A stretch of 64,000 nucleotides of DNA from a virus. Within the stretch, counting starts at the first letter, position 1. Each line of letters opens with the position of its first letter. Shown here piece by piece: positions 1 through 64,000 of the stretch. A program made the translations under genes and the position numbers. The notes beneath the pieces were generated by a model that ran no database searches, was not told where the DNA came from, and worked only from the letters and a program-made list of their open reading frames with translations. Location of the stretch: IMG/VR virus record IMGVR_UViG_3300032272_000002, positions 32,001-96,000 of that record. One strand, written 5' to 3'.

Positions 1-20
1 AGCGGGCCAACCTCAACTTC

Positions 21-1388
21 ATGTATTTCTCGGCTGCCACGATGGATCCGTGGATCGACTTCATCGGCGTCCCCCGCGAAATGGAGGATGACAAAGGTGC
101 GTACCTTGAACTGGTGCGTCCCAAGGCCCTCCGCGACGATACCGTCGAAGCCATCTTCCTGGACGAGTACAACCGTGCCCCCAAGAAGATCCGGAACGCA
201 GTCATGGAATTGATCCAATTCAAGTCCATTAACGGACATCACTTCCCCAACCTCAAGGTGATCTGGACCGCTGTTAACCCTGACGACGGCAACTACGACA
301 CCGAAGGCATGGACGACGCCCAGAAGGACCGCTTCCAGGCCCACGTCGAAGTGCCGTTCAAGCCCGACCCCAAGTACTTCGCCCGCAAGTTCGGTGAAGA
401 CGTGGCTGAGGCTGCCGTCGCATGGTGGAAGGCTCTTTCGCCCGATGTCCAACCGAAGGTCTCTCCTCGCCGCCTGGACTACGCTCTGGAGGCGTACAAC
501 ATGGGCATCGAGCTTCGTGGTGCGATCCTGCCGAAAGCGGCCAACGTGTCGAAGCTCGTTGAGGATCTCTCCAAGGGTCCTGCGGAACGCCGCTTCAACC
601 AGCTTTTGAACAGCAAAAAGCGTAAGCCGATGCAGGAGTTTCTGTCGGACGAAAACAACTTTGCTGATCTAGAAAAGGTCATCGCCGGTTCTGATACTGC
701 TATCGAATTCTGCGTGAGTCTTCTGGCTCCGGAGAAGCAGCAGGTCATGATTACCCGCTACCCCAAGGTCCAGAACTACGTGTTCGCCAACCCTGGCTCG
801 TTCTGGGATCTGATCGAGCGTGTCTCTCAAGACGGTCAGAACAAAGACATGAAAGATAGGGCGACTGCTATCGTGGATGCCCGCGAACGTCGTCAGCAAG
901 CCTTCGGTGCCGGTAACGACCCTTTTGCTAGTGAAAAGAAGAACGTCAGCAAGTACAATGCTGATGCTCTTGGTGACTCCATCGAACTGGCCGACAATTT
1001 CTCTGGCCGCAACGTTCATATTGGTGCAACTCGCACCTCTACGGACATCGATCCGCAGACCGTTCTGAATGCACAAACCACTCAGCAACGCATGCCGATT
1101 CTCACGACGGACCTTCCGGATTGTGTGTCGGTCAACATGGAGCAGCACGAAGCAGTTTATGCTCTGCAAATCCTCGACTACATCGCGGCTCGCTCGCAAG
1201 AGACGACCATCACCAAGAGTCCTGATATCGATAGGACTATCAATACTGTGATCCTGGCGATCCAAAATCACTCGCCCAACATCACGGTCAAAGATCTGGC
1301 CGAAGTGGCTCCCTACGTCATGACGAAGATCGTTCCGGTTCTCGTCAACCAAGTACGCCACGGAGAGTTTGTCTTCGGACGGAAGTAA
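21..1388 (+). CDS. MoxR-like AAA+ ATPase (probably 5'-truncated by the window edge)
   Basis: Walker B IFLDEYNRA, sensor TAVNP, Arg-finger DRF, SPRR motif; no Walker A in the window; followed by a VWA partner. Confidence 0.8.
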   Translation: MYFSAATMDPWIDFIGVPREMEDDKGAYLELVRPKALRDDTVEAIFLDEYNRAPKKIRNAVMELIQFKSINGHHFPNLKVIWTAVNPDDGNYDTEGMDDAQKDRFQAHVEVPFKPDPKYFARKFGEDVAEAAVAWWKALSPDVQPKVSPRRLDYALEAYNMGIELRGAILPKAANVSKLVEDLSKGPAERRFNQLLNSKKRKPMQEFLSDENNFADLEKVIAGSDTAIEFCVSLLAPEKQQVMITRYPKVQNYVFANPGSFWDLIERVSQDGQNKDMKDRATAIVDARERRQQAFGAGNDPFASEKKNVSKYNADALGDSIELADNFSGRNVHIGATRTSTDIDPQTVLNAQTTQQRMPILTTDLPDCVSVNMEQHEAVYALQILDYIAARSQETTITKSPDIDRTINTVILAIQNHSPNITVKDLAEVAPYVMTKIVPVLVNQVRHGEFVFGRK

Positions 1389-1409
1389 GAAAGTCTGAAT
1401 TGGTGACTT

Positions 1410-1435
1410 GCCTACCACGCTTCGGCGTGGTAGGC
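1410..1435 (+). other. Perfect 11-bp hairpin with UUCG loop between the AAA and VWA genes
   Basis: GCCTACCACGC-TTCG-GCGTGGTAGGC; weak U-tract. Confidence 0.6.
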
Positions 1436-1474
1436 TTCATCTGTATTCGAAGGACCTAACCAAAGAACAAAGCA

Positions 1475-2899
1475 ATGGCTACATACGAAGAATTCGAAGA
1501 TATCGCCCCTGGGCTGGAACGCTGGCACGGACTGTTCAGCCAGTTCTGGTCAATGGGTGCTCCCCGCTTCACCAGGAAAATCCCCACGGCAGCCGTGGCC
1601 TTCAATAAGAAGGGTCAATACGCGGAGTTCCTGTTCAATCCGGAATTTTGGGATCAAATGTCCCCGACCGCTCGCGAGTTCATTGTCTGCCACGAATGTC
1701 TGCACGTTCTGTATGAGCACGGACTTCGCATGGTCAACGCTGAGCAGAAGCAGGTTGCCAACCTCGCCATGGACGTGGTAGTAAACCACTCACTAATCGA
1801 CAACTTCGGATTCACCCACGAAGATCTCGACTGCGACGTTCGTTTCGACGATCAACCGGAAGATTCTGAAACAAAAACTCTCGATGAAGTCCTTATCTGG
1901 AAGGACAAAATGTACGAGAAACCGGACGAGATCGCTGACAACGAAACGTTCGAATATTACTATCGCAAGCTCATGGAGCGTGTCGATGAAATGATTAAGA
2001 ATGGAGAAATCTCCACGGACGGCAACGGCATCCCGATCTCCATGCCCGGTAGCGGTAGCGGCTCTCCTCTGGACGAGCAGACGATTGACTCTCACGAATT
2101 CATGGAGGGTGGATCGGGTACGCAGGCCGGTGAGGATGAAGACGAAGATGGAAGCGGCTCAGGCGATTCAGAGGATATCGACGGCGAGCCTGACAAGGGT
2201 CTCGAAGGTCTTGAGCAACTGCCGGATGAAGTCGTCGATGATATGGTTGACGAAATCCGTCGTCAGCTTAATCCTGATGAAAACTCCCAAATGACCAAGG
2301 CCGGTGTCGGTCGCGGTGACAAGGTTTACAAGGTGCGTTTTGCCAAGAAGAAGGCTCTCCAGAAATGGGAAAAGCTAGTTCAAATGTGGACTGCCTCTGG
2401 CGAGGCACCCGACGACGTTTGGACCCGCAAGCACCGTCGTCACCACATGCTTCCGCCTCAATTCATGATGCCCTCCGAGCATGAGGAAGAGACCGAGAAC
2501 GCCAAGGTCAACGTGTGGTTTTTCCAGGACATTTCCGGTTCCTGCACGTCCTACCTGGACGACTTCTACAACGCCGCTCGCACCTTCCCTGAGCACTTCT
2601 TCCAGCTTCGCATGTTCGGCTTTGATACAGGAGTTATCGAGGTCGATCCAAAGAACCCGAATCTCCGGGCTGGCGGCGGCACCTGCTTCCGCTGCATCGA
2701 GGATGCTATTCAGCAGAAAATGAAGACGACCGGCTGCCGCTACCCTGATGCGGTGTTCGTCTTCACTGACGGATGCGGCACAGACGTTTCCCCACAATAC
2801 CCTGACCGCTGGCACTGGTTCCTGGAAGGCCACTACCAGAGCGAGCACAACATCCCGAAGGAAAGTAGTCGCTACCAACTCAAGGACTTTGTGAAATGA
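1475..2899 (+). CDS. Metallopeptidase-like (HExxH) + VWA-like protein (DUF2201-type MoxR partner)
   Basis: HECLH, NLAMDVVVN, acidic linker, DISGS MIDAS-like motif, GGGT, FTDG. Confidence 0.8.
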   Translation: MATYEEFEDIAPGLERWHGLFSQFWSMGAPRFTRKIPTAAVAFNKKGQYAEFLFNPEFWDQMSPTAREFIVCHECLHVLYEHGLRMVNAEQKQVANLAMDVVVNHSLIDNFGFTHEDLDCDVRFDDQPEDSETKTLDEVLIWKDKMYEKPDEIADNETFEYYYRKLMERVDEMIKNGEISTDGNGIPISMPGSGSGSPLDEQTIDSHEFMEGGSGTQAGEDEDEDGSGSGDSEDIDGEPDKGLEGLEQLPDEVVDDMVDEIRRQLNPDENSQMTKAGVGRGDKVYKVRFAKKKALQKWEKLVQMWTASGEAPDDVWTRKHRRHHMLPPQFMMPSEHEEETENAKVNVWFFQDISGSCTSYLDDFYNAARTFPEHFFQLRMFGFDTGVIEVDPKNPNLRAGGGTCFRCIEDAIQQKMKTTGCRYPDAVFVFTDGCGTDVSPQYPDRWHWFLEGHYQSEHNIPKESSRYQLKDFVK

Positions 2900-3279
2900 G
2901 AATTCGTACGCACGCCGAGGTCAACGTTCAATACTCTATTACCTATAAAAAGAGAAAGTACCATTACAACTATCAATTCGTCACCCATGGCGGCGAGTTG
3001 CGGTTCCGGGGACTTAGCGTTGGCCACTACGGCGTGGTACATGATTTTCAAAAAACCACTGGACGCGACTGGAATGAGGTGGTATTCTTGTATCCTGGCA
3101 TGCAGAAGAACGTCGCCCACGACAAGTCGTACGGGCAGCCTGTTCTAAAGGTCAGCGACCTACCTCCCGACATTCGGGATATCACCAAGAGAAAAGACCT
3201 AGTAATTCCTGAGGCTGTGAAAGAAGCCGCCCAACGCAAAGTAAAATTAACAGTAAGTGATGAATTCGCAAAACGATAA
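2896..3279 (+). CDS. hypothetical protein
   Basis: ATGA-coupled to the previous gene. Confidence 0.6.
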   Translation: MRIRTHAEVNVQYSITYKKRKYHYNYQFVTHGGELRFRGLSVGHYGVVHDFQKTTGRDWNEVVFLYPGMQKNVAHDKSYGQPVLKVSDLPPDIRDITKRKDLVIPEAVKEAAQRKVKLTVSDEFAKR

Positions 3280-3862
3280 AGTAGACAGATATCTTGGCAG
3301 GGTGTACGAATCCCTGCCGGAAGCTGGCGTACAGTTTGCCCAGATTCCTTGGGCTCTCATATCACTGGCGACCTTTGGCTTGGGCATGTGGACACTGTAC
3401 GGAGGCGGCCCCGAAAGGGGGCTCACGTCGGCCCACGCACTACTCTGGGTTTTCATTGTGCTCGACGGCATCATGCTGTCTATTCTGGCACTAGCGTCCT
3501 TCGGGCACGCCTTTATCTCTGCAAAAGACCCGGTTGCGGGAGATAAGGTCCTATTTACTAGCGAATACAGGTCAAATTGGCTGAGTAAGTTTACTTCCTA
3601 CACTGATGCACCGTTGATGCTTGTTTTAGCAGTCCTGGCGTCCTGGCCAGTAGCTATCTTTGCCCTCTCTCTCCTGCTGGGTGCAGAGTGGATGGGAAAG
3701 TATATCCATAAGAACAACAAGCAGGAACGTCGAAATGAATTGGCAAAAATGGATGAGGCCGAGCTTCACGCACTCTTCGCTACTGATGAAGAGGAAGAGG
3801 CTGTTGGCAGGGATATTGACGATCTGTTGAAAGAATTTGAGAACTTTCAGGGGGATCTCTAA
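3257..3862 (+). CDS. hypothetical membrane protein
   Basis: 3-4 hydrophobic segments, acidic C-terminal tail. Confidence 0.7.
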   Translation: MMNSQNDKVDRYLGRVYESLPEAGVQFAQIPWALISLATFGLGMWTLYGGGPERGLTSAHALLWVFIVLDGIMLSILALASFGHAFISAKDPVAGDKVLFTSEYRSNWLSKFTSYTDAPLMLVLAVLASWPVAIFALSLLLGAEWMGKYIHKNNKQERRNELAKMDEAELHALFATDEEEEAVGRDIDDLLKEFENFQGDL

Positions 3863-3879
3863 GAAAATCCGGAAAAGTG

Positions 3880-3908
3880 TTGGACGTTCAGGAGATTGAG
3901 TGTATAAT
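3880..3908 (+). promoter_or_regulatory. sigma70-like promoter upstream of the large ncRNA
   Basis: TTGGAC-17bp-TATAAT. Confidence 0.6.
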
Positions 3909-3914
3909 ACCCTT

Positions 3915-5390
3915 GTCCCCGAAGTTGTCGGGAACGTCTGATACGGAAAGTGGCCTTCCAGTAGGGGAAACAGCGGCCACACCCAGGTAAGTGAATAATT
4001 TACAAGGGCACCCTACTGAACTCGGGTCCAATGCCTTCGGGTACGATCACGGAGCGAGTCAACTCCAAAAGCAAAGCCTTTCTCGGGCCAGTCTTTGACA
4101 ACTAGGTGAAGTAAAAACGACCCCGGCTTAGTGGCCGGGGTCACCGTACACTTCTGGCTTCGGCCAGGAGCTTGACCGTGTTCTCCGGTCATAAAACCCA
4201 CGTCCTTTAGTTCGATTAACCGGGGCTGGGCACCGAAAGGTGATAGTGAAAAGCCGGTATCAACTACGCCCATACCAACGGGAAATAGAGATACTTGGTC
4301 GGTGTGGGATAGATTTCCTGGCAGAAATCGAAACCCACCAGAGGTTCGCGTTATGAGATTCCCTGCCAGGGTAATAATTCTAGTGCGTTCAGAGTGGATT
4401 TGGTTACTTATCAGAACAACGGTTATGGTCATCTTTATGATAAAAGATCCTGGGAAACTGTCCGATAGGGCAGAAAGTAACACTTTGTGTAGCAGAAAGC
4501 GTCTCTGCTCCATCCTGAAAGGGAGGGAGTGTCCCGCGAGGGGTATTTTTGAGAATGTCTCAGGCATTCAAAGAGGTACGTGCGAGCCGAGGGTGTCGAT
4601 CAACACTCCGAAGCGATCACAGAATGATGCACAATGTATCGGCTGCTGTTGGCTGCCCGAGAGGGAAACGACAGTGACGAAGCCAGTGAAGAGACTAATC
4701 TCTCGTTCACAGACCGTTTCTACCGTGCTGGTGGGGCGGGATCACTGGTGTCCAGGGCGAGATCTTGTGATAGCCTGATTACGAACACTCCGTGTTGTAG
4801 CGGATAGTGAGGGTGGCGAAAACCTCATGATGAAGTGGAGTAACTCCCATAAAAACAGCTCCTAGTCTCGGAGAGACCGGGGCGGACCCCCGTAAGTTAT
4901 CCATGGTGGAGAAAGCGTCCTTATGAAGCTAAGGCCGAGGGAAGCGTTCTACGAAGCTAAGGTAACAGTCCACCATCCAACGCGGGCAGATGAGTCCCCA
5001 ATATGTTCTTGCATAGCAAGCTGAACTAGTGGTCGATAGATAAAATAAGAAGTTTTTGGGGGATCGACCCGTTGCCCGCGTTACTTTCAGGTCTGGTGAT
5101 AGTAGAAATAGATCCTTCCGTTTGATCGCGGTGTTCTATCAGAGAAGTGAAGATAACCCAATAATGGGATCCATTGGACTCCAATCCTTTTCGTACCAGA
5201 CCTTCAATGCAAACGACACTCTCGCTACGAGGCCATTTGCTTTAAATGGGCAAGGATAGCGGTCTTCTTACTGGCAATCTTTGACTAGAAAGAGATAATA
5301 CTACATCCTCTATGGAGTAAGCTGATAGGTTATCAAAGCAAGTTGGCTCATCGTCTAAAAATAGGACGCCCCTTATTTTATTTATATACC
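3915..5390 (+). ncRNA. Large structured non-coding RNA (GOLLD/ROOL-like class; family unassigned)
   Basis: No credible ORF for ~1.5 kb; many UUCG/GNRA hairpins and long-range helices; lies directly upstream of a tRNA cluster. Confidence 0.65.
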
Positions 5391-5441
5391 CAAGGGGAAA
5401 TGCAGGTGGATAATCCTGTTGAGTCAGCGTTTTAGAACAAT

Positions 5442-5568
5442 GTCCCTGTAGTGTTAATGGCAATCGATAAATGGTGGTACTGAAAACATCGATTGGGCTC
5501 GCATGCAAGCCTTAGCACGCTTCCTCGATAGGGAAGTAGAGTAGGTTCGATTCCTGCCGGGGACGCCA
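5442..5568 (+). tRNA. Atypical tRNA with a ~50-nt D-loop insertion (anticodon GAT by geometry)
   Basis: GTCCCTG/CGGGGAC-G-CCA acceptor, GTAGG-TTCGATT-CCTGC T arm, CTTCC/GGAAG anticodon stem. Confidence 0.6.
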
Positions 5569-5718
5569 TTCACGCCTCTGGACATAAACCAGAATCACTG
5601 TCGATTGGGATAAGACGCTGGTAGTAGACCAATCCGCCAGAGGCGTTTAAAATTGGCATGGAGAGTGGAGCTTAGCGGCTTGCCTTATTAGAAATAGTCA
5701 AAACTCTCCACCGAACAT

Positions 5719-5795
5719 GCCGTATTAGTGTTCAACGGATAGCACGCCACCTTGCCATGGTGGAAGTATCGGTTCGAATCCGATATATGGTTCCA
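5719..5795 (+). tRNA. tRNA-Gly(GCC)
   Basis: Cloverleaf, loop TT-GCC-AT, encoded CCA. Confidence 0.9.
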
Positions 5796-5800
5796 ATCAC

Positions 5801-5886
5801 GGGAGTATCGCATAGCGGCTATTGCTCCAGGCTGTAACCCTGGCGTCCCTAGGACACCGTAGGTTCGAGTCCTACTGCTCCCACCA
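5801..5886 (+). tRNA. tRNA-Tyr(GTA)
   Basis: Cloverleaf with long V arm, CT-GTA-AC, CCA. Confidence 0.9.
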
Positions 5887-5889
5887 ATC

Positions 5890-6234
5890 ATGAAGAAACT
5901 TATATTATGCCTCGCGATAATTCTCGGTAGCATTTGCTATCTGAGTTATACGCCTAAGCCTGAATTTGAGGCAAATATTCTTGTGGAATATACTGACTAC
6001 GAGCCTGAATTCTCGGTCCAAGCTATATTCAATCAAAATGAATCCTACTCAGTGGCCAACGTGAACGTGCGTGATGCTGACTCTGTATTAGCCTTTAGCT
6101 TCTTCAAGGTTGACGACGAGCCGTTGCCATGGGTCGTTGAAGCAATTAATATTGAAGATTCAAATGGTCTTTATCATTCGATGAAGATAACATTAGATAT
6201 CGTGGATAGTGAATTAGTCATTATAAAAAACTGA
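5890..6234 (+). CDS. hypothetical exported or membrane-anchored protein
   Basis: MKK plus hydrophobic N-terminus. Confidence 0.6.
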   Translation: MKKLILCLAIILGSICYLSYTPKPEFEANILVEYTDYEPEFSVQAIFNQNESYSVANVNVRDADSVLAFSFFKVDDEPLPWVVEAINIEDSNGLYHSMKITLDIVDSELVIIKN

Positions 6235-6235
6235 A

Positions 6236-6469
6236 ATGAAGAAACTGTTAGCTTTGATTACTGTTGCCGCAATTGGCGGTATCCTCTTTTTCCAGTATTC
6301 CGCTCCTGATAATTATGAAGGTCCGCCTCTGATTGGGCCGGGGCTAGAAGCCGTCATGTGTAAAACGGGTGACGGATCTCTTGTGCAGGGATATAAGGCC
6401 GAAGATGGCACTATTGTCCACATCGTTTCCGAGGGATCCACGCACACGCACGTTCCTTGCGAGCATTAA
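6236..6469 (+). CDS. small exported or membrane-anchored protein
   Basis: MKK plus hydrophobic N-terminus. Confidence 0.6.
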   Translation: MKKLLALITVAAIGGILFFQYSAPDNYEGPPLIGPGLEAVMCKTGDGSLVQGYKAEDGTIVHIVSEGSTHTHVPCEH

Positions 6470-6476
6470 TTTGTAT

Positions 6477-6552
6477 GGTAGCTATAGTGTAGTGGCCTGC
6501 ACGGAAGGTTGTGAACCTTCAAGTCTCGGATCGATACCGAGTAGTTACCCCA
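6477..6552 (+). tRNA. tRNA-His(GTG)
   Basis: G-1:C73, TT-GTG-AA, CCA. Confidence 0.9.
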
Positions 6553-6559
6553 AAAACAC

Positions 6560-6633
6560 GGGCACGTAGCATTGTGGAATGCAGCCGCCTCTAAAACGGT
6601 AAGAAGCGAGTTTGACTCTCGTCGTGCCCTCCA
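6560..6633 (+). tRNA. Amber suppressor tRNA (anticodon CTA)
   Basis: GGGCACG/CGTGCCC-T-CCA acceptor; GCAT/ATGC D stem; loop CT-CTA-AA; GCGAG/CTCGT T arm. Confidence 0.85.
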
Positions 6634-6673
6634 TTTTCACTTGACAACCACAACCAGCGTGGTAGGGTGTAGT

Positions 6674-6952
6674 ATGCGTTACGTCACAATGGTTGGAGAT
6701 ATCATCTCCGAGCCTTTCGAATCCAAGCATGATAGACTGTGCTTCAAGCTGCGTGACCCCAATGGCTTAGATATTACCTGCTACGCCCCCTTTCAATTGG
6801 CACACCACGTCAGAGAAGGCGACTATATTATGTGCTATGGTAAGATCGTAACGACAGATGATGGTCGCATGATTGTGTCCTTGGAAGCAATACACGAAGA
6901 AGATAGACCAGTGCCCGAGCCCAACACGTTCGAGTTAGGTGGAGCCCTGTGA
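6674..6952 (+). CDS. OB-fold-like small protein with C-terminal FELGGAL motif
   Basis: Beta-strand pattern (VREGDYIMCYG); start moved to ATG 6674 after promoter 6641-6668. Confidence 0.7.
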   Translation: MRYVTMVGDIISEPFESKHDRLCFKLRDPNGLDITCYAPFQLAHHVREGDYIMCYGKIVTTDDGRMIVSLEAIHEEDRPVPEPNTFELGGAL

Positions 6953-7227
6953 CAATTGGATATGTAGAAGGGCCAGTAATGTCAATAAGTTTTGGAATTG
7001 ATTATGTTGAATTTGACGTTCGTGCCATTGGGCAATTTAGCAACGCAGCTAAGCGAGTACGCTGTATCGCCCCCATTAATTTTAAAAGCGTTATAAAATT
7101 GAACAATGAAGTCAGCATCAGCGGCACAGTAGAACATGAGGACACGCCGAGCGGAGTTTTCTCACGTATTAGAGTCACCCGCGTTGAACGAGTGACTAAT
7201 GAATTTCTGCTCAGCGGAGCATTGTAG
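6949..7227 (+). CDS. OB-fold-like small protein with C-terminal FLLSGAL motif
   Basis: Similar pattern to the previous ORF; GTGA coupling. Confidence 0.7.
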   Translation: MTIGYVEGPVMSISFGIDYVEFDVRAIGQFSNAAKRVRCIAPINFKSVIKLNNEVSISGTVEHEDTPSGVFSRIRVTRVERVTNEFLLSGAL

Positions 7228-7251
7228 TGTACTATTAATTGGAGACATAAA

Positions 7252-7563
7252 ATGACCTAGACTCACTATTTTATTCTTGTTAGAAAAGATTTACCCCTCT
7301 CCCAGCAACTTGTGCAAGCCTCGCACGCAGCTTATGAAGCTGGGAAGAAAGATAGCGGCCCGGATATTTTATCTGTGGCAATGTGTGAGACACCCTCGGA
7401 AGACCAGCTACTAGCTGAGGCCGACAGGCTCGAATACTTAGGTATTAAATATACTCTCTTCCGAGAACCTGATAGAAATAACGAGGCCACCGCTCTATGT
7501 ACGGAACCTCTTTCTTCGCAGCAACGTAAGCGGCTCGCCCGCTGGAAGTTATGGGAGGTCTAA
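7252..7563 (+). CDS. Peptidyl-tRNA hydrolase Pth2-like protein with in-frame TAG at codon 3
   Basis: GGAG SD, then ATG ACC TAG ACT ... YFILVRKDL...QLVQASHAA...FREPD...TAL; in frame with ORF 7312-7563. Confidence 0.75.
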
Positions 7564-7565
7564 TC

Positions 7566-7592
7566 ATGTTGTAGACAGCAAGACCACCCTAA
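7566..7592 (+). other. Minigene M-L-(TAG)-T-A-R-P-P-stop
   Basis: GGAGGT SD at 7554-7559; ATG TTG TAG ACA GCA AGA CCA CCC TAA. Confidence 0.5.
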
Positions 7593-7654
7593 GTAATATC
7601 TGTTTCTGTTTTATTTACTGTTACACTTTAAACAAACAAAAAGAGATAGATATT

Positions 7655-7948
7655 ATGAAAGAACTGAAAGAACTAATCAAAACGCTCGCCGCCGAGCAGA
7701 TCGAATTGAAAGCTGGCCGTAAGACGGGATCGAATCCCGGCTATGAGAAACGCTGTGCATCTAATGATGCAGCCAGCAAAGTCCGTCGTAACAAGCCGAA
7801 GATTACTGCGGCACATAATCTGATGCATGAGCTTCGTGGCTCTGATTACCAGCATAACCTTCCCGATGATTGGGATTGGCTCTATTGGTACAGAAAGGAC
7901 ATGGAAGCCTTGCGTGCAGAGTTTGCGGTTGAGCCCGCAACAGAATAA
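7655..7948 (+). CDS. hypothetical protein
   Basis: ORF after an AT-rich leader. Confidence 0.65.
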   Translation: MKELKELIKTLAAEQIELKAGRKTGSNPGYEKRCASNDAASKVRRNKPKITAAHNLMHELRGSDYQHNLPDDWDWLYWYRKDMEALRAEFAVEPATE

Positions 7949-7952
7949 GAAT

Positions 7953-8030
7953 GGCCCCATCGTCTACTGGCGTATAGGACACCTCCCTTTCAAGGAGGAG
8001 AAGAGGGATCGATACCCTCTGGGGTCACCA
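7953..8030 (+). tRNA. tRNA-Glu(TTC)
   Basis: CT-TTC-AA, CCA. Confidence 0.9.
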
Positions 8031-8031
8031 T

Positions 8032-8107
8032 GCCTTGCTGGTGTTTAATGGCAGCACGTTGGATTTCCAATCCAAAGGTAGGAGTTCGAGTCTCCTGCGA
8101 GGTTCCA
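8032..8107 (+). tRNA. tRNA-Gly(TCC)
   Basis: TT-TCC-AA, T73, CCA. Confidence 0.9.
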
Positions 8108-8108
8108 C

Positions 8109-8136
8109 TTGACACACGCTGAGAGCGTGTTACTAT
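8109..8136 (+). promoter_or_regulatory. sigma70-like promoter with inverted repeat in the spacer
   Basis: TTGACA...TACTAT; ACACGC-N5-GCGTGT. Confidence 0.7.
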
Positions 8137-8141
8137 GTAGG

Positions 8142-8280
8142 TGTCCTTGATAGTGACTGTTTTGAATCGATATGGACAAACAACGAAAGTCGCCGGTTCA
8201 GAGCCGGTGGGGCTGCAAAAGCCTTGTGCGGGTGAGAATCCCGCTGTCGATGCAAATAGCAGAGCTATCAAATAAGGACA
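8142..8280 (+). ncRNA. tRNA-mimic RNA on a long closing stem (Y-RNA/YrlA-like architecture)
   Basis: TGTCCTT-GATAG pairs with CTATC...AAGGACA; T arm GCGGG-TGAGAAT-CCCGC; starts at the predicted TSS. Confidence 0.5.
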
Positions 8281-8500
8281 AATTATATTTATGCTAAATC
8301 AGAGCGGATACACGACGCTGACGTTTCCAGTGTCGATTGATACGAACCTCTGGTCGCGTGGGCGTCCGTTCGGCTGGACAGCGAGGCAACTATTAAAGAA
8401 ACACTATAATTTATGTATAGGCGGCGGGTCGAGTGGAGTCTTTGACTAGAAATATTCTAGGAGACGTAGAAGCGTTGAAGCCCGCCGCCGCCTTTTTCCA

Positions 8501-8701
8501 ATGAATTGTCCGAAATGTAACGCTCCTGGCCTTCGCAAGAAGGTATATGTTGTAGCAGACACACTAGCGGAGAACTTCAATCTCAGTAAGTCAGGTATCC
8601 GAAAAAAAGAAGTAGAAATACAGGCTGTCCAATGGGGACATGCAGTAGAGTATTGCCCCACCTGTCTCTGGCGGGCACCACAACGAATCTTGTTTCCATG
8701 A
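8501..8701 (+). CDS. small zinc-ribbon protein
   Basis: CPKC...CPTC. Confidence 0.6.
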   Translation: MNCPKCNAPGLRKKVYVVADTLAENFNLSKSGIRKKEVEIQAVQWGHAVEYCPTCLWRAPQRILFP

Positions 8702-9281
8702 ATAAAGAACTACTAGAAGAATTCGCCCGTATTTACAACTGTAAGACGGCGTGCGTCGAGAAAGATGGTTTTACGGTTTGTATGATCGAAGATAAAACGA
8801 TTACTGTTGGCGACGGAGTTGGTTCTTTTAATGCTTTTGATACGAAGACACCTACGGCCTGGACAGAGGCAGAGATCAATCGGGTGGCAGATCAAGCAAT
8901 CGCAGAGTACAAAAGTTTTATGCCATGAGTAAAGAAGAATTCATCCGGCTTTATGTCACGCAGTTCTTGGCCAGCTACGCAGCAGTCCATCATGCTGACG
9001 CCTGTGCTACTGGTAATCATGATTCTCTTTATCCAGTAGAAGATGCAGAGTATCAAGCGAATGTAGCTTGGGATAAGCTGCAAGAAATGGAAATAAAAAT
9101 ATAAGAAACGTGTGCGACAAATTGTGGGGCGGCAAACACTGACAACCTACCCTCACGTTCGCGGGGTTCCTTCGGGTGGACAGCGGAGTTGAATGATAGT
9201 TTAATTGGTAGAATACCCGCCTATCGGGTGGTGTCGGTTCGAGTCCTGACTCGTCAATTAAAACGCAGCGTTTCTTTTTGT

Positions 9282-9369
9282 TCATGGGTGGCCGAGTGGT
9301 CGAAGGCGAGAGGCTGTTAACCTCTTGGAGAAATTCCCATCGTAGGTTCGAATCCTACCCCATGAGCCA
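9282..9369 (+). tRNA. tRNA-Asn(GTT) with long variable arm
   Basis: TCATGGG/CCCATGA-G-CCA; CT-GTT-AA; ~16-nt variable region. Confidence 0.85.
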
Positions 9370-9396
9370 TCTAACTTATTGCTTACAAAGCGGTAC

Positions 9397-9425
9397 TTGA
9401 CATCGTGCGAAGGGCACGATAACAT
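9397..9425 (+). promoter_or_regulatory. sigma70-like promoter with inverted repeat in the spacer
   Basis: TTGACA-17-TAACAT; ATCGTGC-N5-GCACGAT. Confidence 0.65.
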
Positions 9426-9430
9426 ATAGC

Positions 9431-9691
9431 ATGGACAGAGTATTTCGAATCACGCGACTGGACACGTATTCTGCTGGTGGAGAAACTTTTTCGAAAAGGA
9501 AGCTCTACGACAACGAAAAATCTTTCCGCTCTATGTGGAGTAGATTTATCACAGAAGATAAGAAATTCAATAACACCAACATGCGGCCATATGGGTCTCA
9601 TCAGATTCAAAATACAAAGCACGACTTTGAAATGATTGCAGAAGAATTCATCAATCAATCATGGACCGAAATCGATAAATACGTCTCTTAA
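9431..9691 (+). CDS. hypothetical protein
   Basis: ORF immediately after a promoter. Confidence 0.55.
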   Translation: MDRVFRITRLDTYSAGGETFSKRKLYDNEKSFRSMWSRFITEDKKFNNTNMRPYGSHQIQNTKHDFEMIAEEFINQSWTEIDKYVS

Positions 9692-9692
9692 A

Positions 9693-10025
9693 ATGTACGA
9701 CCAAACTATCCTCCACCTTGATCGCCTTCCTCTCGCTGACCTCGGCAAGTTCAGCATGATTCTCTCGCAAATGCTGACAAGCGATCAGCGTGCGGACCTG
9801 AACTGTACCCATCCCGACCTGATGGCGGCCATGGGAGCTTTCGAGTCGCAAATCCCGCAAGTTAAGGGCTTCCAAGTCACGCAAGAAACGTGGGGTCTCG
9901 CTGCTGCTGCCATGCAAGGCAACAAGAAAATTCAGGCCATCAAGGAAGTTCGTGCTGGCACGGGCATGGGTCTGAAAGAAGCGAAAGAATACGTGGACAT
10001 CCACATGCAGTATTTGCAGCCATGA
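9693..10025 (+). CDS. Protein with ribosomal protein bL12 (L7/L12) C-terminal domain
   Basis: NKKIQAIKEVRAGTGMGLKEAKEYVD matches the bL12 CTD signature. Confidence 0.85.
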   Translation: MYDQTILHLDRLPLADLGKFSMILSQMLTSDQRADLNCTHPDLMAAMGAFESQIPQVKGFQVTQETWGLAAAAMQGNKKIQAIKEVRAGTGMGLKEAKEYVDIHMQYLQP

Positions 10026-10267
10026 ATGAACTCGTAGCAAAAATGCTAGAAGATTATTCAGAACGGCTAAGTAACAATGGCTGTAATGATCTTATTCTAG
10101 AAAATACAGAAGAAAATAGGGCACTGGTCCAGGCCGCAATTGATTGGAATGGAGACGACCAGTGTAAAATTGAGCCATATTTACAGGGCGACAAGATCTA
10201 CTTCTTCGATTATTGGATGGCCGGATATCTCGCCTCCACGTTTCGCGAAGCGAAATAAAGAACACAT

Positions 10268-10346
10268 GCGTCCGTAGCTAAACTGGACTAAGGCACCTGA
10301 CTACGAATCAGGAGATTTGAAGGTTCGAATCCTTCCGGGCGTACCA
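10268..10346 (+). tRNA. tRNA-Arg(ACG)
   Basis: CT-ACG-AA, CCA. Confidence 0.9.
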
Positions 10347-10352
10347 TATAAC

Positions 10353-10428
10353 TGCGGGATCGTTTAGTGGCCTAAGACCCGGCACTCTGACTGCCGTAAC
10401 CTGAGTTCGAATCTCAGTCCCGCTACCA
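10353..10428 (+). tRNA. tRNA-Gln(CTG)
   Basis: CT-CTG-AC, CCA. Confidence 0.88.
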
Positions 10429-10450
10429 GCCTACTTCGTAGGCTGAGGCT

Positions 10451-11332
10451 TTAGCCTCGCCTGCGATAGTGGACAGAGACCTGGATGTTGTTAGTGGTGT
10501 TAGCACTACTCCAAAAGAGTGCAAGAATACCATCGGTATCAAAATCAACATCTAAATCAACGCCACCAGCAGCAGCATCGGCATTGATACTAGCAATAGA
10601 CACACCGTCTCGATGGATTTCAATATTGCCAACAGTGGCAGCACCTTTAGTCCAAGACAAACAAGAGATGTTAGCATCAAATGGCATATAAATACCACGC
10701 GATGCAGACATGATCTGTCCGTTGTAACGACGCAAGTAGGTATCGCCAGTTTGGTTACCAGTGCGGCCAGCACCATCGGCCCGCAAGAGACCCAGCCACT
10801 TACTACCAGTGAAATTGAACGGCTCATTTAGGTCAGTACGATAGAAAGGATGGCCGGATCCCATTCCCATAGTTGGGAACGTGGATCCCGCAAAATTTCC
10901 AGACGCAGAAGCTCCGACAAGACCGAAAGACAATGATGCCTGGCCTTGCTTTACGCGAGTCATAAGCTGACCACTTTGCGTAATATCGTCTAAATTAACT
11001 CTGACAAAAGCTCGATCACCGGAACTGAGAGGAGTTTGTCCGGTATGAGAAAGTGCCTCTTCGGAGCCAGTATCAAGATCGACAAAAGAACGACTTTCAC
11101 GAATAAGATCCGTGGTCTTGTCTAGTCTTCGTACAGCTAAAACACTGGTAACGCGAGAAGGGCCAATCTCGCCGCTAGGCTTTAACAGATTAATATGATA
11201 CGCATAGTCGTATACGCCATCTTGCAATGCGGTTAGGCTACCAGGAATGATCTCAGTGTCGAAATCAATGACTGTGATCTCACCGGATGCGGCAGATAAA
11301 GTTTGTTGTTCAGAGTTTGTCCAATGTCCCAT
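10451..11332 (-). CDS. putative virion-associated protein (lone minus-strand gene in the tRNA region)
   Basis: GGAGG SD before ATG 11332; Ser/Gly/Thr-rich; TAGTGTACT motif upstream. Confidence 0.6.
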   Translation of the reverse strand: MGHWTNSEQQTLSAASGEITVIDFDTEIIPGSLTALQDGVYDYAYHINLLKPSGEIGPSRVTSVLAVRRLDKTTDLIRESRSFVDLDTGSEEALSHTGQTPLSSGDRAFVRVNLDDITQSGQLMTRVKQGQASLSFGLVGASASGNFAGSTFPTMGMGSGHPFYRTDLNEPFNFTGSKWLGLLRADGAGRTGNQTGDTYLRRYNGQIMSASRGIYMPFDANISCLSWTKGAATVGNIEIHRDGVSIASINADAAAGGVDLDVDFDTDGILALFWSSANTTNNIQVSVHYRRRG

Positions 11333-11394
11333 ATAAAAATCCTCCCAGATTGCCCTTGACGGGGGTACAAAAGAAGAGTACACTATAGCAGACT

Positions 11395-12546
11395 ATGAAC
11401 GGCATCAAACTACCTACTTTGTATCACCGAGCCTCAAAGGGTGATTTACGCCAGTGGCGAGTCTGGTCGGACGGCAAGTACGTCTGCACCGAGCACGGCA
11501 CAGTTGATGGCAAACTCCAGCAATCTCAGTACGCAGCCGAGGGCAAGAACCTTGGGCGTGCGAATGCCACGACACCCGCAGAACAGGCAATCTTGGAAGC
11601 AAAATCCAAGTGGACCTTCAAAATTGAGAGGAAATACTCCGAGACTCCCGAAGGAGCAATGGAAATCTCCACGAAACCGATGTTGGCTCATAAGTTCAAC
11701 GAGACCGATGGTTCGCTGTCTTCAAAAGGAAAGAAAGTACAATATCCCGTTTATATGCAGGCGAAACTCGATGGGGTACGCTGTATCGCTCGTCGGAATG
11801 ATGCTGGCGAAATTGAGTTGACCTCTCGCAGCGGCAAGCCTTACTACGTGCCGCACATCGAGGCCGACCTCGCAGAATGGCTGCCTGACGACATGGTTCT
11901 TGATGGCGAAATTTACGTCCACGGGGAATCATGTCAGACAATTACGTCGTGGGTCAAGTCGGCTGATCCCGAAAGAGCCAAGCGATACAAGGTGGAAAGC
12001 CTCGCATTGACATATCACGTATACGATGTGCCGATCTTCGCTGGCGAGAGTGATGAGCCGTGGTCAAGTCGCGAGCATGTCCTTGAGGACTTGGTACAAT
12101 ATGAATCGCCCAACATGACGATTGTGACTGGCAAAACCGTTCAGTCAGCGGAAGAGGTTTGGGAAGCTCATACTCTCTATCTGGAGCTTGGATTCGAGGG
12201 TGCCATTGTTCGTACACCAACTGGCATTTACAAGTGGGGATATCGTTCTGCTGATCTCTTGAAAGTAAAGCATTTCGAAGACCAGGAGTTTGAAGTGATC
12301 GGCTGCAAGGACGGCAAAGGTAAAGATGAGGGTTGTGCGACCTTTATCTGCCGAAATGATTTGACAGACGGCACCTTGGATGCTAGAATGAAGGGAGAAC
12401 TCGCTGAGCGGCAGCGATTCTATCAAGAACGAGAACAATACGTCGGACGCAAGCTCACGGTGCGGTTCCAGGGTCGAACGGACGCTGAGATCCCGCGATT
12501 CCCCGTGGGCCTAGTATTCCGAAGTGAAGAAGATATGCCTCTATAG
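11395..12546 (+). CDS. ATP-dependent DNA ligase
   Basis: KLDGVR adenylation motif, LDGEIY, EGAIVR, LLKVK, PRFP. Confidence 0.92.
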   Translation: MNGIKLPTLYHRASKGDLRQWRVWSDGKYVCTEHGTVDGKLQQSQYAAEGKNLGRANATTPAEQAILEAKSKWTFKIERKYSETPEGAMEISTKPMLAHKFNETDGSLSSKGKKVQYPVYMQAKLDGVRCIARRNDAGEIELTSRSGKPYYVPHIEADLAEWLPDDMVLDGEIYVHGESCQTITSWVKSADPERAKRYKVESLALTYHVYDVPIFAGESDEPWSSREHVLEDLVQYESPNMTIVTGKTVQSAEEVWEAHTLYLELGFEGAIVRTPTGIYKWGYRSADLLKVKHFEDQEFEVIGCKDGKGKDEGCATFICRNDLTDGTLDARMKGELAERQRFYQEREQYVGRKLTVRFQGRTDAEIPRFPVGLVFRSEEDMPL

Positions 12547-12612
12547 TATAATGGTTATTATGCCGGTTTTGTAATCCGGGGATGCCAGTTCGATTCTAGG
12601 CTAGAGGCTCCA
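12537..12612 (+). tRNA. tRNA-Thr(TGT), overlapping the ligase stop codon
   Basis: GCCTCTA/TAGAGGC-T-CCA; TT-TGT-AA. Confidence 0.8.
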
Positions 12613-12617
12613 AACAC

Positions 12618-12692
12618 GGTTCGCTGGTGTAGAGGTCTGCACATCGGTCTGAAAAGCCGAGGGTCAAGGTTCGATACCTTGGTGAACCACCA
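12618..12692 (+). tRNA. tRNA-Phe(GAA)
   Basis: CT-GAA-AA, CCA. Confidence 0.88.
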
Positions 12693-12694
12693 AA

Positions 12695-12769
12695 GGGGGC
12701 GTAGTGATAACGGTAGCACTCCTGCTTTGCAAGTAGGGAGTCGGGGTTCGATTCCCCGCGTCTCCACCA
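12695..12769 (+). tRNA. tRNA-Ala(TGC)
   Basis: G3:U70, TT-TGC-AA, CCA. Confidence 0.92.
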
Positions 12770-12774
12770 ATTCA

Positions 12775-13002
12775 ATGAATGATACAGTAGAAATTTGGCC
12801 AGTCAAGAGTCCTATAGACGAGTCACGGAACGGACCAAACGCTAAGCAATATTATGCTGTATATTTAACGGGCTCAAACAAGTGGCTCCATCCTCATCCC
12901 AACGAATTCCTCGAAGGGAATATGTATCTTTTCAATTCTGAGAATGAGGCAGAAGAAGCAATTGCAGCCTACTTCGGTAACGGATTATGGGGTGCATTAT
13001 AG
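12775..13002 (+). CDS. small protein with C-terminal NGLWGAL motif
   Basis: ORF lying between tRNAs; start at ATG 12775. Confidence 0.65.
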   Translation: MNDTVEIWPVKSPIDESRNGPNAKQYYAVYLTGSNKWLHPHPNEFLEGNMYLFNSENEAEEAIAAYFGNGLWGAL

Positions 13003-13074
13003 GTCAGTGATGTAACGGTAGCATAATAGTCTCCAAAACTATTTGTCTGGGTTCAAATCCTAGCTGGCCTGCCA
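13001..13074 (+). tRNA. tRNA-Trp(CCA)
   Basis: CT-CCA-AA, G73, CCA. Confidence 0.9.
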
Positions 13075-13076
13075 AC

Positions 13077-13150
13077 AGCCCCGTGGTTTAGTGGTAGAAT
13101 GCCTGGCTTTGACCCAGGTGGCGAACGTTCGATTCGTTCCGGGGCTACCA
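13077..13150 (+). tRNA. tRNA-Gln(TTG)
   Basis: CT-TTG-AC, CCA. Confidence 0.9.
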
Positions 13151-13220
13151 TACATAAACTTTACTTGACGCACGCTGTCCATCGGGTATGATGTATTGAC
13201 TCCGGAAAGGACTCTAGACT

Positions 13221-15149
13221 ATGAAACTGAACAAGAAAACTGGCAACGTGGCGAAATCGGGCGATCTGGGCGAGCAGACTTTTAGTGTGGCTGCAACCGC
13301 TCATGCGTTCGAAATCCTTTCGTCTCGTCTCTACACCGATACCAAGCTCGCCATCGTGCGTGAGCTTTCAACCAACGCTGCCGATGCCCACGTCGATGCT
13401 GGCTGCCCCGACAAGCCTTTTGACGTGCATCTACCCTCGTATAGCCAATCTTATTTTGAGATTCGTGACTACGGCACCGGGCTGTCACACGACGATGCAA
13501 TGACGGTCTACACGACCTTCTTCGATTCCACCAGGAATGACTCGGACGACTTCACAGGTGCCCTCGGTCTCGGCTCCAAGTCGCCATTCGCGTACACTGA
13601 CGCATTCCTGGTGACCTCCTACTTCAATGGAACGGTGCGGGCCTATTCGGCATTCCGCAATGAGGCTGGCCTGCCCAGCTTCGCCCTCATGAGTGAGGCG
13701 ACTACGAACGAGCCGAACGGTCTCAAAATTCGTATCGATATTCAAACTGAGGATCGCTACGACTTCCAAGATGCTGCCAACAAGGTTTATCCTTGGTTCA
13801 ATACGGTTCCCAACTTTGTTGGCGGTGAAACGCTGTCAATTCAAGATAGGAATACTATCCTGAGCGGGAAAGGCTGGGACATCTGCAAGGGTAGTTATAG
13901 CAATGCTATTCGCGTCGTCATGGGTAACGTGTCGTATACTTGTTCTGCTGATAAGTTTACTCATACCCTGGGGAGTTACGGTGCTCTGACGCTGTTCGTG
14001 CCTATTGGTGAGTGCGGCATTGCGGCCAACCGTGAAGAACTGCACTACGACAATAAGACTCTGCAAAACATCCAGCTTCGTATCGACGACGCGATGAAAG
14101 ACGCTCAGGATCTCATGGAGGCAGAGCTTGAAAGCTCGCCAACGCTCCTCCAGCGAATTCGTGATGGTCGAAGGTTTAAAGAGATCATGAATATTCGTGG
14201 TCTTGGTGATTCAATCGAGGGGAATCAGAAAGACGCTTACAGCATCAGTAACCTGCGGGTCACGGGCTCTAAGCTCTTCATTCGACGCGATACCTATAGT
14301 GCCAGGGTTTATCCTCAGCACGATACAGTTTATACATTCATTGAGAATGATGTGGCTGATATCAAGCAGAAGCACAGGAACGCTCTCCGCTATTGGATTG
14401 ATAACCAGCCGAAGTCCAACTTTTACCTGGCAGATATTACGAGCCCCACGGTTTTCGCTGATACTTTTGGTGCTATCACCATCAAGCTGTCGGAGATTCC
14501 TGCTCCTCCTCGTAAGCAATCCACAGGAACGGCTGGCGGCCCGCGATGCTCTATCAAGCGTCTCACGTCGTCCTATCGGAAGATGGACGCCTGGCTGAAT
14601 ACTGAGACTGACGACGTGGATCCTGCAATGTCGATTGCGGTTCGTCGCAAGAGCTATAACGTGATCTTTAATGATGTCGAAATGGAGCCGAGTATTGCCT
14701 TGGAAATTGCCAAGAGCCTTGGTTTCAAAACTGTTTACGGTCTGCCGTCGTCTCGCTACGACAAGCCTCGCAATGAGCTTGGTCTCAAAGATCTGGAAAC
14801 AGAAGCAAAAAAGGCGATGCTCAAGCTCAAACTGAAAGGCACCGTCGCCCAGCACGCCTCGCTCCAGTATAACGCTGGTAACTACTCCTACGAGTTTGAC
14901 AAAGAATACTTGGATACCCTCGAAGGGCACGGCGAAGTCTGCGACAACGTTGTAGAGTTTCTCCGGAGTAAAGTGCCTGCTGCCTGGACTCGTCTACTTA
15001 GTATGTGGGAAATTGAAATCCCCAAGGTAGATGATCCCATCGTAGCTTTTTGGGAGAAGTATCCTCTCCTCAGGGGCGTGGAAAGCAACGGCAGCATTCC
15101 TAGTAACGAAATTCAAGAGTATATCAAGTGGAAGAACCTAAATTCCTAA
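13221..15149 (+). CDS. rIIA: rIIA-like protein with GHKL (HSP90-type) ATPase N-terminal domain
   Basis: RELSTNAADAH, IRDYGTGL, GALGLGSKSPFAY. Confidence 0.85.
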   Translation: MKLNKKTGNVAKSGDLGEQTFSVAATAHAFEILSSRLYTDTKLAIVRELSTNAADAHVDAGCPDKPFDVHLPSYSQSYFEIRDYGTGLSHDDAMTVYTTFFDSTRNDSDDFTGALGLGSKSPFAYTDAFLVTSYFNGTVRAYSAFRNEAGLPSFALMSEATTNEPNGLKIRIDIQTEDRYDFQDAANKVYPWFNTVPNFVGGETLSIQDRNTILSGKGWDICKGSYSNAIRVVMGNVSYTCSADKFTHTLGSYGALTLFVPIGECGIAANREELHYDNKTLQNIQLRIDDAMKDAQDLMEAELESSPTLLQRIRDGRRFKEIMNIRGLGDSIEGNQKDAYSISNLRVTGSKLFIRRDTYSARVYPQHDTVYTFIENDVADIKQKHRNALRYWIDNQPKSNFYLADITSPTVFADTFGAITIKLSEIPAPPRKQSTGTAGGPRCSIKRLTSSYRKMDAWLNTETDDVDPAMSIAVRRKSYNVIFNDVEMEPSIALEIAKSLGFKTVYGLPSSRYDKPRNELGLKDLETEAKKAMLKLKLKGTVAQHASLQYNAGNYSYEFDKEYLDTLEGHGEVCDNVVEFLRSKVPAAWTRLLSMWEIEIPKVDDPIVAFWEKYPLLRGVESNGSIPSNEIQEYIKWKNLNS

Positions 15150-15355
15150 TTAGTGATCTCGGCATCGTGATCTTCTCGGTGGCTGGGGAGACCTTCCAGG
15201 TCGGCCCTGGCCACCAGTATCATCAGACAATTCTGGAAGCCGTCAAGAACGACAAGTGGGCAGAGATCCTGCCGCTCGTCCCCGAGCTTCCTAAGAAAAT
15301 GAAGGTACATATCGGCATCTATCTAGACACCTTCGACCTTGGTGGAGCCCTGTGA
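15128..15355 (+). CDS. rIIB N-terminus-like fragment with C-terminal FDLGGAL motif
   Basis: Position directly after rIIA; HQYHQTILEAVK pattern recalls rIIB N-termini (from memory). Confidence 0.55.
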   Translation: MEEPKFLISDLGIVIFSVAGETFQVGPGHQYHQTILEAVKNDKWAEILPLVPELPKKMKVHIGIYLDTFDLGGAL

Positions 15356-15609
15356 TTAATCGCGTATTAGTCTCCAGCGAGGGTGATGCCGTGACGTTGG
15401 CCCGAGCCCTTGCTATGGGGGTTCGGCCTGACTACGTTTTCGAGCGTAATGACAATTGGACTCTGGCCGCCCCCTTCCACCTAGCCAAAGAGGCGGAAGC
15501 CCTGTGGGCTGGACAGTGGGTCAAGATTCGTGAGATAACCGAGGAAGACCTCGAAGGTATCGAGCCAGAGAAGCCCCGCGAACAGTTCAGACTGCGAGGA
15601 GCACTATGA
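15352..15609 (+). CDS. small protein with C-terminal FRLRGAL motif
   Basis: GTGA coupling. Confidence 0.7.
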   Translation: MINRVLVSSEGDAVTLARALAMGVRPDYVFERNDNWTLAAPFHLAKEAEALWAGQWVKIREITEEDLEGIEPEKPREQFRLRGAL

Positions 15610-15809
15610 GTTGTAGATTCTGCAATCAGGACGCCACACATAAAATTCCTTTTGAAACACGGGAAGACACCGAGCGGGCAGCTAAATTTATCGCCTTAAG
15701 GCCACGCCCAACGGGCGTGGTCAACCTATGTCCTGCCTGCTACAAGACTTATGGTGATTACATTCGTCAATATTATTCGCCAAGGTTCGAACTTGGTGGT
15801 GCTCTGTAG
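15606..15809 (+). CDS. small Zn-finger protein with C-terminal FELGGAL motif
   Basis: CRFC...CPAC. Confidence 0.7.
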   Translation: MSCRFCNQDATHKIPFETREDTERAAKFIALRPRPTGVVNLCPACYKTYGDYIRQYYSPRFELGGAL

Positions 15810-15830
15810 TGTATTTTCCTGAATGGAGGA

Positions 15831-16553
15831 TTGCCCCCGTTCATGGTATTAGAAATCACACAGGACAACACTGTTATTCGCGGCGAGACCATTAATGAAA
15901 GTATTAGAATTAAGGCCCATAACGTACGGATCGAACGTTGCAAAATTACTGCACCAGACGATCTGTATGTCATTCAGGCCAATTTTAAGGACAAGAAAGG
16001 TCGGCCATTCAAGGGAACTGAGATTCTCAGAAACGGTATCAGCGACGGTCGAACGGCCATGCTGGTACAGCACTCACTGGTTCGTGGCAACTACATCCAC
16101 GATATGGTGGGAGACGGTATCAAGTGTGATCTGGGCGGCAACGTCTGGATCCACAAGAATATCATTCACAAAATTGGTTCGGACCCAACGTCTCACGCAG
16201 ACGGCATCCAACTTTTTGGCGGCGAGCGATTCCTTATCTCTCACAACATTATTGAGATGCCAAAAGATGAGCCTGGGTTCACTCCCAATGCTTGTGTTTT
16301 TGCAGAGAGTAACTTCCAACCCCTTCATACGGTCTGGATCCAACATAATCAATTGAATGGTGGAAACTACACGGTTTACCTTAAAGATCAGTCATTCGGC
16401 ATCCCCGAAAACGCTCGACTTATTGGTAACGAGTTCGGAGACGGCTTCGCATTCGGACCCCTGTTCGCCACCAAGCCTAGCTCCATCCTTATTGGAGGTA
16501 ATCGCTGGGCTGCCTCTGGTAAGCCCATGGGCATCAACAACATTGACAGCTAA
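15831..16553 (+). CDS. right-handed beta-helix (pectate-lyase-like) protein
   Basis: Repeating NYIHD/NIIH/HADGIQ/NQLNGG pattern. Confidence 0.7.
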   Translation: MPPFMVLEITQDNTVIRGETINESIRIKAHNVRIERCKITAPDDLYVIQANFKDKKGRPFKGTEILRNGISDGRTAMLVQHSLVRGNYIHDMVGDGIKCDLGGNVWIHKNIIHKIGSDPTSHADGIQLFGGERFLISHNIIEMPKDEPGFTPNACVFAESNFQPLHTVWIQHNQLNGGNYTVYLKDQSFGIPENARLIGNEFGDGFAFGPLFATKPSSILIGGNRWAASGKPMGINNIDS

Positions 16554-16555
16554 GT

Positions 16556-16870
16556 ATGACTTGGAATCATAGAATAGTAAGGCGGGTGTGGTACCGAGGT
16601 GAGGACCGAGAGGAAATCACCTACGGTATCCACGAAGCCTATTACGACGACAACAATCTAGTCCACTCCATTACCGAGAAGCCTGTCGAGGTAATGGGTG
16701 AGGATATGAATGCTATTAAACAAACCCTAGAGTGGATGACAAAAGCACTAGAAAATCCAATTCTAGACTACAATAATATTCCAGAGCCGGGAGCTAAAGA
16801 TTTTACAATTGAAATCGATGAGGCCCTGGCCGCCGCCGACGAGGAGCCCAAGGCCGACGAGACACTATAA
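16556..16870 (+). CDS. hypothetical phage protein
   Basis: WNHRIV...YGIHEAYYD pattern. Confidence 0.65.
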   Translation: MTWNHRIVRRVWYRGEDREEITYGIHEAYYDDNNLVHSITEKPVEVMGEDMNAIKQTLEWMTKALENPILDYNNIPEPGAKDFTIEIDEALAAADEEPKADETL

Positions 16871-16916
16871 GTGATATACAGTCGCTTCTAGCATTTTTTG
16901 AAAACGAACATTTTGA

Positions 16917-16990
16917 GGCCAGATGGCCGAGTGGTTAGGCGGTTGGCTGCAACCCTTCTCAGGTGAGTTCGATTCTCACTCTGGCCTCCA
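16917..16990 (+). tRNA. tRNA-Cys(GCA)
   Basis: CT-GCA-AC, T73, CCA. Confidence 0.88.
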
Positions 16991-17006
16991 AAAACACCCC
17001 CGTACT

Positions 17007-17372
17007 ATGAAAAACATCATCATCGCACTATTCCTTCTCGTATTCTTAGCTTCTGCCTCTCAACAGCAGATTAGTTCGCCAGGTACACACCCTCGCAACT
17101 ACGTAGAGATCACAGACGCCAAGCCGTACACTGTTCCTGTTGGTAAAATTCTAGTGATTACTGCCCTCGGACGTTCGGTAGGTTCGCCAAGCGTGGGAGT
17201 TGCCTCTTTCACTATTAATGGAGTACAAAAAGGAGATATGTATATGTCTCTGAATTTGCCGCATAACCCGTCCGTTCAACCTTGGACGCCGGGACTCGCC
17301 GCTGGTGCGGGCGACATTGTAGAGACACCGACCACGAATGGCGTGGTTTACGGATATCTTTCCAACGAATAG
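17007..17372 (+). CDS. exported protein
   Basis: Signal peptide MKNIIIALFLLVFLASA. Confidence 0.65.
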   Translation: MKNIIIALFLLVFLASASQQQISSPGTHPRNYVEITDAKPYTVPVGKILVITALGRSVGSPSVGVASFTINGVQKGDMYMSLNLPHNPSVQPWTPGLAAGAGDIVETPTTNGVVYGYLSNE

Positions 17373-17401
17373 TTGACAAGCACGCTGTCGCGTGCTAGTA
17401 T
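17373..17401 (+). promoter_or_regulatory. sigma70-like promoter with inverted repeat in the spacer
   Basis: TTGACA-17-TAGTAT; AGCACGC-N4-GCGTGCT. Confidence 0.7.
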
Positions 17402-17411
17402 GTATGAACAA

Positions 17412-17488
17412 GGTGCGTTGATCTAGCCTGGTTAAGATACCAGCCTGTCACGCTGGCTACACGGGTTCAAATCCCGTACGCACCGCCA
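17412..17488 (+). tRNA. tRNA-Asp(GTC)
   Basis: CT-GTC-AC, G73, CCA. Confidence 0.9.
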
Positions 17489-17489
17489 C

Positions 17490-17564
17490 GGGTCTTTGGT
17501 GTAACGGTAACATAGCAGATTCTTAATCTGTCAGATAAAAGTTCAACTCTTTTAGGACCCACCA
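17490..17564 (+). tRNA. tRNA-Lys(CTT)
   Basis: TT-CTT-AA, CCA. Confidence 0.85.
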
Positions 17565-17975
17565 ACCAAAACAATATGAGACTCAAACACCTAAAACGAT
17601 GGTGGCGACTCCGCGACAAACCAGAAACTCGGCATTGGGTTTTGGACGACAAGTATTATGTAGTCCATGAGGGCGGCGTATTCGAGTGCGACAGTCTGGA
17701 AACAGTAATTGTAGAATTCGCCGGTAAGGGAGAAATTGCTGTGATTAAGGGTGACATGCTCGATATGTCGGGCTATGATCTTTCGGAGCCGATATGATTA
17801 TCAAATACATTATCAAGGACAACAAGGGTGTCCCATATCTCTCTACTATTTCTAGAGACCGTGCAGAGGAGTGGCTAGAGTTAGCCAACGAGGGTGGCTG
17901 CCGTGGCTTAGGCTGGGCGGCAGGCGACTTCAAAATCGTAGTCAATCAACATTCTCCCAAGGGTAAAGACGAGAC

Positions 17976-18236
17976 GTGGCAATTTTAGAATATCAAGTAG
18001 CGAGATTCGCAGTAATTAAGCCATGTAATGGCGGTTATGTTGTTATGTGCAATTTGCCGACCGCTGCACTACGTTCTAAATTCAAGGGAGCTAGTGTTGC
18101 CATTCTCAGTGGGCGATCTGGTTGGATTCCTTATAGCAATAGATTCTTGGACGAGTGTACTAAGAAAACAGAAGAAGCAGCAAAAACCCTGCTACGATTT
18201 GGGGCAGACCCATTCGAGCTTGGCGGGGCACTATAG
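17976..18236 (+). CDS. small protein with C-terminal FELGGAL motif
   Basis: ORF track; stop overlaps tRNA-Ser. Confidence 0.65.
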   Translation: MAILEYQVARFAVIKPCNGGYVVMCNLPTAALRSKFKGASVAILSGRSGWIPYSNRFLDECTKKTEEAAKTLLRFGADPFELGGAL

Positions 18237-18327
18237 GCGGGATGGCAGAGTCAGGTCGATTGCAGCAGTTTGCTAAACTGTAATCCCCTCAAAAGGATCC
18301 CAGGTTCGAATCCTGGTCCCGCCGCCA
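18236..18327 (+). tRNA. tRNA-Ser(GCT)
   Basis: TT-GCT-AA, long V arm, G73, CCA. Confidence 0.9.
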
Positions 18328-18872
18328 TTACTCAATCTTTACTTGACTTCGAGCGTTAGCGAGATATAATACACTATGGCACGGAAGAACCCTGAAAATC
18401 GCCCTCTCCGCATTGTAAAATGTAGCAGCGACGGAACTCCATCAGCGACATATAAGATGGTGAACGGCGTTGTGTTGCAGGCCCTTGTGGGACTGGCACA
18501 AGCCGAAGCTGAACTTGTACGCGGTGGCAAGGATTCTGCCATGCCCCACTTCGTTGCTATCGTCAAAGAGATTGAAGACATCTGCGGTTTCCGTTTTGAG
18601 CAAATTCCCGATGAAGGTTAGATACGACATATACGCTGTTAGAGCGGCAGCCTACTACATTTCTACGTACTTGCCTAAAGTATTCGAAGATTTCGAGCAG
18701 GCTCACGACGCGATTCTAGACACTATTAAAAGCTACGCCGCCGACCGCGAGGTTACATTCGTAGAGTCTGGCGGTTACTATGTGGCATTTGACCGTGTAG
18801 GATCTCTTATTGAAGTAGATATTTTCGTTGACCCAAAACTCGTCCATGGCGGGAAAGAAGAATTAGTAGACT

Positions 18873-19112
18873 ATGAACTATAGAAATTTAAGACAAAAGG
18901 CTCGAAATAGCAAGCTGACTCCTGATGAAGAGAAAGAGTATCACTTGCTTAATCAAGAGTATCACAAAGTGACTCGCAAGTGGTTCAAGCGTAACGGTCG
19001 CGAAATGGCACAGGGTTTTTCAAAACTAGAGGCAATCAAAATGCGTCTTGGTATTGTTGAATCTGAGCTTGATCGCGATGATCCCGATTTCAGTCTGGGT
19101 GGAGCACTATGA
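18873..19112 (+). CDS. small protein with C-terminal FSLGGAL motif
   Basis: ORF track; ATGA-coupled to the downstream gene. Confidence 0.7.
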   Translation: MNYRNLRQKARNSKLTPDEEKEYHLLNQEYHKVTRKWFKRNGREMAQGFSKLEAIKMRLGIVESELDRDDPDFSLGGAL

Positions 19113-19409
19113 ATGAAGAAACGCATGTGATCGACTATCACCCTCCGATTGAAGGTGCCGCCAAAGATCGTACGGTACAGGGGGAAAAGTATGACTGTGA
19201 CAATATTGACCACTATTCTGAGTGGGCGTACGCTATTGCTTTACGAGAATTCGAGATCGGCCAAGAGGTTACTGAGGACGAACTACGTGAAGCTCTGGAG
19301 TTGGCGAAAACTCAACAGGTCATTGACAAGCTCTGCGAACAAGGTTATGTTGAAATGGTGTGGGATGGAGAAGAGCCCACGTACTATGTAACCGAAGCTG
19401 GACAGAAAC

Positions 19410-19892
19410 ATGCCGAAAACAACCCATCTCTCTAAGTATCTGGAGCTAACCAATTCTAAGCGAATTAAGCGTACGGCGGACGAGATTGAGCGTGGCCTGG
19501 ATGCCGAAGGAGCAGCCAAAGAGCGGCTGGCTACTTTTGAGAAAATCGAAAAATCGGGCGATAAGCCCATCAAGCCCAAAAAGCTGGCGAAGCGACCCCA
19601 AAAGCACAAGCTGGGCGATAAAGGCAAGTTCACGATCAAGTGTCATCCGAAAGCAGACTGCGACCCGGATTTCCTTGAGCTACTGACCGGCAAAGCGTTT
19701 CACATCGAACTGGACCAGAAATGGTTTGCATGGTTCGAAACCAAACTTGAACATCCGTACGAAGGTAATATGCAATTGTTATTAGAACATATCCTCGACA
19801 TGGGTATTGGTGAGATCATTATCTCGCTTCGCTCGCCTGAGGAACTGGCAGAGCACATTAGGTTGACAGACTTTTCAACTATTAAGAAATAA
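19410..19892 (+). CDS. hypothetical protein
   Basis: 160-aa ORF within an operon. Confidence 0.6.
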   Translation: MPKTTHLSKYLELTNSKRIKRTADEIERGLDAEGAAKERLATFEKIEKSGDKPIKPKKLAKRPQKHKLGDKGKFTIKCHPKADCDPDFLELLTGKAFHIELDQKWFAWFETKLEHPYEGNMQLLLEHILDMGIGEIIISLRSPEELAEHIRLTDFSTIKK

Positions 19893-19896
19893 AAAT

Positions 19897-19982
19897 GGAG
19901 AGTGCCGTAGAGGCTACAAATCTGGTTTGAACCCAGAGGGGGCTGTGAAAGGCTCGGGGATCGTTACCTCCACTCTCCTCCA
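19897..19982 (+). tRNA. tRNA-Ser(TGA) with 8/4 acceptor/T-stem geometry
   Basis: GGAGAGTG/CACTCTCC (8 bp), GGGG/CCTC T stem (4 bp), TT-TGA-AC, long V arm. Confidence 0.75.
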
Positions 19983-20332
19983 AAACATCATGAACGAAAA
20001 ACCTATCGACTATTTCGGCAACGAAATCAAAGAGGGTGACATTGTTGCCTATCCCACGTCTCAGAGTTCGAGTGCGACCATGAATCATGGCCGAGTCTGG
20101 GCGATCCGTCCATATACTACTACAAAGTATAACTACAAGACGAAGCAGCACGAAGAAGACGTGACGGCCTATAAACTCGGCATCAAAAAACTTGGCTGGT
20201 CCGGATACGGCTTTGGCCAAGTGAACGATGCCGATGGCAAGAAAGTCACCATTGACAATATTCGCCGCTGCATCAATCTCTCGAACATTCAGGTTGACAA
20301 GCTGGCCCCACAAGGGTAGTATTCAATCGTAT

Positions 20333-20410
20333 AGGGCCGTAGCCAAGTCTGGTTAAGGCAATCGCCTGATAAGCGATGATGCGGTGGTTCAAATCCTCCC
20401 GGCCCTACCA
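20333..20410 (+). tRNA. tRNA-Ile(GAT)
   Basis: CT-GAT-AA, CCA. Confidence 0.9.
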
Positions 20411-20420
20411 ATCAAAATAA

Positions 20421-20499
20421 CTGAGTGTGGGGAAGTTTGGCCTATCCCGGTTCCCTTGGAAGGAACAGACCGCTGGTTCAAATCCAGCCACTCAGACCA
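20421..20499 (+). tRNA. tRNA-Pro(TGG)
   Basis: C1:G72, CT-TGG-AA, CCA. Confidence 0.9.
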
Positions 20500-20505
20500 A
20501 TCAAC

Positions 20506-20595
20506 GCAGGCGTGTGCAGAGAGGCCGATTGCACCTGGCTTTTAACCAGACGAGCGAAAGCTCCACCGTAGGTTCGACTCCTACCGCCTGTACCA
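20506..20595 (+). tRNA. tRNA-Lys(TTT) with long variable arm
   Basis: CT-TTT-AA; V-arm hairpin GAGC-GAAA-GCTC; A73-CCA. Confidence 0.85.
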
Positions 20596-20612
20596 TTTTT
20601 GAGCGAAGCGAA

Positions 20613-21287
20613 ATGACTGACTTCCACTACGACGTAAGCCTAGACTACGAAACGGACCACAACTGCTCAGAAAGCGGCTGTGACGACGAGGGGATCTGCC
20701 GTTGCGGCACGATCAGTAACGTTCGCGTCGAAAGAGTCGATTCCTGGGATATCGCTCGACACTATCCGACTGGCGATATCATTCACGACTATGCCGTTGA
20801 GCGTCTGATCTCTCGCTTCCGTACGGACGAATTCGACATCGAAGTAGGTGGCGGATATTACGGAGACGAAATCGATGGCGTCACCCTGACAAATGCCGCT
20901 CAAGATTCAATCCATAAGGCACAGGCCCTTATTACGACTGCCGAACAGGTCGAACACTATCTTGCACTAGAAAACGGCGAAGTGCTGCACAAGCACCGCG
21001 ACCGTCAATGGGAGCATGTCAAGATTCCTATTGACGACGTGATTCCCGGCAAGAACCGTGCTGGACTCGATAAGAAGCAGATTGCTTTCTATCGTGATAA
21101 GTTTAAGTATGATAAAATTACGCCGACTGTTCTCTGTGAAAAGAAAGGACATGATAAATACGTGCTGATCGATGGCTACCACCGCTATCACGCGGCTTTG
21201 GAAGCCAACAAGAAAAAGATCGACGTTATCTTCTTCGTGTCGGACGCGAGGAAAGTGGCCGACTTCGAGTTGGGCGGTGCTCTTTGA
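20613..21287 (+). CDS. ParB/Srx-like domain protein with C-terminal FELGGAL motif
   Basis: YVLIDGYHRYHAA; Cys-rich N-terminus; start at ATG 20613 after the tRNAs. Confidence 0.75.
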   Translation: MTDFHYDVSLDYETDHNCSESGCDDEGICRCGTISNVRVERVDSWDIARHYPTGDIIHDYAVERLISRFRTDEFDIEVGGGYYGDEIDGVTLTNAAQDSIHKAQALITTAEQVEHYLALENGEVLHKHRDRQWEHVKIPIDDVIPGKNRAGLDKKQIAFYRDKFKYDKITPTVLCEKKGHDKYVLIDGYHRYHAALEANKKKIDVIFFVSDARKVADFELGGAL

Positions 21288-21601
21288 GCGGGATTTGGTG
21301 TCCAATGGCAGGTAAAATACTAGGAACCGAAGTGCGTGACCCAGAGTTTATGGATGCTGAGGGTATCGTACGCATTCGTGAAAAATCTAATTGCGAATGG
21401 GTTATGACGCGAAGCGGATATTGGGGCATGGCCTGGGTCACTGGCAGTATTGCTGTCAAGTGGGTCAAGGCTGGTCGTCACGCATCAAAATTTGAAAATG
21501 CTGGACGTGCCATTGCCATCTGTTCATATTTTGGCTGGGAATATATGATTGAACCGTTCGACCACATGGCTGACACTCTAGAATTGGGCGGTGCCCTATG
21601 A
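21284..21601 (+). CDS. small protein with C-terminal LELGGAL motif
   Basis: ORF track. Confidence 0.65.
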   Translation: MSGIWCPMAGKILGTEVRDPEFMDAEGIVRIREKSNCEWVMTRSGYWGMAWVTGSIAVKWVKAGRHASKFENAGRAIAICSYFGWEYMIEPFDHMADTLELGGAL

Positions 21602-22509
21602 TTATCCACGTTATTGCTAAAGGCAACTACTTCAAGGCGTACGGCGATGCCCTCGGTCTAGCGTTCGTGAGGACTGGCCACCAAGTCATCCGTTTTGACG
21701 AGGACACCTACGAGGTTCCGCGAGTCGAGGCCGACCTCCACATCGTAGTCGGCCCCAACGTCTACAATCACGACACGATCCGCGAACTCCCCGGCAAGAA
21801 AGTCGCCATCCTCACCGAGCAGATGCCGCAGATCGGCTATCCCGCCTCACACTTCGTCATCGACCGCTTACAGCAGTTCACACGCCACAAGGATTTATAT
21901 GATCTTTATATTGAATGGAGCGAAATGAATGGAGAATTCCTCAAGGCTAAGTTCCCCGATCTCAACCTCGCAGTCTTCCCGCATGGATTCGTGGATTCAA
22001 ACGTCCTGCACGTACCTACTTCTAGCTGTGATTGGGATGTATGCTTCTTCGGGAGTATGTCTGGCCGTCGTCAGGATCTTCTGGACGAACTGAAAAAGAA
22101 TAGTAGCCTCAGAATCTATCCGGAGCACGAAGATGTCTGGGGCAAGCACAAGTACGAGATTATGCGGAGTTCGATTGTTGTGCTGAATATGCACTTTGCA
22201 GACTTCCCGCCCTCCTTCGAAGCTCATCGCGTCTTCGACGCAATATCGGTCGGTAGGCCGGTTGTGTCGGAGAAGATGAATGGCGTGCCGCCAGGTCTTT
22301 TGAATAACGGCCTGCATGCCGCTCAGTTTCTATACGACGATCTTGTCGATGGACTTATGGGCGTACTTAGTAGGGAACCAGCCACGCTTGACGCGATGGG
22401 CGGCAGTCTCAGGTTTGCAGCCGAACACCGCTATCCGATGGAAACACTCACGCGGGTTATCTTGCAGCATACGAACAAGCCAGCTAAAGAACTAGAGGTA
22501 TACCACTAA
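21598..22509 (+). CDS. glycosyltransferase (GT-B, CgeB-like)
   Basis: DVCFFGSMSGRR, VLNMH, RVFDAISVGRPVVSE. Confidence 0.75.
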   Translation: MIIHVIAKGNYFKAYGDALGLAFVRTGHQVIRFDEDTYEVPRVEADLHIVVGPNVYNHDTIRELPGKKVAILTEQMPQIGYPASHFVIDRLQQFTRHKDLYDLYIEWSEMNGEFLKAKFPDLNLAVFPHGFVDSNVLHVPTSSCDWDVCFFGSMSGRRQDLLDELKKNSSLRIYPEHEDVWGKHKYEIMRSSIVVLNMHFADFPPSFEAHRVFDAISVGRPVVSEKMNGVPPGLLNNGLHAAQFLYDDLVDGLMGVLSREPATLDAMGGSLRFAAEHRYPMETLTRVILQHTNKPAKELEVYH

Positions 22510-22982
22510 TGAAACGAATGCTCGAACTTGGCGTTGGCGACAATGCTAGGAAACAAGATGGCTATGAATACCATGCTGTGGATTGCGTGCCTACCCTGGA
22601 GACAACCGCAGTTTGTAAGGTAGGATTTGAGCCGCTGCCGTACGAGGACAACTACTTCGACTTCGTTCTGGGCGATCAGTTTTTGGAGCATATTCCCAGG
22701 CAAGGGCCTGACGGGAATCCGGTTATTCAATGCATCAATGAGTGCTATCGCGTTGCTAAGCCTGGGGCGAAGCTCCAGTTCAATGTGCCTAAGTGGAATT
22801 CACAGGAAATGTGGCAGGACCCGACACACGTCAATCCTGTGCCGCCCGCGTTCTGGGTTTACTTTGCCGAGCTTGATCCGTGGAATCTCAAAGAATCCTA
22901 TGGTATCAATGCAAAGCTGCGTTTAGACGAGACTATTGATGCCGGATGGTATCACGTTTATAAATTGACTGTGATAAAGTAA
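22509..22982 (+). CDS. class I SAM-dependent methyltransferase
   Basis: LELGVG, LPYEDNYFD, FLEHI, YRVAKPGA, DPTH. Confidence 0.85.
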   Translation: MKRMLELGVGDNARKQDGYEYHAVDCVPTLETTAVCKVGFEPLPYEDNYFDFVLGDQFLEHIPRQGPDGNPVIQCINECYRVAKPGAKLQFNVPKWNSQEMWQDPTHVNPVPPAFWVYFAELDPWNLKESYGINAKLRLDETIDAGWYHVYKLTVIK

Positions 22983-23175
22983 TGGCCGAGTTCAAAGAAA
23001 CTCGTATCGTCCTGAAAATATCGGATGAGCAGACACAGCATATCATGAAGGCTTTGATTGTTGCCGGGATTCTTGCAAACAATAGACTAGTAAAAAACTT
23101 CAACGATCCTGGCCTGGCCGTTAGGCTGGCCGAAGATCAAGTCAACAGAATTATAGAAGAGGCCGAGTAATCCAA

Positions 23176-23409
23176 ATGTGCAAAGACTGCAAAGAAATCG
23201 AAGGTCATGTTGTGGCAAATAAAGGTTATATCTATATTTGTGCATGCAGTCACCGTATTGGATGGGACGTGCAAGATTTTCCCAATTGGAATTCTAAGTA
23301 TAACAAGCGTTCTTTCATGGTGTGCCACGGTTGCAAAAATGTACGCTATACGTTGCGTCAGCATTATACGCAACTGAGCAAACACTTCATTTTAGGAGGA
23401 GCCCTGTAA
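23176..23409 (+). CDS. Cys-rich small protein with C-terminal FILGGAL motif
   Basis: CKDC, CAC, CHGC. Confidence 0.7.
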   Translation: MCKDCKEIEGHVVANKGYIYICACSHRIGWDVQDFPNWNSKYNKRSFMVCHGCKNVRYTLRQHYTQLSKHFILGGAL

Positions 23410-23609
23410 TGCCTACGTACGAATACAAGTGTAATGGTTGCGAAGCGACCGTTGAGATCTTTCAACAGATTACCGAGAATCCCAAGCGTAAGTGCCCTGA
23501 GTGTGGTAAGCTACGTTTGAAGCGTCAGATTGGAATGGGTGGCGGAATCATCTTTCGCGGCGAAGGCTTCCACTGTAACGATTACGGGAAAAAAGACAAA
23601 ACAGATTGA
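23409..23609 (+). CDS. FmdB-family zinc-ribbon protein
   Basis: MPTYEYKCNGC...CPECG...IIFRGEGFHCNDY. Confidence 0.85.
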   Translation: MPTYEYKCNGCEATVEIFQQITENPKRKCPECGKLRLKRQIGMGGGIIFRGEGFHCNDYGKKDKTD

Positions 23610-23641
23610 CATGCTGCTTGCAGCACGTTAGCATAGAACAT

Positions 23642-23726
23642 GCCCGAGTGGTGGAACTGGAATACACATCAGACTTAAAATCTGACGCCTAACGGATTGC
23701 GGGTTCGAATCCCGCCTTGGGTACCA
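23642..23726 (+). tRNA. tRNA-Leu(TAA)
   Basis: CT-TAA-AA, V arm, CCA. Confidence 0.92.
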
Positions 23727-23737
23727 CTAACATTATC

Positions 23738-24205
23738 ATGCATAAGATTATCTTTCTAGACGTTGACGGAGTACTCAACTGTGCTGCTACGTGGGACGGC
23801 CCGCACGCAGACGGTTTCGACACTCTTGATCCAGCTATGTGCGATAATCTGGCCCAAATCGTACGAGCAACGCAGGCCATCGTGGTTCTGTCCTCTACGT
23901 GGCGACTATACGACGACACAGGGCTTGCCAAGCTAACAGTCTGGCTTGCTGAACGAGATATTACTATCCATTCGCATACTAAGGATCTCAGTTTGACAGA
24001 TCCACACGTTTCGCGAGGCAAAGAAATTGCTCTGTGGCTTGATGAGCACGAAGAGGAGTTTCCTAGATTAGAGCGTAATTTCGTCATCTTAGATGATATG
24101 ACAGATATGCTCCATTCTCAAAAATCAAGTTTTGTACATACAAGTAATAAAGATGGGCTAACACAAGCTCATGTGGACAAAGCTATTAAAATATTAACAG
24201 AATAA
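23738..24205 (+). CDS. HAD-family phosphatase (Swiss-army-knife RNA-repair type)
   Basis: IIFLDVDGVLN, VLSSTWR, RGKEI, VILDD. Confidence 0.85.
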   Translation: MHKIIFLDVDGVLNCAATWDGPHADGFDTLDPAMCDNLAQIVRATQAIVVLSSTWRLYDDTGLAKLTVWLAERDITIHSHTKDLSLTDPHVSRGKEIALWLDEHEEEFPRLERNFVILDDMTDMLHSQKSSFVHTSNKDGLTQAHVDKAIKILTE

Positions 24206-24207
24206 AT

Positions 24208-24284
24208 GCGGGGTTGACGGAACTGGTATACGTGTCTGACTTAGAATCAGGATTTTGGGGGTTCGAATCCCCCACCCCGTACCA
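24208..24284 (+). tRNA. tRNA-Leu(TAG) lacking a long variable arm
   Basis: CT-TAG-AA; short variable region; CCA. Confidence 0.88.
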
Positions 24285-24290
24285 AACATT

Positions 24291-24740
24291 ATGAGCTTTC
24301 GAATTAAACACAAACCGACCGGACTGTTCTATCGTCCTTCTCGCACCGTGAAGAACAAAGATAGGTCCGCTTACGTGAAGTCCAATTTATCAGATAAGGG
24401 TAAGAGCTACCATACGTCGCCATCGCTGGGGTGGATCGGTGGCAGGATTTATACGCACTTGCATACTGATGCAAAAAGCAAGTATATCGATGCCCCTCTG
24501 ACGGATTGGGAGATCATTGATGATGAAGCCCCGAAACGGCCCGAGGGTCTCTCGGACGATGAGTATGCGATGCGAACGGGGACTGAGGCTTACCTTAAGC
24601 TGTTGGTCGAACGTGCTGATGAAATTACCAAACTCCATGACGAGGAGCACGCTAGGCGTGTCATGGGTGAAATTTTCCGTTACGGAGTAGAGGTGGTCGA
24701 TCAGGCCCGAGCAAACTTTGAACTCGGTGGAGCACTATGA
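24291..24740 (+). CDS. hypothetical protein with C-terminal FELGGAL motif
   Basis: Start at ATG 24291 after the tRNA. Confidence 0.7.
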   Translation: MSFRIKHKPTGLFYRPSRTVKNKDRSAYVKSNLSDKGKSYHTSPSLGWIGGRIYTHLHTDAKSKYIDAPLTDWEIIDDEAPKRPEGLSDDEYAMRTGTEAYLKLLVERADEITKLHDEEHARRVMGEIFRYGVEVVDQARANFELGGAL

Positions 24741-25195
24741 AAACATTTGAAGAAGGCGAATGGCTGGCCCGCCACGGTGAAATGTGGATGGTAAAAGAAA
24801 TACAGTCGGGCCACCGTCCAGGTGAAAGCGTTACATACAATATTAGCAATGGATATGTCGAGACTTGGGCCTCTCCAGAGAGAGGCGGCCTATATAAGCT
24901 GACATTGCCCGTTAAGAATGCAGTTGACTCGTTCGTTATTGCTAGAAAAAAGATGCATGACATTACGCCGCCTGGATTCAATTGGCCCGATATGTCTCGC
25001 GTCTACGAAAATCTCTTTGAGCGAATTTGTGATCTACTAGAAGAACACGAAGGTAACTACCAGGACAATGATGAATTCGAAAAAGCGAACCGTGAGCTTT
25101 GGGACGAGTTCAAGAAATTAGAAGAAGAAATTATAGACGCTGTTGACGCAAGCAAAGGTATTAAAGTGGGCGGCGTTTCGATGTTCCGGCGATAA
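24737..25195 (+). CDS. hypothetical protein
   Basis: ATGA coupling. Confidence 0.65.
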   Translation: MKTFEEGEWLARHGEMWMVKEIQSGHRPGESVTYNISNGYVETWASPERGGLYKLTLPVKNAVDSFVIARKKMHDITPPGFNWPDMSRVYENLFERICDLLEEHEGNYQDNDEFEKANRELWDEFKKLEEEIIDAVDASKGIKVGGVSMFRR

Positions 25196-25217
25196 GCCGC
25201 TTGACAAAACAGTGTGA

Positions 25218-25291
25218 CGGGATATAGTGTAAAGGCAGCACATGAGGGTCATAACCTCCTAGTCACGGTTCGAGTCCGTGTATCCCTACCA
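25218..25291 (+). tRNA. tRNA-Met(CAT), possibly initiator-like
   Basis: GT-CAT-AA; 1:72 mismatch; CCA. Confidence 0.8.
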
Positions 25292-25547
25292 ACCTAACTA
25301 ATTACCATGATTGCAATTTACTTCCTTCTGGCCCTCCTATCTATTGGGGTAGGTTTCCTGGTCTGGCGTGCCCTCATGCGAAGCCCCAAGACCGATAAAT
25401 TTTTTGATCTCTCCTTGCGTGGCGAGGAAGATGCTGATATGATTCTACGTCGGCGTAAGAACGCTAACAAGGATCTCAAGACCCGAGGGCGTACCTTGGG
25501 TAAACGCGAACGTTTCCTTCAATCCGAAATTCAAAAACTAAAAGACA

Positions 25548-26801
25548 ATGAGTAATCGATCCATTATCGCAGCCGTTGCGGCAGGCTTTGTCCTCCTCAT
25601 CGGCATCATCGCCGGCTTCACAGTCGTCGGACACAACAATGACCAGAACTGGCAAGTCGTCCAGTCGCCGGGCGGCGAGATTTCTCTTCGAGATCAAGCC
25701 GGTTGGTATAACAAGGGCTTCTCCAACGTCACCACGTATCCGCGTGCCCACCAATTTCCGTGGGGTCCGATTCGTGTGACTTTCAACGATGGCGGCACCG
25801 CCGAAGTGAGCGGCACGATGCGTATGCGTACGCCGACCACCGAAGATGCTCGTCGTCTATTCCACCGTGAATTCAGTGCTGACGAAACACTCCGCAATGC
25901 CGAGCGGGCCGTCAGTTCTCACCTTATCAACACGGTCAAAGTGACCGGCCCCGTCATGAGCGGTTCCGAGCACCAGTCCGCCCGTAAAGGCGAGTTCTAC
26001 AACCTCGTTCGTTCGCAGCTTGAAGATGGCCTGTATCAGACTCGCAAAGTCGAGCGTGAGCTTTTCGACCAAACCGACGAGAACGGCCAGCCGATTACTG
26101 TGTTCGCTACCGAGATTGTTCTTGGCGAAAACGGTCAGCCACTCATTGCAGAAATGTCGCCTCTCAGTCAGTATGATTTTGAGATCGCTCAATTCTCCAT
26201 CGAGGGCACGGAATATGATGCCAAAACCCTTGAGCTTTTCGCTTCTAAGAAAGAGTCGCTCCTGAACGCTGAGCAGTCGAAAGCTCAACGTCAAGAGCAG
26301 GTTCAAGAACGTCTGATGATCGTGGAGCGTGGCCTCAAAGAGAAGACCGAGATCGAAGCTCAGGCCAACAAAGAGAAGGCCCGCCTTACGATTGAAGGCG
26401 AAACGCGAGTTGCGGTTGCCAACCAGGCTGCCCTCCAGGCTGTCCAACTCAAGCAAGAGCAGACTACGCAGGCTGAGGCTCGTCGTGATATTGCCGCACT
26501 TAATCTAGAGGCCGAACGCCTCAATGCGGAAGCCGTGATGGTGGCCGCTCAGGCCGAAGAGGTACGCATTACGCAGGCCGGTGCTATTACCGAGGAAGCC
26601 CGTGTGCTCGCTGAGATCGACCGTGATGCTCGCATCGGCGTGGCCCACGAAATGGCTCAGATCAATGTCCCTGGCTTCATGATTACCGGAGGAGGATCCT
26701 CCGGAGGTAGTGGCCTGGAGCAACTGCTTAATGTCTTCATGATGCGTCAGATGGGAGTGTTCGATCCGAGTGACTTTGCTACGCCGAACAGCGAAGAGTA
26801 G
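25548..26801 (+). CDS. SPFH/band-7 (flotillin-like) membrane protein
   Basis: N-terminal TM helix, SPFH-like domain, Ala/Glu-rich coiled coil. Confidence 0.75.
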   Translation: MSNRSIIAAVAAGFVLLIGIIAGFTVVGHNNDQNWQVVQSPGGEISLRDQAGWYNKGFSNVTTYPRAHQFPWGPIRVTFNDGGTAEVSGTMRMRTPTTEDARRLFHREFSADETLRNAERAVSSHLINTVKVTGPVMSGSEHQSARKGEFYNLVRSQLEDGLYQTRKVERELFDQTDENGQPITVFATEIVLGENGQPLIAEMSPLSQYDFEIAQFSIEGTEYDAKTLELFASKKESLLNAEQSKAQRQEQVQERLMIVERGLKEKTEIEAQANKEKARLTIEGETRVAVANQAALQAVQLKQEQTTQAEARRDIAALNLEAERLNAEAVMVAAQAEEVRITQAGAITEEARVLAEIDRDARIGVAHEMAQINVPGFMITGGGSSGGSGLEQLLNVFMMRQMGVFDPSDFATPNSEE

Positions 26802-26873
26802 TCAGCCTCACGGCTGAAAGAAATGCAGGGAGTCGCTTGACAAGGGCGGCTCCCTGTGGTAGTATATAGAGCC

Positions 26874-27272
26874 ATGAATACCCAACAATACGTCGAATAC
26901 TTCTATCCGGGCCTCATGTTCGCTGAGTCTAGCTCTCAGAAGGTGGAAACCCGTGATCCTGCCGCAATTGCCTCAAAACTCCCTGAGGGAGCTTACTGCT
27001 TCCGCTTCATGGAACGCACGGAAGGCGAAATCGACGGCGAGGCTGTTAATGGCAAATTCAAGAATCACTCTGGCAACTACTTCCCGGCTGGCTCCGTCAA
27101 AATGAGCCTAGCCGAAGTAAAGCGAGAAATGCCTAATGAGGAGATCCTGATTTCCAACATGGAAGGCAACAAGATCCCGCATGTCGTGAAAACCGTCCGA
27201 GGCAATATTGTGGCCTTTAACGACGGTGACAAGATGATCGATGATTCGAATGCCCTCGAAGGGGCACTATAG
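26874..27272 (+). CDS. hypothetical protein with C-terminal NALEGAL motif
   Basis: ATG after promoter TTGACA(26837)-TAGTAT(26860). Confidence 0.7.
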   Translation: MNTQQYVEYFYPGLMFAESSSQKVETRDPAAIASKLPEGAYCFRFMERTEGEIDGEAVNGKFKNHSGNYFPAGSVKMSLAEVKREMPNEEILISNMEGNKIPHVVKTVRGNIVAFNDGDKMIDDSNALEGAL

Positions 27273-27278
27273 AACAAA

Positions 27279-27352
27279 GGGCGATTAGTTAAACGGTATA
27301 ATCTTGGTGTTACATACCAAAGTTGTGGGTTCGATTCCCTCATTGCCTACCA
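27279..27352 (+). tRNA. tRNA-Val(TAC)
   Basis: GT-TAC-AT, CCA. Confidence 0.85.
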
Positions 27353-27710
27353 ATACAGAGATCTTAATATGATGGAATTCAACGAGGTACTTCACTTAGA
27401 TTGCAGTTGTAGTAGTCCCGCACACACATTGCGGTTTTACTATGAAAAGGAAGAAGAGGACTATAAGCCGGAAGATCGGTGGATAGTCGTAGATGTCAAC
27501 TTGCCCAACCATCGCGGATTCTGGAAAAGGCTGTGGTGGTCGATTCGATACACTTTTGGTCATAAAAGCCAATATGGGCCTTTTGACGAATTCGTCATGA
27601 CCAGTAAGAACGCTATTGCTCTCAAAGAGTTCCTAGAAGAGTACTATTCGAACACTAAAGCGTCTGAGTAGATTTTTCTTTTATTATACACCTCCTCCGA
27701 ATTTGATTTT

Positions 27711-28448
27711 ATGAAATATCCCAAGATTCCTTCGACCAGCCTCCAATGCAAGTGGAATCATGGCAAGTTCGAACAGATGTTTGCTCCGACAGCAGACGAG
27801 AACTACATTGGACTGGTACGCTCTCTCCTGGGTGATCTAGGAATGCGTGATTCTGACATGAAGGACGGACCATGGCTCGCTGGTGGAACGTGTCGCCGTC
27901 TACTAGAAGGTCAGCTATATCTAGGAGCGGACTTTGACCTCTTCTTTAAAAACGAAAAACAGAAAAACGAACTGCGGGATTTCATCATTCAACAATATGA
28001 TCCCGAGATTATGTTCGAAAGCGAAAACGCCGTGACGTACAAGGTGCTTTATTACAATCGTATTGTGATTCTGCAACTTATTCACCGCAAGTACTATGAT
28101 ATGCCGTCTGACGTGATCTCCGACTTTGACATCATCGCATGTCAATTCGTCACAAACGGAGAGGTAGTCGTACACGGCACGATGGCACCTGACCAAGTAG
28201 CAAAGCGAATCCTCCGCGTAAGCCCTTCTGTTGTTAACAAAGAATCATTCTCTGCGGTGCATACACTTCGCCGCATGATTAAGATGGGCCAGGACGGATA
28301 TCGCATGGGACAATATCACGTAGGAGAATTCCTAAATCATGTGGTAAAAAACCCGAAGCTCATCAAATATGATACGCCAATGAGCCCTGAGTATGATGAA
28401 AACGGTAATCCGTGTGTTGCCATCAAGATTCCTGGCGTACCATTCTAA
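27711..28448 (+). CDS. nucleotidyltransferase (poly(A) polymerase/CCA-adding head-like)
   Basis: WLAGG...DFDLFF...SDFDI. Confidence 0.7.
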   Translation: MKYPKIPSTSLQCKWNHGKFEQMFAPTADENYIGLVRSLLGDLGMRDSDMKDGPWLAGGTCRRLLEGQLYLGADFDLFFKNEKQKNELRDFIIQQYDPEIMFESENAVTYKVLYYNRIVILQLIHRKYYDMPSDVISDFDIIACQFVTNGEVVVHGTMAPDQVAKRILRVSPSVVNKESFSAVHTLRRMIKMGQDGYRMGQYHVGEFLNHVVKNPKLIKYDTPMSPEYDENGNPCVAIKIPGVPF

Positions 28449-28524
28449 GCTCCTATGATGTAATGGACTAGCATCTCAGTCTTCTAAACTGATCGTCCAG
28501 GTTCGAATCCTGGTAGGAGTACCA
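28449..28524 (+). tRNA. tRNA-Arg(TCT)
   Basis: CT-TCT-AA, CCA. Confidence 0.9.
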
Positions 28525-28596
28525 CCTCTCAAAAAATACTGAACTGATCCTTGACACACTTTAACTGCTCGACACTATAATCCTACGGAGGTCGTA

Positions 28597-29121
28597 ATGG
28601 ACTCTAATACTACACAACAATATAACCTAGACAACTTTGTAAAAGAAAGCGGATCTCGTTTCCGCATGACCAAAAAGCAGACTGCCCGAGTCGCCTTGAC
28701 CGGAAAATCTGCCGAAGATCGCCAGCGTGTTGCTGGTATGAGTGCCGATGAGGCCGCCGACTTCTTCAATGCCCGTGCATCCAGTGGTAAGCCGCTGGGA
28801 TGGGTTAAAGAAGCCGTCAGCCTCGCAGGCACCTGGACCGATGACATGGCACTAACCCGTGACCGTGCGTTCCAGGAATTTCTGTCGAATGGTGGCCCAA
28901 GCCGTTTGCAGGAGCGAAAGCCCGAAGTTCCCGTCTCTGTTTGGCTCGACTCTGAGCTAACCCTGGACAACTTCGAAGCCAAAACTTTTGCGGCGACCGG
29001 ACACAAGATCCGTTTCCGCATTCGTAAAGAGCAAACTGCACGCGGACTGTCCCGTGCCGAAGCTCTTGCCGAAGTCATCGCACAGACTCGCGAGTCTGTC
29101 AACAACAATCTGGAGAATTAA
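28597..29121 (+). CDS. hypothetical protein with internal duplication
   Basis: LDNF...RFR..K.QTAR occurs twice. Confidence 0.7.
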   Translation: MDSNTTQQYNLDNFVKESGSRFRMTKKQTARVALTGKSAEDRQRVAGMSADEAADFFNARASSGKPLGWVKEAVSLAGTWTDDMALTRDRAFQEFLSNGGPSRLQERKPEVPVSVWLDSELTLDNFEAKTFAATGHKIRFRIRKEQTARGLSRAEALAEVIAQTRESVNNNLEN

Positions 29122-29125
29122 TCCT

Positions 29126-29509
29126 ATGGCAATGAACGTAATCGTATTGCAGGGCAACCTAGTTGCCGATCCTACTTTCCACGGCGAAAATGATAGCGTA
29201 GCCCGCTTTACTATCGCCAATAACACCGGCTTTGGCGACAACGCCGAAGTCCACTTCGTTGACTGTGTTGCTTTCGGCAAACAGGTCGAGACGATTCAGA
29301 AATTCCTGACTAAAGGCAAGGAGATCAACATTCGTGGTCGCCTCGTCCAACGTCGCTGGGAAAACGACGAAGGTGAGAAGCGTTCGAAGCTAGAAGTACG
29401 CCTCGAAAATTACGAGGGCTTCTCGTTCACTAGCGGTGGTGCAGGCGGCGGCCAGTCGTCAAACGATGCCGAGCCCGTTGCTGCTGGTGGCGAAAAGAAA
29501 CTTTTCTAG
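29126..29509 (+). CDS. ssb: single-stranded DNA-binding protein
   Basis: MNVIVLQGNLVADP, FVDCVAFGK, KGKEINIRGRL. Confidence 0.9.
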   Translation: MAMNVIVLQGNLVADPTFHGENDSVARFTIANNTGFGDNAEVHFVDCVAFGKQVETIQKFLTKGKEINIRGRLVQRRWENDEGEKRSKLEVRLENYEGFSFTSGGAGGGQSSNDAEPVAAGGEKKLF

Positions 29510-29630
29510 TAACGAAAATATGTAGAGGCCACCTCTTGGTGGTCCGGTTAGGTGCTGGAAATAGGCGTGTTAAAACGTCGGCGTCGGGGGTAGGGGATCC
29601 CTGAACTACATATATATAGAATACAATAGC

Positions 29631-30155
29631 ATGCACACGAAAAAACTCATTATCATTCGAGGCCCTTCGGGCACGGGCAAGTCAACACTGGCTGCTCATT
29701 TGCTAGAACGCCCAGCAATTACCTGGGAAGAGATCCCAGCTACGACATGGCATGAAGCCGACCACTTCTTTATGAAGCTCAACGGTTTTCTGGAGCCAAC
29801 GTATGAATTTGATTACAACAAGCTCTATGCCGCTCATCGCTGGAGCATGTCAAACGTGGAGCGAGACCTCTTCTTGCAGCGTCCGCTCGTTATTGTGTCC
29901 AATACTTCTATGGCCCACAAAGAAGTCAAGCCCTACTTGAGCTTGGCAGAGGAGTACGGTTATGAATACGAAGTCATCCGTACGCCAGGCCCGTGGGATA
30001 TTGACACTCTCGTCGAGCGTAACGCCCATGGTGTTCCGCGAGACATTATCGAACGACAAATCTCACGCTATCAACCTATGACCAGTGAGACCGAATGGTC
30101 TGACCTCACAATCTTTACCAATGGACAACGAAAAATTAGATCCGAAACAAAGTAA
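29631..30155 (+). CDS. P-loop kinase (polynucleotide-kinase/AAA_33-like)
   Basis: IIRGPSGTGKST, EADHFF, RNAHGVP. Confidence 0.8.
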   Translation: MHTKKLIIIRGPSGTGKSTLAAHLLERPAITWEEIPATTWHEADHFFMKLNGFLEPTYEFDYNKLYAAHRWSMSNVERDLFLQRPLVIVSNTSMAHKEVKPYLSLAEEYGYEYEVIRTPGPWDIDTLVERNAHGVPRDIIERQISRYQPMTSETEWSDLTIFTNGQRKIRSETK

Positions 30156-30439
30156 GTGCTTCACCTGTAAGTTCGGTCTCTGCATGATGCAGGAGAACAC
30201 CGCTTATCTAGAGGCGAATTTTCCCATGATGGGGCCGCCGCCCGATCTCTTTGGTCAGCAAGCACCAGAGCCCGAGCTTGATTGGACGGACTCTGAGCCT
30301 GAGCCTGACGAAGATCCCAAGAAGATTGTAGAGAGCCGTATTTGTTCTCTATGTTATTGGGCACCGGCAAACATCAAACTTGAAAGTCCTATTGTGAATT
30401 CTGCTGTTGTAAAAGAGTGTAGTCGATACGAAAAACGAG

Positions 30440-30979
30440 ATGACTAAGACATTTGTAACAAGTGATACCCACTTCAATCACGCCAACATTCTAAAATACT
30501 GTCCCGACAGGGGTTATGCCTCTGTCGAGGACATGAATGCTGACATGATTAAGGTGTGGAATGAGACAGTGGCCGCCGAGGACACCGTTTACTTCCTTGG
30601 TGACTTTGCTATGGGTAAAAAGGAATTCCATCTGGAGTTTCTCAAAGCCCTGAATGGAACCATTCGTTTTGTACCAGGCAATCACGACTACTATATTCGC
30701 AAGCTAAATAAGCGTGGCGAGCTACCTGAGAACGTAGAGATGCTACCACCTATTTATAATCTGAACCAAGACGGTCAGATCTATGTCTTTTGTCACTTCC
30801 CCATCGCTGAGTGGGAGGCCATGACAGGACACGCCAGCGACGGCAGGACGGGGGCTATCCATTATCACGGTCATGTTCATGGCCAGAACGGGGCAGTCAC
30901 GGGGCCTGATCGCTACGACATTGGCTGGGACGTATACGGCAAACCTATTGAACTGCATGTGCCTTATGAAAACATTTGA
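30440..30979 (+). CDS. calcineurin-like metallophosphoesterase
   Basis: SDTHFNH, LGDFA, GNHD, HGHVH. Confidence 0.9.
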   Translation: MTKTFVTSDTHFNHANILKYCPDRGYASVEDMNADMIKVWNETVAAEDTVYFLGDFAMGKKEFHLEFLKALNGTIRFVPGNHDYYIRKLNKRGELPENVEMLPPIYNLNQDGQIYVFCHFPIAEWEAMTGHASDGRTGAIHYHGHVHGQNGAVTGPDRYDIGWDVYGKPIELHVPYENI

Positions 30980-31165
30980 TTTAGTACGTGACGAAGACGC
31001 TTCGGGCGTGAGTGGTGTTGGATGCGTGGCGGAAGGTGTCGAGTTTACTGACGGCACCGTAGCCCTACGTTGGCGAACTAAGATGGCATGCACTGGAGTC
31101 TATGACTCTATCGAGCACGTCGTTGAAATCCACGGGCACGAAGGTAAAACACAAGTAGTATTTAA

Positions 31166-32200
31166 ATGAGAGACCCTATCCTCTTAAAGAAGATCGAGCA
31201 AGAAGTCCAGGCTGGCAATGTTGTTGCCAGTGAGTGGGAGGGTCTAACCGTATATAAGTATACGCAAGAATGTCACCATGAAAATAGATGGAATGATATT
31301 AACAGACAGTGCCGGGGAATCATCCTAGACAAGCATGGACGAGTCTTCGCCCGTCCTTTTTCCAAGTTCTTCAACCTCAACGAAGTCGCGGAGACCATGT
31401 ACGACCAGCTACCGTGGGATTGCGGCGTACAAGTATTCGAGAAATTGGATGGCTCCTGTGGCACCTTGTTTCGCCACCCGCAGCATGGCGTATGCCTATC
31501 CACTCCTGGCAGCATGCAATCTGACCAGGCCAAGATGGGCACCGAGATACTCCGTCGTAGCTCGTGGGGCACTAACTTTATGGCCGACCTACCAGACGAC
31601 TGCACTCCTATCTTCGAGATTATCTATCCCGAAAACCGCATCGTCGTAGACTACCGAGGTCGCGAAGACCTTGTGCTGCTATCTATCTTTCAATTGAACG
31701 GAGAAGAGTGGCATCAGAATAGAGTAGACGCTATTGCTGAGAAGCATGGCATCACCCGCCCTCGCCGCTTCGACCTAGACGTTACTGACATTCAATTCCA
31801 GGACAACGAGGAGGGATACGTGTTCCTCTTCGATAACGGACTGCGTGTCAAGTCTAAGAGTCCAACGTACCTGCGGATTCACAGGCTGCTTAATTACCTG
31901 AGCCCAAAGGGCGTCATTGATCTTATCCGTGGTCATGAGTACAGAACCACGCTGGCCCAATTGCCAGATTCTATTCAGCAGGACTTCGACGACATCAGGG
32001 CGTACGTCCAGACTATGTTCGACGAGACCCGCAACAAAGTGGAGGCATTCCACCTTGCGGTGCCGCAAGGCACACGCAAGGACCAGGCTATGTGGATTAC
32101 GGGATGCGTGGAGCGTGAGCTTCAAGGGCTCGTCTTCGCAAAACTAGACAACAAAGATATCACGGAGAGTCTATGGCGAGTAGTAATCAATACTCTCTAG
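31166..32200 (+). CDS. T4 Rnl1-type RNA ligase
   Basis: CRGII, KFFNLNE, EKLDGS, FEIIYPENRIVV, EGYV. Confidence 0.9.
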   Translation: MRDPILLKKIEQEVQAGNVVASEWEGLTVYKYTQECHHENRWNDINRQCRGIILDKHGRVFARPFSKFFNLNEVAETMYDQLPWDCGVQVFEKLDGSCGTLFRHPQHGVCLSTPGSMQSDQAKMGTEILRRSSWGTNFMADLPDDCTPIFEIIYPENRIVVDYRGREDLVLLSIFQLNGEEWHQNRVDAIAEKHGITRPRRFDLDVTDIQFQDNEEGYVFLFDNGLRVKSKSPTYLRIHRLLNYLSPKGVIDLIRGHEYRTTLAQLPDSIQQDFDDIRAYVQTMFDETRNKVEAFHLAVPQGTRKDQAMWITGCVERELQGLVFAKLDNKDITESLWRVVINTL

Positions 32201-32541
32201 AGGACATTCCGAACTTTAGTGTCACCAGGCTCATTGAGGATGGCGTCCGCAAGGAGGGGTTTCCTGGATCTCTACATTATAAGGTAGAAATCAAGCCAGA
32301 TCCCGACCACCCTTGGGTTCAAGACTGGCCTGAGGATCAAGTCTTTGGCTGTACGTATAGCGTAGATGAGTTTACACTCTTTCAATCAGATGATCCCAAA
32401 AGGACCAAGCGTGACCTCATGTATCTTCACGTCAAAAATGCGTGGGAAGAGTGGTGGCATTCTCATTGGAGACATAACGGCAAGAGGCTCTCAATCCTTG
32501 AGCGTCCTGAATATGCATTTGTCCTTGGAGGGGCACTGTAA
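32173..32541 (+). CDS. hypothetical protein with C-terminal FVLGGAL motif
   Basis: ORF track. Confidence 0.65.
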   Translation: MASSNQYSLEDIPNFSVTRLIEDGVRKEGFPGSLHYKVEIKPDPDHPWVQDWPEDQVFGCTYSVDEFTLFQSDDPKRTKRDLMYLHVKNAWEEWWHSHWRHNGKRLSILERPEYAFVLGGAL

Positions 32542-32542
32542 A

Positions 32543-32941
32543 ATGAAAAGAGAAAAGGTATATATCTCCGGTCCAGTATCCGGCATGCCCGAACTGAACC
32601 ATCCCGCGTTCCGTCGAGTTGAGAAGATGTTATTTGCTGCCGACTGTGAGGTAGAAAATCCCATCAACAATCAGCGTCCTCTATTCTTTGACTTAAAAGA
32701 AGATGCGATGGAGTTGTGGCAATATCAAATGAGAAAGGCCGTCTCTCAGTTGACCTTGTGTGATAGCATCGTCATGCTAAATGGCTGGGAGAAATCCAAG
32801 GGGGCGACCATCGAGCTATGGCTGGCCCACATGCTGGGGTTAGTATTGTATAATGAAAACCTTCAGCCGCTAAATATTGCCCCAGAAGAAATTTCCCTGC
32901 CAGACTGGCAGGCCGTAAAACGACACCTCGCCAGCATATAA
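32543..32941 (+). CDS. DUF4406 / nucleoside-deoxyribosyltransferase-like protein
   Basis: VYISGPVSG..NHPAF, CDSIVML.GWEKSKGA.IE. Confidence 0.8.
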   Translation: MKREKVYISGPVSGMPELNHPAFRRVEKMLFAADCEVENPINNQRPLFFDLKEDAMELWQYQMRKAVSQLTLCDSIVMLNGWEKSKGATIELWLAHMLGLVLYNENLQPLNIAPEEISLPDWQAVKRHLASI

Positions 32942-32981
32942 GTAGTCTGGTGAAACTGCTAGCATTTTTGAGAATCCATAA

Positions 32982-33689
32982 ATGAACAGAAGAAATGGCT
33001 TGACAAACGAAGAATACTTTGATAAGGTTCAGGGTATGACAGAAGAAAGTTCGACCACTACGAGACCCCCCGGTCTTATTTTCATCTCGCTTTCTGGAAA
33101 GAAGCAGGTGGGAAAGGACACGGCAACCGACATCGCAACACGTCTTTTGCGAGACGTGGGCAAGACGGTAAAGGTGACTGCGTTTGCTGAACCCCTCAAG
33201 CGAATGTGTATTGATGTGCTGGGGCTTGAAGAAGCCTTAGTATATGGCTCGAATGATGATAAGGATACTCTTACACATATTGTGTGGGATACAATGCCTT
33301 TGAATATTAGAGTGAAATACTCTAAGGTTACTCGCGGCCCTCGAAGTGGTGCGATGACCGTGCGAGAAGTTTTACAGGTCGTGGGGACTGACATTTTCCG
33401 CGAGATGTTTTGGGATAACGTGTGGGCCGAGGCCCCGTTCCGCAAGGACTACGCCGATGTTGACGTGGTAATCTTAACAGATTGCCGCTTTCCCAACGAA
33501 AAGGACTGTACAGATGGTAGTGGTGGCGTCACTATTAGATTGGAGAGGGCTACAGGCTTCACCGACAACCATAAAAGTGAGACCGCTCTTGATGGATACA
33601 CTTTTGAATACTTCTATGAGAACAACGGCTCACTAGAAGACCTAGAAATCTTTATTAGAGAAACCCTGGAGGAAATTGAACTACTATGA
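32982..33689 (+). CDS. deoxynucleoside monophosphate kinase
   Basis: SGKKQVGKDT, FAEPLK, REVLQVVGT, DCRFPNE, HKSE. Confidence 0.85.
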   Translation: MNRRNGLTNEEYFDKVQGMTEESSTTTRPPGLIFISLSGKKQVGKDTATDIATRLLRDVGKTVKVTAFAEPLKRMCIDVLGLEEALVYGSNDDKDTLTHIVWDTMPLNIRVKYSKVTRGPRSGAMTVREVLQVVGTDIFREMFWDNVWAEAPFRKDYADVDVVILTDCRFPNEKDCTDGSGGVTIRLERATGFTDNHKSETALDGYTFEYFYENNGSLEDLEIFIRETLEEIELL

Positions 33690-33845
33690 ATGAACAACAA
33701 CCGAACGTCTATGTCTCGGGAGACGAGGCTCGACTACTAATGCAGCTATTAACTGCTACCCCCTTGATGCAGCTTTACACGAAGCTGAACGTCATCAACA
33801 CCGTGCAGCCCGCACAACAACAACAGCCTACGGAGGCACCAAAAA

Positions 33846-34304
33846 ATGAATAACAGAGATCTTGCCTTCACGCATCGTCCGCTGACTGGTGTCAGTGTTG
33901 GTGCTTACAACGCGAACGGTGTTCTTTATGTCGCTGCCGCATTTACGAACGATGGCACTAGCCGCAATGGCAACTACCACGAGGAGCACAACGATGTCTT
34001 TTCGCGTGCTATCTCCCGTCGTATTATCGCGGGCCGCATTACCTTCTCGCAGAAGATCGCTACCCGCTTTGTCTTCGAAGTAGAGACTGACATGACTGGC
34101 CCAGACTTTATGCGTGCCTTCCGTCAGTCATTCAAGCCTGAGCTTGATGAGACAGATAATGTATTGCATGACGCATTCGTTCAAGGCGGCACCGAGTATC
34201 GTGCTCGCAAGACCGTCAACGATATTTGGGACGTGATTGGAGATCTTGCGAACATCGTCGTTAACGCCCCCGTTGCAGTTGGGACTGAAACCACTGGTAA
34301 CTAA
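33846..34304 (+). CDS. hypothetical protein
   Basis: GGAGG SD; ORF. Confidence 0.65.
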   Translation: MNNRDLAFTHRPLTGVSVGAYNANGVLYVAAAFTNDGTSRNGNYHEEHNDVFSRAISRRIIAGRITFSQKIATRFVFEVETDMTGPDFMRAFRQSFKPELDETDNVLHDAFVQGGTEYRARKTVNDIWDVIGDLANIVVNAPVAVGTETTGN

Positions 34305-34906
34305 TGAGAGTATTAGTTTTTGACACCGAGACGGGTGGCGTTGATTCCACTAAGCATTCTCTGTTGACTCTTGGTGCCCTGGCGGGAGACCTTGATACTG
34401 GCGAAGTATTCGAGCAGTTTGAGGTCTTCCATCGTCTTCCGGACGAAGCCGACTATAACATCTCTGATGGAGCCTTCGGGGTCCACGGCATCACTGCCGA
34501 AGATTGTATGGACAAGGGTGTTAAGACAACTGAAATTCAGGAACGCTTTGCGGACCTGTATATGAACCATAATTGCGTCCTGCTTGCAGGGCACAATGTT
34601 GAGTTCGATGTCAGGTTTATGTGCGATCAGATTTATAAGTTCAGTGTAGCTGAGTTTGATAACACGTTTACCTATCGCAAACTAGATAGCATGCCGATTG
34701 TACGCTTGTTCGCAGGCGTAGAGAACATGCAGCAAGGTGCGACTCTAAAACAAACCGTGAAGTCACTGGGAATTGATATGAGTGATGTTAAAGGTGGCGG
34801 CTATCACGCCGCTCTCTATGATGTCATTGCCACGTTCCGAGTGTTATGTAAATTCCGACAAGTTTTATCGTCACCCGAAGTGGTGACACAACTAACAGGA
34901 GGCTAA
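34304..34906 (+). CDS. DEDDh 3'-5' exonuclease (DnaQ-like)
   Basis: FDTETGG, GHNVEFD, HAALYD. Confidence 0.88.
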   Translation: MRVLVFDTETGGVDSTKHSLLTLGALAGDLDTGEVFEQFEVFHRLPDEADYNISDGAFGVHGITAEDCMDKGVKTTEIQERFADLYMNHNCVLLAGHNVEFDVRFMCDQIYKFSVAEFDNTFTYRKLDSMPIVRLFAGVENMQQGATLKQTVKSLGIDMSDVKGGGYHAALYDVIATFRVLCKFRQVLSSPEVVTQLTGG

Positions 34907-35071
34907 TATGCGTGCCCGTGATAAGCACCGTCGCTTTCTACGAAAGAATGGTTGGATCGCCGTGGAAGCTCTGAAAGATAATGGAGCTTTCCAGTGGAAG
35001 TGGATTCATACACGCTATAAGCGTGCGTATTCCCGCCAAGCTGCCGTAGAAAGAACACAACGATGGTCTAA

Positions 35072-35557
35072 ATGAATAAAAGATTTGATACAAGAACCGA
35101 AGAAGAGTTTAAAGCAGAAATTGCCCATAGAACCCTTCTTGAACGTGAGCTATTCCTAGAGTGGCTCAATCTACAAGAGAAAGAGACGGGTGTGCTGCCT
35201 AAGTTTACTGACACAGGGTGTGGTAATCATGGTGAGTTCATCGAGGACAAAAAGGTTTCAACTGCTGCTGACTTTGACGTGGAGGGTATTGGCCTGGTAG
35301 AAGTAAAATTCGCCAAGCCAATGCTCAAGCGTGACTTTCACCTCAAGGTTGGACAAACTAAATCATACATTAAGCAGGGTGCCATGATCCTTATGGTGAT
35401 TGGAGCCGACGAAGACGTACCAAAATTTACATTGATTAACGTTGAAGCTCTCGAAGAGATTGTTGAAACGTGTCCCATTGTAAAGTGGGTAGGCTTCGGC
35501 TTCAAGCCCTCGTATAGAATTGAAATTGGGAAATTCGTATGGCGAGACCTAAAGTAA
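35072..35557 (+). CDS. putative PD-(D/E)xK nuclease
   Basis: ADF...VEVK. Confidence 0.5.
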   Translation: MNKRFDTRTEEEFKAEIAHRTLLERELFLEWLNLQEKETGVLPKFTDTGCGNHGEFIEDKKVSTAADFDVEGIGLVEVKFAKPMLKRDFHLKVGQTKSYIKQGAMILMVIGADEDVPKFTLINVEALEEIVETCPIVKWVGFGFKPSYRIEIGKFVWRDLK

Positions 35558-35805
35558 CCGGCGAACCTCACGACGTGCTGGGCCCATTCGAGGTGCATCA
35601 TAATCCAGAGCAAAACGCATGGATCATTAAGTATAATGAAGCGTCCGATAAATACCTCAATATGTTTGGAAATTTAGCCAACCTGCCTGATCTCTTTGCG
35701 ACTCGTGCAAGTGCTATGAATCTCATCTATGATTTAGTCGCAGGTAATAGGCTTCTAAATACTACTCCCGTAGATGACTCATTCAAACTAAGCGGTGCCC
35801 TATGA
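35539..35805 (+). CDS. small protein with C-terminal FKLSGAL motif
   Basis: ORF track. Confidence 0.7.
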   Translation: MARPKVTGEPHDVLGPFEVHHNPEQNAWIIKYNEASDKYLNMFGNLANLPDLFATRASAMNLIYDLVAGNRLLNTTPVDDSFKLSGAL

Positions 35806-36380
35806 AATTTGATATCATTATCCCTACTATCAATCGCATGTCTTTGAATGCAGCAGTAGAGTCTGTGTATGCCCAACGCTATACGGACTGGAGATTGTTT
35901 GTGGTAGGCGATGGTGTGATGCCTGATCTTGAAGGCTACGATAAGGATAGGGTTTGTGTCATGTCTATTGACCAACGTACTGCTGACAGCGGTGCGAGTC
36001 AACGCAATATGGGCATCCGAATTGGTGACAGCCCCTGGATCGCCTACCTAGATGATGATGACGTGTGGTATCCCGACCACCTGAGTACTATCGTTGAGCT
36101 ACACGAGGAGTTTCGTGACGCTGACATGTTTAAAACAGCAGCTCAAGAAATGGTTATGTCTCGGAAAAGTCCTCGACATAAGAAAGAAAAAATGAAGTTG
36201 CGGTGTGTAAATGAGGACGACCCCCTTACTATTACAATAGCACATTCAAGAGACCTGTTCTATAAGACTTCGAAGTGGCAAGCAAAAGATAACCACGACC
36301 ACATCTTATGGAATGAAATGCTGGCAGCAGGCGGCCAGCCAGCTAAAAGCAAAAGTGTAACGGCACTATATCTCAGATGA
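35802..36380 (+). CDS. GT2 glycosyltransferase
   Basis: IIIPT, RNMGI, YLDDDD. Confidence 0.85.
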   Translation: MKFDIIIPTINRMSLNAAVESVYAQRYTDWRLFVVGDGVMPDLEGYDKDRVCVMSIDQRTADSGASQRNMGIRIGDSPWIAYLDDDDVWYPDHLSTIVELHEEFRDADMFKTAAQEMVMSRKSPRHKKEKMKLRCVNEDDPLTITIAHSRDLFYKTSKWQAKDNHDHILWNEMLAAGGQPAKSKSVTALYLR

Positions 36381-37567
36381 AAATTATCAACCTCTTTAGC
36401 GAGAACTTCAAGCGGATTAAAGCCGTAGAAATTAAGCCAGACGGCAACATCGTTTATATCTCTGGTATGAATGGTGAAGGCAAGACCTCTATCCTCGACG
36501 CCATCTGGGACACTCTGGAGCACAGAGCTACCAAGAAGCGGATCAAGGAGCCTCTCCGGGTCGGAGCGGAGAAAGGTCGCAACGAAATTGACCTTGGTCA
36601 GTACATTATCACTAGGACTTATGGCCCTGAGGGCAAGACTACTCTCAAGGTAGAGACGCCTAGCGGCAGCATCATCAAGTCGCCCCAGCGTTTGCTTGAT
36701 ACTCTCGTCGGAGACTTGAGCTTCGACCCATGGGATTTCATCCGACAAACAGATCAGAAGCAACGCGAAGCGTTGGCTGACCTTCTATATAATCTAACAG
36801 ACGGCAAGTTCGACGTGAGCGAATTCGAACGCCGCCATAATAAAGCTTACGAAGAGAGGACTGCCGAGAACCGAGACAAGAAACGTCTCGACGGTATGAT
36901 CTCTACTCTCCTGCCTCCGACAGATAAAGATCCTACTACAGAAACATCTGTTGCGGAGCTATCTGACAAACTGGACTTGGCTATTGAGAAATCTAAGAAT
37001 GAAATAGAGATTGATACGCTGAGACAACGGGTCGTCGAGTTGGAGGCTCGCAACCAAGAGATTGGTGCCTTGGACCACGAAGACATTCGTCGGCAGCTAG
37101 AAAATATTGAGTCGCAGAATAAGAGGGCCCGCGAAGTTACGCTGTACCACAACACTAAGAAAGACTTGGCCGAAGTGGAGGCGAGGGTGGACGCACTGAA
37201 CGATGAGATGGAATTGGTGAAAATTGAGAAAGCGGAGGCCCTAGAGTCCGCTTCGCTCCCCGTAAAGGGTTTAACTGTCACCGAGGACGGAATTATGCTG
37301 GCGAACTCAACAAATGATTTGGTACCTTTTTGTCAGGCGTCTACCGCACAGCAATTGAGGGTAGCACTCGCCATTGCCATGACTGCCAACCCAGACTTAC
37401 GAGTCATTCGTATCGCGGACGGCTCTCTTTTGGACGATAACAGCCTGCAAATTATCGAAGAAATGGCAGGAGAACAAGACTTTCAGATTTGGATTGAATA
37501 TGCATCGCGAAACGACCAGGATAGGGTGGGCGTCTACATCGAAGACGGATCCATCGTAGAGAATTAG
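36377..37567 (+). CDS. SMC/Rad50-like ABC ATPase with coiled coil
   Basis: ENFKRI, GMNGEGKTS, STAQQ signature, IRIADGSLLD. Confidence 0.8.
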   Translation: MKIINLFSENFKRIKAVEIKPDGNIVYISGMNGEGKTSILDAIWDTLEHRATKKRIKEPLRVGAEKGRNEIDLGQYIITRTYGPEGKTTLKVETPSGSIIKSPQRLLDTLVGDLSFDPWDFIRQTDQKQREALADLLYNLTDGKFDVSEFERRHNKAYEERTAENRDKKRLDGMISTLLPPTDKDPTTETSVAELSDKLDLAIEKSKNEIEIDTLRQRVVELEARNQEIGALDHEDIRRQLENIESQNKRAREVTLYHNTKKDLAEVEARVDALNDEMELVKIEKAEALESASLPVKGLTVTEDGIMLANSTNDLVPFCQASTAQQLRVALAIAMTANPDLRVIRIADGSLLDDNSLQIIEEMAGEQDFQIWIEYASRNDQDRVGVYIEDGSIVEN

Positions 37568-37971
37568 TGTATTCGTTAGTGCGGCATTGCCGTAGGAGAC
37601 TATTATGGCTATTAAACTTAACTGGAACGTCCTGTCTGATGTCAAATCCGACCTCGAAGATACCTGGAAACTGAAGCCAGAGACCAAGGTAACGTTCGTC
37701 CTTCTAATGAAGGACGGCTCCCATCACAAGAAGACTATTAAGTTTTCTGAATTTCTAAAGTTCTTTTGGTTTATTTATGACAGCACTAATTTTCACGTCA
37801 AGGGCCTAGTAGTAACAGATACTACAGGCAAGATCCTTTATCGCCACCGACAAACGACTGGCGAACACGAAGAAATCCCGAACGGTGGCAACGTACACAT
37901 CTTTGATCGTTGGAACAATATGACTGACGGTCAAAAAGATGCCCACCTGAACATCCTACTATCTCAAATTT

Positions 37972-38508
37972 ATGACTACACAGAATCCTCTCGAAACTCT
38001 AACGGTTGACGAATGGGACGCCCTAATTATCAGCATCGTTAAGAGATACTTTTCGATTGCTCGTAGAAGCTCTGGCATCGACATTGATGATTTGAAGCAG
38101 GAAGCATGGCACGCATTGATGCGAGCCTGCAAGAATCATGATCCCGAGAAAGCCGCTAAGTCTGGCGTGAAGTTTAGTACGTATGCCTATGCGTATATCG
38201 ACGGCCAGCTTCGTAGGTATGTCTCCAACAGCTATAAAAATCCTGCCAGCGTAGACATCGACAATGTGACTATTGAAGATGAAGACTATGATCTGGAAGG
38301 AGATTTTGTCAAGGACGAATTGGCTGCCAAGATCTTTGAGCTGGCCGATGGGGCGAAACACTCTGAGCTATTGGTGGAGCACTTTGTCAAGGGTAAAACC
38401 TATCGTCAAATTGCATCTGAGCTTGGGGTCTCTCACAATCTCATTCACTTACGTATTCACAGCGTGCTGAAAAAAGTACAAGAGGATCTGTATGATGATA
38501 ACTATTAA
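37972..38508 (+). CDS. sigma-70 family RNA polymerase sigma factor
   Basis: Region 2 DDLKQEA...FSTYAYAYI; region 4 HTH TYRQIASELGVS. Confidence 0.85.
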   Translation: MTTQNPLETLTVDEWDALIISIVKRYFSIARRSSGIDIDDLKQEAWHALMRACKNHDPEKAAKSGVKFSTYAYAYIDGQLRRYVSNSYKNPASVDIDNVTIEDEDYDLEGDFVKDELAAKIFELADGAKHSELLVEHFVKGKTYRQIASELGVSHNLIHLRIHSVLKKVQEDLYDDNY

Positions 38509-38690
38509 GATTATCTCGTGTAAACTGTGCGGTGGCCAGTACTACGGCGGCGAACAAGACGTGAAGCTGAAAGCTGGCAACGAACGCAACGCACCAACTG
38601 AGGTATATTTTACCACACTAAAGGTATCCAAGTGTGCCACCTGTCAAACACACGCAGACCGCACTAAGGCGGCTCGCAAAAAGAGACTCC

Positions 38691-39626
38691 ATGATTGAGG
38701 AATACACACACATTGGTCACATGAGACCAGACACAAAATATAACAACGTGTTCCTGGTGCAAAACTCTGCGGTCAAGACAACACGTAAAAGTAGAGAGCC
38801 CTATCTCTCCGTTACCCTGGCCGATGTCACTGGTCGCATTGAGGGTGCTATCTGGAATTGTTCTAATACAGATGTTGTTAAGCCGGGGAGCTATGTGTCT
38901 CTTGAAATTATTACTAAGACATACAAGGACACCCTGCAATTCAACGCCAAAGGTCGTACAGTACAACCCTTCAACGGAACTCCCCAGAATGCAGAGGACT
39001 ATGTGCGTGGACCTGGCGAGGCTGTGCTCGACTACTATGCCGACGAGCTGCGTCAGCATGTTGATAGTATCGACGATCCCGAGTACCGCGACATGCTTCA
39101 CGAACAGGTGGACATCATTGATACACTGAGGAATGCGTCCTTCGGGCAGACTGGCCCGCTTGCTCATCCGGGCGGCCTCTTGATCCACACCGTCCACGTA
39201 ATTCGATTGGCTCGTGCCTCTGTTGAGAAGTGTGGCGATATCGATGGCCTAAAAGTTAACAACTCCCTGGTCATTCTGGGAGGACTGCTTCGCAACATCG
39301 GCTGGGCAACCACAATGACGCTAGAGGGTAACTTCTTTCGTCCCCGCGATGCATTCTTTATGACTGGTGTTTACAAGGCGTCAGCCCGATATGTGGATCA
39401 TCTTATGATGGCGGTCGAAACGGACAAGGGTATTGCATTAAATGAAAGTAAGAAACAATCACTCTCTAATATGTGTGGCCCCATTGAGGACATCCGTACT
39501 CTTGAGGGCAAAGTGGTGGCTTGGGCGGGCGATATGGCTGGCATCATGCACCTTGGCGGCTTTGCCATGAACCTCAAGCAAGATGGTAGCTGGAAGGGTG
39601 ACTTCTTCGTGGGGCACCTATCATGA
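38691..39626 (+). CDS. YhaM/Cbf1-like OB + degenerate HD-domain protein
   Basis: YLSVTLADVTGRIEGAIW; GGLLIHT; LLRNIG where LHDIG is expected. Confidence 0.7.
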   Translation: MIEEYTHIGHMRPDTKYNNVFLVQNSAVKTTRKSREPYLSVTLADVTGRIEGAIWNCSNTDVVKPGSYVSLEIITKTYKDTLQFNAKGRTVQPFNGTPQNAEDYVRGPGEAVLDYYADELRQHVDSIDDPEYRDMLHEQVDIIDTLRNASFGQTGPLAHPGGLLIHTVHVIRLARASVEKCGDIDGLKVNNSLVILGGLLRNIGWATTMTLEGNFFRPRDAFFMTGVYKASARYVDHLMMAVETDKGIALNESKKQSLSNMCGPIEDIRTLEGKVVAWAGDMAGIMHLGGFAMNLKQDGSWKGDFFVGHLS

Positions 39627-39865
39627 ATCCCGATGCAGAACTAATGTATCGCGAACTACACACGGCCTATAACCATGGGCTCATCTCTAAAGAGCAAGCT
39701 GCCTCCATGTGGAAGATGTATAATAAGCCCTTGGAACAGGTAACATATAACTTTCCAGTGAGCAAACCTATCGTGGGCTACTTCAACTTTAATACTGGCG
39801 AATCTATGAGCCAAGAAGAATTCGAACGAGCTGAAAATGAATTTGTTTTACGAGGAGCACTATGA
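39623..39865 (+). CDS. small protein with C-terminal FVLRGAL motif
   Basis: ATGA coupling on both sides. Confidence 0.7.
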   Translation: MNPDAELMYRELHTAYNHGLISKEQAASMWKMYNKPLEQVTYNFPVSKPIVGYFNFNTGESMSQEEFERAENEFVLRGAL

Positions 39866-40626
39866 GCAGACTAGAACGAGCAAGAATCGCTGGTAAAGTT
39901 AATCGCGATGCTATTGAACATGGCTTCAGCCTAGCTAAGCCTGGCGTAACTCTACGCGAGCTAGACACTGAGCTTGGCAGCTTCATTAAATTTCACGAAG
40001 GTTGCACGCCAGCATTCCTCGGCTATAAAGGCTTCCCGCGTAACGCCTGTATCTCAGTGAATTACGTAGCCGTACACGGTGTTGCAGACGAACACGTCAT
40101 CAAGGAGGGCGACCTCCTAACGATTGATATTGGCACTATCTATGAAGGGATGTATGCCGACGCGGCGAGTACGCGAGTAATCGGTAGTGAGCTAGAGCAC
40201 GAACAAGAGTGGCATCTGTCTGAGTCTGTACAGATCGTCCTGCAAAAACAGTTAGAGGTAGTACGCGACGGCACCTCTCTTCTCGATATTGCACAGGCTG
40301 GACAAGCCGCTGCGGAAGATCTCTGTCTGCACATGGTAGAGGATCTCGGCGGCCACTATATCGGAGAGCAATTACATATGGATCCGTTCATTCCTAACTG
40401 CATCGATTATCGACGCGGCAAGCTGAGTGCGGACCTTCAAAAGAAAAAATATTCCCAACATCTTTTGCGTACTGGGGACATTATTTGTATTGAACCTGTT
40501 ATTACTTACGGAAGTACGGACCTCACTGTTGGTGCAGATGATTGGACGTGCAGTACGGCAGCTCTCTCGGCTCACGCCGAGCATATGATTTTAGTTACTG
40601 AAACCGGATACGAGATTTTATCATGA
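39862..40626 (+). CDS. map: methionine aminopeptidase type I
   Basis: CISVN..AVHG, IDIG...YAD, GHYIG..LH, IEP, AHAEH. Confidence 0.92.
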   Translation: MSRLERARIAGKVNRDAIEHGFSLAKPGVTLRELDTELGSFIKFHEGCTPAFLGYKGFPRNACISVNYVAVHGVADEHVIKEGDLLTIDIGTIYEGMYADAASTRVIGSELEHEQEWHLSESVQIVLQKQLEVVRDGTSLLDIAQAGQAAAEDLCLHMVEDLGGHYIGEQLHMDPFIPNCIDYRRGKLSADLQKKKYSQHLLRTGDIICIEPVITYGSTDLTVGADDWTCSTAALSAHAEHMILVTETGYEILS

Positions 40627-41186
40627 ATACTATCATTACACACCTAGACAACGACCGTTTCCCGATTCTAGAGGCAGAATCACAGCCAGTTAGTGTACCT
40701 ATTAGTGCCCTCGACCTCGAACATATTGAGAGGATGGACGTTACTTTGAGAGATTTGGAAGACGGTGCGGCAGGACTTGCCGCAGTACAAATTGGATACC
40801 CCAAACGCATCTTCTTGCTTCGTAAGGATGGGGAAAACCGTGTCTTCATCAATCCCACTGTTATTGCACGAAGCAAGGAAACCCGGAAGCGTCCCGAGGC
40901 GTGCCTGTCTCTGCCTGGACTTGTTGTACAGACCACTCGTCCCAAATCTGTGACTCTAAAGTACTTCGATCTAGAAGGTGCTGAGCACACCGAAACCTTT
41001 GCTGGTTTCTGGGCACAGGCTGTTGCTCACGAGATGGATCACCTTAATGGTACCCTTCTAACTCGTCACTTGGAAGCTCAGTATGCCAAGACTGACACTC
41101 GTACCAAGTTCGGTATGAAGATGAATGCCCATCGCACCAAAGCGATTGCCAAGCGTCGTGCAAAGAACAAGCGGTCAAAGAAATGA
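40623..41186 (+). CDS. def: peptide deformylase
   Basis: GLAAVQIG, EACLS, HEMDHL. Confidence 0.92.
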   Translation: MNTIITHLDNDRFPILEAESQPVSVPISALDLEHIERMDVTLRDLEDGAAGLAAVQIGYPKRIFLLRKDGENRVFINPTVIARSKETRKRPEACLSLPGLVVQTTRPKSVTLKYFDLEGAEHTETFAGFWAQAVAHEMDHLNGTLLTRHLEAQYAKTDTRTKFGMKMNAHRTKAIAKRRAKNKRSKK

Positions 41187-41470
41187 CCAATAGCAAGTCC
41201 AAGATCGTGGAGGATCTAAACCTCCATAAATTCCAGCAACAGATTCTTGGTGAATTCAAAGAGTTCACCATGCCTATTGTTAGATCAGGGTTTCCAAGTA
41301 CTCCGTTGAACGAGTTGTATAAAAAACAGATCATGACGGCGAAACCGGCCTCGATCAAATGGAACTTCGTGTACAGCGAAGAGGATAAAAAATGGAATAG
41401 CGTAGATGAACTTCCTCGTGAACAGGTAGAATCTGAGAGCGATGAATTCGTATTGACCGGAGCCTTATAA
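41183..41470 (+). CDS. small protein with C-terminal FVLTGAL motif
   Basis: ATGA coupling. Confidence 0.7.
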   Translation: MTNSKSKIVEDLNLHKFQQQILGEFKEFTMPIVRSGFPSTPLNELYKKQIMTAKPASIKWNFVYSEEDKKWNSVDELPREQVESESDEFVLTGAL

Positions 41471-41500
41471 AAAGTACCTTACCCCCAAGGGGAATTGTGA

Positions 41501-42163
41501 ATGAAACAAGTGTTTAAGCCCGCCAGCCCACGTAAAGGACAGAAGGAATATTATGAATCAATGCACGACAACGAGATCACGTTCTGCGTAGGCAGAGCTG
41601 GTACCGGAAAAACATATCTAGCACTCAGTGCTGCGATTGAAATGCTCTACAAGCAGAGTTCAGGCATTCGACGTATCGTAATTATTCGTCCTTACATTCC
41701 CACCAATATCGGTGAGAAACTGGGGGCTCTGCCCGGCACGCTAAGCGAGAAGGTAGGTCCGTATGTCGAGGGTGTAAAAGATAACCTTCGCGAGATGATT
41801 ACGGAAGAATCTGAGATCATTAATCTAGTAAATAATAAGTTTGAGTTCGCAGTTCTAGGTACATGCCGAGGCAGATCATTTAACAACGCTTTTATCATCG
41901 TTGAAGAGGCTCAGAACGTCCCGCTAGACGGTGGGGCCATGAAAATGCTGCTGACACGTATTGGAAAAAAGTCTAGGATGGTAATTGCTGGCGACCTGGA
42001 CCAGTGTGATATCGCCAGTGATCGATCTGCCCTAACTCATGCCATAAATGTACTTGACGGAATGAAAGATATTGGCATCATTGAGATGAACGATCTTAAT
42101 ATCATTCAGCGTAACCCGTTGATTAAAGAAATTTTAAAGAGGTACGAAGAAGATGGGCAGTAA
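41501..42163 (+). CDS. phoH: PhoH-family ATPase
   Basis: GRAGTGKT, LGALPG, RGRSF, EEAQN, GDLDQCD. Confidence 0.92.
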   Translation: MKQVFKPASPRKGQKEYYESMHDNEITFCVGRAGTGKTYLALSAAIEMLYKQSSGIRRIVIIRPYIPTNIGEKLGALPGTLSEKVGPYVEGVKDNLREMITEESEIINLVNNKFEFAVLGTCRGRSFNNAFIIVEEAQNVPLDGGAMKMLLTRIGKKSRMVIAGDLDQCDIASDRSALTHAINVLDGMKDIGIIEMNDLNIIQRNPLIKEILKRYEEDGQ

Positions 42164-42693
42164 AACAGTAGTATTTTGTGACCTGTGCAAACAAGAGGCT
42201 GAAGAAGACAATCTATATTCGCTTGTCTTTAAGAAGCCAGGAAAGAAAACAGGGAATAGATACGAACTTTGCTCTGGCTGTGCTGGTAAACTACAGGTGC
42301 AGCTAGTAGGTGAAGGGGAACTTTCTTCCGGATGGGGATTCGGTTCGGGGCCACCGCAAGGACCGGCCACCGACCAGTCTCCACCGGAAGAGACTGCTGC
42401 TGAACGTCGTAAGCGTCTCTCTAAGCCGCTGCCAGAGCCCGATGCCGATGATGCCTTTGTGGCAGAGAAGCAGAAGGAGGCGGCAGCTATCAAAGAGCGT
42501 GCTAGTGGAGGCCCGAAGGTCGAGAGCGGTAAAGCTACCGATGGTAAGTGCCTACATTATAACAAAACATCTGCCGTGATGGGCACGGTAGGTGGTGAAC
42601 CGGGGTTCGTTCGCAAGTGTAAGGACTGTCGCGAAACCTTACCCGTACATACTGCGGAAGAACGTCATTCCATTTCAAGTGGAGAATAATCTC

Positions 42694-43224
42694 ATGAGAA
42701 AGCATTTAGGTGTACTTTTGGCCCTGGGTCTTGTGATCCTGCCTGTGACTGGAGTCGCTCTAAGCGGCTGTGTGTCTACTGGTGGTGAGCAAGGTCTAGA
42801 AACTCTCGAAACCATGACCGAAGCCGACTACCAGCGTCTCAAGCTGTATAGTACGCTCGGCGTCAAGATTGCCGCGAACCGTCTGGTTCAAGAGGGCACT
42901 GTGTCTGCTGCTGACCTAACGTTGGCCGCCGACCTTCTTGATTCTATTAAGTCAACCCCCGCTATGGGTGGTGCTGAACTTCTTATCGAAGATCTACTGG
43001 CCGACAGCGGCCTAACCAGCACCGAAGTCGAAGCTCTTCTTCAAATCGTTGTATTTGAGCTACAGGCCCGTGGAGTCTTCGACAACCTTGGCATCGGCGG
43101 TCTCGTGGAACTATCTCCGCGTACCGAAGACTTCATTGATTCCATGATTGACGCCGTGCGTAGTGCCGGAACCGTCAGCCAGGAAGAACTGCAAGAAGCC
43201 CACGCCATGGGCATCAGTGAATGA
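42694..43224 (+). CDS. putative lipoprotein
   Basis: Signal peptide with LSGC lipobox. Confidence 0.6.
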   Translation: MRKHLGVLLALGLVILPVTGVALSGCVSTGGEQGLETLETMTEADYQRLKLYSTLGVKIAANRLVQEGTVSAADLTLAADLLDSIKSTPAMGGAELLIEDLLADSGLTSTEVEALLQIVVFELQARGVFDNLGIGGLVELSPRTEDFIDSMIDAVRSAGTVSQEELQEAHAMGISE

Positions 43225-43972
43225 TCTGCATTTACCTTAACGGTAACGGCTACTATATTACGGGGGACGGGATAGAGATTGCTCTTTCCTGTTCCCCTAA
43301 TCTTGATGAGCATGGTGAGCCCTTCTACCCAGAGCACTGTCATATCTATGCTGTGTTATCAAGAGCTTTGAACGAACTGAGGGGACAAGAACTGCCTGGC
43401 GAAGTTATGGTATATAATGATAGCCGCGTGGTTGACGAGATGAACGGTGCCGTATCGCCGCTCGACGACCTGGGTGCAGAATTTCGGAATAGAATTCGTC
43501 GGGAGATCATGCCCGACATTGGTGGTACCGTCTTCTTTCGCAAGAAGAATACCCACGCTATCTCCCAACAAGTGGGTGAGGCTAAGCGTACGATGGTACA
43601 GGTGCCAGACAAGAATAGAAAATTAGAGGAGCTAATGCAGCAACACGCAGAGGCTCAACGAACCAAATCGCTACGAGCGTTAGATAAATTAAAGGAGAAT
43701 TGGAATCATGACAAGCGAAACTAACAACGGAACTGAGCCGACAGTTGATCGCATCCTGCGAGAGAGGCTGGAAGACTTCAAGGTACCCATTGAGGTACGC
43801 AATGCAATTGCTGAGGAAATCCTGGCACTCATGCAGCGTCCAGAACGCAAGCCATATGGTGCTGCGGTGATGACGCCTGAGGCCAGTTTGGCTGCGGATA
43901 AGGCACGCCAACGCGGTGCTCGTTCAGACGACGCCAAGCCACAGATTATGTAAGAGCTATCGCTCTATAAAA

Positions 43973-44007
43973 TAAGGGGCGTGACCATTAGGTCACTCCC
44001 CTTTTTT
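43973..44007. terminator. probable bidirectional intrinsic terminator at the convergence point
   Basis: AAGGGGCGTGACC-loop-GGTCACTCCCC-TTTTTT between convergent gene blocks. Confidence 0.7.
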
Positions 44008-44026
44008 CGTATCTATATCAGTAGGG

Positions 44027-44332
44027 CTACTTGCCGTCAGTTCGTCTATCGATTCGCTCGATAGCTTCCTTGATACTGTTTACGCAGCCCGTCAGCTTGC
44101 CGATTACTCCTGTATTTTTTTCGAGTAGATTGATATACTCCTTGATTAAGCCCTCGTATGCCTCAAGCTGCTTGGCTGTCTGTTCGTCATTTTTATCTTC
44201 TACACTTTGAAGTCTCTTACTCTGTCGAATATAGAGAACTAGTAATACAGAAAACATAAGACCCATAACGCCGTACTGCTCTACCAACCCGGTTAGTGCT
44301 CCGGGATCTACCTGTGCTATTAAATTCATCAT
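44027..44332 (-). CDS. holin-like single-TM coiled-coil protein
   Basis: TM helix followed by coiled coil, at the end of the structural block. Confidence 0.45.
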   Translation of the reverse strand: MMNLIAQVDPGALTGLVEQYGVMGLMFSVLLVLYIRQSKRLQSVEDKNDEQTAKQLEAYEGLIKEYINLLEKNTGVIGKLTGCVNSIKEAIERIDRRTDGK

Positions 44333-47262
44333 TATGGATTTGATACTTTATTTCTATTAAATTTGCCGAACCTTTTTGGTCCTAGATATTCGATGGTCAT
44401 GACATTACCAAAATTGAATACCTCAACGGTATCAAAGTCTGGCATGGGCGTGGGGCTTACTAAGTACTTCATATACAGGGCTTCGCCCGCCTCAAGGTCG
44501 GTCATCACGAAATTAGACACAGACGAGAAGGCCGCTTCGTCAGAGTTGATAAGATTGAATCCGTTAACGGCTCCAAGAATATTATCTTCTCTGCCAAGAG
44601 TATATCTAATACGCGGCTCAACTTGTACGGCCTGTTTGAGATTACCAGCAGTCTTGTTAACAACTCCAATGTAGGAAATGCGGTAAGCTCCTGCAACATT
44701 AATAACCACACCGCTACCCGCCACTGGTCGCATGAATCCATCCGCAGGGAAAATTGGGAATATATCAAACGTGCTGTCCAGGCGTGCTGGATCCCCCTGT
44801 TCGAACGCTACGCCCGTGGCATTAATATAGTTGCCAATACCAGACGAGATCACCAAGTTGGTAATACCAGAGCCAGTGTTATACATAGGCAGGGCGGGAC
44901 CTAATGAACGAGCGTCAGACTCAGCTTGCGTTGTCGGTGCGGCAACACCGTTTAAGCTTGCTTCGACGGGAGCGGCATGAGCTTGCATCCACAGGGCACC
45001 ACGCTGATTGCCGTTAGTAACCTCGGCAAGCACGCCAGACATTTGAATATGCGGGAATGGATCAGTCTCGCTCACGTATAACGCAAGAGGCTGTACGTCA
45101 GTACCTACAATTTGTACTGGACCATTCTGTGCTACGCTAGTGAAGATATTCGGATTGCCTTCATACGCTTCTTGTAGAGTGCTTGCTCCACCGCCGCCCC
45201 CGCCATTCTCCAGAATCATCTGAAGAATTTGACCAGAGTGGGGGATCGGCCAGTAGCCATCGCCATTCGGCCCGGTTCCAAAGGGGCTAAAGCTCTGCTT
45301 CTGGTGCCACGATTCATATGGACCAAAGCGATACCCAAGGCGACCACTACCATTAGAGGTATTGCTAAAAGCACCTAGCTCAACATCATCTCTAGAGAGA
45401 ACACGTAACTTCTGCGTTTCTTCAAGACTGTTGATAATAAAGTTGCCACCCTGTTGGACCCACTGAGTATCATCAAAAGCCGTAACGAGCATCCGGCCAC
45501 TAGTACCGATAGTAAAGATATCAGCCTGGGTCGCTCCACGCAGATAGCCAATTGAAGTAGTGTGCGAAAGATCACTCTCAACCACCGAGCCAGTAATACC
45601 GGACGACTTGAAGATGATCTGGCCAGGGTACATATCTGTTAATGAATATGTATTTACATTCTCAGGAGATGCAGAGTGGCCGCTTGCAACAATTAGGCCG
45701 CGACCCAACTGGTCAATAGGTGCAAGATCTGGAATTACAGGTAGGCCACCATGCGGTTCATGCACAATAACAGGATTACCTTCGTCGATAGAAATGGTCG
45801 CACCATTCTCATAGGCATCGTCCAATGATGTGTTGCCTGCGGGTGCATTCTCCGCAATCATCTGAATGATTTGACCAGAGTGAGGTAGCGGTTGAGCACC
45901 AGTGCCCTTCGGGCCACCAGTTGTTGCGTAGCTTGGCTTCCAATACCAGGCTTCATGTGGCCCGAACTCATATGTCAGTTGACCACTAGCACCACTACTG
46001 TCGAATGGATTGAATCTAATTTGGCCGCCGCCACGGTTTGGATTAACTCCACCGTTGAATTGAATATCATTACCGCTGATCTCGTTATTAACACTGAAGA
46101 GCGTAGCTCCTCCTTGAGAATTAATAAGGAATACACCACTAGACGATAGGAAGTTGCCAAAGGCTGTGGTTGCAAACGTGATTGATGGGGCTGGGGACGT
46201 TGCTGTGCCCGAAGCCTGCAACGCTAGATATCCGGGTGCTAGAACACCGAATGCAAACGTGCTTGTTAGGTCGGGAGTCGCCGTGTGCCCACTAGCGACG
46301 ACGCCAGGCAACTGTAAGATCTGTCTAATAGACTCAACGCTGCCGCCAACGCCGCCAGCACCAGGAGTAGTTTCCTGGATAACAATAGGGGCGTGCTCTG
46401 TTCTGAAAATGTTATTTGAAAGCAGTGCAGGAGCAGCGTCCAGCTCAACCTCGTTGCCGCCGTCATAGGCTGCCTGTAGCGTATGTGGCGTGCCGCCAGC
46501 ATCAGAAATCATTTGAGAGATCTGACCGGAGTGCGGCAACGGCCAGAAACCATCGCTGAACGGCCCACCGGCAGAATCGTGCGTTAGCTTAGCGTACCAT
46601 GCCTGATGCGGGCCGAAGCGGAATTCAAGCTGACCACTCGCCTGGAAAGGCGATAGATTGATTTGTCCACCAGTACCAACATTAGCAAAACCAGCACGCA
46701 GATTAATGTCACGGTTGCCGGTAGCACTAATGTCCACCGAGGCTGTATGAGCAATATTACCAAAAGAATTGAGAGTGATAGTGCCGCCACCGCCAGGTTG
46801 ATTGGCGGTAAAACTAATATCAGGAGCACCAACATTAACCTGTTGAACAGCCTCCATATCGATCTGTGATTGGGAACTCATTACTAAGTTGCCACTACTT
46901 AGAAGATATAAAAAGCTAGTTTCGGCAGCTAGACCCTGAACAATGCCATGCGGACCAAGACCGGCGAAGCCATCAGTTGCACCACCCAAACGCAATGGGA
47001 AGTTGGCACCACCGTCAACAGAAATCTCGATTGCATCTTGCTTGTTGCCGATAACAGTGCTGGCAATAATAGTACCAGGAGAATTGGCATAACGGATCAC
47101 ACCCGACTGACCATACGCATCGTGCAAAATTCCACTGTTAAAGTGGACGTTCGCATACGGACGAATGTCACCAGTAAAGCCGCCCATACCATTGGACATT
47201 TCTGTACCAAGGCTGGCTGACCCGCTACTGCGGGGCAATAGATCTCCTGTAAATACACCCAT
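44332..47262 (-). CDS. large virion/fibre-like protein with three internal repeats
   Basis: 3x FGP..W...P.PHSGQI.QMI...L..AY; Gly/Ser-rich. Confidence 0.7.
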   Translation of the reverse strand: MGVFTGDLLPRSSGSASLGTEMSNGMGGFTGDIRPYANVHFNSGILHDAYGQSGVIRYANSPGTIIASTVIGNKQDAIEISVDGGANFPLRLGGATDGFAGLGPHGIVQGLAAETSFLYLLSSGNLVMSSQSQIDMEAVQQVNVGAPDISFTANQPGGGGTITLNSFGNIAHTASVDISATGNRDINLRAGFANVGTGGQINLSPFQASGQLEFRFGPHQAWYAKLTHDSAGGPFSDGFWPLPHSGQISQMISDAGGTPHTLQAAYDGGNEVELDAAPALLSNNIFRTEHAPIVIQETTPGAGGVGGSVESIRQILQLPGVVASGHTATPDLTSTFAFGVLAPGYLALQASGTATSPAPSITFATTAFGNFLSSSGVFLINSQGGATLFSVNNEISGNDIQFNGGVNPNRGGGQIRFNPFDSSGASGQLTYEFGPHEAWYWKPSYATTGGPKGTGAQPLPHSGQIIQMIAENAPAGNTSLDDAYENGATISIDEGNPVIVHEPHGGLPVIPDLAPIDQLGRGLIVASGHSASPENVNTYSLTDMYPGQIIFKSSGITGSVVESDLSHTTSIGYLRGATQADIFTIGTSGRMLVTAFDDTQWVQQGGNFIINSLEETQKLRVLSRDDVELGAFSNTSNGSGRLGYRFGPYESWHQKQSFSPFGTGPNGDGYWPIPHSGQILQMILENGGGGGGASTLQEAYEGNPNIFTSVAQNGPVQIVGTDVQPLALYVSETDPFPHIQMSGVLAEVTNGNQRGALWMQAHAAPVEASLNGVAAPTTQAESDARSLGPALPMYNTGSGITNLVISSGIGNYINATGVAFEQGDPARLDSTFDIFPIFPADGFMRPVAGSGVVINVAGAYRISYIGVVNKTAGNLKQAVQVEPRIRYTLGREDNILGAVNGFNLINSDEAAFSSVSNFVMTDLEAGEALYMKYLVSPTPMPDFDTVEVFNFGNVMTIEYLGPKRFGKFNRNKVSNP

Positions 47263-47912
47263 TATAAAATTCCGCTAGCTTGCAAAAGCTTAAGGACAAT
47301 ATCTCTTACTTGATTTTCGTCTGGCATTAGATTGTAATCTAGAGAATCGCTATGGCGAACATACCAACCCTCTTCTTGACCAAGGCCAAGTCTATACTCG
47401 GTGAGACCACTACCATTGAATGGATTCAATTGGATAGTGCCACCTTTGTTTTCAATTGTCAGATCACCAACGGGAGCACTCTGCAATAGCTGCACAACAC
47501 CGTCGCCCGCAATCACAAACGCCCCACTGGCGGCGATCACTGCAAACGGAATTCCGAATGGGCCGTTGGCCGCCGTCAGAATCATGTTCGCTGGCGTACC
47601 AGAACCTTGCAATGTAATGATACCTGGACCCATGGTCGTGTGTGAGAACGAACCGAACACGTCGGGAGTAGGCGAATAGCCACTCGCGACGATGCTGGCA
47701 TCAAGAAATGCTTGTTCTAAAGAGTGACCAGCCGCACTGCCCGCACCAGGAGTCGTCTGTCCAATCACTACCGGCTCATGACCGAAAGTAAATTGAAGCG
47801 TCTGTAAACTAGACGGCACCGGCCCTGTATTTTGCTCAATAAAGTTGCCCATATTGTAAGCAAAATTTAAATCTCTCTTAGCGTCCATTTCCCCTATCCT
47901 TCTCTTTTTCAT
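47262..47912 (-). CDS. virion-like protein resembling one repeat unit of 44332-47262
   Basis: PVVI.QTTPGAG, VASG..TPD shared. Confidence 0.65.
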   Translation of the reverse strand: MKKRRIGEMDAKRDLNFAYNMGNFIEQNTGPVPSSLQTLQFTFGHEPVVIGQTTPGAGSAAGHSLEQAFLDASIVASGYSPTPDVFGSFSHTTMGPGIITLQGSGTPANMILTAANGPFGIPFAVIAASGAFVIAGDGVVQLLQSAPVGDLTIENKGGTIQLNPFNGSGLTEYRLGLGQEEGWYVRHSDSLDYNLMPDENQVRDIVLKLLQASGIL

Positions 47913-47915
47913 AAT

Positions 47916-48713
47916 TTAACAGCCTAGGATTACAACTCTACCACCCTGGGCTACATTAAATCGTATCGTTACGTTGTTCGCGTCGGTGATTTCAACTTCA
48001 TCAGGTAAAATCTCTACCCGAGGTGAGCTGTCATCTAATACCATTACACTAACATCGCTCGTGCCGAGCGAGTGAGTAGCAACCCATGAAGTGGCTGCAA
48101 CGAAGGTCTCAGAGTAACACCTGGCTAGGCTAGAGATTTCTACGTCGGCCCCAATCGTCATGGTTTGGCCAACAATGTCTACGATAATGCCAGAGGCACC
48201 AACCACGTTGATGACACCCTGTGCCTCAGTACCATTGAAGTCGGTCAGAGCATTAACAACACGCCCGTTGAAGCCCTGTGTGGGGAAGTCCCATAGCCCT
48301 GAAAGGGCTAAGGTATTCACAGACCACGATAGCGGCGATGCACCAGCGTTATCTTCAATCAGAAGGAAGCCACTCACCGGGAAGGCGAAGTCAACCGCAC
48401 CCGTTAGGTTCGCCCCACCGACCACGCCGACAGATGTTACGCCGCCTGCCGTTGCAGTGGTCGTGATACAATCGAAGGTCAAGCCGCCGTCAGTCGATAC
48501 TTCAAAGCAATCAAGCTGTTGGTTGAATCGCAGCACACCGGACTGACCGTGTAGTGGGTCGTGGAATACACCACTGACTTGATGGATGTGACCAAAGGGT
48601 CTAATCGCACCCGGAGTTGCGTCGAATGCACCCAGGTTCGGGCCTCCATCGACGCCAAGATGTGCTCTACCGGAGACACTCGGTACTAAATCGCCATTGA
48701 TAGGAAATCCCAT
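47916..48713 (-). CDS. virion-like protein
   Basis: GDLVP..SG.A.LG, GQSGV; C-terminal THSLGTSDV module. Confidence 0.65.
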   Translation of the reverse strand: MGFPINGDLVPSVSGRAHLGVDGGPNLGAFDATPGAIRPFGHIHQVSGVFHDPLHGQSGVLRFNQQLDCFEVSTDGGLTFDCITTTATAGGVTSVGVVGGANLTGAVDFAFPVSGFLLIEDNAGASPLSWSVNTLALSGLWDFPTQGFNGRVVNALTDFNGTEAQGVINVVGASGIIVDIVGQTMTIGADVEISSLARCYSETFVAATSWVATHSLGTSDVSVMVLDDSSPRVEILPDEVEITDANNVTIRFNVAQGGRVVILGC

Positions 48714-49447
48714 TATGCTAACCTCTTAATTGTTACACTGCTGCCATTAGGAATAAACTGTGGGCCTTCTTGAAAACTCATTCCAGTAGAGTTCTGACCA
48801 ACAAGACATTGAAGACGAGTGCCCGCCACTACGTCTGGTAAAATAACGGTGATATATGCTGTATCCTCACCGGCTGTATCGATTCTATGATAAGAATATG
48901 CTCGGGAGCCAGCAACCTCAGTGAAGCTTCCAGTATCCGTCGCCGTTTCAATCCATGATCTAAAGGTAATACGAGTGCCACCGCCCAGAGCTGGAACGTG
49001 ATCCCCGCTCATACGATAAGTTACTTCGTATGTTCCTGGATGCCAAATACTTACAAAGTTGCCATTTGGAGACGAAGTATCGATAGTAAAATGATCTGCA
49101 CTACTAACAGATCGAATAACACTTAAGTCTAACACGTCGGGGTTGGTAATATTACCAATCGCTTCAGAAGACGTATTATAAATATCGATGTATACTGCTG
49201 GCGTTACAACTTGGGCACCACTCTGTGAGGGGATAAGCTCTAACAGCTCATGATCCTGGTGACTATTATAGGATAGAATACCAGATTGTGCCGGGGCACC
49301 AGAGTCATGAAGCTCCGCTCGTCTCAGGTGGACATCCAATAGGGGCACGGTTGGAGACGGGAAGTCAAGACTGTTGCGGCCAACCGCAATGTCCACTCCA
49401 CTGTCGGGGATGATGTCCCCTCTCCAAATCTCTTGAATGCTTCCCAT
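48713..49447 (-). CDS. virion-like protein (paralog of 49447-50145)
   Basis: Near-identical N-terminus MGSIQEIWRGDIIP. Confidence 0.7.
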   Translation of the reverse strand: MGSIQEIWRGDIIPDSGVDIAVGRNSLDFPSPTVPLLDVHLRRAELHDSGAPAQSGILSYNSHQDHELLELIPSQSGAQVVTPAVYIDIYNTSSEAIGNITNPDVLDLSVIRSVSSADHFTIDTSSPNGNFVSIWHPGTYEVTYRMSGDHVPALGGGTRITFRSWIETATDTGSFTEVAGSRAYSYHRIDTAGEDTAYITVILPDVVAGTRLQCLVGQNSTGMSFQEGPQFIPNGSSVTIKRLA

Positions 49448-50145
49448 TATGCTAGTTTTTTAATTGTAAGACGCGAACCATCTGCGACCGTCACACAGTC
49501 CGCACCGGCAATACGAAGGGCTCTGACTCGGAAGATGGTGCCGACCGCCACATCCTCAAGAATGCATTTGGCATTGGCAGTATCTTCTCCCGCCGCACTA
49601 AGTCTGTTATATGTAAAGGCTCGGCACCCCGTCACTTCACTGAACGATGAACCGCCATCGGTTGATTGCTGCAAAACCGTGCGACAACTTGAACGGGTGG
49701 TTGCGTTCACCGCATCAATCGTCACTCCATATTCGATTTCATACACGCCAGGCATATTGATTTGCACGGCGTCAGCCACAACGCCATCATGCACAAAGAC
49801 ATTCGGATGAGTGTTGACTCGCTCGGTATCAATAGTCACCGTGGCAAGCGTCGTGGTAACCGTGGTGCCGCCAGTGGCGTCATACCCGTCCCAGAGGACA
49901 GCGGTCACAATGGGTTGGGCTCCACTCTGACTGGGAATTAATTCTAATCTATTCTCTGAAGAGTTAAATGAGACAACACCCGACTGGGTGGGGGCACCAG
50001 TGTCATGAAATTCAGCTCTACGGAGATGTACGTCCAGGAGGGGGACCGTGGGGGACGGAAAATCGAGGCTGTTACGACCGACCGATACATCCACGCCGCT
50101 TTCGGGGATGATGTCGCCTCTCCAGATTTCTTGAATGCTTCCCAT
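49447..50145 (-). CDS. virion-like protein (paralog of 48713-49447)
   Basis: Near-identical N-terminus. Confidence 0.7.
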   Translation of the reverse strand: MGSIQEIWRGDIIPESGVDVSVGRNSLDFPSPTVPLLDVHLRRAEFHDTGAPTQSGVVSFNSSENRLELIPSQSGAQPIVTAVLWDGYDATGGTTVTTTLATVTIDTERVNTHPNVFVHDGVVADAVQINMPGVYEIEYGVTIDAVNATTRSSCRTVLQQSTDGGSSFSEVTGCRAFTYNRLSAAGEDTANAKCILEDVAVGTIFRVRALRIAGADCVTVADGSRLTIKKLA

Positions 50146-50163
50146 TGTTATGAATACACTAAG

Positions 50164-51312
50164 TTAGAAAATCTCTCGCCAGATCATTCCGCCCGTGGCA
50201 TTAGCACTACTGCCGCTGGTACGTCTGGCAGCAATAGTAGCTACGTCTCCTCGTGCCATCTGCAATCCCATGTTTACGATGTCGAATGTATCACTAGAAT
50301 TCGGTCGCACGAAACCGCTAATCACCTGTAGCCCACCCGTGAGTGCCGTGGCTGAGGTATCAATTTCCATCACCGAAGTATCTGTATCAAAGTCTGCAAA
50401 GGATGCACCAGTCAAAGTAGCACCAAACAAGAATACAAACTCAACAGCTTGGTTGCCGTCATTGTTACCATAGGCACGCAACAAATCAACAAGCACCTGA
50501 TTTTGTCTATTCTGAAAAACCTCTTTGACTCGGTATGAAATGAGCGGAACTAATGTCGTTCCAATATCGGCTGTAGCACCGCTAGCAGACACAATACCCC
50601 TATCAATCTCTCTACCTTCTTTGAACCCGGCAATAGAATGCACGCTAACTGACAAATCACTGCTATTGCCAGTGTTGAGAGCCTGAACAGTAAGTGGTAG
50701 ATGAGGATTGAGCGTAGATGGATTTAGTTGTGCATTGGAGAACTCAAACCTATGCACGTTCACGGTATCTCCCGTTACGCCATCTTCAATACCAAAGTCA
50801 ACGTGACCAAACCCCATTTGCAACCTAATGCAATACATGTTACCCAATGATGGATCAAGCGTTGGGTACTTATTCAAATTCCATTCTGACTGTGGAACAA
50901 AGTCGTCAGCCGCAACACAGCGATGCACTACGCCAAATTGTACCCCGCTATAGCCAAAGAAAAATCCACATAGATTATCACCAAGTCCAACAAGTTGTTG
51001 TGACTCGGGTACACCACTAGTAAAAATGGCGGCAGACTGAACGTGCAATCCCTGACCCGGTGTATAGTAAATAGCTCCACGACTCTTAAGAACGCCACTG
51101 GCCTGGGTTGACGCCGACGTAGACACAACAGCCATGCCGCTTGCGTGAACGATTCCGCCACCGCCGCCGCTTTCGTCTCGAATGAGACGACTGTTGATAT
51201 TGTAAGGAAAATCAAGATGAGCAACAGGAGTGAGTTCCGAGTTACGGATTTCACCAAACGCCGACTCTCTCTTTTTCAGCGGGTCAAATTCAGGATATTG
51301 ATTGATAGACAT
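50164..51312 (-). CDS. putative virion structural protein
   Basis: Beta-rich; within the TAATG-coupled block. Confidence 0.6.
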   Translation of the reverse strand: MSINQYPEFDPLKKRESAFGEIRNSELTPVAHLDFPYNINSRLIRDESGGGGGIVHASGMAVVSTSASTQASGVLKSRGAIYYTPGQGLHVQSAAIFTSGVPESQQLVGLGDNLCGFFFGYSGVQFGVVHRCVAADDFVPQSEWNLNKYPTLDPSLGNMYCIRLQMGFGHVDFGIEDGVTGDTVNVHRFEFSNAQLNPSTLNPHLPLTVQALNTGNSSDLSVSVHSIAGFKEGREIDRGIVSASGATADIGTTLVPLISYRVKEVFQNRQNQVLVDLLRAYGNNDGNQAVEFVFLFGATLTGASFADFDTDTSVMEIDTSATALTGGLQVISGFVRPNSSDTFDIVNMGLQMARGDVATIAARRTSGSSANATGGMIWREIF

Positions 51313-51647
51313 TAGCTGACCTCCGCTCCAAACGCCGTGAATGTCAAAGCACTTGCCGTGCCGGTACGCACGGCTAGATTCCCTGCCGAATTATTCAATG
51401 CCATAAACGTATCAAGCTCCAGCGTTGTGCTGCCATTAATAGTTACGTCCCAGAAAATCGCTGTCGATTCATCGTAGGTTGTGCCATCATCATCAGCAAA
51501 GATTCTGAATGTCACTGGTGAAGATGTAGTGTTGCAAATCCAAATTGACTTGACGATGGCTGTCACGCCCGCCCCCGGCGAATACAATGACGCAGCCGTA
51601 GTGTTCGCTGGTCTTAACTGTCCTAATTGTTGTTCTTGTAATGTCAT
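51312..51647 (-). CDS. small virion-like protein
   Basis: Beta-sandwich pattern. Confidence 0.6.
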   Translation of the reverse strand: MTLQEQQLGQLRPANTTAASLYSPGAGVTAIVKSIWICNTTSSPVTFRIFADDDGTTYDESTAIFWDVTINGSTTLELDTFMALNNSAGNLAVRTGTASALTFTAFGAEVS

Positions 51648-52189
51648 TAGCTCACCAGTAATGCGTATCGTCTACATTCTTCGAAGTTTGTATTCGTCCC
51701 ACCGCATCCAGCAATTACAACACGACCTGTTTGTGGTGTATTGAACTGTAAACTGATGCTGTTAATATCAATGACGTTAATAACATCTGGGATCATAACA
51801 TTGTCGCCCGCGTCAAAAACGCTAACCACTACGTCCGATGTGCCTAGGCTGTGTGTAATGGTTGTAGACGTGACGCTCGTGAATGAGTCAGCGAAACAAC
51901 TGCTACTGCCCGACACGCCAGAGAGGGCCGCACCGTCAACAACAAAGTTGCCACCAACCTGTTGAACATCAATACCATTGACACCAACCACACCGGACTG
52001 CGAAATGCTGCCAGTAAAGCCAATATTAATTTGGTTGGGAGCTACGGGTGCAACAACAATGCCGCTGGTCCCCACCAACGTTACGGAAGGGCCAGTTTGT
52101 CCGTTGAGATCTGTAATGCCAGAAGCACTGCCGCCACCACCGCCAGTGCCAAGTCCGCCAACCGATACGATGCCTCCAACGTTAACCAT
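51647..52189 (-). CDS. virion-like protein
   Basis: Shares the THSLGTSDV module with 47916-48713. Confidence 0.6.
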   Translation of the reverse strand: MVNVGGIVSVGGLGTGGGGGSASGITDLNGQTGPSVTLVGTSGIVVAPVAPNQINIGFTGSISQSGVVGVNGIDVQQVGGNFVVDGAALSGVSGSSSCFADSFTSVTSTTITHSLGTSDVVVSVFDAGDNVMIPDVINVIDINSISLQFNTPQTGRVVIAGCGGTNTNFEECRRYALLVS

Positions 52190-52632
52190 TAGGCAAGCTC
52201 CATCAGTCTGATATCAGACGTACCGGCAGAAATCAACCAAATACGCATGTTGGGATTACCAACCATGTCGATGGCAATCTTTTCTGAGCTGGCCAGTGGG
52301 AATCCATTGCCCGCCGTAACTGCGGATGTAAATCCCATATAAACTACGCTAGTGCCATCGTTATGAATTACCAATGCCCTGCGAAATTCCAGAGGGCTTG
52401 GTAGAATTTCGACAGCACTCGTACTAACGGTGACCTGAGTAGTACGCCCACCAATACCCACCGAAAAATCAGATGGGTTTAGGATTGCTACCGAGTCAGC
52501 ACGGCGATTACGTAGAGAGTCTCTGGCATTAGGGACCGGAAAGGTTCCTTCTCCAAAGTCATAGAGCGGACTGTTCGGCTGCATGTTAGCAACCGTGCCG
52601 CTTCCAGCTACCGTATTAATCTCATGGTTCAT
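52189..52632 (-). CDS. virion-like protein (paralog of 52660-53097)
   Basis: NP.D, RR..VI.NDG, GF.L shared. Confidence 0.6.
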   Translation of the reverse strand: MNHEINTVAGSGTVANMQPNSPLYDFGEGTFPVPNARDSLRNRRADSVAILNPSDFSVGIGGRTTQVTVSTSAVEILPSPLEFRRALVIHNDGTSVVYMGFTSAVTAGNGFPLASSEKIAIDMVGNPNMRIWLISAGTSDIRLMELA

Positions 52633-52659
52633 AGGAAACCTCCTTAGGGAAGGTCCCTA

Positions 52660-53097
52660 TTAGTACACAATGATCTTTAATGTAGTAGTAGCGGACGCAG
52701 ACCGTGCCCAAATTTGGTTGTTATGCAGCAGGGGCAGCTCAAGTGGGGGCAGGGCTGAGCTGGCAGGGATGGTGAATCCATCAGCAACAGTTGCAGCGGC
52801 TTCCGTGGGGGCAATATAAGCATCCTGTCCACCATCATTCTGGATGACAACTCGCCTGATGCGTGGTAGATCAGTGATTTCCGGAGCAATAACTTGCACT
52901 GGAGCAACACCAATAACAACGCCAGAGGCGGCCCAAGCATCAACCGCCAGAATATCCTCTGGGTTGATAACTACTACGTTTGTGCCGAGACGTTCGCCTC
53001 GGCCCTCGGCTTCCTGACCACGCTGGGCAGGTGTGAGAATTCGTGTCGTGAAAGGTAGCGTTCCGCTACCGACAGCAGCATTTGACTGTACAGCCAT
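52660..53097 (-). CDS. virion-like protein
   Basis: GGAGG SD; TAGTGTATT motif upstream. Confidence 0.6.
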   Translation of the reverse strand: MAVQSNAAVGSGTLPFTTRILTPAQRGQEAEGRGERLGTNVVVINPEDILAVDAWAASGVVIGVAPVQVIAPEITDLPRIRRVVIQNDGGQDAYIAPTEAAATVADGFTIPASSALPPLELPLLHNNQIWARSASATTTLKIIVY

Positions 53098-53224
53098 TAC
53101 ATAACCTCCTAAGTTTAAAGGACTTGCGGAGCCACCCGCTACAAAACTTGGCTATGTATGAATACACTAAAGGGGCGGCTCCTCTTACGAAGAACCGCCC
53201 CTAGGCTATTTGAGTGTTTATATT

Positions 53225-54067
53225 TTAGTTATCTTCAAAAAGAGAACCAGATACCCAATCATGAGTGCCTGTAGCTAGTCGAGTTAGTCCACCAGACAAA
53301 ACCGCACGAGTTCCTGTAAGGTCAATATCGTTTGATTCGCCACCCACAATAACTGCATCATTACCAACGGGTCTATTATCAAATCCACCCACAACCACAG
53401 TACGTAATCCAGCCGACTTATTATTTAGCCCACCTACTGCCGTTGAATATAATCCAGACGCAAAATTATCCTTACCGCCCACAACTACACCATGAGTACT
53501 GATTAGAGATTGATTATTGAGACCGCCCACTACAACAGAATAATCTCCACCACCATGATTTAATTGTCCTCCAACAACAACAGAATATTCTTGGGCGGCT
53601 TGATTGCCTGCACCGCCTACAACAACGGACCAGTCATTATTTGAAAAATTATCAAATCCACCCAAGACAGATGAATATGGTAGGGCAATATCATTACTAG
53701 AGCCGCCAACAAGTCCGCCATAAGATTGGAATGCGTTTTCAGTTCCAAACACAATGTTATGAGAGCCAGTACGTACATTCGTACCACTTTCCTCATTGTA
53801 GCCAATAATCAAATTACCGAGACCATTCGTTGTAGCAGTTGATCCAGTTGTATTGACAACCTGCAAGTTACTCTTGACACGCAGGGCCTCCACCGTGCCA
53901 CCCTGACCATCTGGAATCTGTACGACCGCGAGTAAATTGAGTACGTCTTTTTGGCCCTGCGTTAAGCAGCAAAACTGTTGTACTTGAGGGGCGGGTGCTG
54001 CCATAGCAGACAGGCCAATAAGGCCCAGCGTCAGCAAGGCACCAGCAATAAGGGATTTCATATTCAT
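53225..54067 (-). CDS. exported VVGG..N-repeat (YadA-head-like beta-roll) protein
   Basis: Signal peptide; ~15-aa SVVVGG..N repeats. Confidence 0.7.
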   Translation of the reverse strand: MNMKSLIAGALLTLGLIGLSAMAAPAPQVQQFCCLTQGQKDVLNLLAVVQIPDGQGGTVEALRVKSNLQVVNTTGSTATTNGLGNLIIGYNEESGTNVRTGSHNIVFGTENAFQSYGGLVGGSSNDIALPYSSVLGGFDNFSNNDWSVVVGGAGNQAAQEYSVVVGGQLNHGGGDYSVVVGGLNNQSLISTHGVVVGGKDNFASGLYSTAVGGLNNKSAGLRTVVVGGFDNRPVGNDAVIVGGESNDIDLTGTRAVLSGGLTRLATGTHDWVSGSLFEDN

Positions 54068-54068
54068 A

Positions 54069-54713
54069 TTAATTATTTTCAAAGAGTGAACCGGAAACCC
54101 AATCGTGGGCTCCGAAAGCTTGGCGGGTTGAACCACCAGAAAGAACAGACCAAGTGCCATTAGCAACATTCGACTGTCCACCAACGCTAACGGAATCATT
54201 TCCACTAGCAGAATTGTTTTGCCCACCAACAGCTACAGACCATAGACCAGTGGTAACATTTTGACGACCACCCACAACAACGCTGTTGGTAGAGCCAGGG
54301 ACATTTAGTTCTCCTCCGAGAACAGAAGAGATAGGAAATACCGTCGAGTTATTCGTGCCGAAAAGGACGGTGCCGTAGCTGGTATAACTAAGGCGGTTGC
54401 CCGCGATAAGATTATGCGAGCCGGTGCGTACATCACCCTGAGTGGCACCGAGATCATTGTAGCCGACGATGATGTTGCCGAGCCCATTGACCGGGCCGAT
54501 GGTGTCGCCAGAGCCATCAACCACTTGAAGGTTGCTTGTGACTCGGATAGCTTCCACAGTGCCGCCGATGCCGTCGCTCAATTGAACAAGCTCGAAGCGA
54601 GCGAGGATGGCCTGTTGGGCCGGGGTAAGAACGGCGAGCTGGGTCTGTTGAGCCATAGATAGACTCAGGAGAATGCCGCAAGTTGCCAGCACTCCCAAGA
54701 AGAATTTTTTCAT
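54069..54713 (-). CDS. exported VVGG..N-repeat protein (paralog)
   Basis: Signal peptide; shares NGLGN.I.GYN and HDWVSGSLFE.N. Confidence 0.7.
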   Translation of the reverse strand: MKKFFLGVLATCGILLSLSMAQQTQLAVLTPAQQAILARFELVQLSDGIGGTVEAIRVTSNLQVVDGSGDTIGPVNGLGNIIVGYNDLGATQGDVRTGSHNLIAGNRLSYTSYGTVLFGTNNSTVFPISSVLGGELNVPGSTNSVVVGGRQNVTTGLWSVAVGGQNNSASGNDSVSVGGQSNVANGTWSVLSGGSTRQAFGAHDWVSGSLFENN

Positions 54714-54716
54714 TGT

Positions 54717-55346
54717 TTAGTATCCAAACGCTTTCAGTGACAAATCAAACTGACCAGTCTCCTTGACTAGTCTCAACATTTCCTGTGCAATTACCCTAAT
54801 CTCCACCTGTGCGTGTTCGCTATTGCGGAGACCCTGGAAATGCATAAAGGAACGAAAATTAAAGCTGACATCAGCCGTAATTTGGTTAGCATAAGGGAGA
54901 TAGAAGCGGGCCGACTCCTTCGCACGCTTACGGGTGAAGCCGTGATCCTTCACGAGACGTTCGAGCATCTCGTGATACTTCTCATACTGTTGCTCCATAT
55001 CCTGGAGAAAGATTAGACGCTCCTCAAGAGGCCAGTCTTGGGGAATGTAGATTTTATCCTCTTTCAATTCCTTGTAGCGGGCAGACTCAGCATTCACACT
55101 GACGCCAATCCTATGCTTGATGATATGGATATGACTAGCAATATCTGTGGTCACCAGGAAATGCAGATCACTCTTCTCAAATGGCGTATGATGTCCAGCC
55201 TCGGCCAGTGTCGTCAGCATCTTGTTAATCCGCCCACGCTTCTCATCGCTAAGCTCACGACTGGTGGAGGTCCAAGCTGACAGGGCGTGAGACTCGTCGC
55301 CGCCATAGGTTCCAATCAATTCTACTGTGTTATCGTTTGCACTCAT
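54717..55346 (-). CDS. thyX: flavin-dependent thymidylate synthase
   Basis: GHHTPFE, KHRIGVSVNAESARY, KESARFYLP, HAQVEIR. Confidence 0.92.
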   Translation of the reverse strand: MSANDNTVELIGTYGGDESHALSAWTSTSRELSDEKRGRINKMLTTLAEAGHHTPFEKSDLHFLVTTDIASHIHIIKHRIGVSVNAESARYKELKEDKIYIPQDWPLEERLIFLQDMEQQYEKYHEMLERLVKDHGFTRKRAKESARFYLPYANQITADVSFNFRSFMHFQGLRNSEHAQVEIRVIAQEMLRLVKETGQFDLSLKAFGY

Positions 55347-55776
55347 ATGTTTTAGACTTAAAGTCGTTCTCGTGGGTGTGGACAAACTTCCACTGTGGAC
55401 GGGACGTGTATTCCCTATTTCTGGTTTTACAATAGGGGCACACGATGTTATATTCTGGCTCATCACCTGATGTCCAATAGTCACCGCCTACTCACCCGTA
55501 GGGTGACACATAGTATTTCATAACAATGAGATCCAGATTGCTGATCCTCTTGCCACGGTTACACTTATTGCAACGCCAAATTCGCTTGCCCCGCAGGTCT
55601 TGCTTCTTAGCTTTCAGCTCCTCGATCTGAGCTTCTATCTTCTTCTCGGAAGTCATGGATGATCTCGAAGTTGTTGTCATAGACAACGGTCTTTTGTAGT
55701 TGTGCGGAGGCAATGGCCCACTCTTCTTTGATGTGGGCTACCTTACCAGGAATGGATACAGCGGGCGTGTAAAACA

Positions 55777-56103
55777 TTAGGGAGTTACTAGTGTTGGTGT
55801 GATGATGCCGCTTTGAACAGGGCGGATAGCTTCCACGATGGCGTCGATTACGTCTTGAGCGGCGTAGGTCTTGGCGACCACGATCTCCATACTGTAGCGA
55901 CCGACCGGCTGGTAAAAGTCCATACCCTCTACGCTACAAACAGCTTCGAGCATCTTTTGTGCTGTAGAAACACCCGCCGTCACTTCAGATTGCAAGGGGG
56001 CAATCGGCTTCTTAGCCGTGAAGATAAAGCGGTTGTCTACGTCGTTCCCGTCGTCGTCCTTGGCGAACTCGACATGATAATCTTTAATAGGTTGTGCAGT
56101 CAT
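55777..56103 (-). CDS. hypothetical protein
   Basis: ORF with TTGACA upstream on the minus strand. Confidence 0.6.
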   Translation of the reverse strand: MTAQPIKDYHVEFAKDDDGNDVDNRFIFTAKKPIAPLQSEVTAGVSTAQKMLEAVCSVEGMDFYQPVGRYSMEIVVAKTYAAQDVIDAIVEAIRPVQSGIITPTLVTP

Positions 56104-56138
56104 ACAAGCATACTGACATGCTAGGCAAGACTGTCAAC

Positions 56139-58175
56139 TCATAAAGTGCAGCTATCTCCATCACATCCACGCGGAGCGTTTTGCTCGACGTGGATATCCT
56201 CAAAGCTGATCGGACGAATGTCTCTAGACATCTCCTTATACTGCTCTTCGGTGATAGCCTCATAGGGGGCTTGAGCATAACCATGGTCATCTAATGGTAA
56301 GAAAGAAATACCTTTTAGTTGATCTTCGAACATCTCAAGCGTGTGCTGGACATCCTGTTGCTCGTCCTTCTCGAAAGTAACTGTGATAGAAACTTGGTTG
56401 TCTGCCCACTCACGCTGATACGCGACGGCGTTTGAAACCTGCTCCCAAATAGACACGTCTCTCTTGCCGCGTACGAAGAATGGCTCATACACAGGAAACT
56501 CTACAACCATCGTGCTCTCCTCTTGGCCCAGTGCTGGCTCTACCTTGTGTCCAGCGGCCTGAGCGGCTCTCCAGAGTTCTGAGTGGAGGCCCACGCGGAT
56601 ACGTCTGATGTAGTATTCCGAGTGAGGATAGTGAATGCCGGGCGGCTCGCCGGGCAACAGGCTAACAGTACCGCTGGGCTTCACGCTCGTCTTTTTGATG
56701 GAGCGTGGCACGCCAAGCCAATTACTGTATTGAACATCCAATCCGTTGATAAATTCATAGCCTTTATCACACCAACGAAGTACTTCACGACGACCGTGAC
56801 GATTGAATGCCTTGATAATGCCACTCTGGCTTAAGCCGATACGTCGGTTCTTACACATTACAGCATTTGTCTCGGGCCAATGCGTAGGAACCAGAGTGAC
56901 AGTTTTGGCATAGAGATACGCAATCTTAAGCGTCTCTAAATACTCATCGAGACTTTCGTGCCTTGCGGGGAAAGTCTCAACTAGAGTACATAATTCATAG
57001 TTGTGGAGGGTTTGCTCTAGGCAGGGATTACCGCCAACGGCGTCCTTGTCGCCCCACGTAGGAGCGTCCTTCATACGACCGTAGGCACGGGCGTTATCCA
57101 TCCACATGTACCCAGGCTCACCATTTACTGACGTTTGGCGAGCATGCCATGAGTAGTCCATCCCGACCTTGGCGAAGATGGAGTTGTTGGAGGCCCAACG
57201 ATGACTCATTAGCTTTTCTTTATCTTGCTTTAATAGAGAGAACTCTTCATCAGTGTGCTCCCCAAATACAATTTCAGCCGACCGTCTCACGTTTCCCGCT
57301 ACGACGCATCGGCCAATAAGGTTACCGATATCTACAATATCAGATGAACTAAGTGTTTGTCCAATTTTAGCCTGTAAAATGCTTTCAATATCAATAAGCA
57401 TCGCCTTCAACGGCTCGGGACCACTAGACGTGCCGCCAAAACCCTTGATAGGAAGACCAGCCTTGCGGACTTCTGAGAAGTCAAACGTTGGCTTAGCCTG
57501 ATCGAGTGTGGTATAGGCATCAATAACTAAGCGGAGAGCTTCGACCCAGCCCTCTCTTGTATCCGGCACCACGAATGTAGACTCGTTCGCCTGCGGCTCC
57601 ACGACGGTTAGCTTGCCAGCTCCGCGAACATCAAAACCAACGCCCACACCCACCATAGACATATCCATAATAAAAGCCGCCCACTTAGACGGCTCTTCGG
57701 CAATTTGCTCTGTGGACACAAAGGCACAATTGTTGAGTGCGGCCCCACCCCTAGTGGAAACGTAGTCCGTGCCCATCGCCCAGAGACCACGCCCCGGTGG
57801 CAAGAACTTAAAGTCCCACATCAATTGATACATACGCTTGGCGGTACGCTGTGCCTTACGCTCGTCCCAGGGAAGATGGTTTCGCGTGCAGTGATTCTTT
57901 TGAATAGAGAAAGTACCCTCTACAATACGCCGCACGGTTTCCGCATACTCCTCAGTGCGTACCTCTTGGCTGCCGCAATCCGTGCAGAACCAATCAAAGT
58001 CATCCTGGTTTTTATGATAGTCTAGTTTATAAGAATGACAGTCGTTGCACAAGCTACGAGCGTATGTTCTTTTAAATGTAAAATAGCCAACAGGACCCCA
58101 TTCAGGTTGTTTGTTTTTGAACTTGCTAAGAAATGTATCGGATAGGTCGAATGAATGATGGGCAATGTTAAACAC
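56139..58175 (-). CDS. nrdJ: class II (adenosylcobalamin) ribonucleoside-triphosphate reductase
   Basis: PPGRGLW, NNCAF, GNVRRSAE, NPCLEQ, KPSGTVS, C-terminal CDGDSC. Confidence 0.92.
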   Translation of the reverse strand: MFNIAHHSFDLSDTFLSKFKNKQPEWGPVGYFTFKRTYARSLCNDCHSYKLDYHKNQDDFDWFCTDCGSQEVRTEEYAETVRRIVEGTFSIQKNHCTRNHLPWDERKAQRTAKRMYQLMWDFKFLPPGRGLWAMGTDYVSTRGGAALNNCAFVSTEQIAEEPSKWAAFIMDMSMVGVGVGFDVRGAGKLTVVEPQANESTFVVPDTREGWVEALRLVIDAYTTLDQAKPTFDFSEVRKAGLPIKGFGGTSSGPEPLKAMLIDIESILQAKIGQTLSSSDIVDIGNLIGRCVVAGNVRRSAEIVFGEHTDEEFSLLKQDKEKLMSHRWASNNSIFAKVGMDYSWHARQTSVNGEPGYMWMDNARAYGRMKDAPTWGDKDAVGGNPCLEQTLHNYELCTLVETFPARHESLDEYLETLKIAYLYAKTVTLVPTHWPETNAVMCKNRRIGLSQSGIIKAFNRHGRREVLRWCDKGYEFINGLDVQYSNWLGVPRSIKKTSVKPSGTVSLLPGEPPGIHYPHSEYYIRRIRVGLHSELWRAAQAAGHKVEPALGQEESTMVVEFPVYEPFFVRGKRDVSIWEQVSNAVAYQREWADNQVSITVTFEKDEQQDVQHTLEMFEDQLKGISFLPLDDHGYAQAPYEAITEEQYKEMSRDIRPISFEDIHVEQNAPRGCDGDSCTL

Positions 58176-58178
58176 AGA

Positions 58179-59414
58179 TTATCTCCTCTTCGGGTCGAAT
58201 AGGGCGGCACCAGGAAGCAATGACTCACCCTTCAAAATTTTATCTCGTACAATCATACCAGCCGTGAAGGCGTGTGATACACCGTAGCCGTTGAAACCAG
58301 CAGCGATAAACTCATTTTCCCTGCCGGGAAGTTCTCCTACGAGGGGCATTCGATCCTCTGTGAGACACATAATGCCAGACCATACGTGAGTAAACTTGGC
58401 ATCAATAAATGGTAAGTGATTTTGGAGGAACTCTTTCTGACGCTTAAAAACAGTTTGACTGATTTCGCCGTCATAAATAATACCCTCCTGCTGTCCCCTA
58501 ACGTTCTGTCTTTGTCCTCCAAAAAGGAGGCGACCGCCGTGAGTGCGGAAATAGTCAGAGCCGTTATTACAGGATACACTCATGGTTGGCAACGCTTCGA
58601 TAGCAGACTTAGGCAGGATGTCAGTGGCCACCATCTGGCCTCTGCACGGCGTAAACTTATCCTTCAGTTCTGGCAACAAACCAGACGAGTACGCATTCAT
58701 ACAGTACACTACTTTCTTAGCGTTGATGACTCCCTTGTGTCGAATCGAAACACTCAAACTCCCATCGTCATTTCGGTCAACACTTTCCACACAGGAGTTC
58801 GTAAGCACGCGGGCTCCACTGGTCTCCAGTAGGTCGCGAGTGCCGTTGACAATTTTGTATGGATTTACAGTGGCCTCACAGGGGAGATAGATGCCGCCCA
58901 GGAATCCCTTAGAAGGAAGAAGGGACCGAACCTCAGCCTCAGTCAAGTCGATGCACTTTACGCCAGTTTCTTTTGCAAGATCATTAATAAATGCCGACTC
59001 TCGCCTAAGTAATTCTAACTCCTCAGGGGTCGTCGCCAGTCGGAGGCCACCACCCTGTACGAGATCAGTGTCAAACTTGGTGCGTGTCAGGGCCGAAGTA
59101 AATTTACGAATATTAAGGGCAGAGAATCTTAAGTACTCTTCCGCCGCCCCTTCACCCAGTCTCTCGGCAAGCTCAACGAATAACTCATGCCCTCTAAGCA
59201 TAAGCTGTCCACTAGCTCTACCTGAGGCGTGATATCCTACTGTCGCTTCCTCTAAAAGATAAGCATTAGTAACACCACCCCTTACGAGGTGGAACAATGT
59301 GGAGATACCGGCGATACCGCCACCGATTACTAGAACGTCTACATTCTTAACAAACCCAACCCCGTTGTGGCACTTGGTTGGGCAAGTCTCGAACCAGTAA
59401 TTGCTGTGTTTCAT
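58179..59414 (-). CDS. FAD-dependent oxidoreductase (DadA/PuuB family)
   Basis: VIGGGIAG, ASGRASG, WSGIM, GFNGYG. Confidence 0.85.
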   Translation of the reverse strand: MKHSNYWFETCPTKCHNGVGFVKNVDVLVIGGGIAGISTLFHLVRGGVTNAYLLEEATVGYHASGRASGQLMLRGHELFVELAERLGEGAAEEYLRFSALNIRKFTSALTRTKFDTDLVQGGGLRLATTPEELELLRRESAFINDLAKETGVKCIDLTEAEVRSLLPSKGFLGGIYLPCEATVNPYKIVNGTRDLLETSGARVLTNSCVESVDRNDDGSLSVSIRHKGVINAKKVVYCMNAYSSGLLPELKDKFTPCRGQMVATDILPKSAIEALPTMSVSCNNGSDYFRTHGGRLLFGGQRQNVRGQQEGIIYDGEISQTVFKRQKEFLQNHLPFIDAKFTHVWSGIMCLTEDRMPLVGELPGRENEFIAAGFNGYGVSHAFTAGMIVRDKILKGESLLPGAALFDPKRR

Positions 59415-59737
59415 TTAGAGCATTTCCTCTAGAGAGGGACCGTCCTCCTCGATCTTACCTTCCTGCATGGCACGGAGAACTTTTTTGAGATCTGCTGGTG
59501 ATGGCTCGAAGTGCTGAACCTTGTTGCGATCAATACAAGGGATACAAATATCTGCAAATAGATCAATCGTACCACCCGCGTATGTATCATACGTTTTCTT
59601 TTCTAGCGACACCGTGTGGTCGTGCGGGCGAGTCATACGCTGCTTATCACACTGTGGACAGCGAAAGACACGTTTGCCGCCGAACTGTTCTAGCTGTCTT
59701 TGTCGTTTCGCCTCGCGTGCTTCTCTGGTTTTCTTGC

Positions 59738-60193
59738 TCATCCTGTGCTTCCAAATCCTGCTTCGCCCCTGTTCGACTTGAGAATCTTGGTCGTGTTCTC
59801 AAACGATAGAGGGCCAACATCTTTAATTGTAATGGGGATACGTTTCACAAGCTCAGCTTGTACAATCTTGTCGCCTCTCTTAATATCAAAAGACTTTCGC
59901 TTTCCATCGACCGGCAGCCATCTAACAACCGCCTTAAGAGGACCATGATAATCTTCGTCAATAATACCAGCACCAATGATGATACCTTTAGTGGCAAGGC
60001 CGGAACGCTCACGGAACTCTAGGCCGTAACCCTCGGGTAACACCAGTTTTACGCCTAGATCAATCAGTTTGGTTTCACCTGGATAAATTTCGACATCCTC
60101 GGCGGCATACAGATCCATGCACTGGGCACGGTCTGTCGCCTGCGTCGGAAGCTTTACCCCTTTGTCCGTGCGGAGTACTTGAATCTCAGGCAC
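59738..60193 (-). CDS. dut: dUTPase
   Basis: DLYA, RSGLA, GIIDEDYHG, RGEAGFGSTG; GTG start inferred. Confidence 0.9.
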   Translation of the reverse strand: MPEIQVLRTDKGVKLPTQATDRAQCMDLYAAEDVEIYPGETKLIDLGVKLVLPEGYGLEFRERSGLATKGIIIGAGIIDEDYHGPLKAVVRWLPVDGKRKSFDIKRGDKIVQAELVKRIPITIKDVGPLSFENTTKILKSNRGEAGFGSTG

Positions 60194-60502
60194 CAAGATC
60201 CTCCTCGCGGCCTTCGTCCTTATTCCAGCGGACCCACGTCTTCGGGAAGAGCGTCTTGCCATTGTCGTGCTGGCCGAACGGTAGTTTGGCGTAGCACGAG
60301 CTGCAACGCAGCTCGAAATACTTATGAGCCTTGCCTTTTTTGTCCTCCTGCACACGAACACTATACCTCAGATCCTCGCTTTTGCAACCTCCACATTGAG
60401 AAATCGCGAAAACTTCCTGATATTCGGCCAGCGTCTCGAACAGTTCTTTTTGCCCCTCGGCCTCGACGGTTACGTTACCAGATGTTACAGTTACTTTAGC
60501 CA

Positions 60503-61153
60503 TTATTTATCTGCCTCCTTAGCAGCTAGGAGTTCCTCCTTACGGGCGGAACGCTTAGATTTTTTCTTGGGTGGTAGGGCATTCAAGTAAGACATGGCCG
60601 CACTACCTTCGGCGGTCGTGAATTGTTTCAACTCGAAAATTGAGTTGGCACGGGTCTTGTCTTCTACCACCCTGTTAATGATATCTACCTTTTCAACGCC
60701 ACGCTCATCGCAGAGACGCTCGATTGCGGCAACAATGCTGGACTCCACCGGCTTGTCCGGTGAGGCGTCGAGACTTGTCTCGGCAAAGCCGATCTCCTCT
60801 GCGGAAAGCATGCGAATTCCGAGTGCTTTCCGCAGGCTACGTGCTTCGGCACGAGACTCTGCAACAGCCGTGGGGAAGTTAACGAATGGCTCAGTACAGT
60901 TAGCAGGGCCACAATCAGCAGCACCATCCCACTCAGTACCGTCATCAAAAACAGTGGTATAAATACACTGAACCAGCTTGGGAGATGGCGTCATGATCTG
61001 ACACTTACTCTTAATGATACCGGCTTCCTCCCCCAGTCGTTGTAGCCCCCTGAGTAAAACAACTTGCATCGTCTTACCCTTGTCTTTTCGGTCTGCTACC
61101 TCGTCAGGCTGTAGTTCTTTTTCCCAGTCTGTGTCTTTACGTGTTTTACTCAT
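60503..61153 (-). CDS. putative Rad52/Sak-like ssDNA-annealing protein
   Basis: AVAESRAEARSLRKALGI helix motif. Confidence 0.5.
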   Translation of the reverse strand: MSKTRKDTDWEKELQPDEVADRKDKGKTMQVVLLRGLQRLGEEAGIIKSKCQIMTPSPKLVQCIYTTVFDDGTEWDGAADCGPANCTEPFVNFPTAVAESRAEARSLRKALGIRMLSAEEIGFAETSLDASPDKPVESSIVAAIERLCDERGVEKVDIINRVVEDKTRANSIFELKQFTTAEGSAAMSYLNALPPKKKSKRSARKEELLAAKEADK

Positions 61154-61884
61154 GATTGAATAGTCTTAGATTTTCCTTTAAAGGATTTGATTTCGTCATA
61201 CACACGCTGGCATCTTGCTCTTGAAAGTGAATTAGAAATCTGCTCCACAATAAGGACTCTGTATTTGACGGCGTTGAGGTCTCCTGCGAGACGCTCGTAT
61301 CGTGCATTAAGTTTTTCTTGAGCCTCGGGTCCGTATACGGAGACGGGCGGCACCAGCTCGATTACCACCCGTTCCTTCTGGAGTATAATGTCAGAAACAT
61401 GCCCTGGTGTCAAGCTACTACTGGAAGTTACTTCGTGTCCATGCTCGGTTAAAAACTCAGCTAGAAGCGTGCCGAATTTGGACAAGCTACCCGCCTTGGG
61501 ACGGGGTGCATCTCGAAGCTGTGACATTTTAGCACGGCGGCCTTTTCCAGTGGCCTGTTTCCACTCGGCACGCCGTAAATTAGCCAACTTCTCCTTTTGT
61601 TTCTCGCCATCATTCGAGTCCCAATATTCCCTTGAAGAAGTAGAGATCTTATTCTTCACATCGTCAGAATGTGTGCTACCAAGTCGTTGGTGGCCAGACT
61701 TTTCAATATGAAGTTTTTGAGCCTCACTCCGTGAGCGACGTTTGACGCCAAGCTTACGCATATGATAATATAACGTAGACTTGGCCATCTTTAGATGGTC
61801 AGCCATCTCACCAACTGACATTTTGTCTGCCAGTTGTTCAAGGTATTCCTTACTAAACTGCATTACTTCCGTAGTGTGTCCCAA
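61150..61884 (-). CDS. HTH/NUMOD3-like + nuclease-like protein (homing-endonuclease-like)
   Basis: HTH, HSDDVKNKIS, DII...VIE. Confidence 0.5.
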   Translation of the reverse strand: MGHTTEVMQFSKEYLEQLADKMSVGEMADHLKMAKSTLYYHMRKLGVKRRSRSEAQKLHIEKSGHQRLGSTHSDDVKNKISTSSREYWDSNDGEKQKEKLANLRRAEWKQATGKGRRAKMSQLRDAPRPKAGSLSKFGTLLAEFLTEHGHEVTSSSSLTPGHVSDIILQKERVVIELVPPVSVYGPEAQEKLNARYERLAGDLNAVKYRVLIVEQISNSLSRARCQRVYDEIKSFKGKSKTIQS

Positions 61885-62471
61885 TTTAACCTTACTCCGA
61901 GACGTTCAGCTTCGGACTTCAGTTCGCGGGCACTGGCGTTGTACTTTTGAATACAAAAATTAATACCACGGTTCACGAGGTCATTCTTATATGAAGAAAT
62001 GATATCGGCATCAAAGGAGTCGCGGCCATCTAGCTCTAGACGCCAATCCATAATGGTGGTACGTTGGGCGACCGACTCTTCCTGTTGTTTGTCGAACAGG
62101 CGTTGGCGATCCGCATCTTCTTGACGAACCATGTCGCCGTCAAGATCCGCACGATTGGCTGCACGCTTAGCTGCGGCGGCCTCCCTCTTCTTATTTTCTA
62201 ATTCCTCCAGGCGTCGTTGTGCGACAGCCTCAGCTTCCCGCTGCTTCTGAATGTTCTCACGAATACGTGCTTGGACGGACTCCTCTGTCTCGGTGGCTAA
62301 TCGCCTCAGAGCACGACGAGCGTCGTCAGGGTTTTCTACTCCTAATTGTTCTTTCAGAGCGTCTACCTCACGGGGAGATAGGTTCAGCTCACGCTGGAAG
62401 TACACGGGTGAGCGTACCTCTGATACGAGTTGAAAAAATCTTTCCTTCTGTCTTAATGTTAGTTCTTCCAT
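61863..62471 (-). CDS. hypothetical coiled-coil protein
   Basis: GGAGG SD; ORF. Confidence 0.65.
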   Translation of the reverse strand: MEELTLRQKERFFQLVSEVRSPVYFQRELNLSPREVDALKEQLGVENPDDARRALRRLATETEESVQARIRENIQKQREAEAVAQRRLEELENKKREAAAAKRAANRADLDGDMVRQEDADRQRLFDKQQEESVAQRTTIMDWRLELDGRDSFDADIISSYKNDLVNRGINFCIQKYNASARELKSEAERLGVRLNWDTLRK

Positions 62472-62479
62472 ATTTCCTC

Positions 62480-63565
62480 CTAGCCGACAAATTCGTCAGC
62501 CTTTCTAAAAAAGGCGGGATCGGGTGACTGTAAGTGATGGTCATATCGACACATCTTATCGACTAATTCGTCGAATTGACACTCCGGTTTCCAGCCTAAT
62601 AGGTCTTCGGCCTTACGTGGATCACCCAGTAATACGTCAATGTCTTTTGGACGCATAAATGCGGGGTTGATCTCAAGTACTTCATTGGGGTCTAGCTCAA
62701 ACCAACGGCATGCCGCCTCGTAAAATTTACGAACGGAATGAGTATTACCAGTAGCAATTACGAAGTCGTCTGGCTCGTCGGTTTGCAACATTAAGTGCAT
62801 AGCCTTTACGTAATCACCAGAGAATCCCCAGTCTCGACAAGCATCCATATTGCCAAGCTGAATCTTGTCTTGCAGGCCCCACTTAATACGTGCAAGTTGG
62901 CTCGTAATCTTTCGCGTGACGAAATTTTCGCCACGCAAAGGGCTTTCGTGGTTGAACAGGATGCCAGTCACGGCGAACATATCAAATGAACGACGATAGC
63001 ATGATGTCATATTAAAACCAAACACCTTCGCTACCGCATAGGGTGACTCAGGTGCCATGGTTGAGGTCTCACTAAGCTTTACCGTGCCTTGTTCTGGTTG
63101 AACCCCCATGCCGCGATAACCGACACCAGGAACATAGGCCCTTTCGTTGCCCGTGGGGAGCGAGTTGCCAAACTGCTCACTGCTACCAGCCTGGTAGAAC
63201 TTACAGTCTGGCTTAGTCTGGCGAATAGCCTCAAGGCAGTTCAGCACGCCAAGTCCGGTAATGTCGGCAGTAGATACTGGATATTCCCACGATAATGCTA
63301 CGTGCGACTGTGCCGCCAGATGATAAAATTCATCTGGTTGAAATTTAGAGACCACCGCCTGGATGCTGGGAAGGTCAGTAATGTCTCCGTGTACTAGATG
63401 TAGGTTGGGACTGCCTTTTAGGGTACGCAGTCTAATATCACTAGGTGTAGATGTCCTACGAATAATACCGACGACACGATACCCTAGATCGAGAAGGTGT
63501 CTCGTTAAATAAAAGCCATCCTGGCCAGTGATTCCAGTGATGACTGCTGTCTTGCTATTTTCCAT
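62480..63565 (-). CDS. gmd: GDP-mannose 4,6-dehydratase
   Basis: ITGITGQDG, LAAQSHV, SPYAVAK, FNHESPLRGENFVTRKI. Confidence 0.95.
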   Translation of the reverse strand: MENSKTAVITGITGQDGFYLTRHLLDLGYRVVGIIRRTSTPSDIRLRTLKGSPNLHLVHGDITDLPSIQAVVSKFQPDEFYHLAAQSHVALSWEYPVSTADITGLGVLNCLEAIRQTKPDCKFYQAGSSEQFGNSLPTGNERAYVPGVGYRGMGVQPEQGTVKLSETSTMAPESPYAVAKVFGFNMTSCYRRSFDMFAVTGILFNHESPLRGENFVTRKITSQLARIKWGLQDKIQLGNMDACRDWGFSGDYVKAMHLMLQTDEPDDFVIATGNTHSVRKFYEAACRWFELDPNEVLEINPAFMRPKDIDVLLGDPRKAEDLLGWKPECQFDELVDKMCRYDHHLQSPDPAFFRKADEFVG

Positions 63566-64000
63566 GTGCTCTATACCACTCAATTGTTTTACTCAAACCC
63601 TCTTCGAGAGAGACTCGCGGTTCCCACCGCAATACATTACTTGCACGAGTGATATCGAGGCTGCGTCTAGGTTGTCCATCAGGGTTCCGATTGTCAAATA
63701 AGATCTCAGCATCATATCCTCCTACCTTCTTTACTAACTCCGCAAGATCGCGGATACTTATTTCTTGTCCCGTACCAATATTGATAGGCTCTGGCCCTGT
63801 GTTCTTATTAAGAGAGATAGAAATAGCTCTTGCAAGGTCGCTCGCATGGAGGAACTCGCGGGACGCTTTGCCGCTGCCCCACAAATTCACACACGTAGGC
63901 GACGGGACACCGTTCGGTGATTGGTCTGGATTCTCAAACTTCGCAATCAGTGCTGGAATGACATGACTACTATACAGGTCAAAATGGTCAAACTCTCCGT
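63555..64000 (-). CDS. fcl: GDP-L-fucose synthase (5' part lies outside the window)
   Basis: SHVIPALI, WGSGKASREFLH, NIGTG.EISI, PDGQPRR. Confidence 0.9.
   Translation of the reverse strand, partial: GEFDHFDLYSSHVIPALIAKFENPDQSPNGVPSPTCVNLWGSGKASREFLHASDLARAISISLNKNTGPEPINIGTGQEISIRDLAELVKKVGGYDAEILFDNRNPDGQPRRSLDITRASNVLRWEPRVSLEEGLSKTIEWYRAHGK

What the first reader, a model, noticed from the sequence alone, without database searches (positions are those of the whole stretch)
3915..5390. ~1.45 kb highly structured non-coding RNA heading the tRNA array
Seen: its own promoter (3880-3908) and no convincing ORF in an otherwise tightly packed genome. Hairpins include GACCCCGGC/GCCGGGGTC (4119-4142), CTGGC-TTCG-GCCAG (4154-4167), CACC-GAAA-GGTG (4231-4242), CCC-GCGA-GGG and CCC-GAGA-GGG. 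Long-range helices include CCTGGCAG/CTGCCAGG (~4318-4369), AACGCGGGCA(4979)/TGCCCGCGTT(5073), GGTCGAT(5031)/ATCGACC(5063) and GGTCTGGT(5090)/ACCAGACC(5195). Known: GOLLD and ROOL are large ornate phage RNAs often found beside tRNA genes, usually shorter than this. Inference: an extended member of these classes, a new class, or several abutting RNAs. The boundaries are approximate.
Basis: partly seen in the sequence, partly recalled or inferred. Interest (0 to 1): 0.75.

Follow-up and report, generated by a model that had tools for sequence, protein, structure and literature searches.

The report
New 600-base ornate phage RNA
The gene-free stretch is not one 1.45-kb RNA but a string of RNA genes, and its centrepiece is an uncatalogued, intricately knotted RNA of about 600 bases, found in six large uncultured phages, with a sequence signature that copies of it pair with each other; its job is unknown.

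Summary
In a 170-kb phage contig, a conserved sigma70-type promoter (3880-3908), a pseudoknotted leader and a boxA-like site head an operon of separable RNA modules. Its core, 4173-4775 (about 600 nt), occurs in six phage loci at 56-90% identity. One relative has it at another locus and strand; another lacks it but keeps both flanks. A 165-pair structure is 95.8% paired with 67 two-sided changes (0/500 shuffles). It has five crossing long-range helices, four with compensatory changes. One hairpin loop stays palindromic while changing (GATC, GGCC, GTAC), the signature of inter-chain kissing loops in OLE and GOLLD. No Rfam family matches; my models do not hit ROOL, GOLLD or OLE. Both ORFs named as refuters are broken in the homologs. 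4783-5568 holds swappable modules: two small pseudoknotted RNAs and two aberrant tRNAs. Best reading: a new family of large ornate phage RNA that self-assembles like ROOL/GOLLD/OLE. Expression and function were not tested. The scan noted RNAs of this kind on other DNA, but none sharing this sequence.

The parts
3880..3908 (+). sigma70-type promoter (-35 at 3880-3885, -10 at 3903-3908)
   Evidence: an equivalent promoter stands in L004, L005, L177, L201, L008 and L277
3911..4091 (+). Conserved leader with a pseudoknot: stem 3950-3955/3975-3980, whose loop (3959-3966) pairs with 4011-4018
   Evidence: Present in 6 loci, with a two-sided change in L004 and L008; absent from L277
4092..4101 (+). 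boxA-like antitermination signal (rRNA-leader type)
   Evidence: Conserved in all six core-bearing loci and in L008; function inferred from knowledge of NusB/NusE boxA
4119..4167 (+). Two variable hairpins between boxA and the core
   Evidence: Covary among close relatives; 77-nt insertion in L005; different hairpins in L201 and L008; two tRNA(-like) genes instead in L277
4173..4775 (+). Core: about 600-nt ornate RNA of a new family, 29 helices by the tool's count, five crossing long-range pairings (4218-22/4420-24; 4318-23/4364-69; 4450-55/4558-63; 4501-05/4759-63; and 4707-11/4766-70 across 4682-88/4743-49)
   Evidence: Six homologs; helix census; pair counts
4593..4606 (+). Hairpin with a palindromic loop tetramer (GATC; GGCC in L005; GTAC in L201): candidate inter-chain kissing loop
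   Evidence: the only one of 237 variable adjacent column pairs that is self-complementary in all six sequences
4783..4975 (+). Swappable slot: here a module with a 28-nt-spaced tandem repeat, ending in a CCACCA sequence
   Evidence: Shared only with L177; L004 has an anticodon-less tRNA here, L005/L279 and L201/L008 have other modules
4979..5082 (+). About 105-nt end-paired module with a likely pseudoknot (4995-5001/5056-5062)
   Evidence: In the window, L177 and L004, with compensatory changes in both stems; absent from L005 and L201
5089..5203 (+). End-paired element seen only in this phage; possibly a degenerate tRNA-like RNA
   Evidence: z -1.8; no homolog found
5209..5285 (+). About 75-nt pseudoknotted module (5209-13/5236-40; loop 5224-27 pairs with 5257-60)
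   Evidence: Five phages, with compensatory changes in the pseudoknot; no Rfam match
5345..5428 (+). tRNA-shaped RNA with no conserved anticodon (variable loop), a non-standard D loop and an 8-nt T loop
   Evidence: Nine copies in eight loci; cloverleaf fold, z -2.4; missed by ARAGORN
5442..5568 (+). tRNA body with a two-hairpin insertion of about 50 nt in the D loop, C33 and an encoded CCA
   Evidence: Five phages; weak tRNA model hit

Best explanation
The stretch is the head of a phage RNA operon built like an rRNA operon. Host sigma70 polymerase starts near 3914, passes a pseudoknotted leader and a boxA-like site, and transcribes on through RNA modules into the tRNA array (signals shown in sequence; their use is inferred). 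tRNA-type processing of the neighbouring tRNA and tRNA-like units probably frees the modules (inferred). The main product is a separate RNA of about 600 nt (4173-4775) that folds into four multi-helix domains tied by five crossing long-range pairings (fold shown by covariation). It most likely self-assembles: the palindromic loop at 4597-4602 pairs with the same loop of a second chain, and some of the long-range kissing pairs may link neighbouring chains, as in ROOL and GOLLD (inferred from the sequence signature, about 60%). The assembly probably acts during infection as a stable, abundant, dispensable scaffold, cage or decoy rather than as a catalyst (inferred by analogy, about 35-40%). It is a new family that works like ROOL/GOLLD/OLE, not a member of them.
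For: Six loci at 56-90% identity and constant length, 611-621 nt aligned. 165 pairs: 95.8% of cells paired, 67 pairs with two-sided change, 0/500 shuffles; slid controls 38-44% paired. Blind helix census: 12 covarying helices against 0-1 in 12 column shuffles. The most distant homolog (L277), found later, supplied compensations for long-range pairs that were invariant or nearly so in the first five (4450/4563, 4682/4749, 4501/4763). Independence of the core: L277 carries it at another locus and strand behind other neighbours; L008 keeps leader, boxA and the downstream module but has about 125 nt of other sequence in its place. Palindromic loop covariation matches the signature described for OLE L9.3 and GOLLD L21a (10.1101/2024.12.08.627333). 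Location by phage tRNA islands, as for ROOL and GOLLD (PMC5737381).
Against: Only six sequences, four of them closely related; several long-range pairs rest on a single two-sided change in one phage, and the last crossing helix has none. The structure was derived from the same alignment on which it was counted. The palindrome rests on two changed sequences. Covariation cannot tell intra- from inter-chain pairing for the other kissing loops. No evidence bears on biological function. The host is unknown.
Confidence: 0.6

Rival explanations
1. The core is a real RNA, but works as a monomer or simple dimer that binds host or phage proteins (OLE-like ribonucleoprotein, sponge or anti-defence decoy) rather than as a cage.
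For: Long invariant single-stranded stretches (e.g. 4410-4419, 4495-4500, 4676-4681) could be protein sites. One palindromic loop is enough only for a dimer, which is what OLE forms. The island carries translation and RNA-repair genes: an L7/L12 C-terminal domain, an RNA ligase, a HAD of RNA-repair proteins.
Against: No partner gene travels with the core: its neighbours differ between L277 and the rest. No TROVE/Ro60 gene in the genome.
Confidence: 0.2
2. The core is a ribozyme, for example an RNase P-like enzyme that matures the phage tRNAs.
For: Heavy pseudoknotting and invariant junctions. The pair 4501-05/4759-63 can be extended by 3 bp across a bulged pyrimidine, which resembles RNase P helix P4 (from my knowledge of RNase P). 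It sits at the head of a 27-tRNA array.
Against: The bulged base is C in all six, not the conserved U. The extension competes with another conserved helix (4707-11/4766-70). The order of helices differs from RNase P. No RNase P, group I or group II model matches any of four homologs at E<=5-10. L008 keeps its tRNAs without the core.
Confidence: 0.08
3. The core is a very remote ROOL, GOLLD or OLE that current models miss.
For: Same size as ROOL and OLE; same genomic setting as ROOL and GOLLD; a boxA-like start also precedes the GOLLD and ROOL examples fetched. One weak local alignment of L005 to a GOLLD 5' region (score 37, 3/300 shuffles, best of several tries).
Against: Family models that ring strongly on true members give nothing in this genome. 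My profile and three covariance models give nothing on those members with filters off. Five crossing helices against three pseudoknots in ROOL; no variable internal linker; the ends do not pair in a long terminal helix.
Confidence: 0.08
4. The functional unit is one continuous RNA of about 1.45 kb (3915-5390).
For: One promoter and no predicted + strand terminator in 3915-5208, so the precursor is probably continuous. GOLLD RNAs can carry tRNAs inside a variable linker.
Against: Everything after 4776 is exchanged between relatives. The core can be lost or moved alone. No conserved pairing between the core and downstream modules was found; the long-range complements seen in the window alone are not kept in homologs. 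The 5390 end lies inside a tRNA-like element.
Confidence: 0.05

Closest known systems
ROOL RNA (Rfam RF03087)
   Same: About 580-600 nt, many multistem junctions and pseudoknots, phage tRNA islands, kissing loops, apparently dispensable.
   Different: No sequence or model similarity either way. Five crossing pairings against three. No long helix joining the two ends, which the EFDG1 ROOL locus shows in its flanks. No variable internal linker. Found only in one clade of uncultured 167-177-kb phages.
GOLLD RNA (Rfam RF02032)
   Same: Phage RNA beside tRNAs and pseudo-tRNAs, boxA-like signal at the start of the example fetched, self-pairing palindromic loop (L21a).
   Different: Lacks the conserved 3' domain that defines GOLLD. 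Shorter (600 against more than 800 nt). Both halves are conserved, with no internal tRNA linker.
OLE RNA (Rfam RF01071)
   Same: About 600 nt; loop palindrome switching between GATC and GGCC, as in OLE L9.3.
   Different: No similarity by model or alignment. OLE is chromosomal in Bacillota with dedicated protein partners; this RNA is phage-borne with no linked partner gene.
Bacterial RNase P RNA
   Same: One long-range helix can be drawn with P4-like geometry; tRNA-related context.
   Different: Bulged C instead of U, different helix order, no specificity domain recognised, no model match.

Membership tests
GOLLD (RF02032) | Conserved 3' domain of about 416 nt matching the covariance model | tested here: not met
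   No match in the genome at E<=10 or in four homologs; the model finds a mycobacterial GOLLD at 4.5e-40; reciprocal searches negative
GOLLD (RF02032) | Similarity to the variable 5' domain | tested here: inconclusive
   One GOLLD 5' region compared; best local score 37, 3/300 shuffles, best of six tries; my covariance models give no hit there
GOLLD (RF02032) | Location in phage or prophage tRNA islands | tested here: met
ROOL (RF03087) | Match to the 574-position model | tested here: not met
   None at E<=10; positive control EFDG1 1.2e-61; reciprocal searches negative
ROOL (RF03087) | About 580 nt, multiple junctions and pseudoknots | tested here: met
   About 600 nt, 29 helices, five crossing pairings; number and order differ from ROOL
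ROOL / GOLLD | RNA-only nanocage formation | not testable with these tools
   Only an indirect signature: palindromic loop covariation
OLE (RF01071) | Match to the 616-position model | tested here: not met
   None at E<=10; 29 of 61 control genomes ring; reciprocal searches negative
OLE (RF01071) | Palindromic loop that covaries at adjacent positions (dimer bridge) | tested here: met
   the feature is described in 10.1101/2024.12.08.627333
RNase P RNA | P4 helix with bulged U inside conserved regions I and V; model match | tested here: not met
   Bulged base is C in all six; no Rfam match
Group I intron | Conserved R and S elements forming P7; flanking exons | tested here: not met
   The R-like (4691) and S-like (4960) strings of the window are not conserved and lie in different modules; no Rfam match; no interrupted gene
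Group II intron | 5' GUGYG start and domain V | tested here: not met
   No Rfam match; the look-alike at 4383 is not conserved
tmRNA | tRNA-Ala-like domain plus tag reading frame | tested here: not met
   ARAGORN and Rfam find none
Any expressed RNA gene | Transcript with defined ends | not testable with these tools

The most novel reading that the evidence does not exclude
The 600-nt core founds a further, independently evolved class of protein-free RNA nanocage or higher-order RNA assembly, encoded as a plug-in module of an rRNA-like phage operon together with several undescribed small RNAs; it could instead be a new large ribozyme.
Probability: 0.35. Interest if true: 0.85.

Novelty: new variant of a known kind. 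Interest (0 to 1): 0.62.

Why it matters
Bacterial and phage RNAs of this size and complexity are rare, and the few known orphan classes (OLE, ROOL, GOLLD) gave unexpected RNA-only assemblies when solved. Whether cage formation is general among large natural RNAs is stated as open in the cryo-EM paper. This RNA is unrelated in sequence, has a covariation-backed fold with defined ends, a predicted inter-chain contact that can be mutated and rescued, and a natural null allele in a sister phage. It can be tested at once by in vitro transcription, mass photometry and cryo-EM. Limits: the family is narrow so far (six loci), expression is unshown, and the scan has flagged other orphan phage RNAs of this general kind.

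Tried and rejected
blastn against cultured phages and plasmids gave no homolog. All homologs came from contigs that encode relatives of neighbouring proteins, so the sample is biased to one clade. L281 and L290 (more distant phages) lack the core within the DNA fetched, which is not the whole genome. Group I intron: suggested by R-like and S-like strings, rejected because they are not conserved. Group II, tmRNA, protein-coding: rejected (see membership tests). Twister, pistol and HDV-like readings of the two small pseudoknotted modules were considered from memory and not supported by Rfam; no cleavage test was possible. Long-range complements in the window alone (4081/4655, 4154/4678, 4473/5080, 4068/5236) are not conserved and were dropped. 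GOLLD was not found in three phages and five mycobacterial genomes tried as controls before one was found. No TROVE gene. R-scape was not available. The host could not be assigned (nearest record is an uncultured phage).

Full report
Setting. The window is part of a 169.7-kb linear phage contig. Genes are packed on the + strand up to 3862; then there is no credible ORF until 5890, and 27 tRNA genes follow from 5719. Rfam finds only tRNAs in the window, and nothing meaningful in 3850-5750 at E<=10. Single-sequence folding z-scores are strong only in patches, so homologs were needed.

Homologs. DNA searches of cultured phages, plasmids and the pattern-scannable collections gave nothing. Relatives of the upstream VWA-like protein and membrane protein led to contigs L004, L005, L177 and L201, each with an ORF-free gap at the same position that matches the window. 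A more distant 177-kb phage (VWA protein 44% identical) carries the same RNA on the other strand, about 9 kb upstream of that gene (L277). Pairwise identities of the six cores are 56-90% and aligned lengths 611-621 nt.

Anatomy. Comparison splits the region into modules. (a) Promoter 3880-3908, conserved everywhere. (b) A leader with a pseudoknot (3950-4018), in six loci, with a compensatory change in two. (c) A boxA-like site at 4092-4101, in all loci with the core and in L008. (d) Variable hairpins. (e) The core, 4173-4775. (f) A slot after the core filled by at least four different modules in different phages, most ending in a CCA-like sequence. (g) Two small pseudoknotted modules (4979-5082 in three phages, 5209-5285 in five). 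(h) An anticodon-less tRNA-shaped RNA (5345-5428; nine copies) and a tRNA with a D-loop insertion (5442-5568). L008 is the decisive allele: it has leader, boxA, 5' hairpins and the same downstream module as L201, but about 125 nt of other sequence where the core should be. In L277 the core follows two tRNA(-like) genes and has no leader. So the core is gained, lost or moved alone, and nothing after 4776 belongs to it.

Fold of the core. RNAalifold on six sequences gives 170 pairs, 67 with two-sided changes. A blind search for helices kept in all six found 12 with compensation against 0-1 in column shuffles. My curated structure has 165 pairs: 95.8% of cells pair, 67 pairs change on both sides, no shuffle of 500 reaches this, and slid controls fall to 38-44%. 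The structure came from the same alignment, so these controls lean in its favour. A less circular check: long-range pairs listed from five sequences as invariant or nearly so were later kept by two-sided changes in L277. Five pairings cross other helices: 4218-22/4420-24 (three columns compensated), 4318-23/4364-69 (loop-loop, two columns), 4450-55/4558-63 (one), 4501-05/4759-63 (one), and 4707-11/4766-70 (no two-sided change, but it crosses the compensated helix 4682-88/4743-49). Several hairpins end in GNRA-type loops, and several junctions are invariant.

Sign of self-assembly. The 6-nt loop of hairpin 4593-4606 holds a palindromic tetramer: GATC in four phages, GGCC in L005, GTAC in L201. 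Of 237 adjacent column pairs with three or more dinucleotide types, it is the only one that is self-complementary in every sequence. Adjacent bases cannot pair within one chain, and the same kind of switch marks the inter-chain kissing loops OLE L9.3 and GOLLD L21a (10.1101/2024.12.08.627333). This rests on two changed sequences, so it is a strong lead and not proof. In ROOL and GOLLD some covarying 'pseudoknots' proved to be bridges between chains, which may hold for the kissing pairs here.

How it most likely works. Shown: an RNA gene with a conserved ornate fold, behind conserved transcription signals. Inferred from established knowledge: boxA recruits NusB/NusE as in rRNA leaders and lets polymerase read through a long untranslated operon; RNase P and tRNA 3' maturation of the neighbouring tRNA-like units release the modules. 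Inferred from the loop signature (about 60%): the core forms dimers or higher assemblies without protein. Inferred by analogy only (35-40%): the assembly is an abundant, dispensable scaffold, cage or decoy during infection. Rivals are a protein-binding monomer or dimer (0.2), a ribozyme such as an RNase P-like enzyme (0.08; a P4-like geometry can be drawn, but the bulge is C and the extension competes with another helix), a remote ROOL/GOLLD/OLE (0.08) and a single 1.45-kb RNA (0.05).

Comparison with known families. GOLLD, ROOL and OLE models find true members in controls and nothing in this genome; Rfam finds nothing in three further homologs. In reverse, my profile and three covariance models covering 4300-4780 do not match ROOL of phage EFDG1, a mycobacterial GOLLD or three OLE RNAs with filters off. 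One weak alignment to a GOLLD 5' region is not significant after multiple tries. It works like these RNAs in size, setting and self-pairing signature, but fails membership of each. Paper searches found no description of it; the library omits many subscription papers. Earlier scan notes describe other orphan RNAs of this kind in other phages, but sequence look-ups with the window core and with L277 found no shared family.

Verdict. A real, uncatalogued family of about 600-nt ornate phage RNA inside a modular RNA operon; new variant of a known kind; interest 0.62. Expression, oligomer state, host and function remain untested.

Noticed in passing
window 5442-5568; L177:3122-3244; L004:6259-6385; L005:8938-9061; L279:609-738: tRNA with a two-hairpin D-loop insertion and C33. 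In L177 and L005 the two inserted loops are complementary to each other (kissing); in the window, L004 and L005 a loop is palindromic. The anticodon loop is not fully conserved (differs in L279).
   Followed up: partly
window 5345-5428 and eight other copies (alignment A8): Family of anticodon-less tRNA-shaped RNAs with conserved D- and T-loop look-alikes and a freely varying anticodon loop; two to three tandem copies in L201. Possible decoys or processing punctuation.
   Followed up: partly
window 5209-5285: Small pseudoknotted RNA in five phages whose order of elements recalls pistol ribozymes (from memory); no Rfam match.
   Followed up: partly
window 4979-5082: End-paired 105-nt module with a likely pseudoknot, in three phages, always directly after a CCACCA sequence.
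   Followed up: partly
window 4828-4866 and 4925-4962: A 12-codon frame behind a hairpin-sequestered ribosome-binding-like sequence, and a 10-nt direct repeat at 28-nt spacing; both shared only with L177 (about 90% identical), so not informative yet.
   Followed up: no
window 6560-6633: tRNA with a CUA anticodon (amber suppressor type; ARAGORN labels it Pyl), also present in L004, L005, L008, L177 and L277.
   Followed up: no
window 9636-10025: Protein ending in a ribosomal L7/L12 C-terminal domain (PF00542); similar genes in L004 and L290.
   Followed up: partly
window 31166-32200, 23717-24205, 29631-30979: RNA-repair-type genes inside or beside the tRNA island: T4-type RNA ligase, HAD_SAK_2, an AAA_33 kinase-like protein and a metallophosphoesterase.
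   Followed up: no
window 5572-5646, 5655-5721, 8420-8490: Further end-paired, tRNA-sized elements among the tRNAs; a 14-nt string at 5278 recurs at 8439.
   Followed up: no
window 2900-3049: Strong folding z-score (-5.6, + strand) inside the 127-aa ORF 2896-3279, which has no PHROG match and is missing from several relatives (L177 has a gene of the same length).
   Followed up: no
L005:7660-7745; L005:8355-8620 and L279:1-280; L201:13120-13250 and L008:12885-13150: Other structured modules occupy the slots before and after the core in relatives; none matched Rfam where tested.
   Followed up: no

Follow-up and report, generated by a model that had tools for sequence, protein, structure and literature searches.

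A C-terminal tail shared by 33 small, unrelated proteins in an uncultured phage of ~170 kb and its possible reading by a AAA+ machine

The window analyzed here is a stretch of 64,000 nucleotides from an uncultured 169.7-kb phage (positions 32,001 to 96,000 of IMG/VR record IMGVR_UViG_3300032272_000002). It holds 17 small open reading frames (ORFs) that end in a common peptide, as well as the genes for a MoxR-type AAA+ ATPase and a vWA-metallopeptidase (Table 1). The MoxR gene begins 123 nt before the left edge of the window, and the 3 kb upstream of it contain six tagged ORFs. The first-pass annotation of the window had described the 17 ORFs, and all 17 end coordinates and terminal residues were confirmed, as were its counts of L-x-G-A-L-stop (17/17) and of F at −7 (14/17). 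Over the whole phage genome, 33 small ORFs (~13% of the genes) carry the tail, with the consensus [acidic linker]-F-x-[LIV]-x-G-A-L-stop. They are spread over 110 kb in a setting of early and metabolic genes. The annotation had placed its 17 in a plus-strand accessory region; four tagged ORFs outside the window lie on the minus strand, inside a glycosyltransferase cluster. It was correct that virion genes are untagged, as the structural module (genome 127-168 kb) has no tagged gene, and that the protein bodies are unrelated, with no BLASTP match between them at E<0.05. Of the names it gave to these bodies, family scans recovered OB-fold (PF01336, weak) and ParB-like (phrog_1033), but neither Zn-finger nor rIIB.

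Table 1. Tagged ORFs and candidate-reader genes in the window
Feature	Position in window	Strand	Remark
Tagged ORF, 92 aa, OB-fold-like	6674..6952	+	tagged ortholog in L177
Tagged ORF, 82 aa (or from GTG 6949), TAG stop	6979..7227	+	
Tagged ORF, 75 aa, without F at −7	12775..13002	+	stop overlaps 5' end of tRNA-Trp
Tagged ORF, 75 aa, N-terminal fragment	15128..15355	+	
Tagged ORF, 85 aa	15352..15609	+	
Tagged ORF, 67 aa, two CxxC pairs	15606..15809	+	
Tagged ORF, 63-86 aa	17976..18236	+	stop overlaps 5' end of tRNA-Ser
Tagged ORF, 79 aa	18873..19112	+	
Tagged ParB-like protein, 224 aa	20613..21287	+	linker and tag are residues 211-224, past the domain end
Tagged ORF, 89-105 aa, L at −7	21332..21601	+	
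Tagged ORF, 77 aa, Cys-rich	23176..23409	+	
Tagged ORF, 93-161 aa by start choice	24255..24740	+	
Tagged ORF, 132-138 aa, without F at −7	26874..27272	+	ends 7 nt before tRNA-Val
Tagged ORF, 122 aa, after RNA ligase	32173..32541	+	
Tagged ORF, 88 aa	35539..35805	+	flanking genes abut in G015
Tagged ORF, 80 aa	39623..39865	+	overlaps start of M24 peptidase gene
Tagged ORF, 95 aa, between peptide deformylase and PhoH	41183..41470	+	
MoxR-type AAA+ ATPase, 503 aa, candidate reader	1..1388 (genome 31877-33388)	+	
HExxH metallopeptidase + vWA (DUF2201) protein, MIDAS motifs, candidate reader	1475..2899	+	

The tail label itself is real. GAL is the commonest C-terminal tripeptide, ending 30 of 1000 stop-to-stop segments (the runner-up ends 4). 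Among 46,967 internal positions in the phage's proteins, 15 show the five-residue pattern, so that 0.08 occurrences would be expected by chance over 250 C-termini, compared to the 33 found (binomial P ~1e-74); this genome-wide count was a check the first-pass annotation had proposed. No full copy of the seven-residue motif was found at these internal positions, and the nonpolar signal thus sits at the extreme free C-terminus. G(−3), L(−1) and L, I or V at −5 are present in all 33 tails, A(−2) in 30 and F(−7) in 29. The motif keeps a fixed register to the stop codon and follows a flexible linker outside the folded body, which is acidic (net charge −2.0 vs. −0.25). Neither the motif nor genome-wide phage tails were described in the openly accessible literature searched.

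As had been proposed, selection acts on the peptide. Among 14 pairs of orthologs, drawn from two related phages, 35 synonymous vs. 4 amino-acid changes are seen at the five fixed positions, and 6 vs. 12 at the free tail positions (P=3e-5 for fixed vs. free). The tagged bodies are also under purifying selection (pN/pS 0.41 vs. 0.28 for untagged genes), and such constraint, on bodies as on tails, lends support at the sequence level to translation of the tagged ORFs. The tail is an add-on appended to pre-existing domains. All 110 ParB-like homologs stop at the domain end and have no tail, and in the predicted structure pLDDT drops from ~93 to 52-57 over the tail, which lies outside the predicted fold. 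These results, together with the unrelated bodies, uphold the earlier description of a protein-level tail at a free C-terminus. The ORF at 15128..15355 corresponds to the start of a protein of 281-340 aa that is untagged in other family members, and the tail of the ORF at 12775..13002 is identical in the relative L124. The tail originated once, in a three-phage clade, and is missing from the remaining family members; because of this single origin, its co-occurrence with particular genes is not open to a statistical test. A DNA repeat or recombination cassette was rejected as the nature of the tail because synonymous sites diverge, although a cassette may have had a role in its spread. Matches to the DNA pattern in IMG/VR and metagenomes (2 and 115, respectively) were attributed to chance, since there was at most one per contig and almost all fell in short frames.

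In many cases the Gly-Ala-Leu-stop codons of one gene also serve the next, as its ribosome-binding site and overlapping start. The ORF overlaps or abuts the next start in 23/33 tagged vs. 72/194 untagged genes (P=6e-4), and the tail Gly codon is GGA in 16/32 cases vs. a background of 0.24. The first-pass statement that codons vary freely therefore went too far: GGC before Ala is absent (0/250 genome-wide), while GGA and Leu-stop overlaps are enriched. The coupling excess and the preference for GGA would suit a cis-acting translation device, in which the last codons form a Shine-Dalgarno sequence with an overlapping start and the nascent peptide tunes termination or re-initiation. So would the insertion of tagged ORFs at junctions that are contiguous in relatives, as at 35539..35805 (compared to the untagged sister phage G015) and at 41183..41470, where the two flanking genes adjoin in G015 and G004. 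However, none of 47 untagged overlapping genes ends in GAL, the Shine-Dalgarno codon has changed synonymously in 8/14 ortholog pairs, and F(−7) and L(−5) are beyond the reach of a pure DNA signal. Ten uncoupled tagged ORFs retain the tail, some identically in relatives, and it is likewise kept where coupling to the next gene is altered or missing. We consider such a device improbable, although the nascent peptide may have some effect of this kind; the overlap probably eased the spread of the tail without explaining it.

The sharing of one tail by unrelated proteins looks like an address label read by a single machine, and a shared reader of one kind or another is likely. A C-terminal address peptide, hard-wired in the genes, would have been added once to 33 functional, unrelated accessory proteins, and one reader would grip the free Leu carboxylate together with the side chains of F(−7) and L(−5). 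By analogy, we tentatively favor a built-in C-degron or docking tail for a AAA+ machine, an ATP-driven reader that would unfold, remodel or degrade the tagged proteins as a group and thereby bring about timed turnover of the phage's early and middle accessory proteins. Terminal-only copies, peptide-level selection, the add-on position and the conserved bodies favor this reading, as do published Clp, NorQ and vWA peptide precedents and the phage's own ClpP and MoxR-vWA pair. Of the four options in the first-pass annotation (AAA+ degron or adaptor tail, virion cargo peptide, ubiquitin-like tail, decoy), the first is thus the best fit, on grounds of analogy. Counting against a degron, the tripeptide degrons that we know of do not need F-x-L at a fixed distance, and acidic linkers are commoner in docking tails than in degrons.

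Clp C-degrons, including the ssrA tail and the AAL of Streptococcus mutans SpxA2, are likewise short, nonpolar and at a free C-terminus (PMC10782952; reviewed in PMC8138137). In S. mutans, a C-terminal AAL suffices in vivo for degradation dependent on ClpX, ClpC and ClpE (PMC10782952), and it is one residue away from the GAL of our phage, which encodes a ClpP; GAL itself is unmentioned in that report. The phage tail is unlike these degrons in its seven residues, fixed F and L anchors, acidic linker and occurrence in 33 genes, whereas AAL ends only one S. mutans protein (PMC10782952). In addition, ssrA proper is appended by tmRNA, whereas the phage tails are encoded within genes and ARAGORN found no tmRNA in the phage. 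The MoxR-vWA pair is a two-gene machine like NorQ-NorD (PMC13036017) and the pair of a jumbo phage, for which a role in virion assembly was proposed and no client tag described (PMC7824862). Retention of NorD on the MoxR ATPase NorQ depends on the two C-terminal residues of NorD, but the hydrophobic C-terminus bound is that of the vWA partner and not of clients (PMC13036017). Peptide capture has been proposed for vWA MIDAS sites, and FxSxx-COOH modules with vWA-MoxR ternary systems likewise have small proteins that diverge fast and share a conserved peptide at the C-terminus, with a zincin peptidase and vWA-MoxR nearby (PMC7159879). The FxSxx-COOH precursor, however, is in an operon with its own peptidase and often a radical-SAM enzyme and a third component, e.g. 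VMAP (PMC7159879), whereas the phage has 33 unrelated, dispersed proteins with another motif; neither that operon arrangement nor radical-SAM or VMAP families were seen in the phage genome annotation.

If the reader is a AAA+ machine, a host Clp-type unfoldase feeding host or phage ClpP is possible, if doubtful, and somewhat likelier than the phage's own MoxR and vWA-metallopeptidase pair, which we regard as an unlikely candidate. The pair carries Walker, HExxH and MIDAS motifs and is intact in both testable tagged phages (G000 and SRR4039777). Linkage does not run both ways: the pair occurs without the tail in the sister phages G015, G016 and G020, in G013 and G014, and in phiRSL1 (50 kb scanned), and no shared tail lies within 10 kb of it at 80 further viral loci. 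A seemingly perfect link, tail and pair both missing from seven relatives, was undone by these closer untagged relatives. The AAA+ reading is weakened by the presence of both the pair and ClpP in untagged relatives, and ClpP was discarded as a tail-linked reader for the same reason. SPFH (missing at the syntenic place in tagged L124, present in untagged G016) and a AAA ATPase (genome 11304-12431; present in untagged G012, G014, G016 and G021) were also rejected. Prediction of a complex between the tail and the vWA-peptidase, with two MoxR domains and Mg, gave no answer (score 0.00) and speaks neither for nor against the pair.

Alternatively, the acidic linker and F-x-L-x-G-A-L may bind a pocket on a single hub, which would be a replication, transcription, translation or membrane complex of the host or the phage, and concentrate different effectors there without degrading them. 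The linker, seven-residue register, flexible placement and conserved bodies resemble SSB, clamp-binding and FtsZ-type tails. The SSB acidic tail, T4 clamp-binding tails and encapsulin cargo peptides combine a flexible end and acidic linker with hydrophobic anchors, and in the clamp and encapsulin cases several clients share a receptor. The phage tail differs in its consensus and in having far more clients, and no clamp, encapsulin or other such receptor was recognized in the phage. None of the phage genes compared is exclusive to tagged phages, which would be compatible with a hub in the host that the phage encountered on switching hosts. We nevertheless think non-degradative docking rather unlikely, as no hub was identified, the bodies lack an evident common target, and the small nonpolar terminal tripeptide resembles degrons.

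Short terminal tags also sort encapsulin cargo and T4 internal proteins, which, like the tagged proteins, are small and diverse, and the first-pass annotation had suggested a loading peptide for the virion or a compartment. This is disfavored because the capsid protein keeps 81-92% identity in relatives that lack the tail and the tagged genes lie outside the structural module; no shell co-varying with the tag was found either, and we consider cargo loading very unlikely. Slightly less probable still are decoys or precursors for a host defense enzyme that conjugates or senses C-termini, as in ubiquitin-like processing. Gly-Gly precedes Ala-Leu in 19/33 tails, and the phage has the anti-defense genes Acb5 and Gad2. 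However, a ubiquitin-like tail is not supported, since Gly-Gly is limited to those 19, the phage has no ThiF/E1 or JAB (Prok-JAB) gene that we could find, and the bodies match no ubiquitin-like or beta-grasp family. No PDZ gene was found in the phage either, and the residue at −4 can also be R, E, S, T, D or W. Decoys fit poorly with the conserved bodies, as 33 different ones would be superfluous.

We know of no function for most small phage genes, nor of how a phage handles dozens of them at once. The shared tail would amount to a post-translational control layer over an eighth of the phage's genes. It would offer a handle on its reader, through pull-down with the seven-residue peptide, and may represent a new orthogonal degron or docking tag. 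Its origin can be placed on a tree, with untagged sister phages at hand for comparison. The cultured Vibrio phage phiKT1024 also has a shared tail, though different from F-x-[LIV]-x-G-A-L, along with ClpP and a MoxR-vWA pair; with it, the general question can be addressed by experiment. It is conceivable, although we would not expect it, that large phages repeatedly evolve a lineage-specific C-terminal address code on dozens of accessory proteins, read by their own MoxR-vWA-metallopeptidase, which would act as an exclusive ATP-dependent system for proteolysis or delivery. Were the phage's own machine the reader, such a code would have arisen in this phage recently, at a datable point, on a machine older than the tag. 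No GTDB relative of the phage's L12-like gene was found; one contig of the family lies within a Hydrogenophaga MAG, where it was probably co-binned.

The source genome is that of an uncultured, tailed phage of 169,742 bp, of which the window covers bases 32,001-96,000. Its gene set includes a DnaE polymerase, RecA, DnaB, ClpP, its own terminase and portal, and a large glycosyltransferase cluster; it encodes 28 tRNAs, and no tmRNA was found in a tRNA/tmRNA gene scan of the whole genome. No close cultured relative was found, and the IMG/VR members of its family measure 148-183 kb. All 17 window ORFs listed in the first-pass annotation do end as read there, and the comparison with chance that it had proposed gave 33 tagged ORFs genome-wide against 0.08 expected (P about 1e-74), with no internal copies of the full motif in the phage proteins. 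That the shared tail is real is beyond doubt. G(-3), L(-1) and L/I/V(-5) are fixed in 33/33 tails, counting back from the stop, while A(-2) occurs in 30 and F(-7) in 29; E is the most frequent residue at -6 and G at -4, and the ten preceding residues are acidic (net charge -2.0 vs. -0.25). The tagged proteins are short, with a median of about 85 aa. Without the tail, their bodies show no detectable similarity, as had been claimed, although only the OB-fold and ParB-like domains are recognisable among those named. The supposed restriction to the plus strand holds for the window but not for the genome. The virion genes were correctly described as untagged: the structural module contains no tagged gene and a capsid cargo peptide is not demonstrable, making a virion cargo tail very improbable.

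Positions of tagged ORFs and other features (L004 is a part of the phage genome)
Feature	Coordinates	Strand	Tagged ORFs
Tagged ORFs	genome 3.8-7.1 kb		6
Tagged ORFs directly upstream of MoxR gene	genome 28.9-31.8 kb		6
Tagged ORFs in window	window	+	17
Tagged ORFs among glycosyltransferases		-	4
Shortened, tagged ORF	window 15128-15355		
ClpP	genome 120267-120884 (L004:5267-5884)	-	
L7/L12 C-terminal-type domain protein	window 9693-10025		
tRNA, CUA anticodon	window 6560-6633		
Pth2-like gene	window 7252-7563		
Tagged ORF ends at tRNA genes (Trp, Ser, Val)	window 13001, 18236, 27279		
Gad2 (PF26128) and Acb5 (PF26761) families	window 27711-28448 and 30966-31169		
M24 peptidase and peptide deformylase	window 39862-41186		
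Glycosyltransferase cluster	genome 94.5-115 kb		

The tail is also found in two related phages, one a 167-kb contig from JGI (11 within the 20.7 kb seen) and the other Logan SRR4039777 (9 within 18.7 kb). Across 14 orthologue pairs from two related tagged phages, the five fixed tail positions showed 35 synonymous vs. 4 amino-acid changes and the two free positions 6 vs. 12, in agreement with the earlier proposal that selection acts on the peptide. Purifying selection acts on the bodies as well (pN/pS 0.41 vs. 0.28 for untagged genes), which are therefore working proteins rather than spacers. The claim that the codons vary freely was not upheld: synonymous change is common, but GGA is over-represented as the Gly codon and GGC is absent. 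In 23/33 tagged ORFs, vs. 72/194 others, the end overlaps or abuts the next start, so the final codons often serve as a ribosome-binding site as well. This would favor a cis effect of the tail on termination and re-initiation; however, among 47 overlapping genes without the tag not one ends in GAL, and the tail is kept in uncoupled ORFs, so that such an effect is improbable and the nucleotide bias is secondary. GGC is missing because it is avoided before Ala throughout the genome (0/250 Gly codons in coding sequence), a pattern that suggests avoidance of a restriction site containing GGCGC or GCGC.

The tail is an add-on to the bodies. Among 112 homologues of the tagged ParB-like protein, 110 lack the motif and stop with the domain's final strand or close to it, and linker and tag occur only in the source phage and its relative; the AlphaFold model of the tagged protein gives scores of about 93 for the body and 52-57 for residues 211-224. 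The shortened ORF matches 60-odd N-terminal residues of a protein that measures 281-340 aa in untagged relatives, and two tagged ORFs lie between core genes that abut in G015, an untagged family member. A five-gene tree placed the three tagged phages in one clade (support 1.0) with G015 as sister; no shared tail of any sequence was found in 11 other family records (full or nearly full; G021 in part), and a pattern scan of 19 family records gave matches at chance level only. The tail therefore arose once. An untagged 158-kb contig of the family, NZ_JAILWB010000012.1 (L367), lies inside a Hydrogenophaga MAG and its capsid is 86% identical; it was probably co-binned, and is a weak hint at the host only.

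A flexible terminal peptide under selection has been joined to 33 conserved but unrelated proteins, and a single shared reader requiring the free carboxylate is likely. By analogy, we tentatively suggest that this reader may be an AAA+ machine that would unfold, remodel or destroy the tagged proteins together as a set. The closest parallels with experimental support are found in S. mutans, where an AAL tripeptide sends GFP to ClpX, ClpC and ClpE (PMC10782952), and in NorD, which is kept on the MoxR ring by its terminal residues (PMC13036017). Docking on a hub without degradation is a less likely use of the same tail. The tail would work like a C-degron or docking tail, yet it belongs to no tested family and falls outside the ssrA, ubiquitin-like and FxSxx-COOH (PMC7159879) classes; no description of the motif or of genome-wide phage tails was found in the open literature. 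Conjugation or a decoy function is most doubtful of all, as no E1 or JAB gene, nor any PDZ gene, was found in the phage (genome 83% complete by CheckV).

The left window edge holds genes for a MoxR-type ATPase and for an HExxH metallopeptidase joined to a vWA domain that bears MIDAS motifs, a pair known from jumbo phages with a proposed role in virion assembly (PMC7824862). The pair is syntenic and 73-75% identical in tagged SRR4039777 and missing in 7 untagged relatives. However, a tight link to the tail is ruled out, because the pair is carried by G015, G016 and G020, which are the nearest untagged relatives, and also by G013, G014 and phiRSL1 (no shared tail in 50 kb scanned); 80 further viral loci have it without any shared tail within 10 kb. 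The pair is thus older than the tag and can occur without it. ClpP, SPFH and the second AAA ATPase were likewise rejected as tail-specific readers, all three being present in untagged relatives. No recognisable phage gene was found that occurs in tagged phages alone; the reader would be either a host protein or a pre-existing phage machine whose specificity has changed. ClpP keeps its catalytic Ser and His, but Asp is replaced by Asn in the source phage and the tagged 167-kb relative, the two tagged phages with a known ClpP, whereas 45/46 other homologues with that position keep Asp and one has Asn. This is a lead, and as a single event is not a test of the link. The L7/L12 C-terminal-type fold has a relative in the ClpS adaptor, and the protein carrying the L7/L12-type domain is absent in all untagged relatives compared.

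Shared tails arose more than once, since the cultured Vibrio phage phiKT1024 (OM249648.1; L260 and L297), unrelated in tail sequence and lineage, has at least 15/91 genes in 50 kb ending P-E-x-x-I. It carries ClpP, an AAA ATPase that shares its family with the second one of the source phage, a MoxR ATPase followed by a tagged gene and, 46 kb away, a DUF2201 vWA-peptidase with tagged genes on either side.

In the Pth2-like gene, 620 nt downstream of the CUA-anticodon tRNA, codon 3 is TAG. This amber is kept in untagged G015 and G016 and so seems a conserved readthrough site rather than an error; TAG ends 6/33 tails, about the genome rate. In three tagged ORFs the stop lies no more than 7 nt from the 5' end of a tRNA gene. 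The Gad2 and Acb5 anti-defence families are kept in relatives, and the M24 (methionine aminopeptidase-type) peptidase and adjoining peptide deformylase are kept across the family. The glycosyltransferase cluster, which also includes GDP-mannose dehydratase, epimerase, methyltransferase and sulfotransferase-like genes, is mostly kept across the family as well.

What the first reader, a model, noticed from the sequence alone, without database searches (positions are those of the whole stretch)
7225..7592. Pth2 gene gated by an amber codon at position 3, next to a phage amber-suppressor tRNA
Seen: a GGAG SD, then ATG ACC TAG ACT CAC TAT TTT ATT CTT GTT AGA AAA GAT TTA (M-T-*-T-H-Y-F-I-L-V-R-K-D-L), continuing in frame to 7563. 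The conserved Pth2 N-terminal strand (VRKDL) lies upstream of the only alternative start (GTG 7312), so a full enzyme requires TAG readthrough. A tRNA with CUA anticodon lies at 6560-6633. Known: very short minigenes (lambda bar) cause peptidyl-tRNA drop-off that Pth must clear. Inference: a translational switch in which Pth2 is made only when suppressor tRNA outcompetes RF1, or a sensor of termination/peptidyl-tRNA stress. TAG stays a normal stop elsewhere in the window, so this would be local programmed readthrough rather than genome recoding.
Basis: partly seen in the sequence, partly recalled or inferred. Interest (0 to 1): 0.85.

Follow-up and report, generated by a model that had tools for sequence, protein, structure and literature searches.

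The report
Amber-locked phage operon with suppressor tRNA
A large standard-code phage keeps a deliberate UAG stop as the third codon of a tRNA-hydrolase-like gene, and another in a tiny leader that controls the next gene, beside its own UAG-reading tRNA; over a hundred distant phages share this design, which gives the unexplained stop-reading tRNAs of such phages a concrete, testable target.

Summary
Observation confirmed: SD GGAG, ATG 7252, TAG as codon 3, open frame to TAA 7563, CUA tRNA at 6560-6633. The genome uses the standard code. The stop is conserved: 113 of 134 diverged homologue clusters, including cultured jumbo phages, have ATG-(0-7 codons)-TAG with no rescuing ATG; other open frames show this in 1.7%. 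The CUA tRNA travels with the gate. One relative has a TAA gate and a UUA tRNA; RaK2 lacks both gate and tRNA. The read-through product has the Pth2 fold (Z 14), but the Lys/Asp/Thr catalytic set is altered, so hydrolase activity is unproven. A second gate follows: leader M-L-amber-T-A-R-P-P-stop, then a hairpin that hides the start of a conserved 97-aa gene; 40 of 48 clusters with that gene have such a leader. Best reading: a two-gene module switched on when the phage's suppressor tRNA outcompetes RF1, probably feedback on termination. No experiment exists, and I found no paper describing it. This scan has noted the same system on other DNA (38 notes, at least 33 genomes).

The parts
6560..6633 (+). 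tRNA with CUA anticodon (amber suppressor-type, encoded CCA, discriminator U); ARAGORN's 'Pyl' label follows from the anticodon only
7241..7244 (+). Shine-Dalgarno GGAG of the gated gene, 7 nt before ATG
7252..7563 (+). Pth2-fold gene, 103 aa if codon 3 is read through
7258..7260 (+). Gate 1: in-frame TAG at codon 3, with Thr before it and a purine after it
7554..7559 (+). SD GGAGGT of the leader, inside the 3' end of the Pth2-fold gene
7566..7592 (+). Gate 2: leader M-L-amber-T-A-R-P-P-stop (TAG 7572-7574, TAA 7590-7592)
7593..7656 (+). Predicted mRNA hairpin that pairs over the ribosome-binding site and start codon of the 97-aa gene
7655..7948 (+). 97-aa three-helix protein of an unnamed family (motif IT-A-x-LN-x-Y-H-E-x-RG-x-x-Y-RH) that travels with the module

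Best explanation
A local amber-readthrough switch. The phage uses the standard code but encodes one UAG-reading tRNA whose conserved targets are two deliberate UAG codons. At gate 1, ribosomes start at ATG 7252 and normally stop after Met-Thr; when charged CUA tRNA outcompetes host RF1 they make the full Pth2-fold protein. At gate 2, read-through of the leader's UAG carries the ribosome onto A-R-P-P-stop, where it slows or stalls, melts the hairpin 7593-7656 and frees the start of the 97-aa gene. Both proteins are therefore made only when UAG is read through. Shown by sequence: both gates, their conservation, the tRNA link, the fold and the hairpin's pairing potential. Inferred: read-through in vivo, stalling, and purpose. 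Most likely purpose (about 0.45): feedback on termination, in which slow RF1 action turns on a tRNA-ester hydrolase and a helper that clear peptidyl-tRNA or stalled ribosomes. Next (about 0.25): the hydrolase deacylates the suppressor tRNA itself and so limits read-through.
For: Gate in 113 of 134 clusters (83 of 101 at 70% identity), on both sides of the deepest fork of a quick, midpoint-rooted tree, against 1.7% background. Present in cultured phages ME3, BF, GAP32, fHe-Yen9-03, RsoM2USA, Xoo-sp13, XacN1 and RAS14, all of which encode a CUA tRNA. CUA tRNA in 86 of 113 gated clusters and 52 of 61 with a locus of 15 kb or more; it is the only tRNA in 39 of 42 single-tRNA loci. Swap: L071 has a TAA gate and a UUA tRNA. 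Loss: RaK2 has an ATG after the TAG and no CUA tRNA among 9 tRNA matches. Reverse test: 29 of 95 CUA tRNAs found by a DNA pattern have a Pth2-like gene on the same strand within short fragments. Of 32 ungated homologues, 15 lie behind an amber-PP leader and none behind a TAA or TGA one. Context: Thr before TAG in 54 of 113 (background 5%), purine after it in 108 of 113 (57% at ordinary TAG ends). Leader: amber-R(x)PP near the gene in 34 of 134 clusters against 1 TAA and 2 TGA. Window hairpin z -4.4; RBS pairing 0.91 against 0.40 in shuffles. A relative's copy changes mostly silently: 21 of 29 altered codons are synonymous.
Against: No expression, proteomic or ribosome data. The CUA tRNAs share no acceptor-stem identity (discriminator A 54, G 27, U 23, C 4), so whether and with what they are charged is open. 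The canonical Pth2 catalytic residues are altered. About 13% of clusters have an ATG that bypasses the gate, most with a CUA tRNA nearby. The window's leader ends in ARPP, not the proven RAPP or RGPP. The RBS-pairing test passed in only 19 of 40 leaders. The swap and the loss are one case each in my data, and the L071 record is 65% complete. Clusters are related, so the counts overstate independence.
Confidence: 0.78

Rival explanations
1. The gates are real but act as a timer or lock rather than a sensor: the tRNA builds up during infection and unlocks proteins that would be harmful if made early.
For: Proposed for recoded lysis and structural genes (10.1101/2021.08.26.457843). In XacN1 and Xoo-sp13 the tRNA lies over 100 kb from the gene.
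Against: The tRNA is usually within 2 kb on the same strand (72 of 111), which leaves little delay. The targets are translation-related and the second gate needs a Pro-Pro leader, which suits feedback better. This rival shares the mechanism of the best explanation and differs only in purpose.
Confidence: 0.2
2. The gates open through general termination failure or near-cognate host tRNAs; the CUA tRNA is an uncharged decoy or probe and is not the decoder.
For: No conserved synthetase identity in 108 CUA/UUA tRNAs. The window's tRNA has a C-A mismatch at the base of the anticodon stem and an atypical T loop. No class II synthetase core (PF01409) found in the 83%-complete genome.
Against: Intact cloverleaf with CCA and a conserved Y-U-CUA-A-A loop. 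The anticodon follows the gate codon in L071. From established knowledge, amber suppressors are often charged by GlnRS or LysRS through U35, so variable acceptor stems are tolerated.
Confidence: 0.1
3. M-T-stop is a lambda-bar-like minigene, or a coupling device for re-initiation at a downstream start such as GTG 7312; no read-through is needed.
For: TAG at codon 3 in 70 of 113 clusters fits the drop-off-prone zone. ATT or GTG follows the TAG in 31 of 111. In mycobacteriophage IkeLoa a GTG directly after the TAG has a usable SD.
Against: In the window the next codon is ACT, and GTG 7312 has no SD and truncates the fold. Only 2 of 106 gated clusters have an alternative start with an SD at usable spacing. 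A minigene would not need to be in frame, or TAG-specific, or matched to an anticodon.
Confidence: 0.06
4. Sequencing error, pseudogene, or a genome recoded to code 15.
For: Only contigs, not raw reads, could be laid.
Against: The same TAG in over 100 diverged lineages and in isolate genomes. Mostly silent change in a relative. No code-15 signature in this genome or in 85 long flanking loci.
Confidence: 0.02

Closest known systems
Stop-codon-recoded phages with suppressor tRNAs (code 15, TAG=Gln; 10.1101/2021.08.26.457843)
   Same: A phage-encoded CUA tRNA is proposed to switch on genes that carry in-frame TAG.
   Different: Here the genome is standard code and TAG ends many genes. The in-frame TAGs are one per target, at the very start of a gene or in a leader, and the targets are translation-related, not lysis or structural genes. 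No release factor was found.
Pth2 peptidyl-tRNA hydrolases (PF01981; AF2095, MJ0051, human Bit1); PTH2 in jumbo phages noted in PMC7824862
   Same: Same fold (Z 13-14, TM up to 0.80) and the RxDL...QxxHA motif.
   Different: Below Pfam's cut-off; Lys is replaced by Gln, the DAG-x-T loop by E-P-D; gated by UAG, which PMC7824862 does not mention.
RAPP/RGPP arrest-peptide attenuators (SecM, ApcA, ApdA, ApdP; PMC12992588)
   Same: Short upstream ORF ending in an Arg...Pro-Pro motif, in front of a structure that hides the next gene's RBS. RGPP or RAPP in 25 of 40 relatives.
   Different: The motif is reached only after UAG read-through, only 2-9 codons from the start region. The window's motif is ARPP-stop. 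No secretion link.
prfB (RF2) autoregulation at an in-frame UGA; Streptomyces bldA tRNA gating of UUA genes (established knowledge)
   Same: An early in-frame codon makes expression depend on competition at that codon or on one dedicated tRNA.
   Different: prfB uses a +1 frameshift and no dedicated tRNA; bldA reads a sense codon. Here a stop codon is paired with a co-encoded suppressor tRNA.
Lambda bar minigenes (established knowledge)
   Same: SD, start codon, one sense codon, stop.
   Different: Here the stop is in frame with a long conserved gene and is matched by a cognate tRNA.

Membership tests
Pth2 (PF01981) | Pth2 alpha/beta fold | tested here: met
   Model pLDDT 88; Foldseek TM 0.80 to 3erj; VIA Z 14.1, rmsd 2.1 over 101 residues, next unrelated fold Z 4.6
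Pth2 (PF01981) | Pfam gathering score of 23 bits | tested here: not met
   18.1 bits, E 0.0032
Pth2 (PF01981) | N-terminal RxDL...QxxHA motif | tested here: met
   R11, Q22, H25 invariant in 82 sequences
Pth2 (PF01981) | Catalytic Lys / Asp / Thr set (Lys18, Asp86, Thr90 in archaeal numbering; from my own knowledge, source paper not held) | tested here: not met
   In the profile alignment to MJ0051, Lys pairs with Gln, Asp with Glu, and the Thr-bearing loop is a gap; Gln in 99 and EPD in 108 of 134 clusters. Based on sequence alignment, not on a residue-level superposition.
Pth2 (PF01981) | Hydrolyses peptidyl-tRNA | not testable with these tools
   needs an enzyme assay
Code-15 recoded phage | In-frame TAG in many conserved genes, with a large gain in coding density | tested here: not met
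   Density 0.807 (code 11), 0.852 (code 15), 0.816 (code 4); the longest genes have no TAG
Code-15 recoded phage | Phage-encoded CUA tRNA | tested here: met
Code-15 recoded phage | Phage release factor (in some members) | tested here: inconclusive
   No PF00472 match, but the record is 83% complete
tRNA-Pyl / pyrrolysine system | tRNA-Pyl shape (6-bp anticodon stem, 3-nt variable loop, one base between acceptor and D stems; own knowledge) | tested here: not met
   Ordinary cloverleaf with two linker bases and a 5-nt variable loop
tRNA-Pyl / pyrrolysine system | PylRS present | tested here: inconclusive
   No PF01409 match in the 83%-complete record; host unknown
RAPP/RGPP arrest peptides | C-terminal RAPP or RGPP (PMC12992588) | tested here: not met
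   Window leader ends ARPP-stop; relatives have RGPP 20, RAPP 5, RSPP 5 of 40
RAPP/RGPP arrest peptides | Upstream ORF in front of an RBS-hiding structure | tested here: met
   Hairpin 7593-7656, z -4.4; 0 of 30 shuffles pair the RBS as well
RAPP/RGPP arrest peptides | Measured ribosome arrest | not testable with these tools
   needs toeprinting
Lambda bar-type minigene | Stand-alone two-codon ORF with no coding role beyond the stop | tested here: not met
   A conserved 100-codon frame follows in frame

The most novel reading that the evidence does not exclude
A dedicated phage sensor of translation termination: an orphan suppressor tRNA acts as a probe that competes with host RF1 at two purpose-built UAG codons, one of them wired in series with a Pro-Pro stall and an RBS hairpin. 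The outputs, a Pth2-fold enzyme with a remodelled active site and an unnamed helical protein, feed back on peptidyl-tRNA, stalled ribosomes or the suppressor tRNA itself.
Probability: 0.4. Interest if true: 0.9.

Novelty: new variant of a known kind. Interest (0 to 1): 0.78.

Why it matters
Suppressor tRNAs in standard-code phages have been reported without targets. The XacN1 paper states that it could not identify genes targeted by its CUA tRNAs (PMC5852040), yet XacN1 carries M-K-amber just upstream of, and in frame with, its annotated ORF364. This module supplies a conserved target, explains why the gene is unannotated or truncated in GenBank records, and can be tested in cultured phages. 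If confirmed, it is a natural suppressor-tRNA-gated switch, a possible stepping stone towards full amber recoding, and a pointer to a Pth2-fold subfamily with different chemistry.

Tried and rejected
Raw reads: only Logan contigs were available and no RNA holder was listed. Run X2 covers 7252-7602 with no listed difference before 7282, but 4 of 39 differences are unlisted, so it does not prove the TAG. An exact leader pattern in viral contigs gave 0 matches; leaders conserve the design, not the letters. The 97-aa protein had no match in phage records, Pfam or PHROGs and no clear fold match in PDB or the Atlas; this shows neither novelty of fold nor function. L002-L006 were spurious hits and were dropped. 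The HD-like partner found in other phages has no match in this genome. No Pth1 or release factor was found in the 83%-complete record. Fusion with the upstream ORF through TAG 7225 was rejected: the next upstream in-frame stop is TAA 43, TGA 33, TAG 26 across relatives. The careful tree did not finish; the quick tree is used only to show spread. Nine literature searches found no description of the gate (bear on it); subscription journals are not covered.

Full report
Observation. The window is part of a 169,742-bp linear phage record, 83% complete, with 28 tRNA genes. The sequence is as described: GGAG 7241-7244, ATG 7252, ACC, TAG 7258-7260, then an open frame to TAA 7561-7563. The CUA tRNA is at 6560-6633. 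Read through, the 103-aa product matches PTH2 weakly (E 0.003); the 83-aa product from GTG 7312 matches nothing and has no SD. The genome is not recoded: 29 of 162 long ORFs end in TAG and the largest genes contain none. A second assembly, possibly of the same sample, agrees letter for letter.

Conservation of the gate. tblastn found 43 phage records, and in many of them no gene is annotated over the match. Their 5' ends show why: M-T-amber in Acinetobacter phage ME3, M-T-H-amber in Serratia phage BF, M-A-Q-amber in GAP32, M-S-H-amber in fHe-Yen9-03 and M-L-amber in RsoM2USA. In Xoo-sp13, XacN1 and RAS14 the domain is fused behind an HD-like domain, and the amber sits at the start of the fusion. 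Over 181 loci in 134 clusters at 90% identity, 113 have a start codon followed within 8 codons by TAG and no rescuing ATG; 70 have it at codon 3. The same pattern occurs in 1.7% (TAG), 1.2% (TAA) and 2.3% (TGA) of 4648 other open frames in these loci. None of 85 long loci looks recoded. Only 2 of 106 gated clusters have an alternative start with a usable SD. The stop's context is also biased: Thr before it in 54 of 113 and a purine after it in 108 of 113. Thr is depleted before real stops across bacteria, although that study found no effect of C-terminal Thr on expression in Mycoplasma (PMC7246954). That a 3' purine favours amber suppression is my own recollection.

Link to the tRNA. A CUA tRNA is in the locus for 86 of 113 gated clusters (52 of 61 long loci). 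It is the nearest tRNA in 72 and the only one in 39 of 42 single-tRNA loci. All eight gated cultured jumbo phages checked encode one. Among other viral records searched whole, several gave none, including two complete ones where my pattern found no CUA tRNA (G001, G011; not all matches could be inspected), so the link is strong but not shown to be absolute. Two natural controls: L071 has TAA at the gate and a UUA-anticodon tRNA, with no CUA tRNA in its 104 kb; Klebsiella phage RaK2 has an ATG after the TAG and no CUA tRNA. Starting instead from 95 CUA tRNAs found by a DNA pattern, 29 had a Pth2-like gene on the same strand within fragments of 1-15 kb, 13 of them directly gated. The tRNAs conserve the anticodon loop but not the acceptor stem, so the inserted residue cannot be predicted. 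Position 3 lies just before strand 1 of the model, so almost any residue should be tolerated (inference).

The protein. The model (pLDDT 88) matches archaeal and human Pth2 at Z 13-14 and the uncharacterised Atu0240 at Z 12.4, far above unrelated folds. In the profile alignment to MJ0051 the catalytic Lys falls on Gln, the Asp on Glu of an E-P-D motif, and the following Thr loop is absent; this holds across the family. The identity of those catalytic residues rests on my own knowledge. The protein is a Pth2-fold subfamily with its own invariant residues (R11, Q22, H25, D74). It probably acts on tRNA esters, but is not a proven Pth2.

Second gate. Directly behind the gene, GGAGGT 7554-7559 precedes M-L-amber-T-A-R-P-P-stop (7566-7592). 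The next 64 nt fold into a hairpin that pairs over the RBS and start codon of the 97-aa gene (z -4.4). By standard ribosome footprints (inference), a ribosome ending at UAG 7572 would not reach the hairpin, whereas one paused on the prolines or the following UAA would cover its 5' arm. Amber-R(x)PP leaders lie within 1.5 kb of the Pth2-fold gene in 34 of 134 clusters, against 1 TAA and 2 TGA versions. Of 48 clusters carrying the 97-aa family, 40 have an amber-PP leader upstream (RGPP 20, RAPP 5, RSPP 5); in 19 of them the RBS pairs with the post-PP sequence better than in at least 27 of 30 shuffles. RAPP and RGPP are proven arrest cores (PMC12992588); ARPP-stop is not. Fifteen of 32 homologues without a direct gate lie behind such a leader, so the amber control can move within the operon. 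The 97-aa protein is a three-helix bundle with no identified family.

Mechanism. Both genes should be on only when UAG is read through, which I put at 0.78. The purpose is less certain. Slow RF1 action would open both gates and supply a tRNA-ester hydrolase when peptidyl-tRNA and stalled ribosomes build up, the same logic as prfB autoregulation (about 0.45). A homeostat in which the enzyme deacylates the suppressor tRNA would explain how a genome with many TAG ends tolerates a suppressor (about 0.25). A timer is about 0.2.

Novelty. No held paper contains PTH2, phage, suppressor, tRNA and stop codon together. The jumbo-phage survey lists PTH2 without any amber feature, and the XacN1 paper found no target for its CUA tRNAs. 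I class this as a new variant of suppressor-tRNA-controlled phage translation. This scan has noted the same system on other genomes many times. Those notes are unchecked; my score rests on the tests above.

Noticed in passing
L013, L015, L016: gene starting about 3315-3321: In fHe-Yen9-03, GAP32 and BF, the HD-like gene downstream of the gated gene is split by an internal TAG (D-x-G-amber-G-D), and is annotated as a 46-aa ORF; the homologue is intact in ME3 and fused to the Pth2-fold domain in Xanthomonas phages (PHROG 14850).
   Followed up: partly
L180, L181, L182, L183 (genome contigs): The gated gene, in two cases with a CUA tRNA about 800 bp downstream, occurs in Gemmataceae/Planctomycetota MAG contigs, one 1.6 Mb long; prophage or chromosomal status not checked.
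   Followed up: no
L018:2930-2976: In mycobacteriophage IkeLoa a promoter-like TTGACA...TACCGT ends 6 nt before ATG-TAG-GTG, so the mRNA may be leaderless and begin AUG-UAG; alternatively GTG is the true start.
   Followed up: partly
L017, L044, L062, L081, L090: Some homologues have a TAG inside the domain, 25-37 codons after the RxD motif, with or without the early gate.
   Followed up: no
window 6952, 7227 and genome-wide: Many small ORFs end in F-x-L-x-G-A-L-stop; a pattern count gave 29 in the genome (TGA 17, TAA 7, TAG 5), including the two ORFs between the CUA tRNA and the gated gene.
   Followed up: partly
window 6641-6670, 7206-7234, 8109-8136: Promoter-like sites near the tRNA cluster appear to carry short inverted repeats in the spacer between the -35 and -10 hexamers (seen by eye; 8109 listed).
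   Followed up: no
L275, L299, L304, L331: The Pth2-fold domain is fused behind a helical N-terminal domain, in most cases preceded by an amber-PP leader; in L275 that domain resembles the 97-aa family by eye.
   Followed up: no
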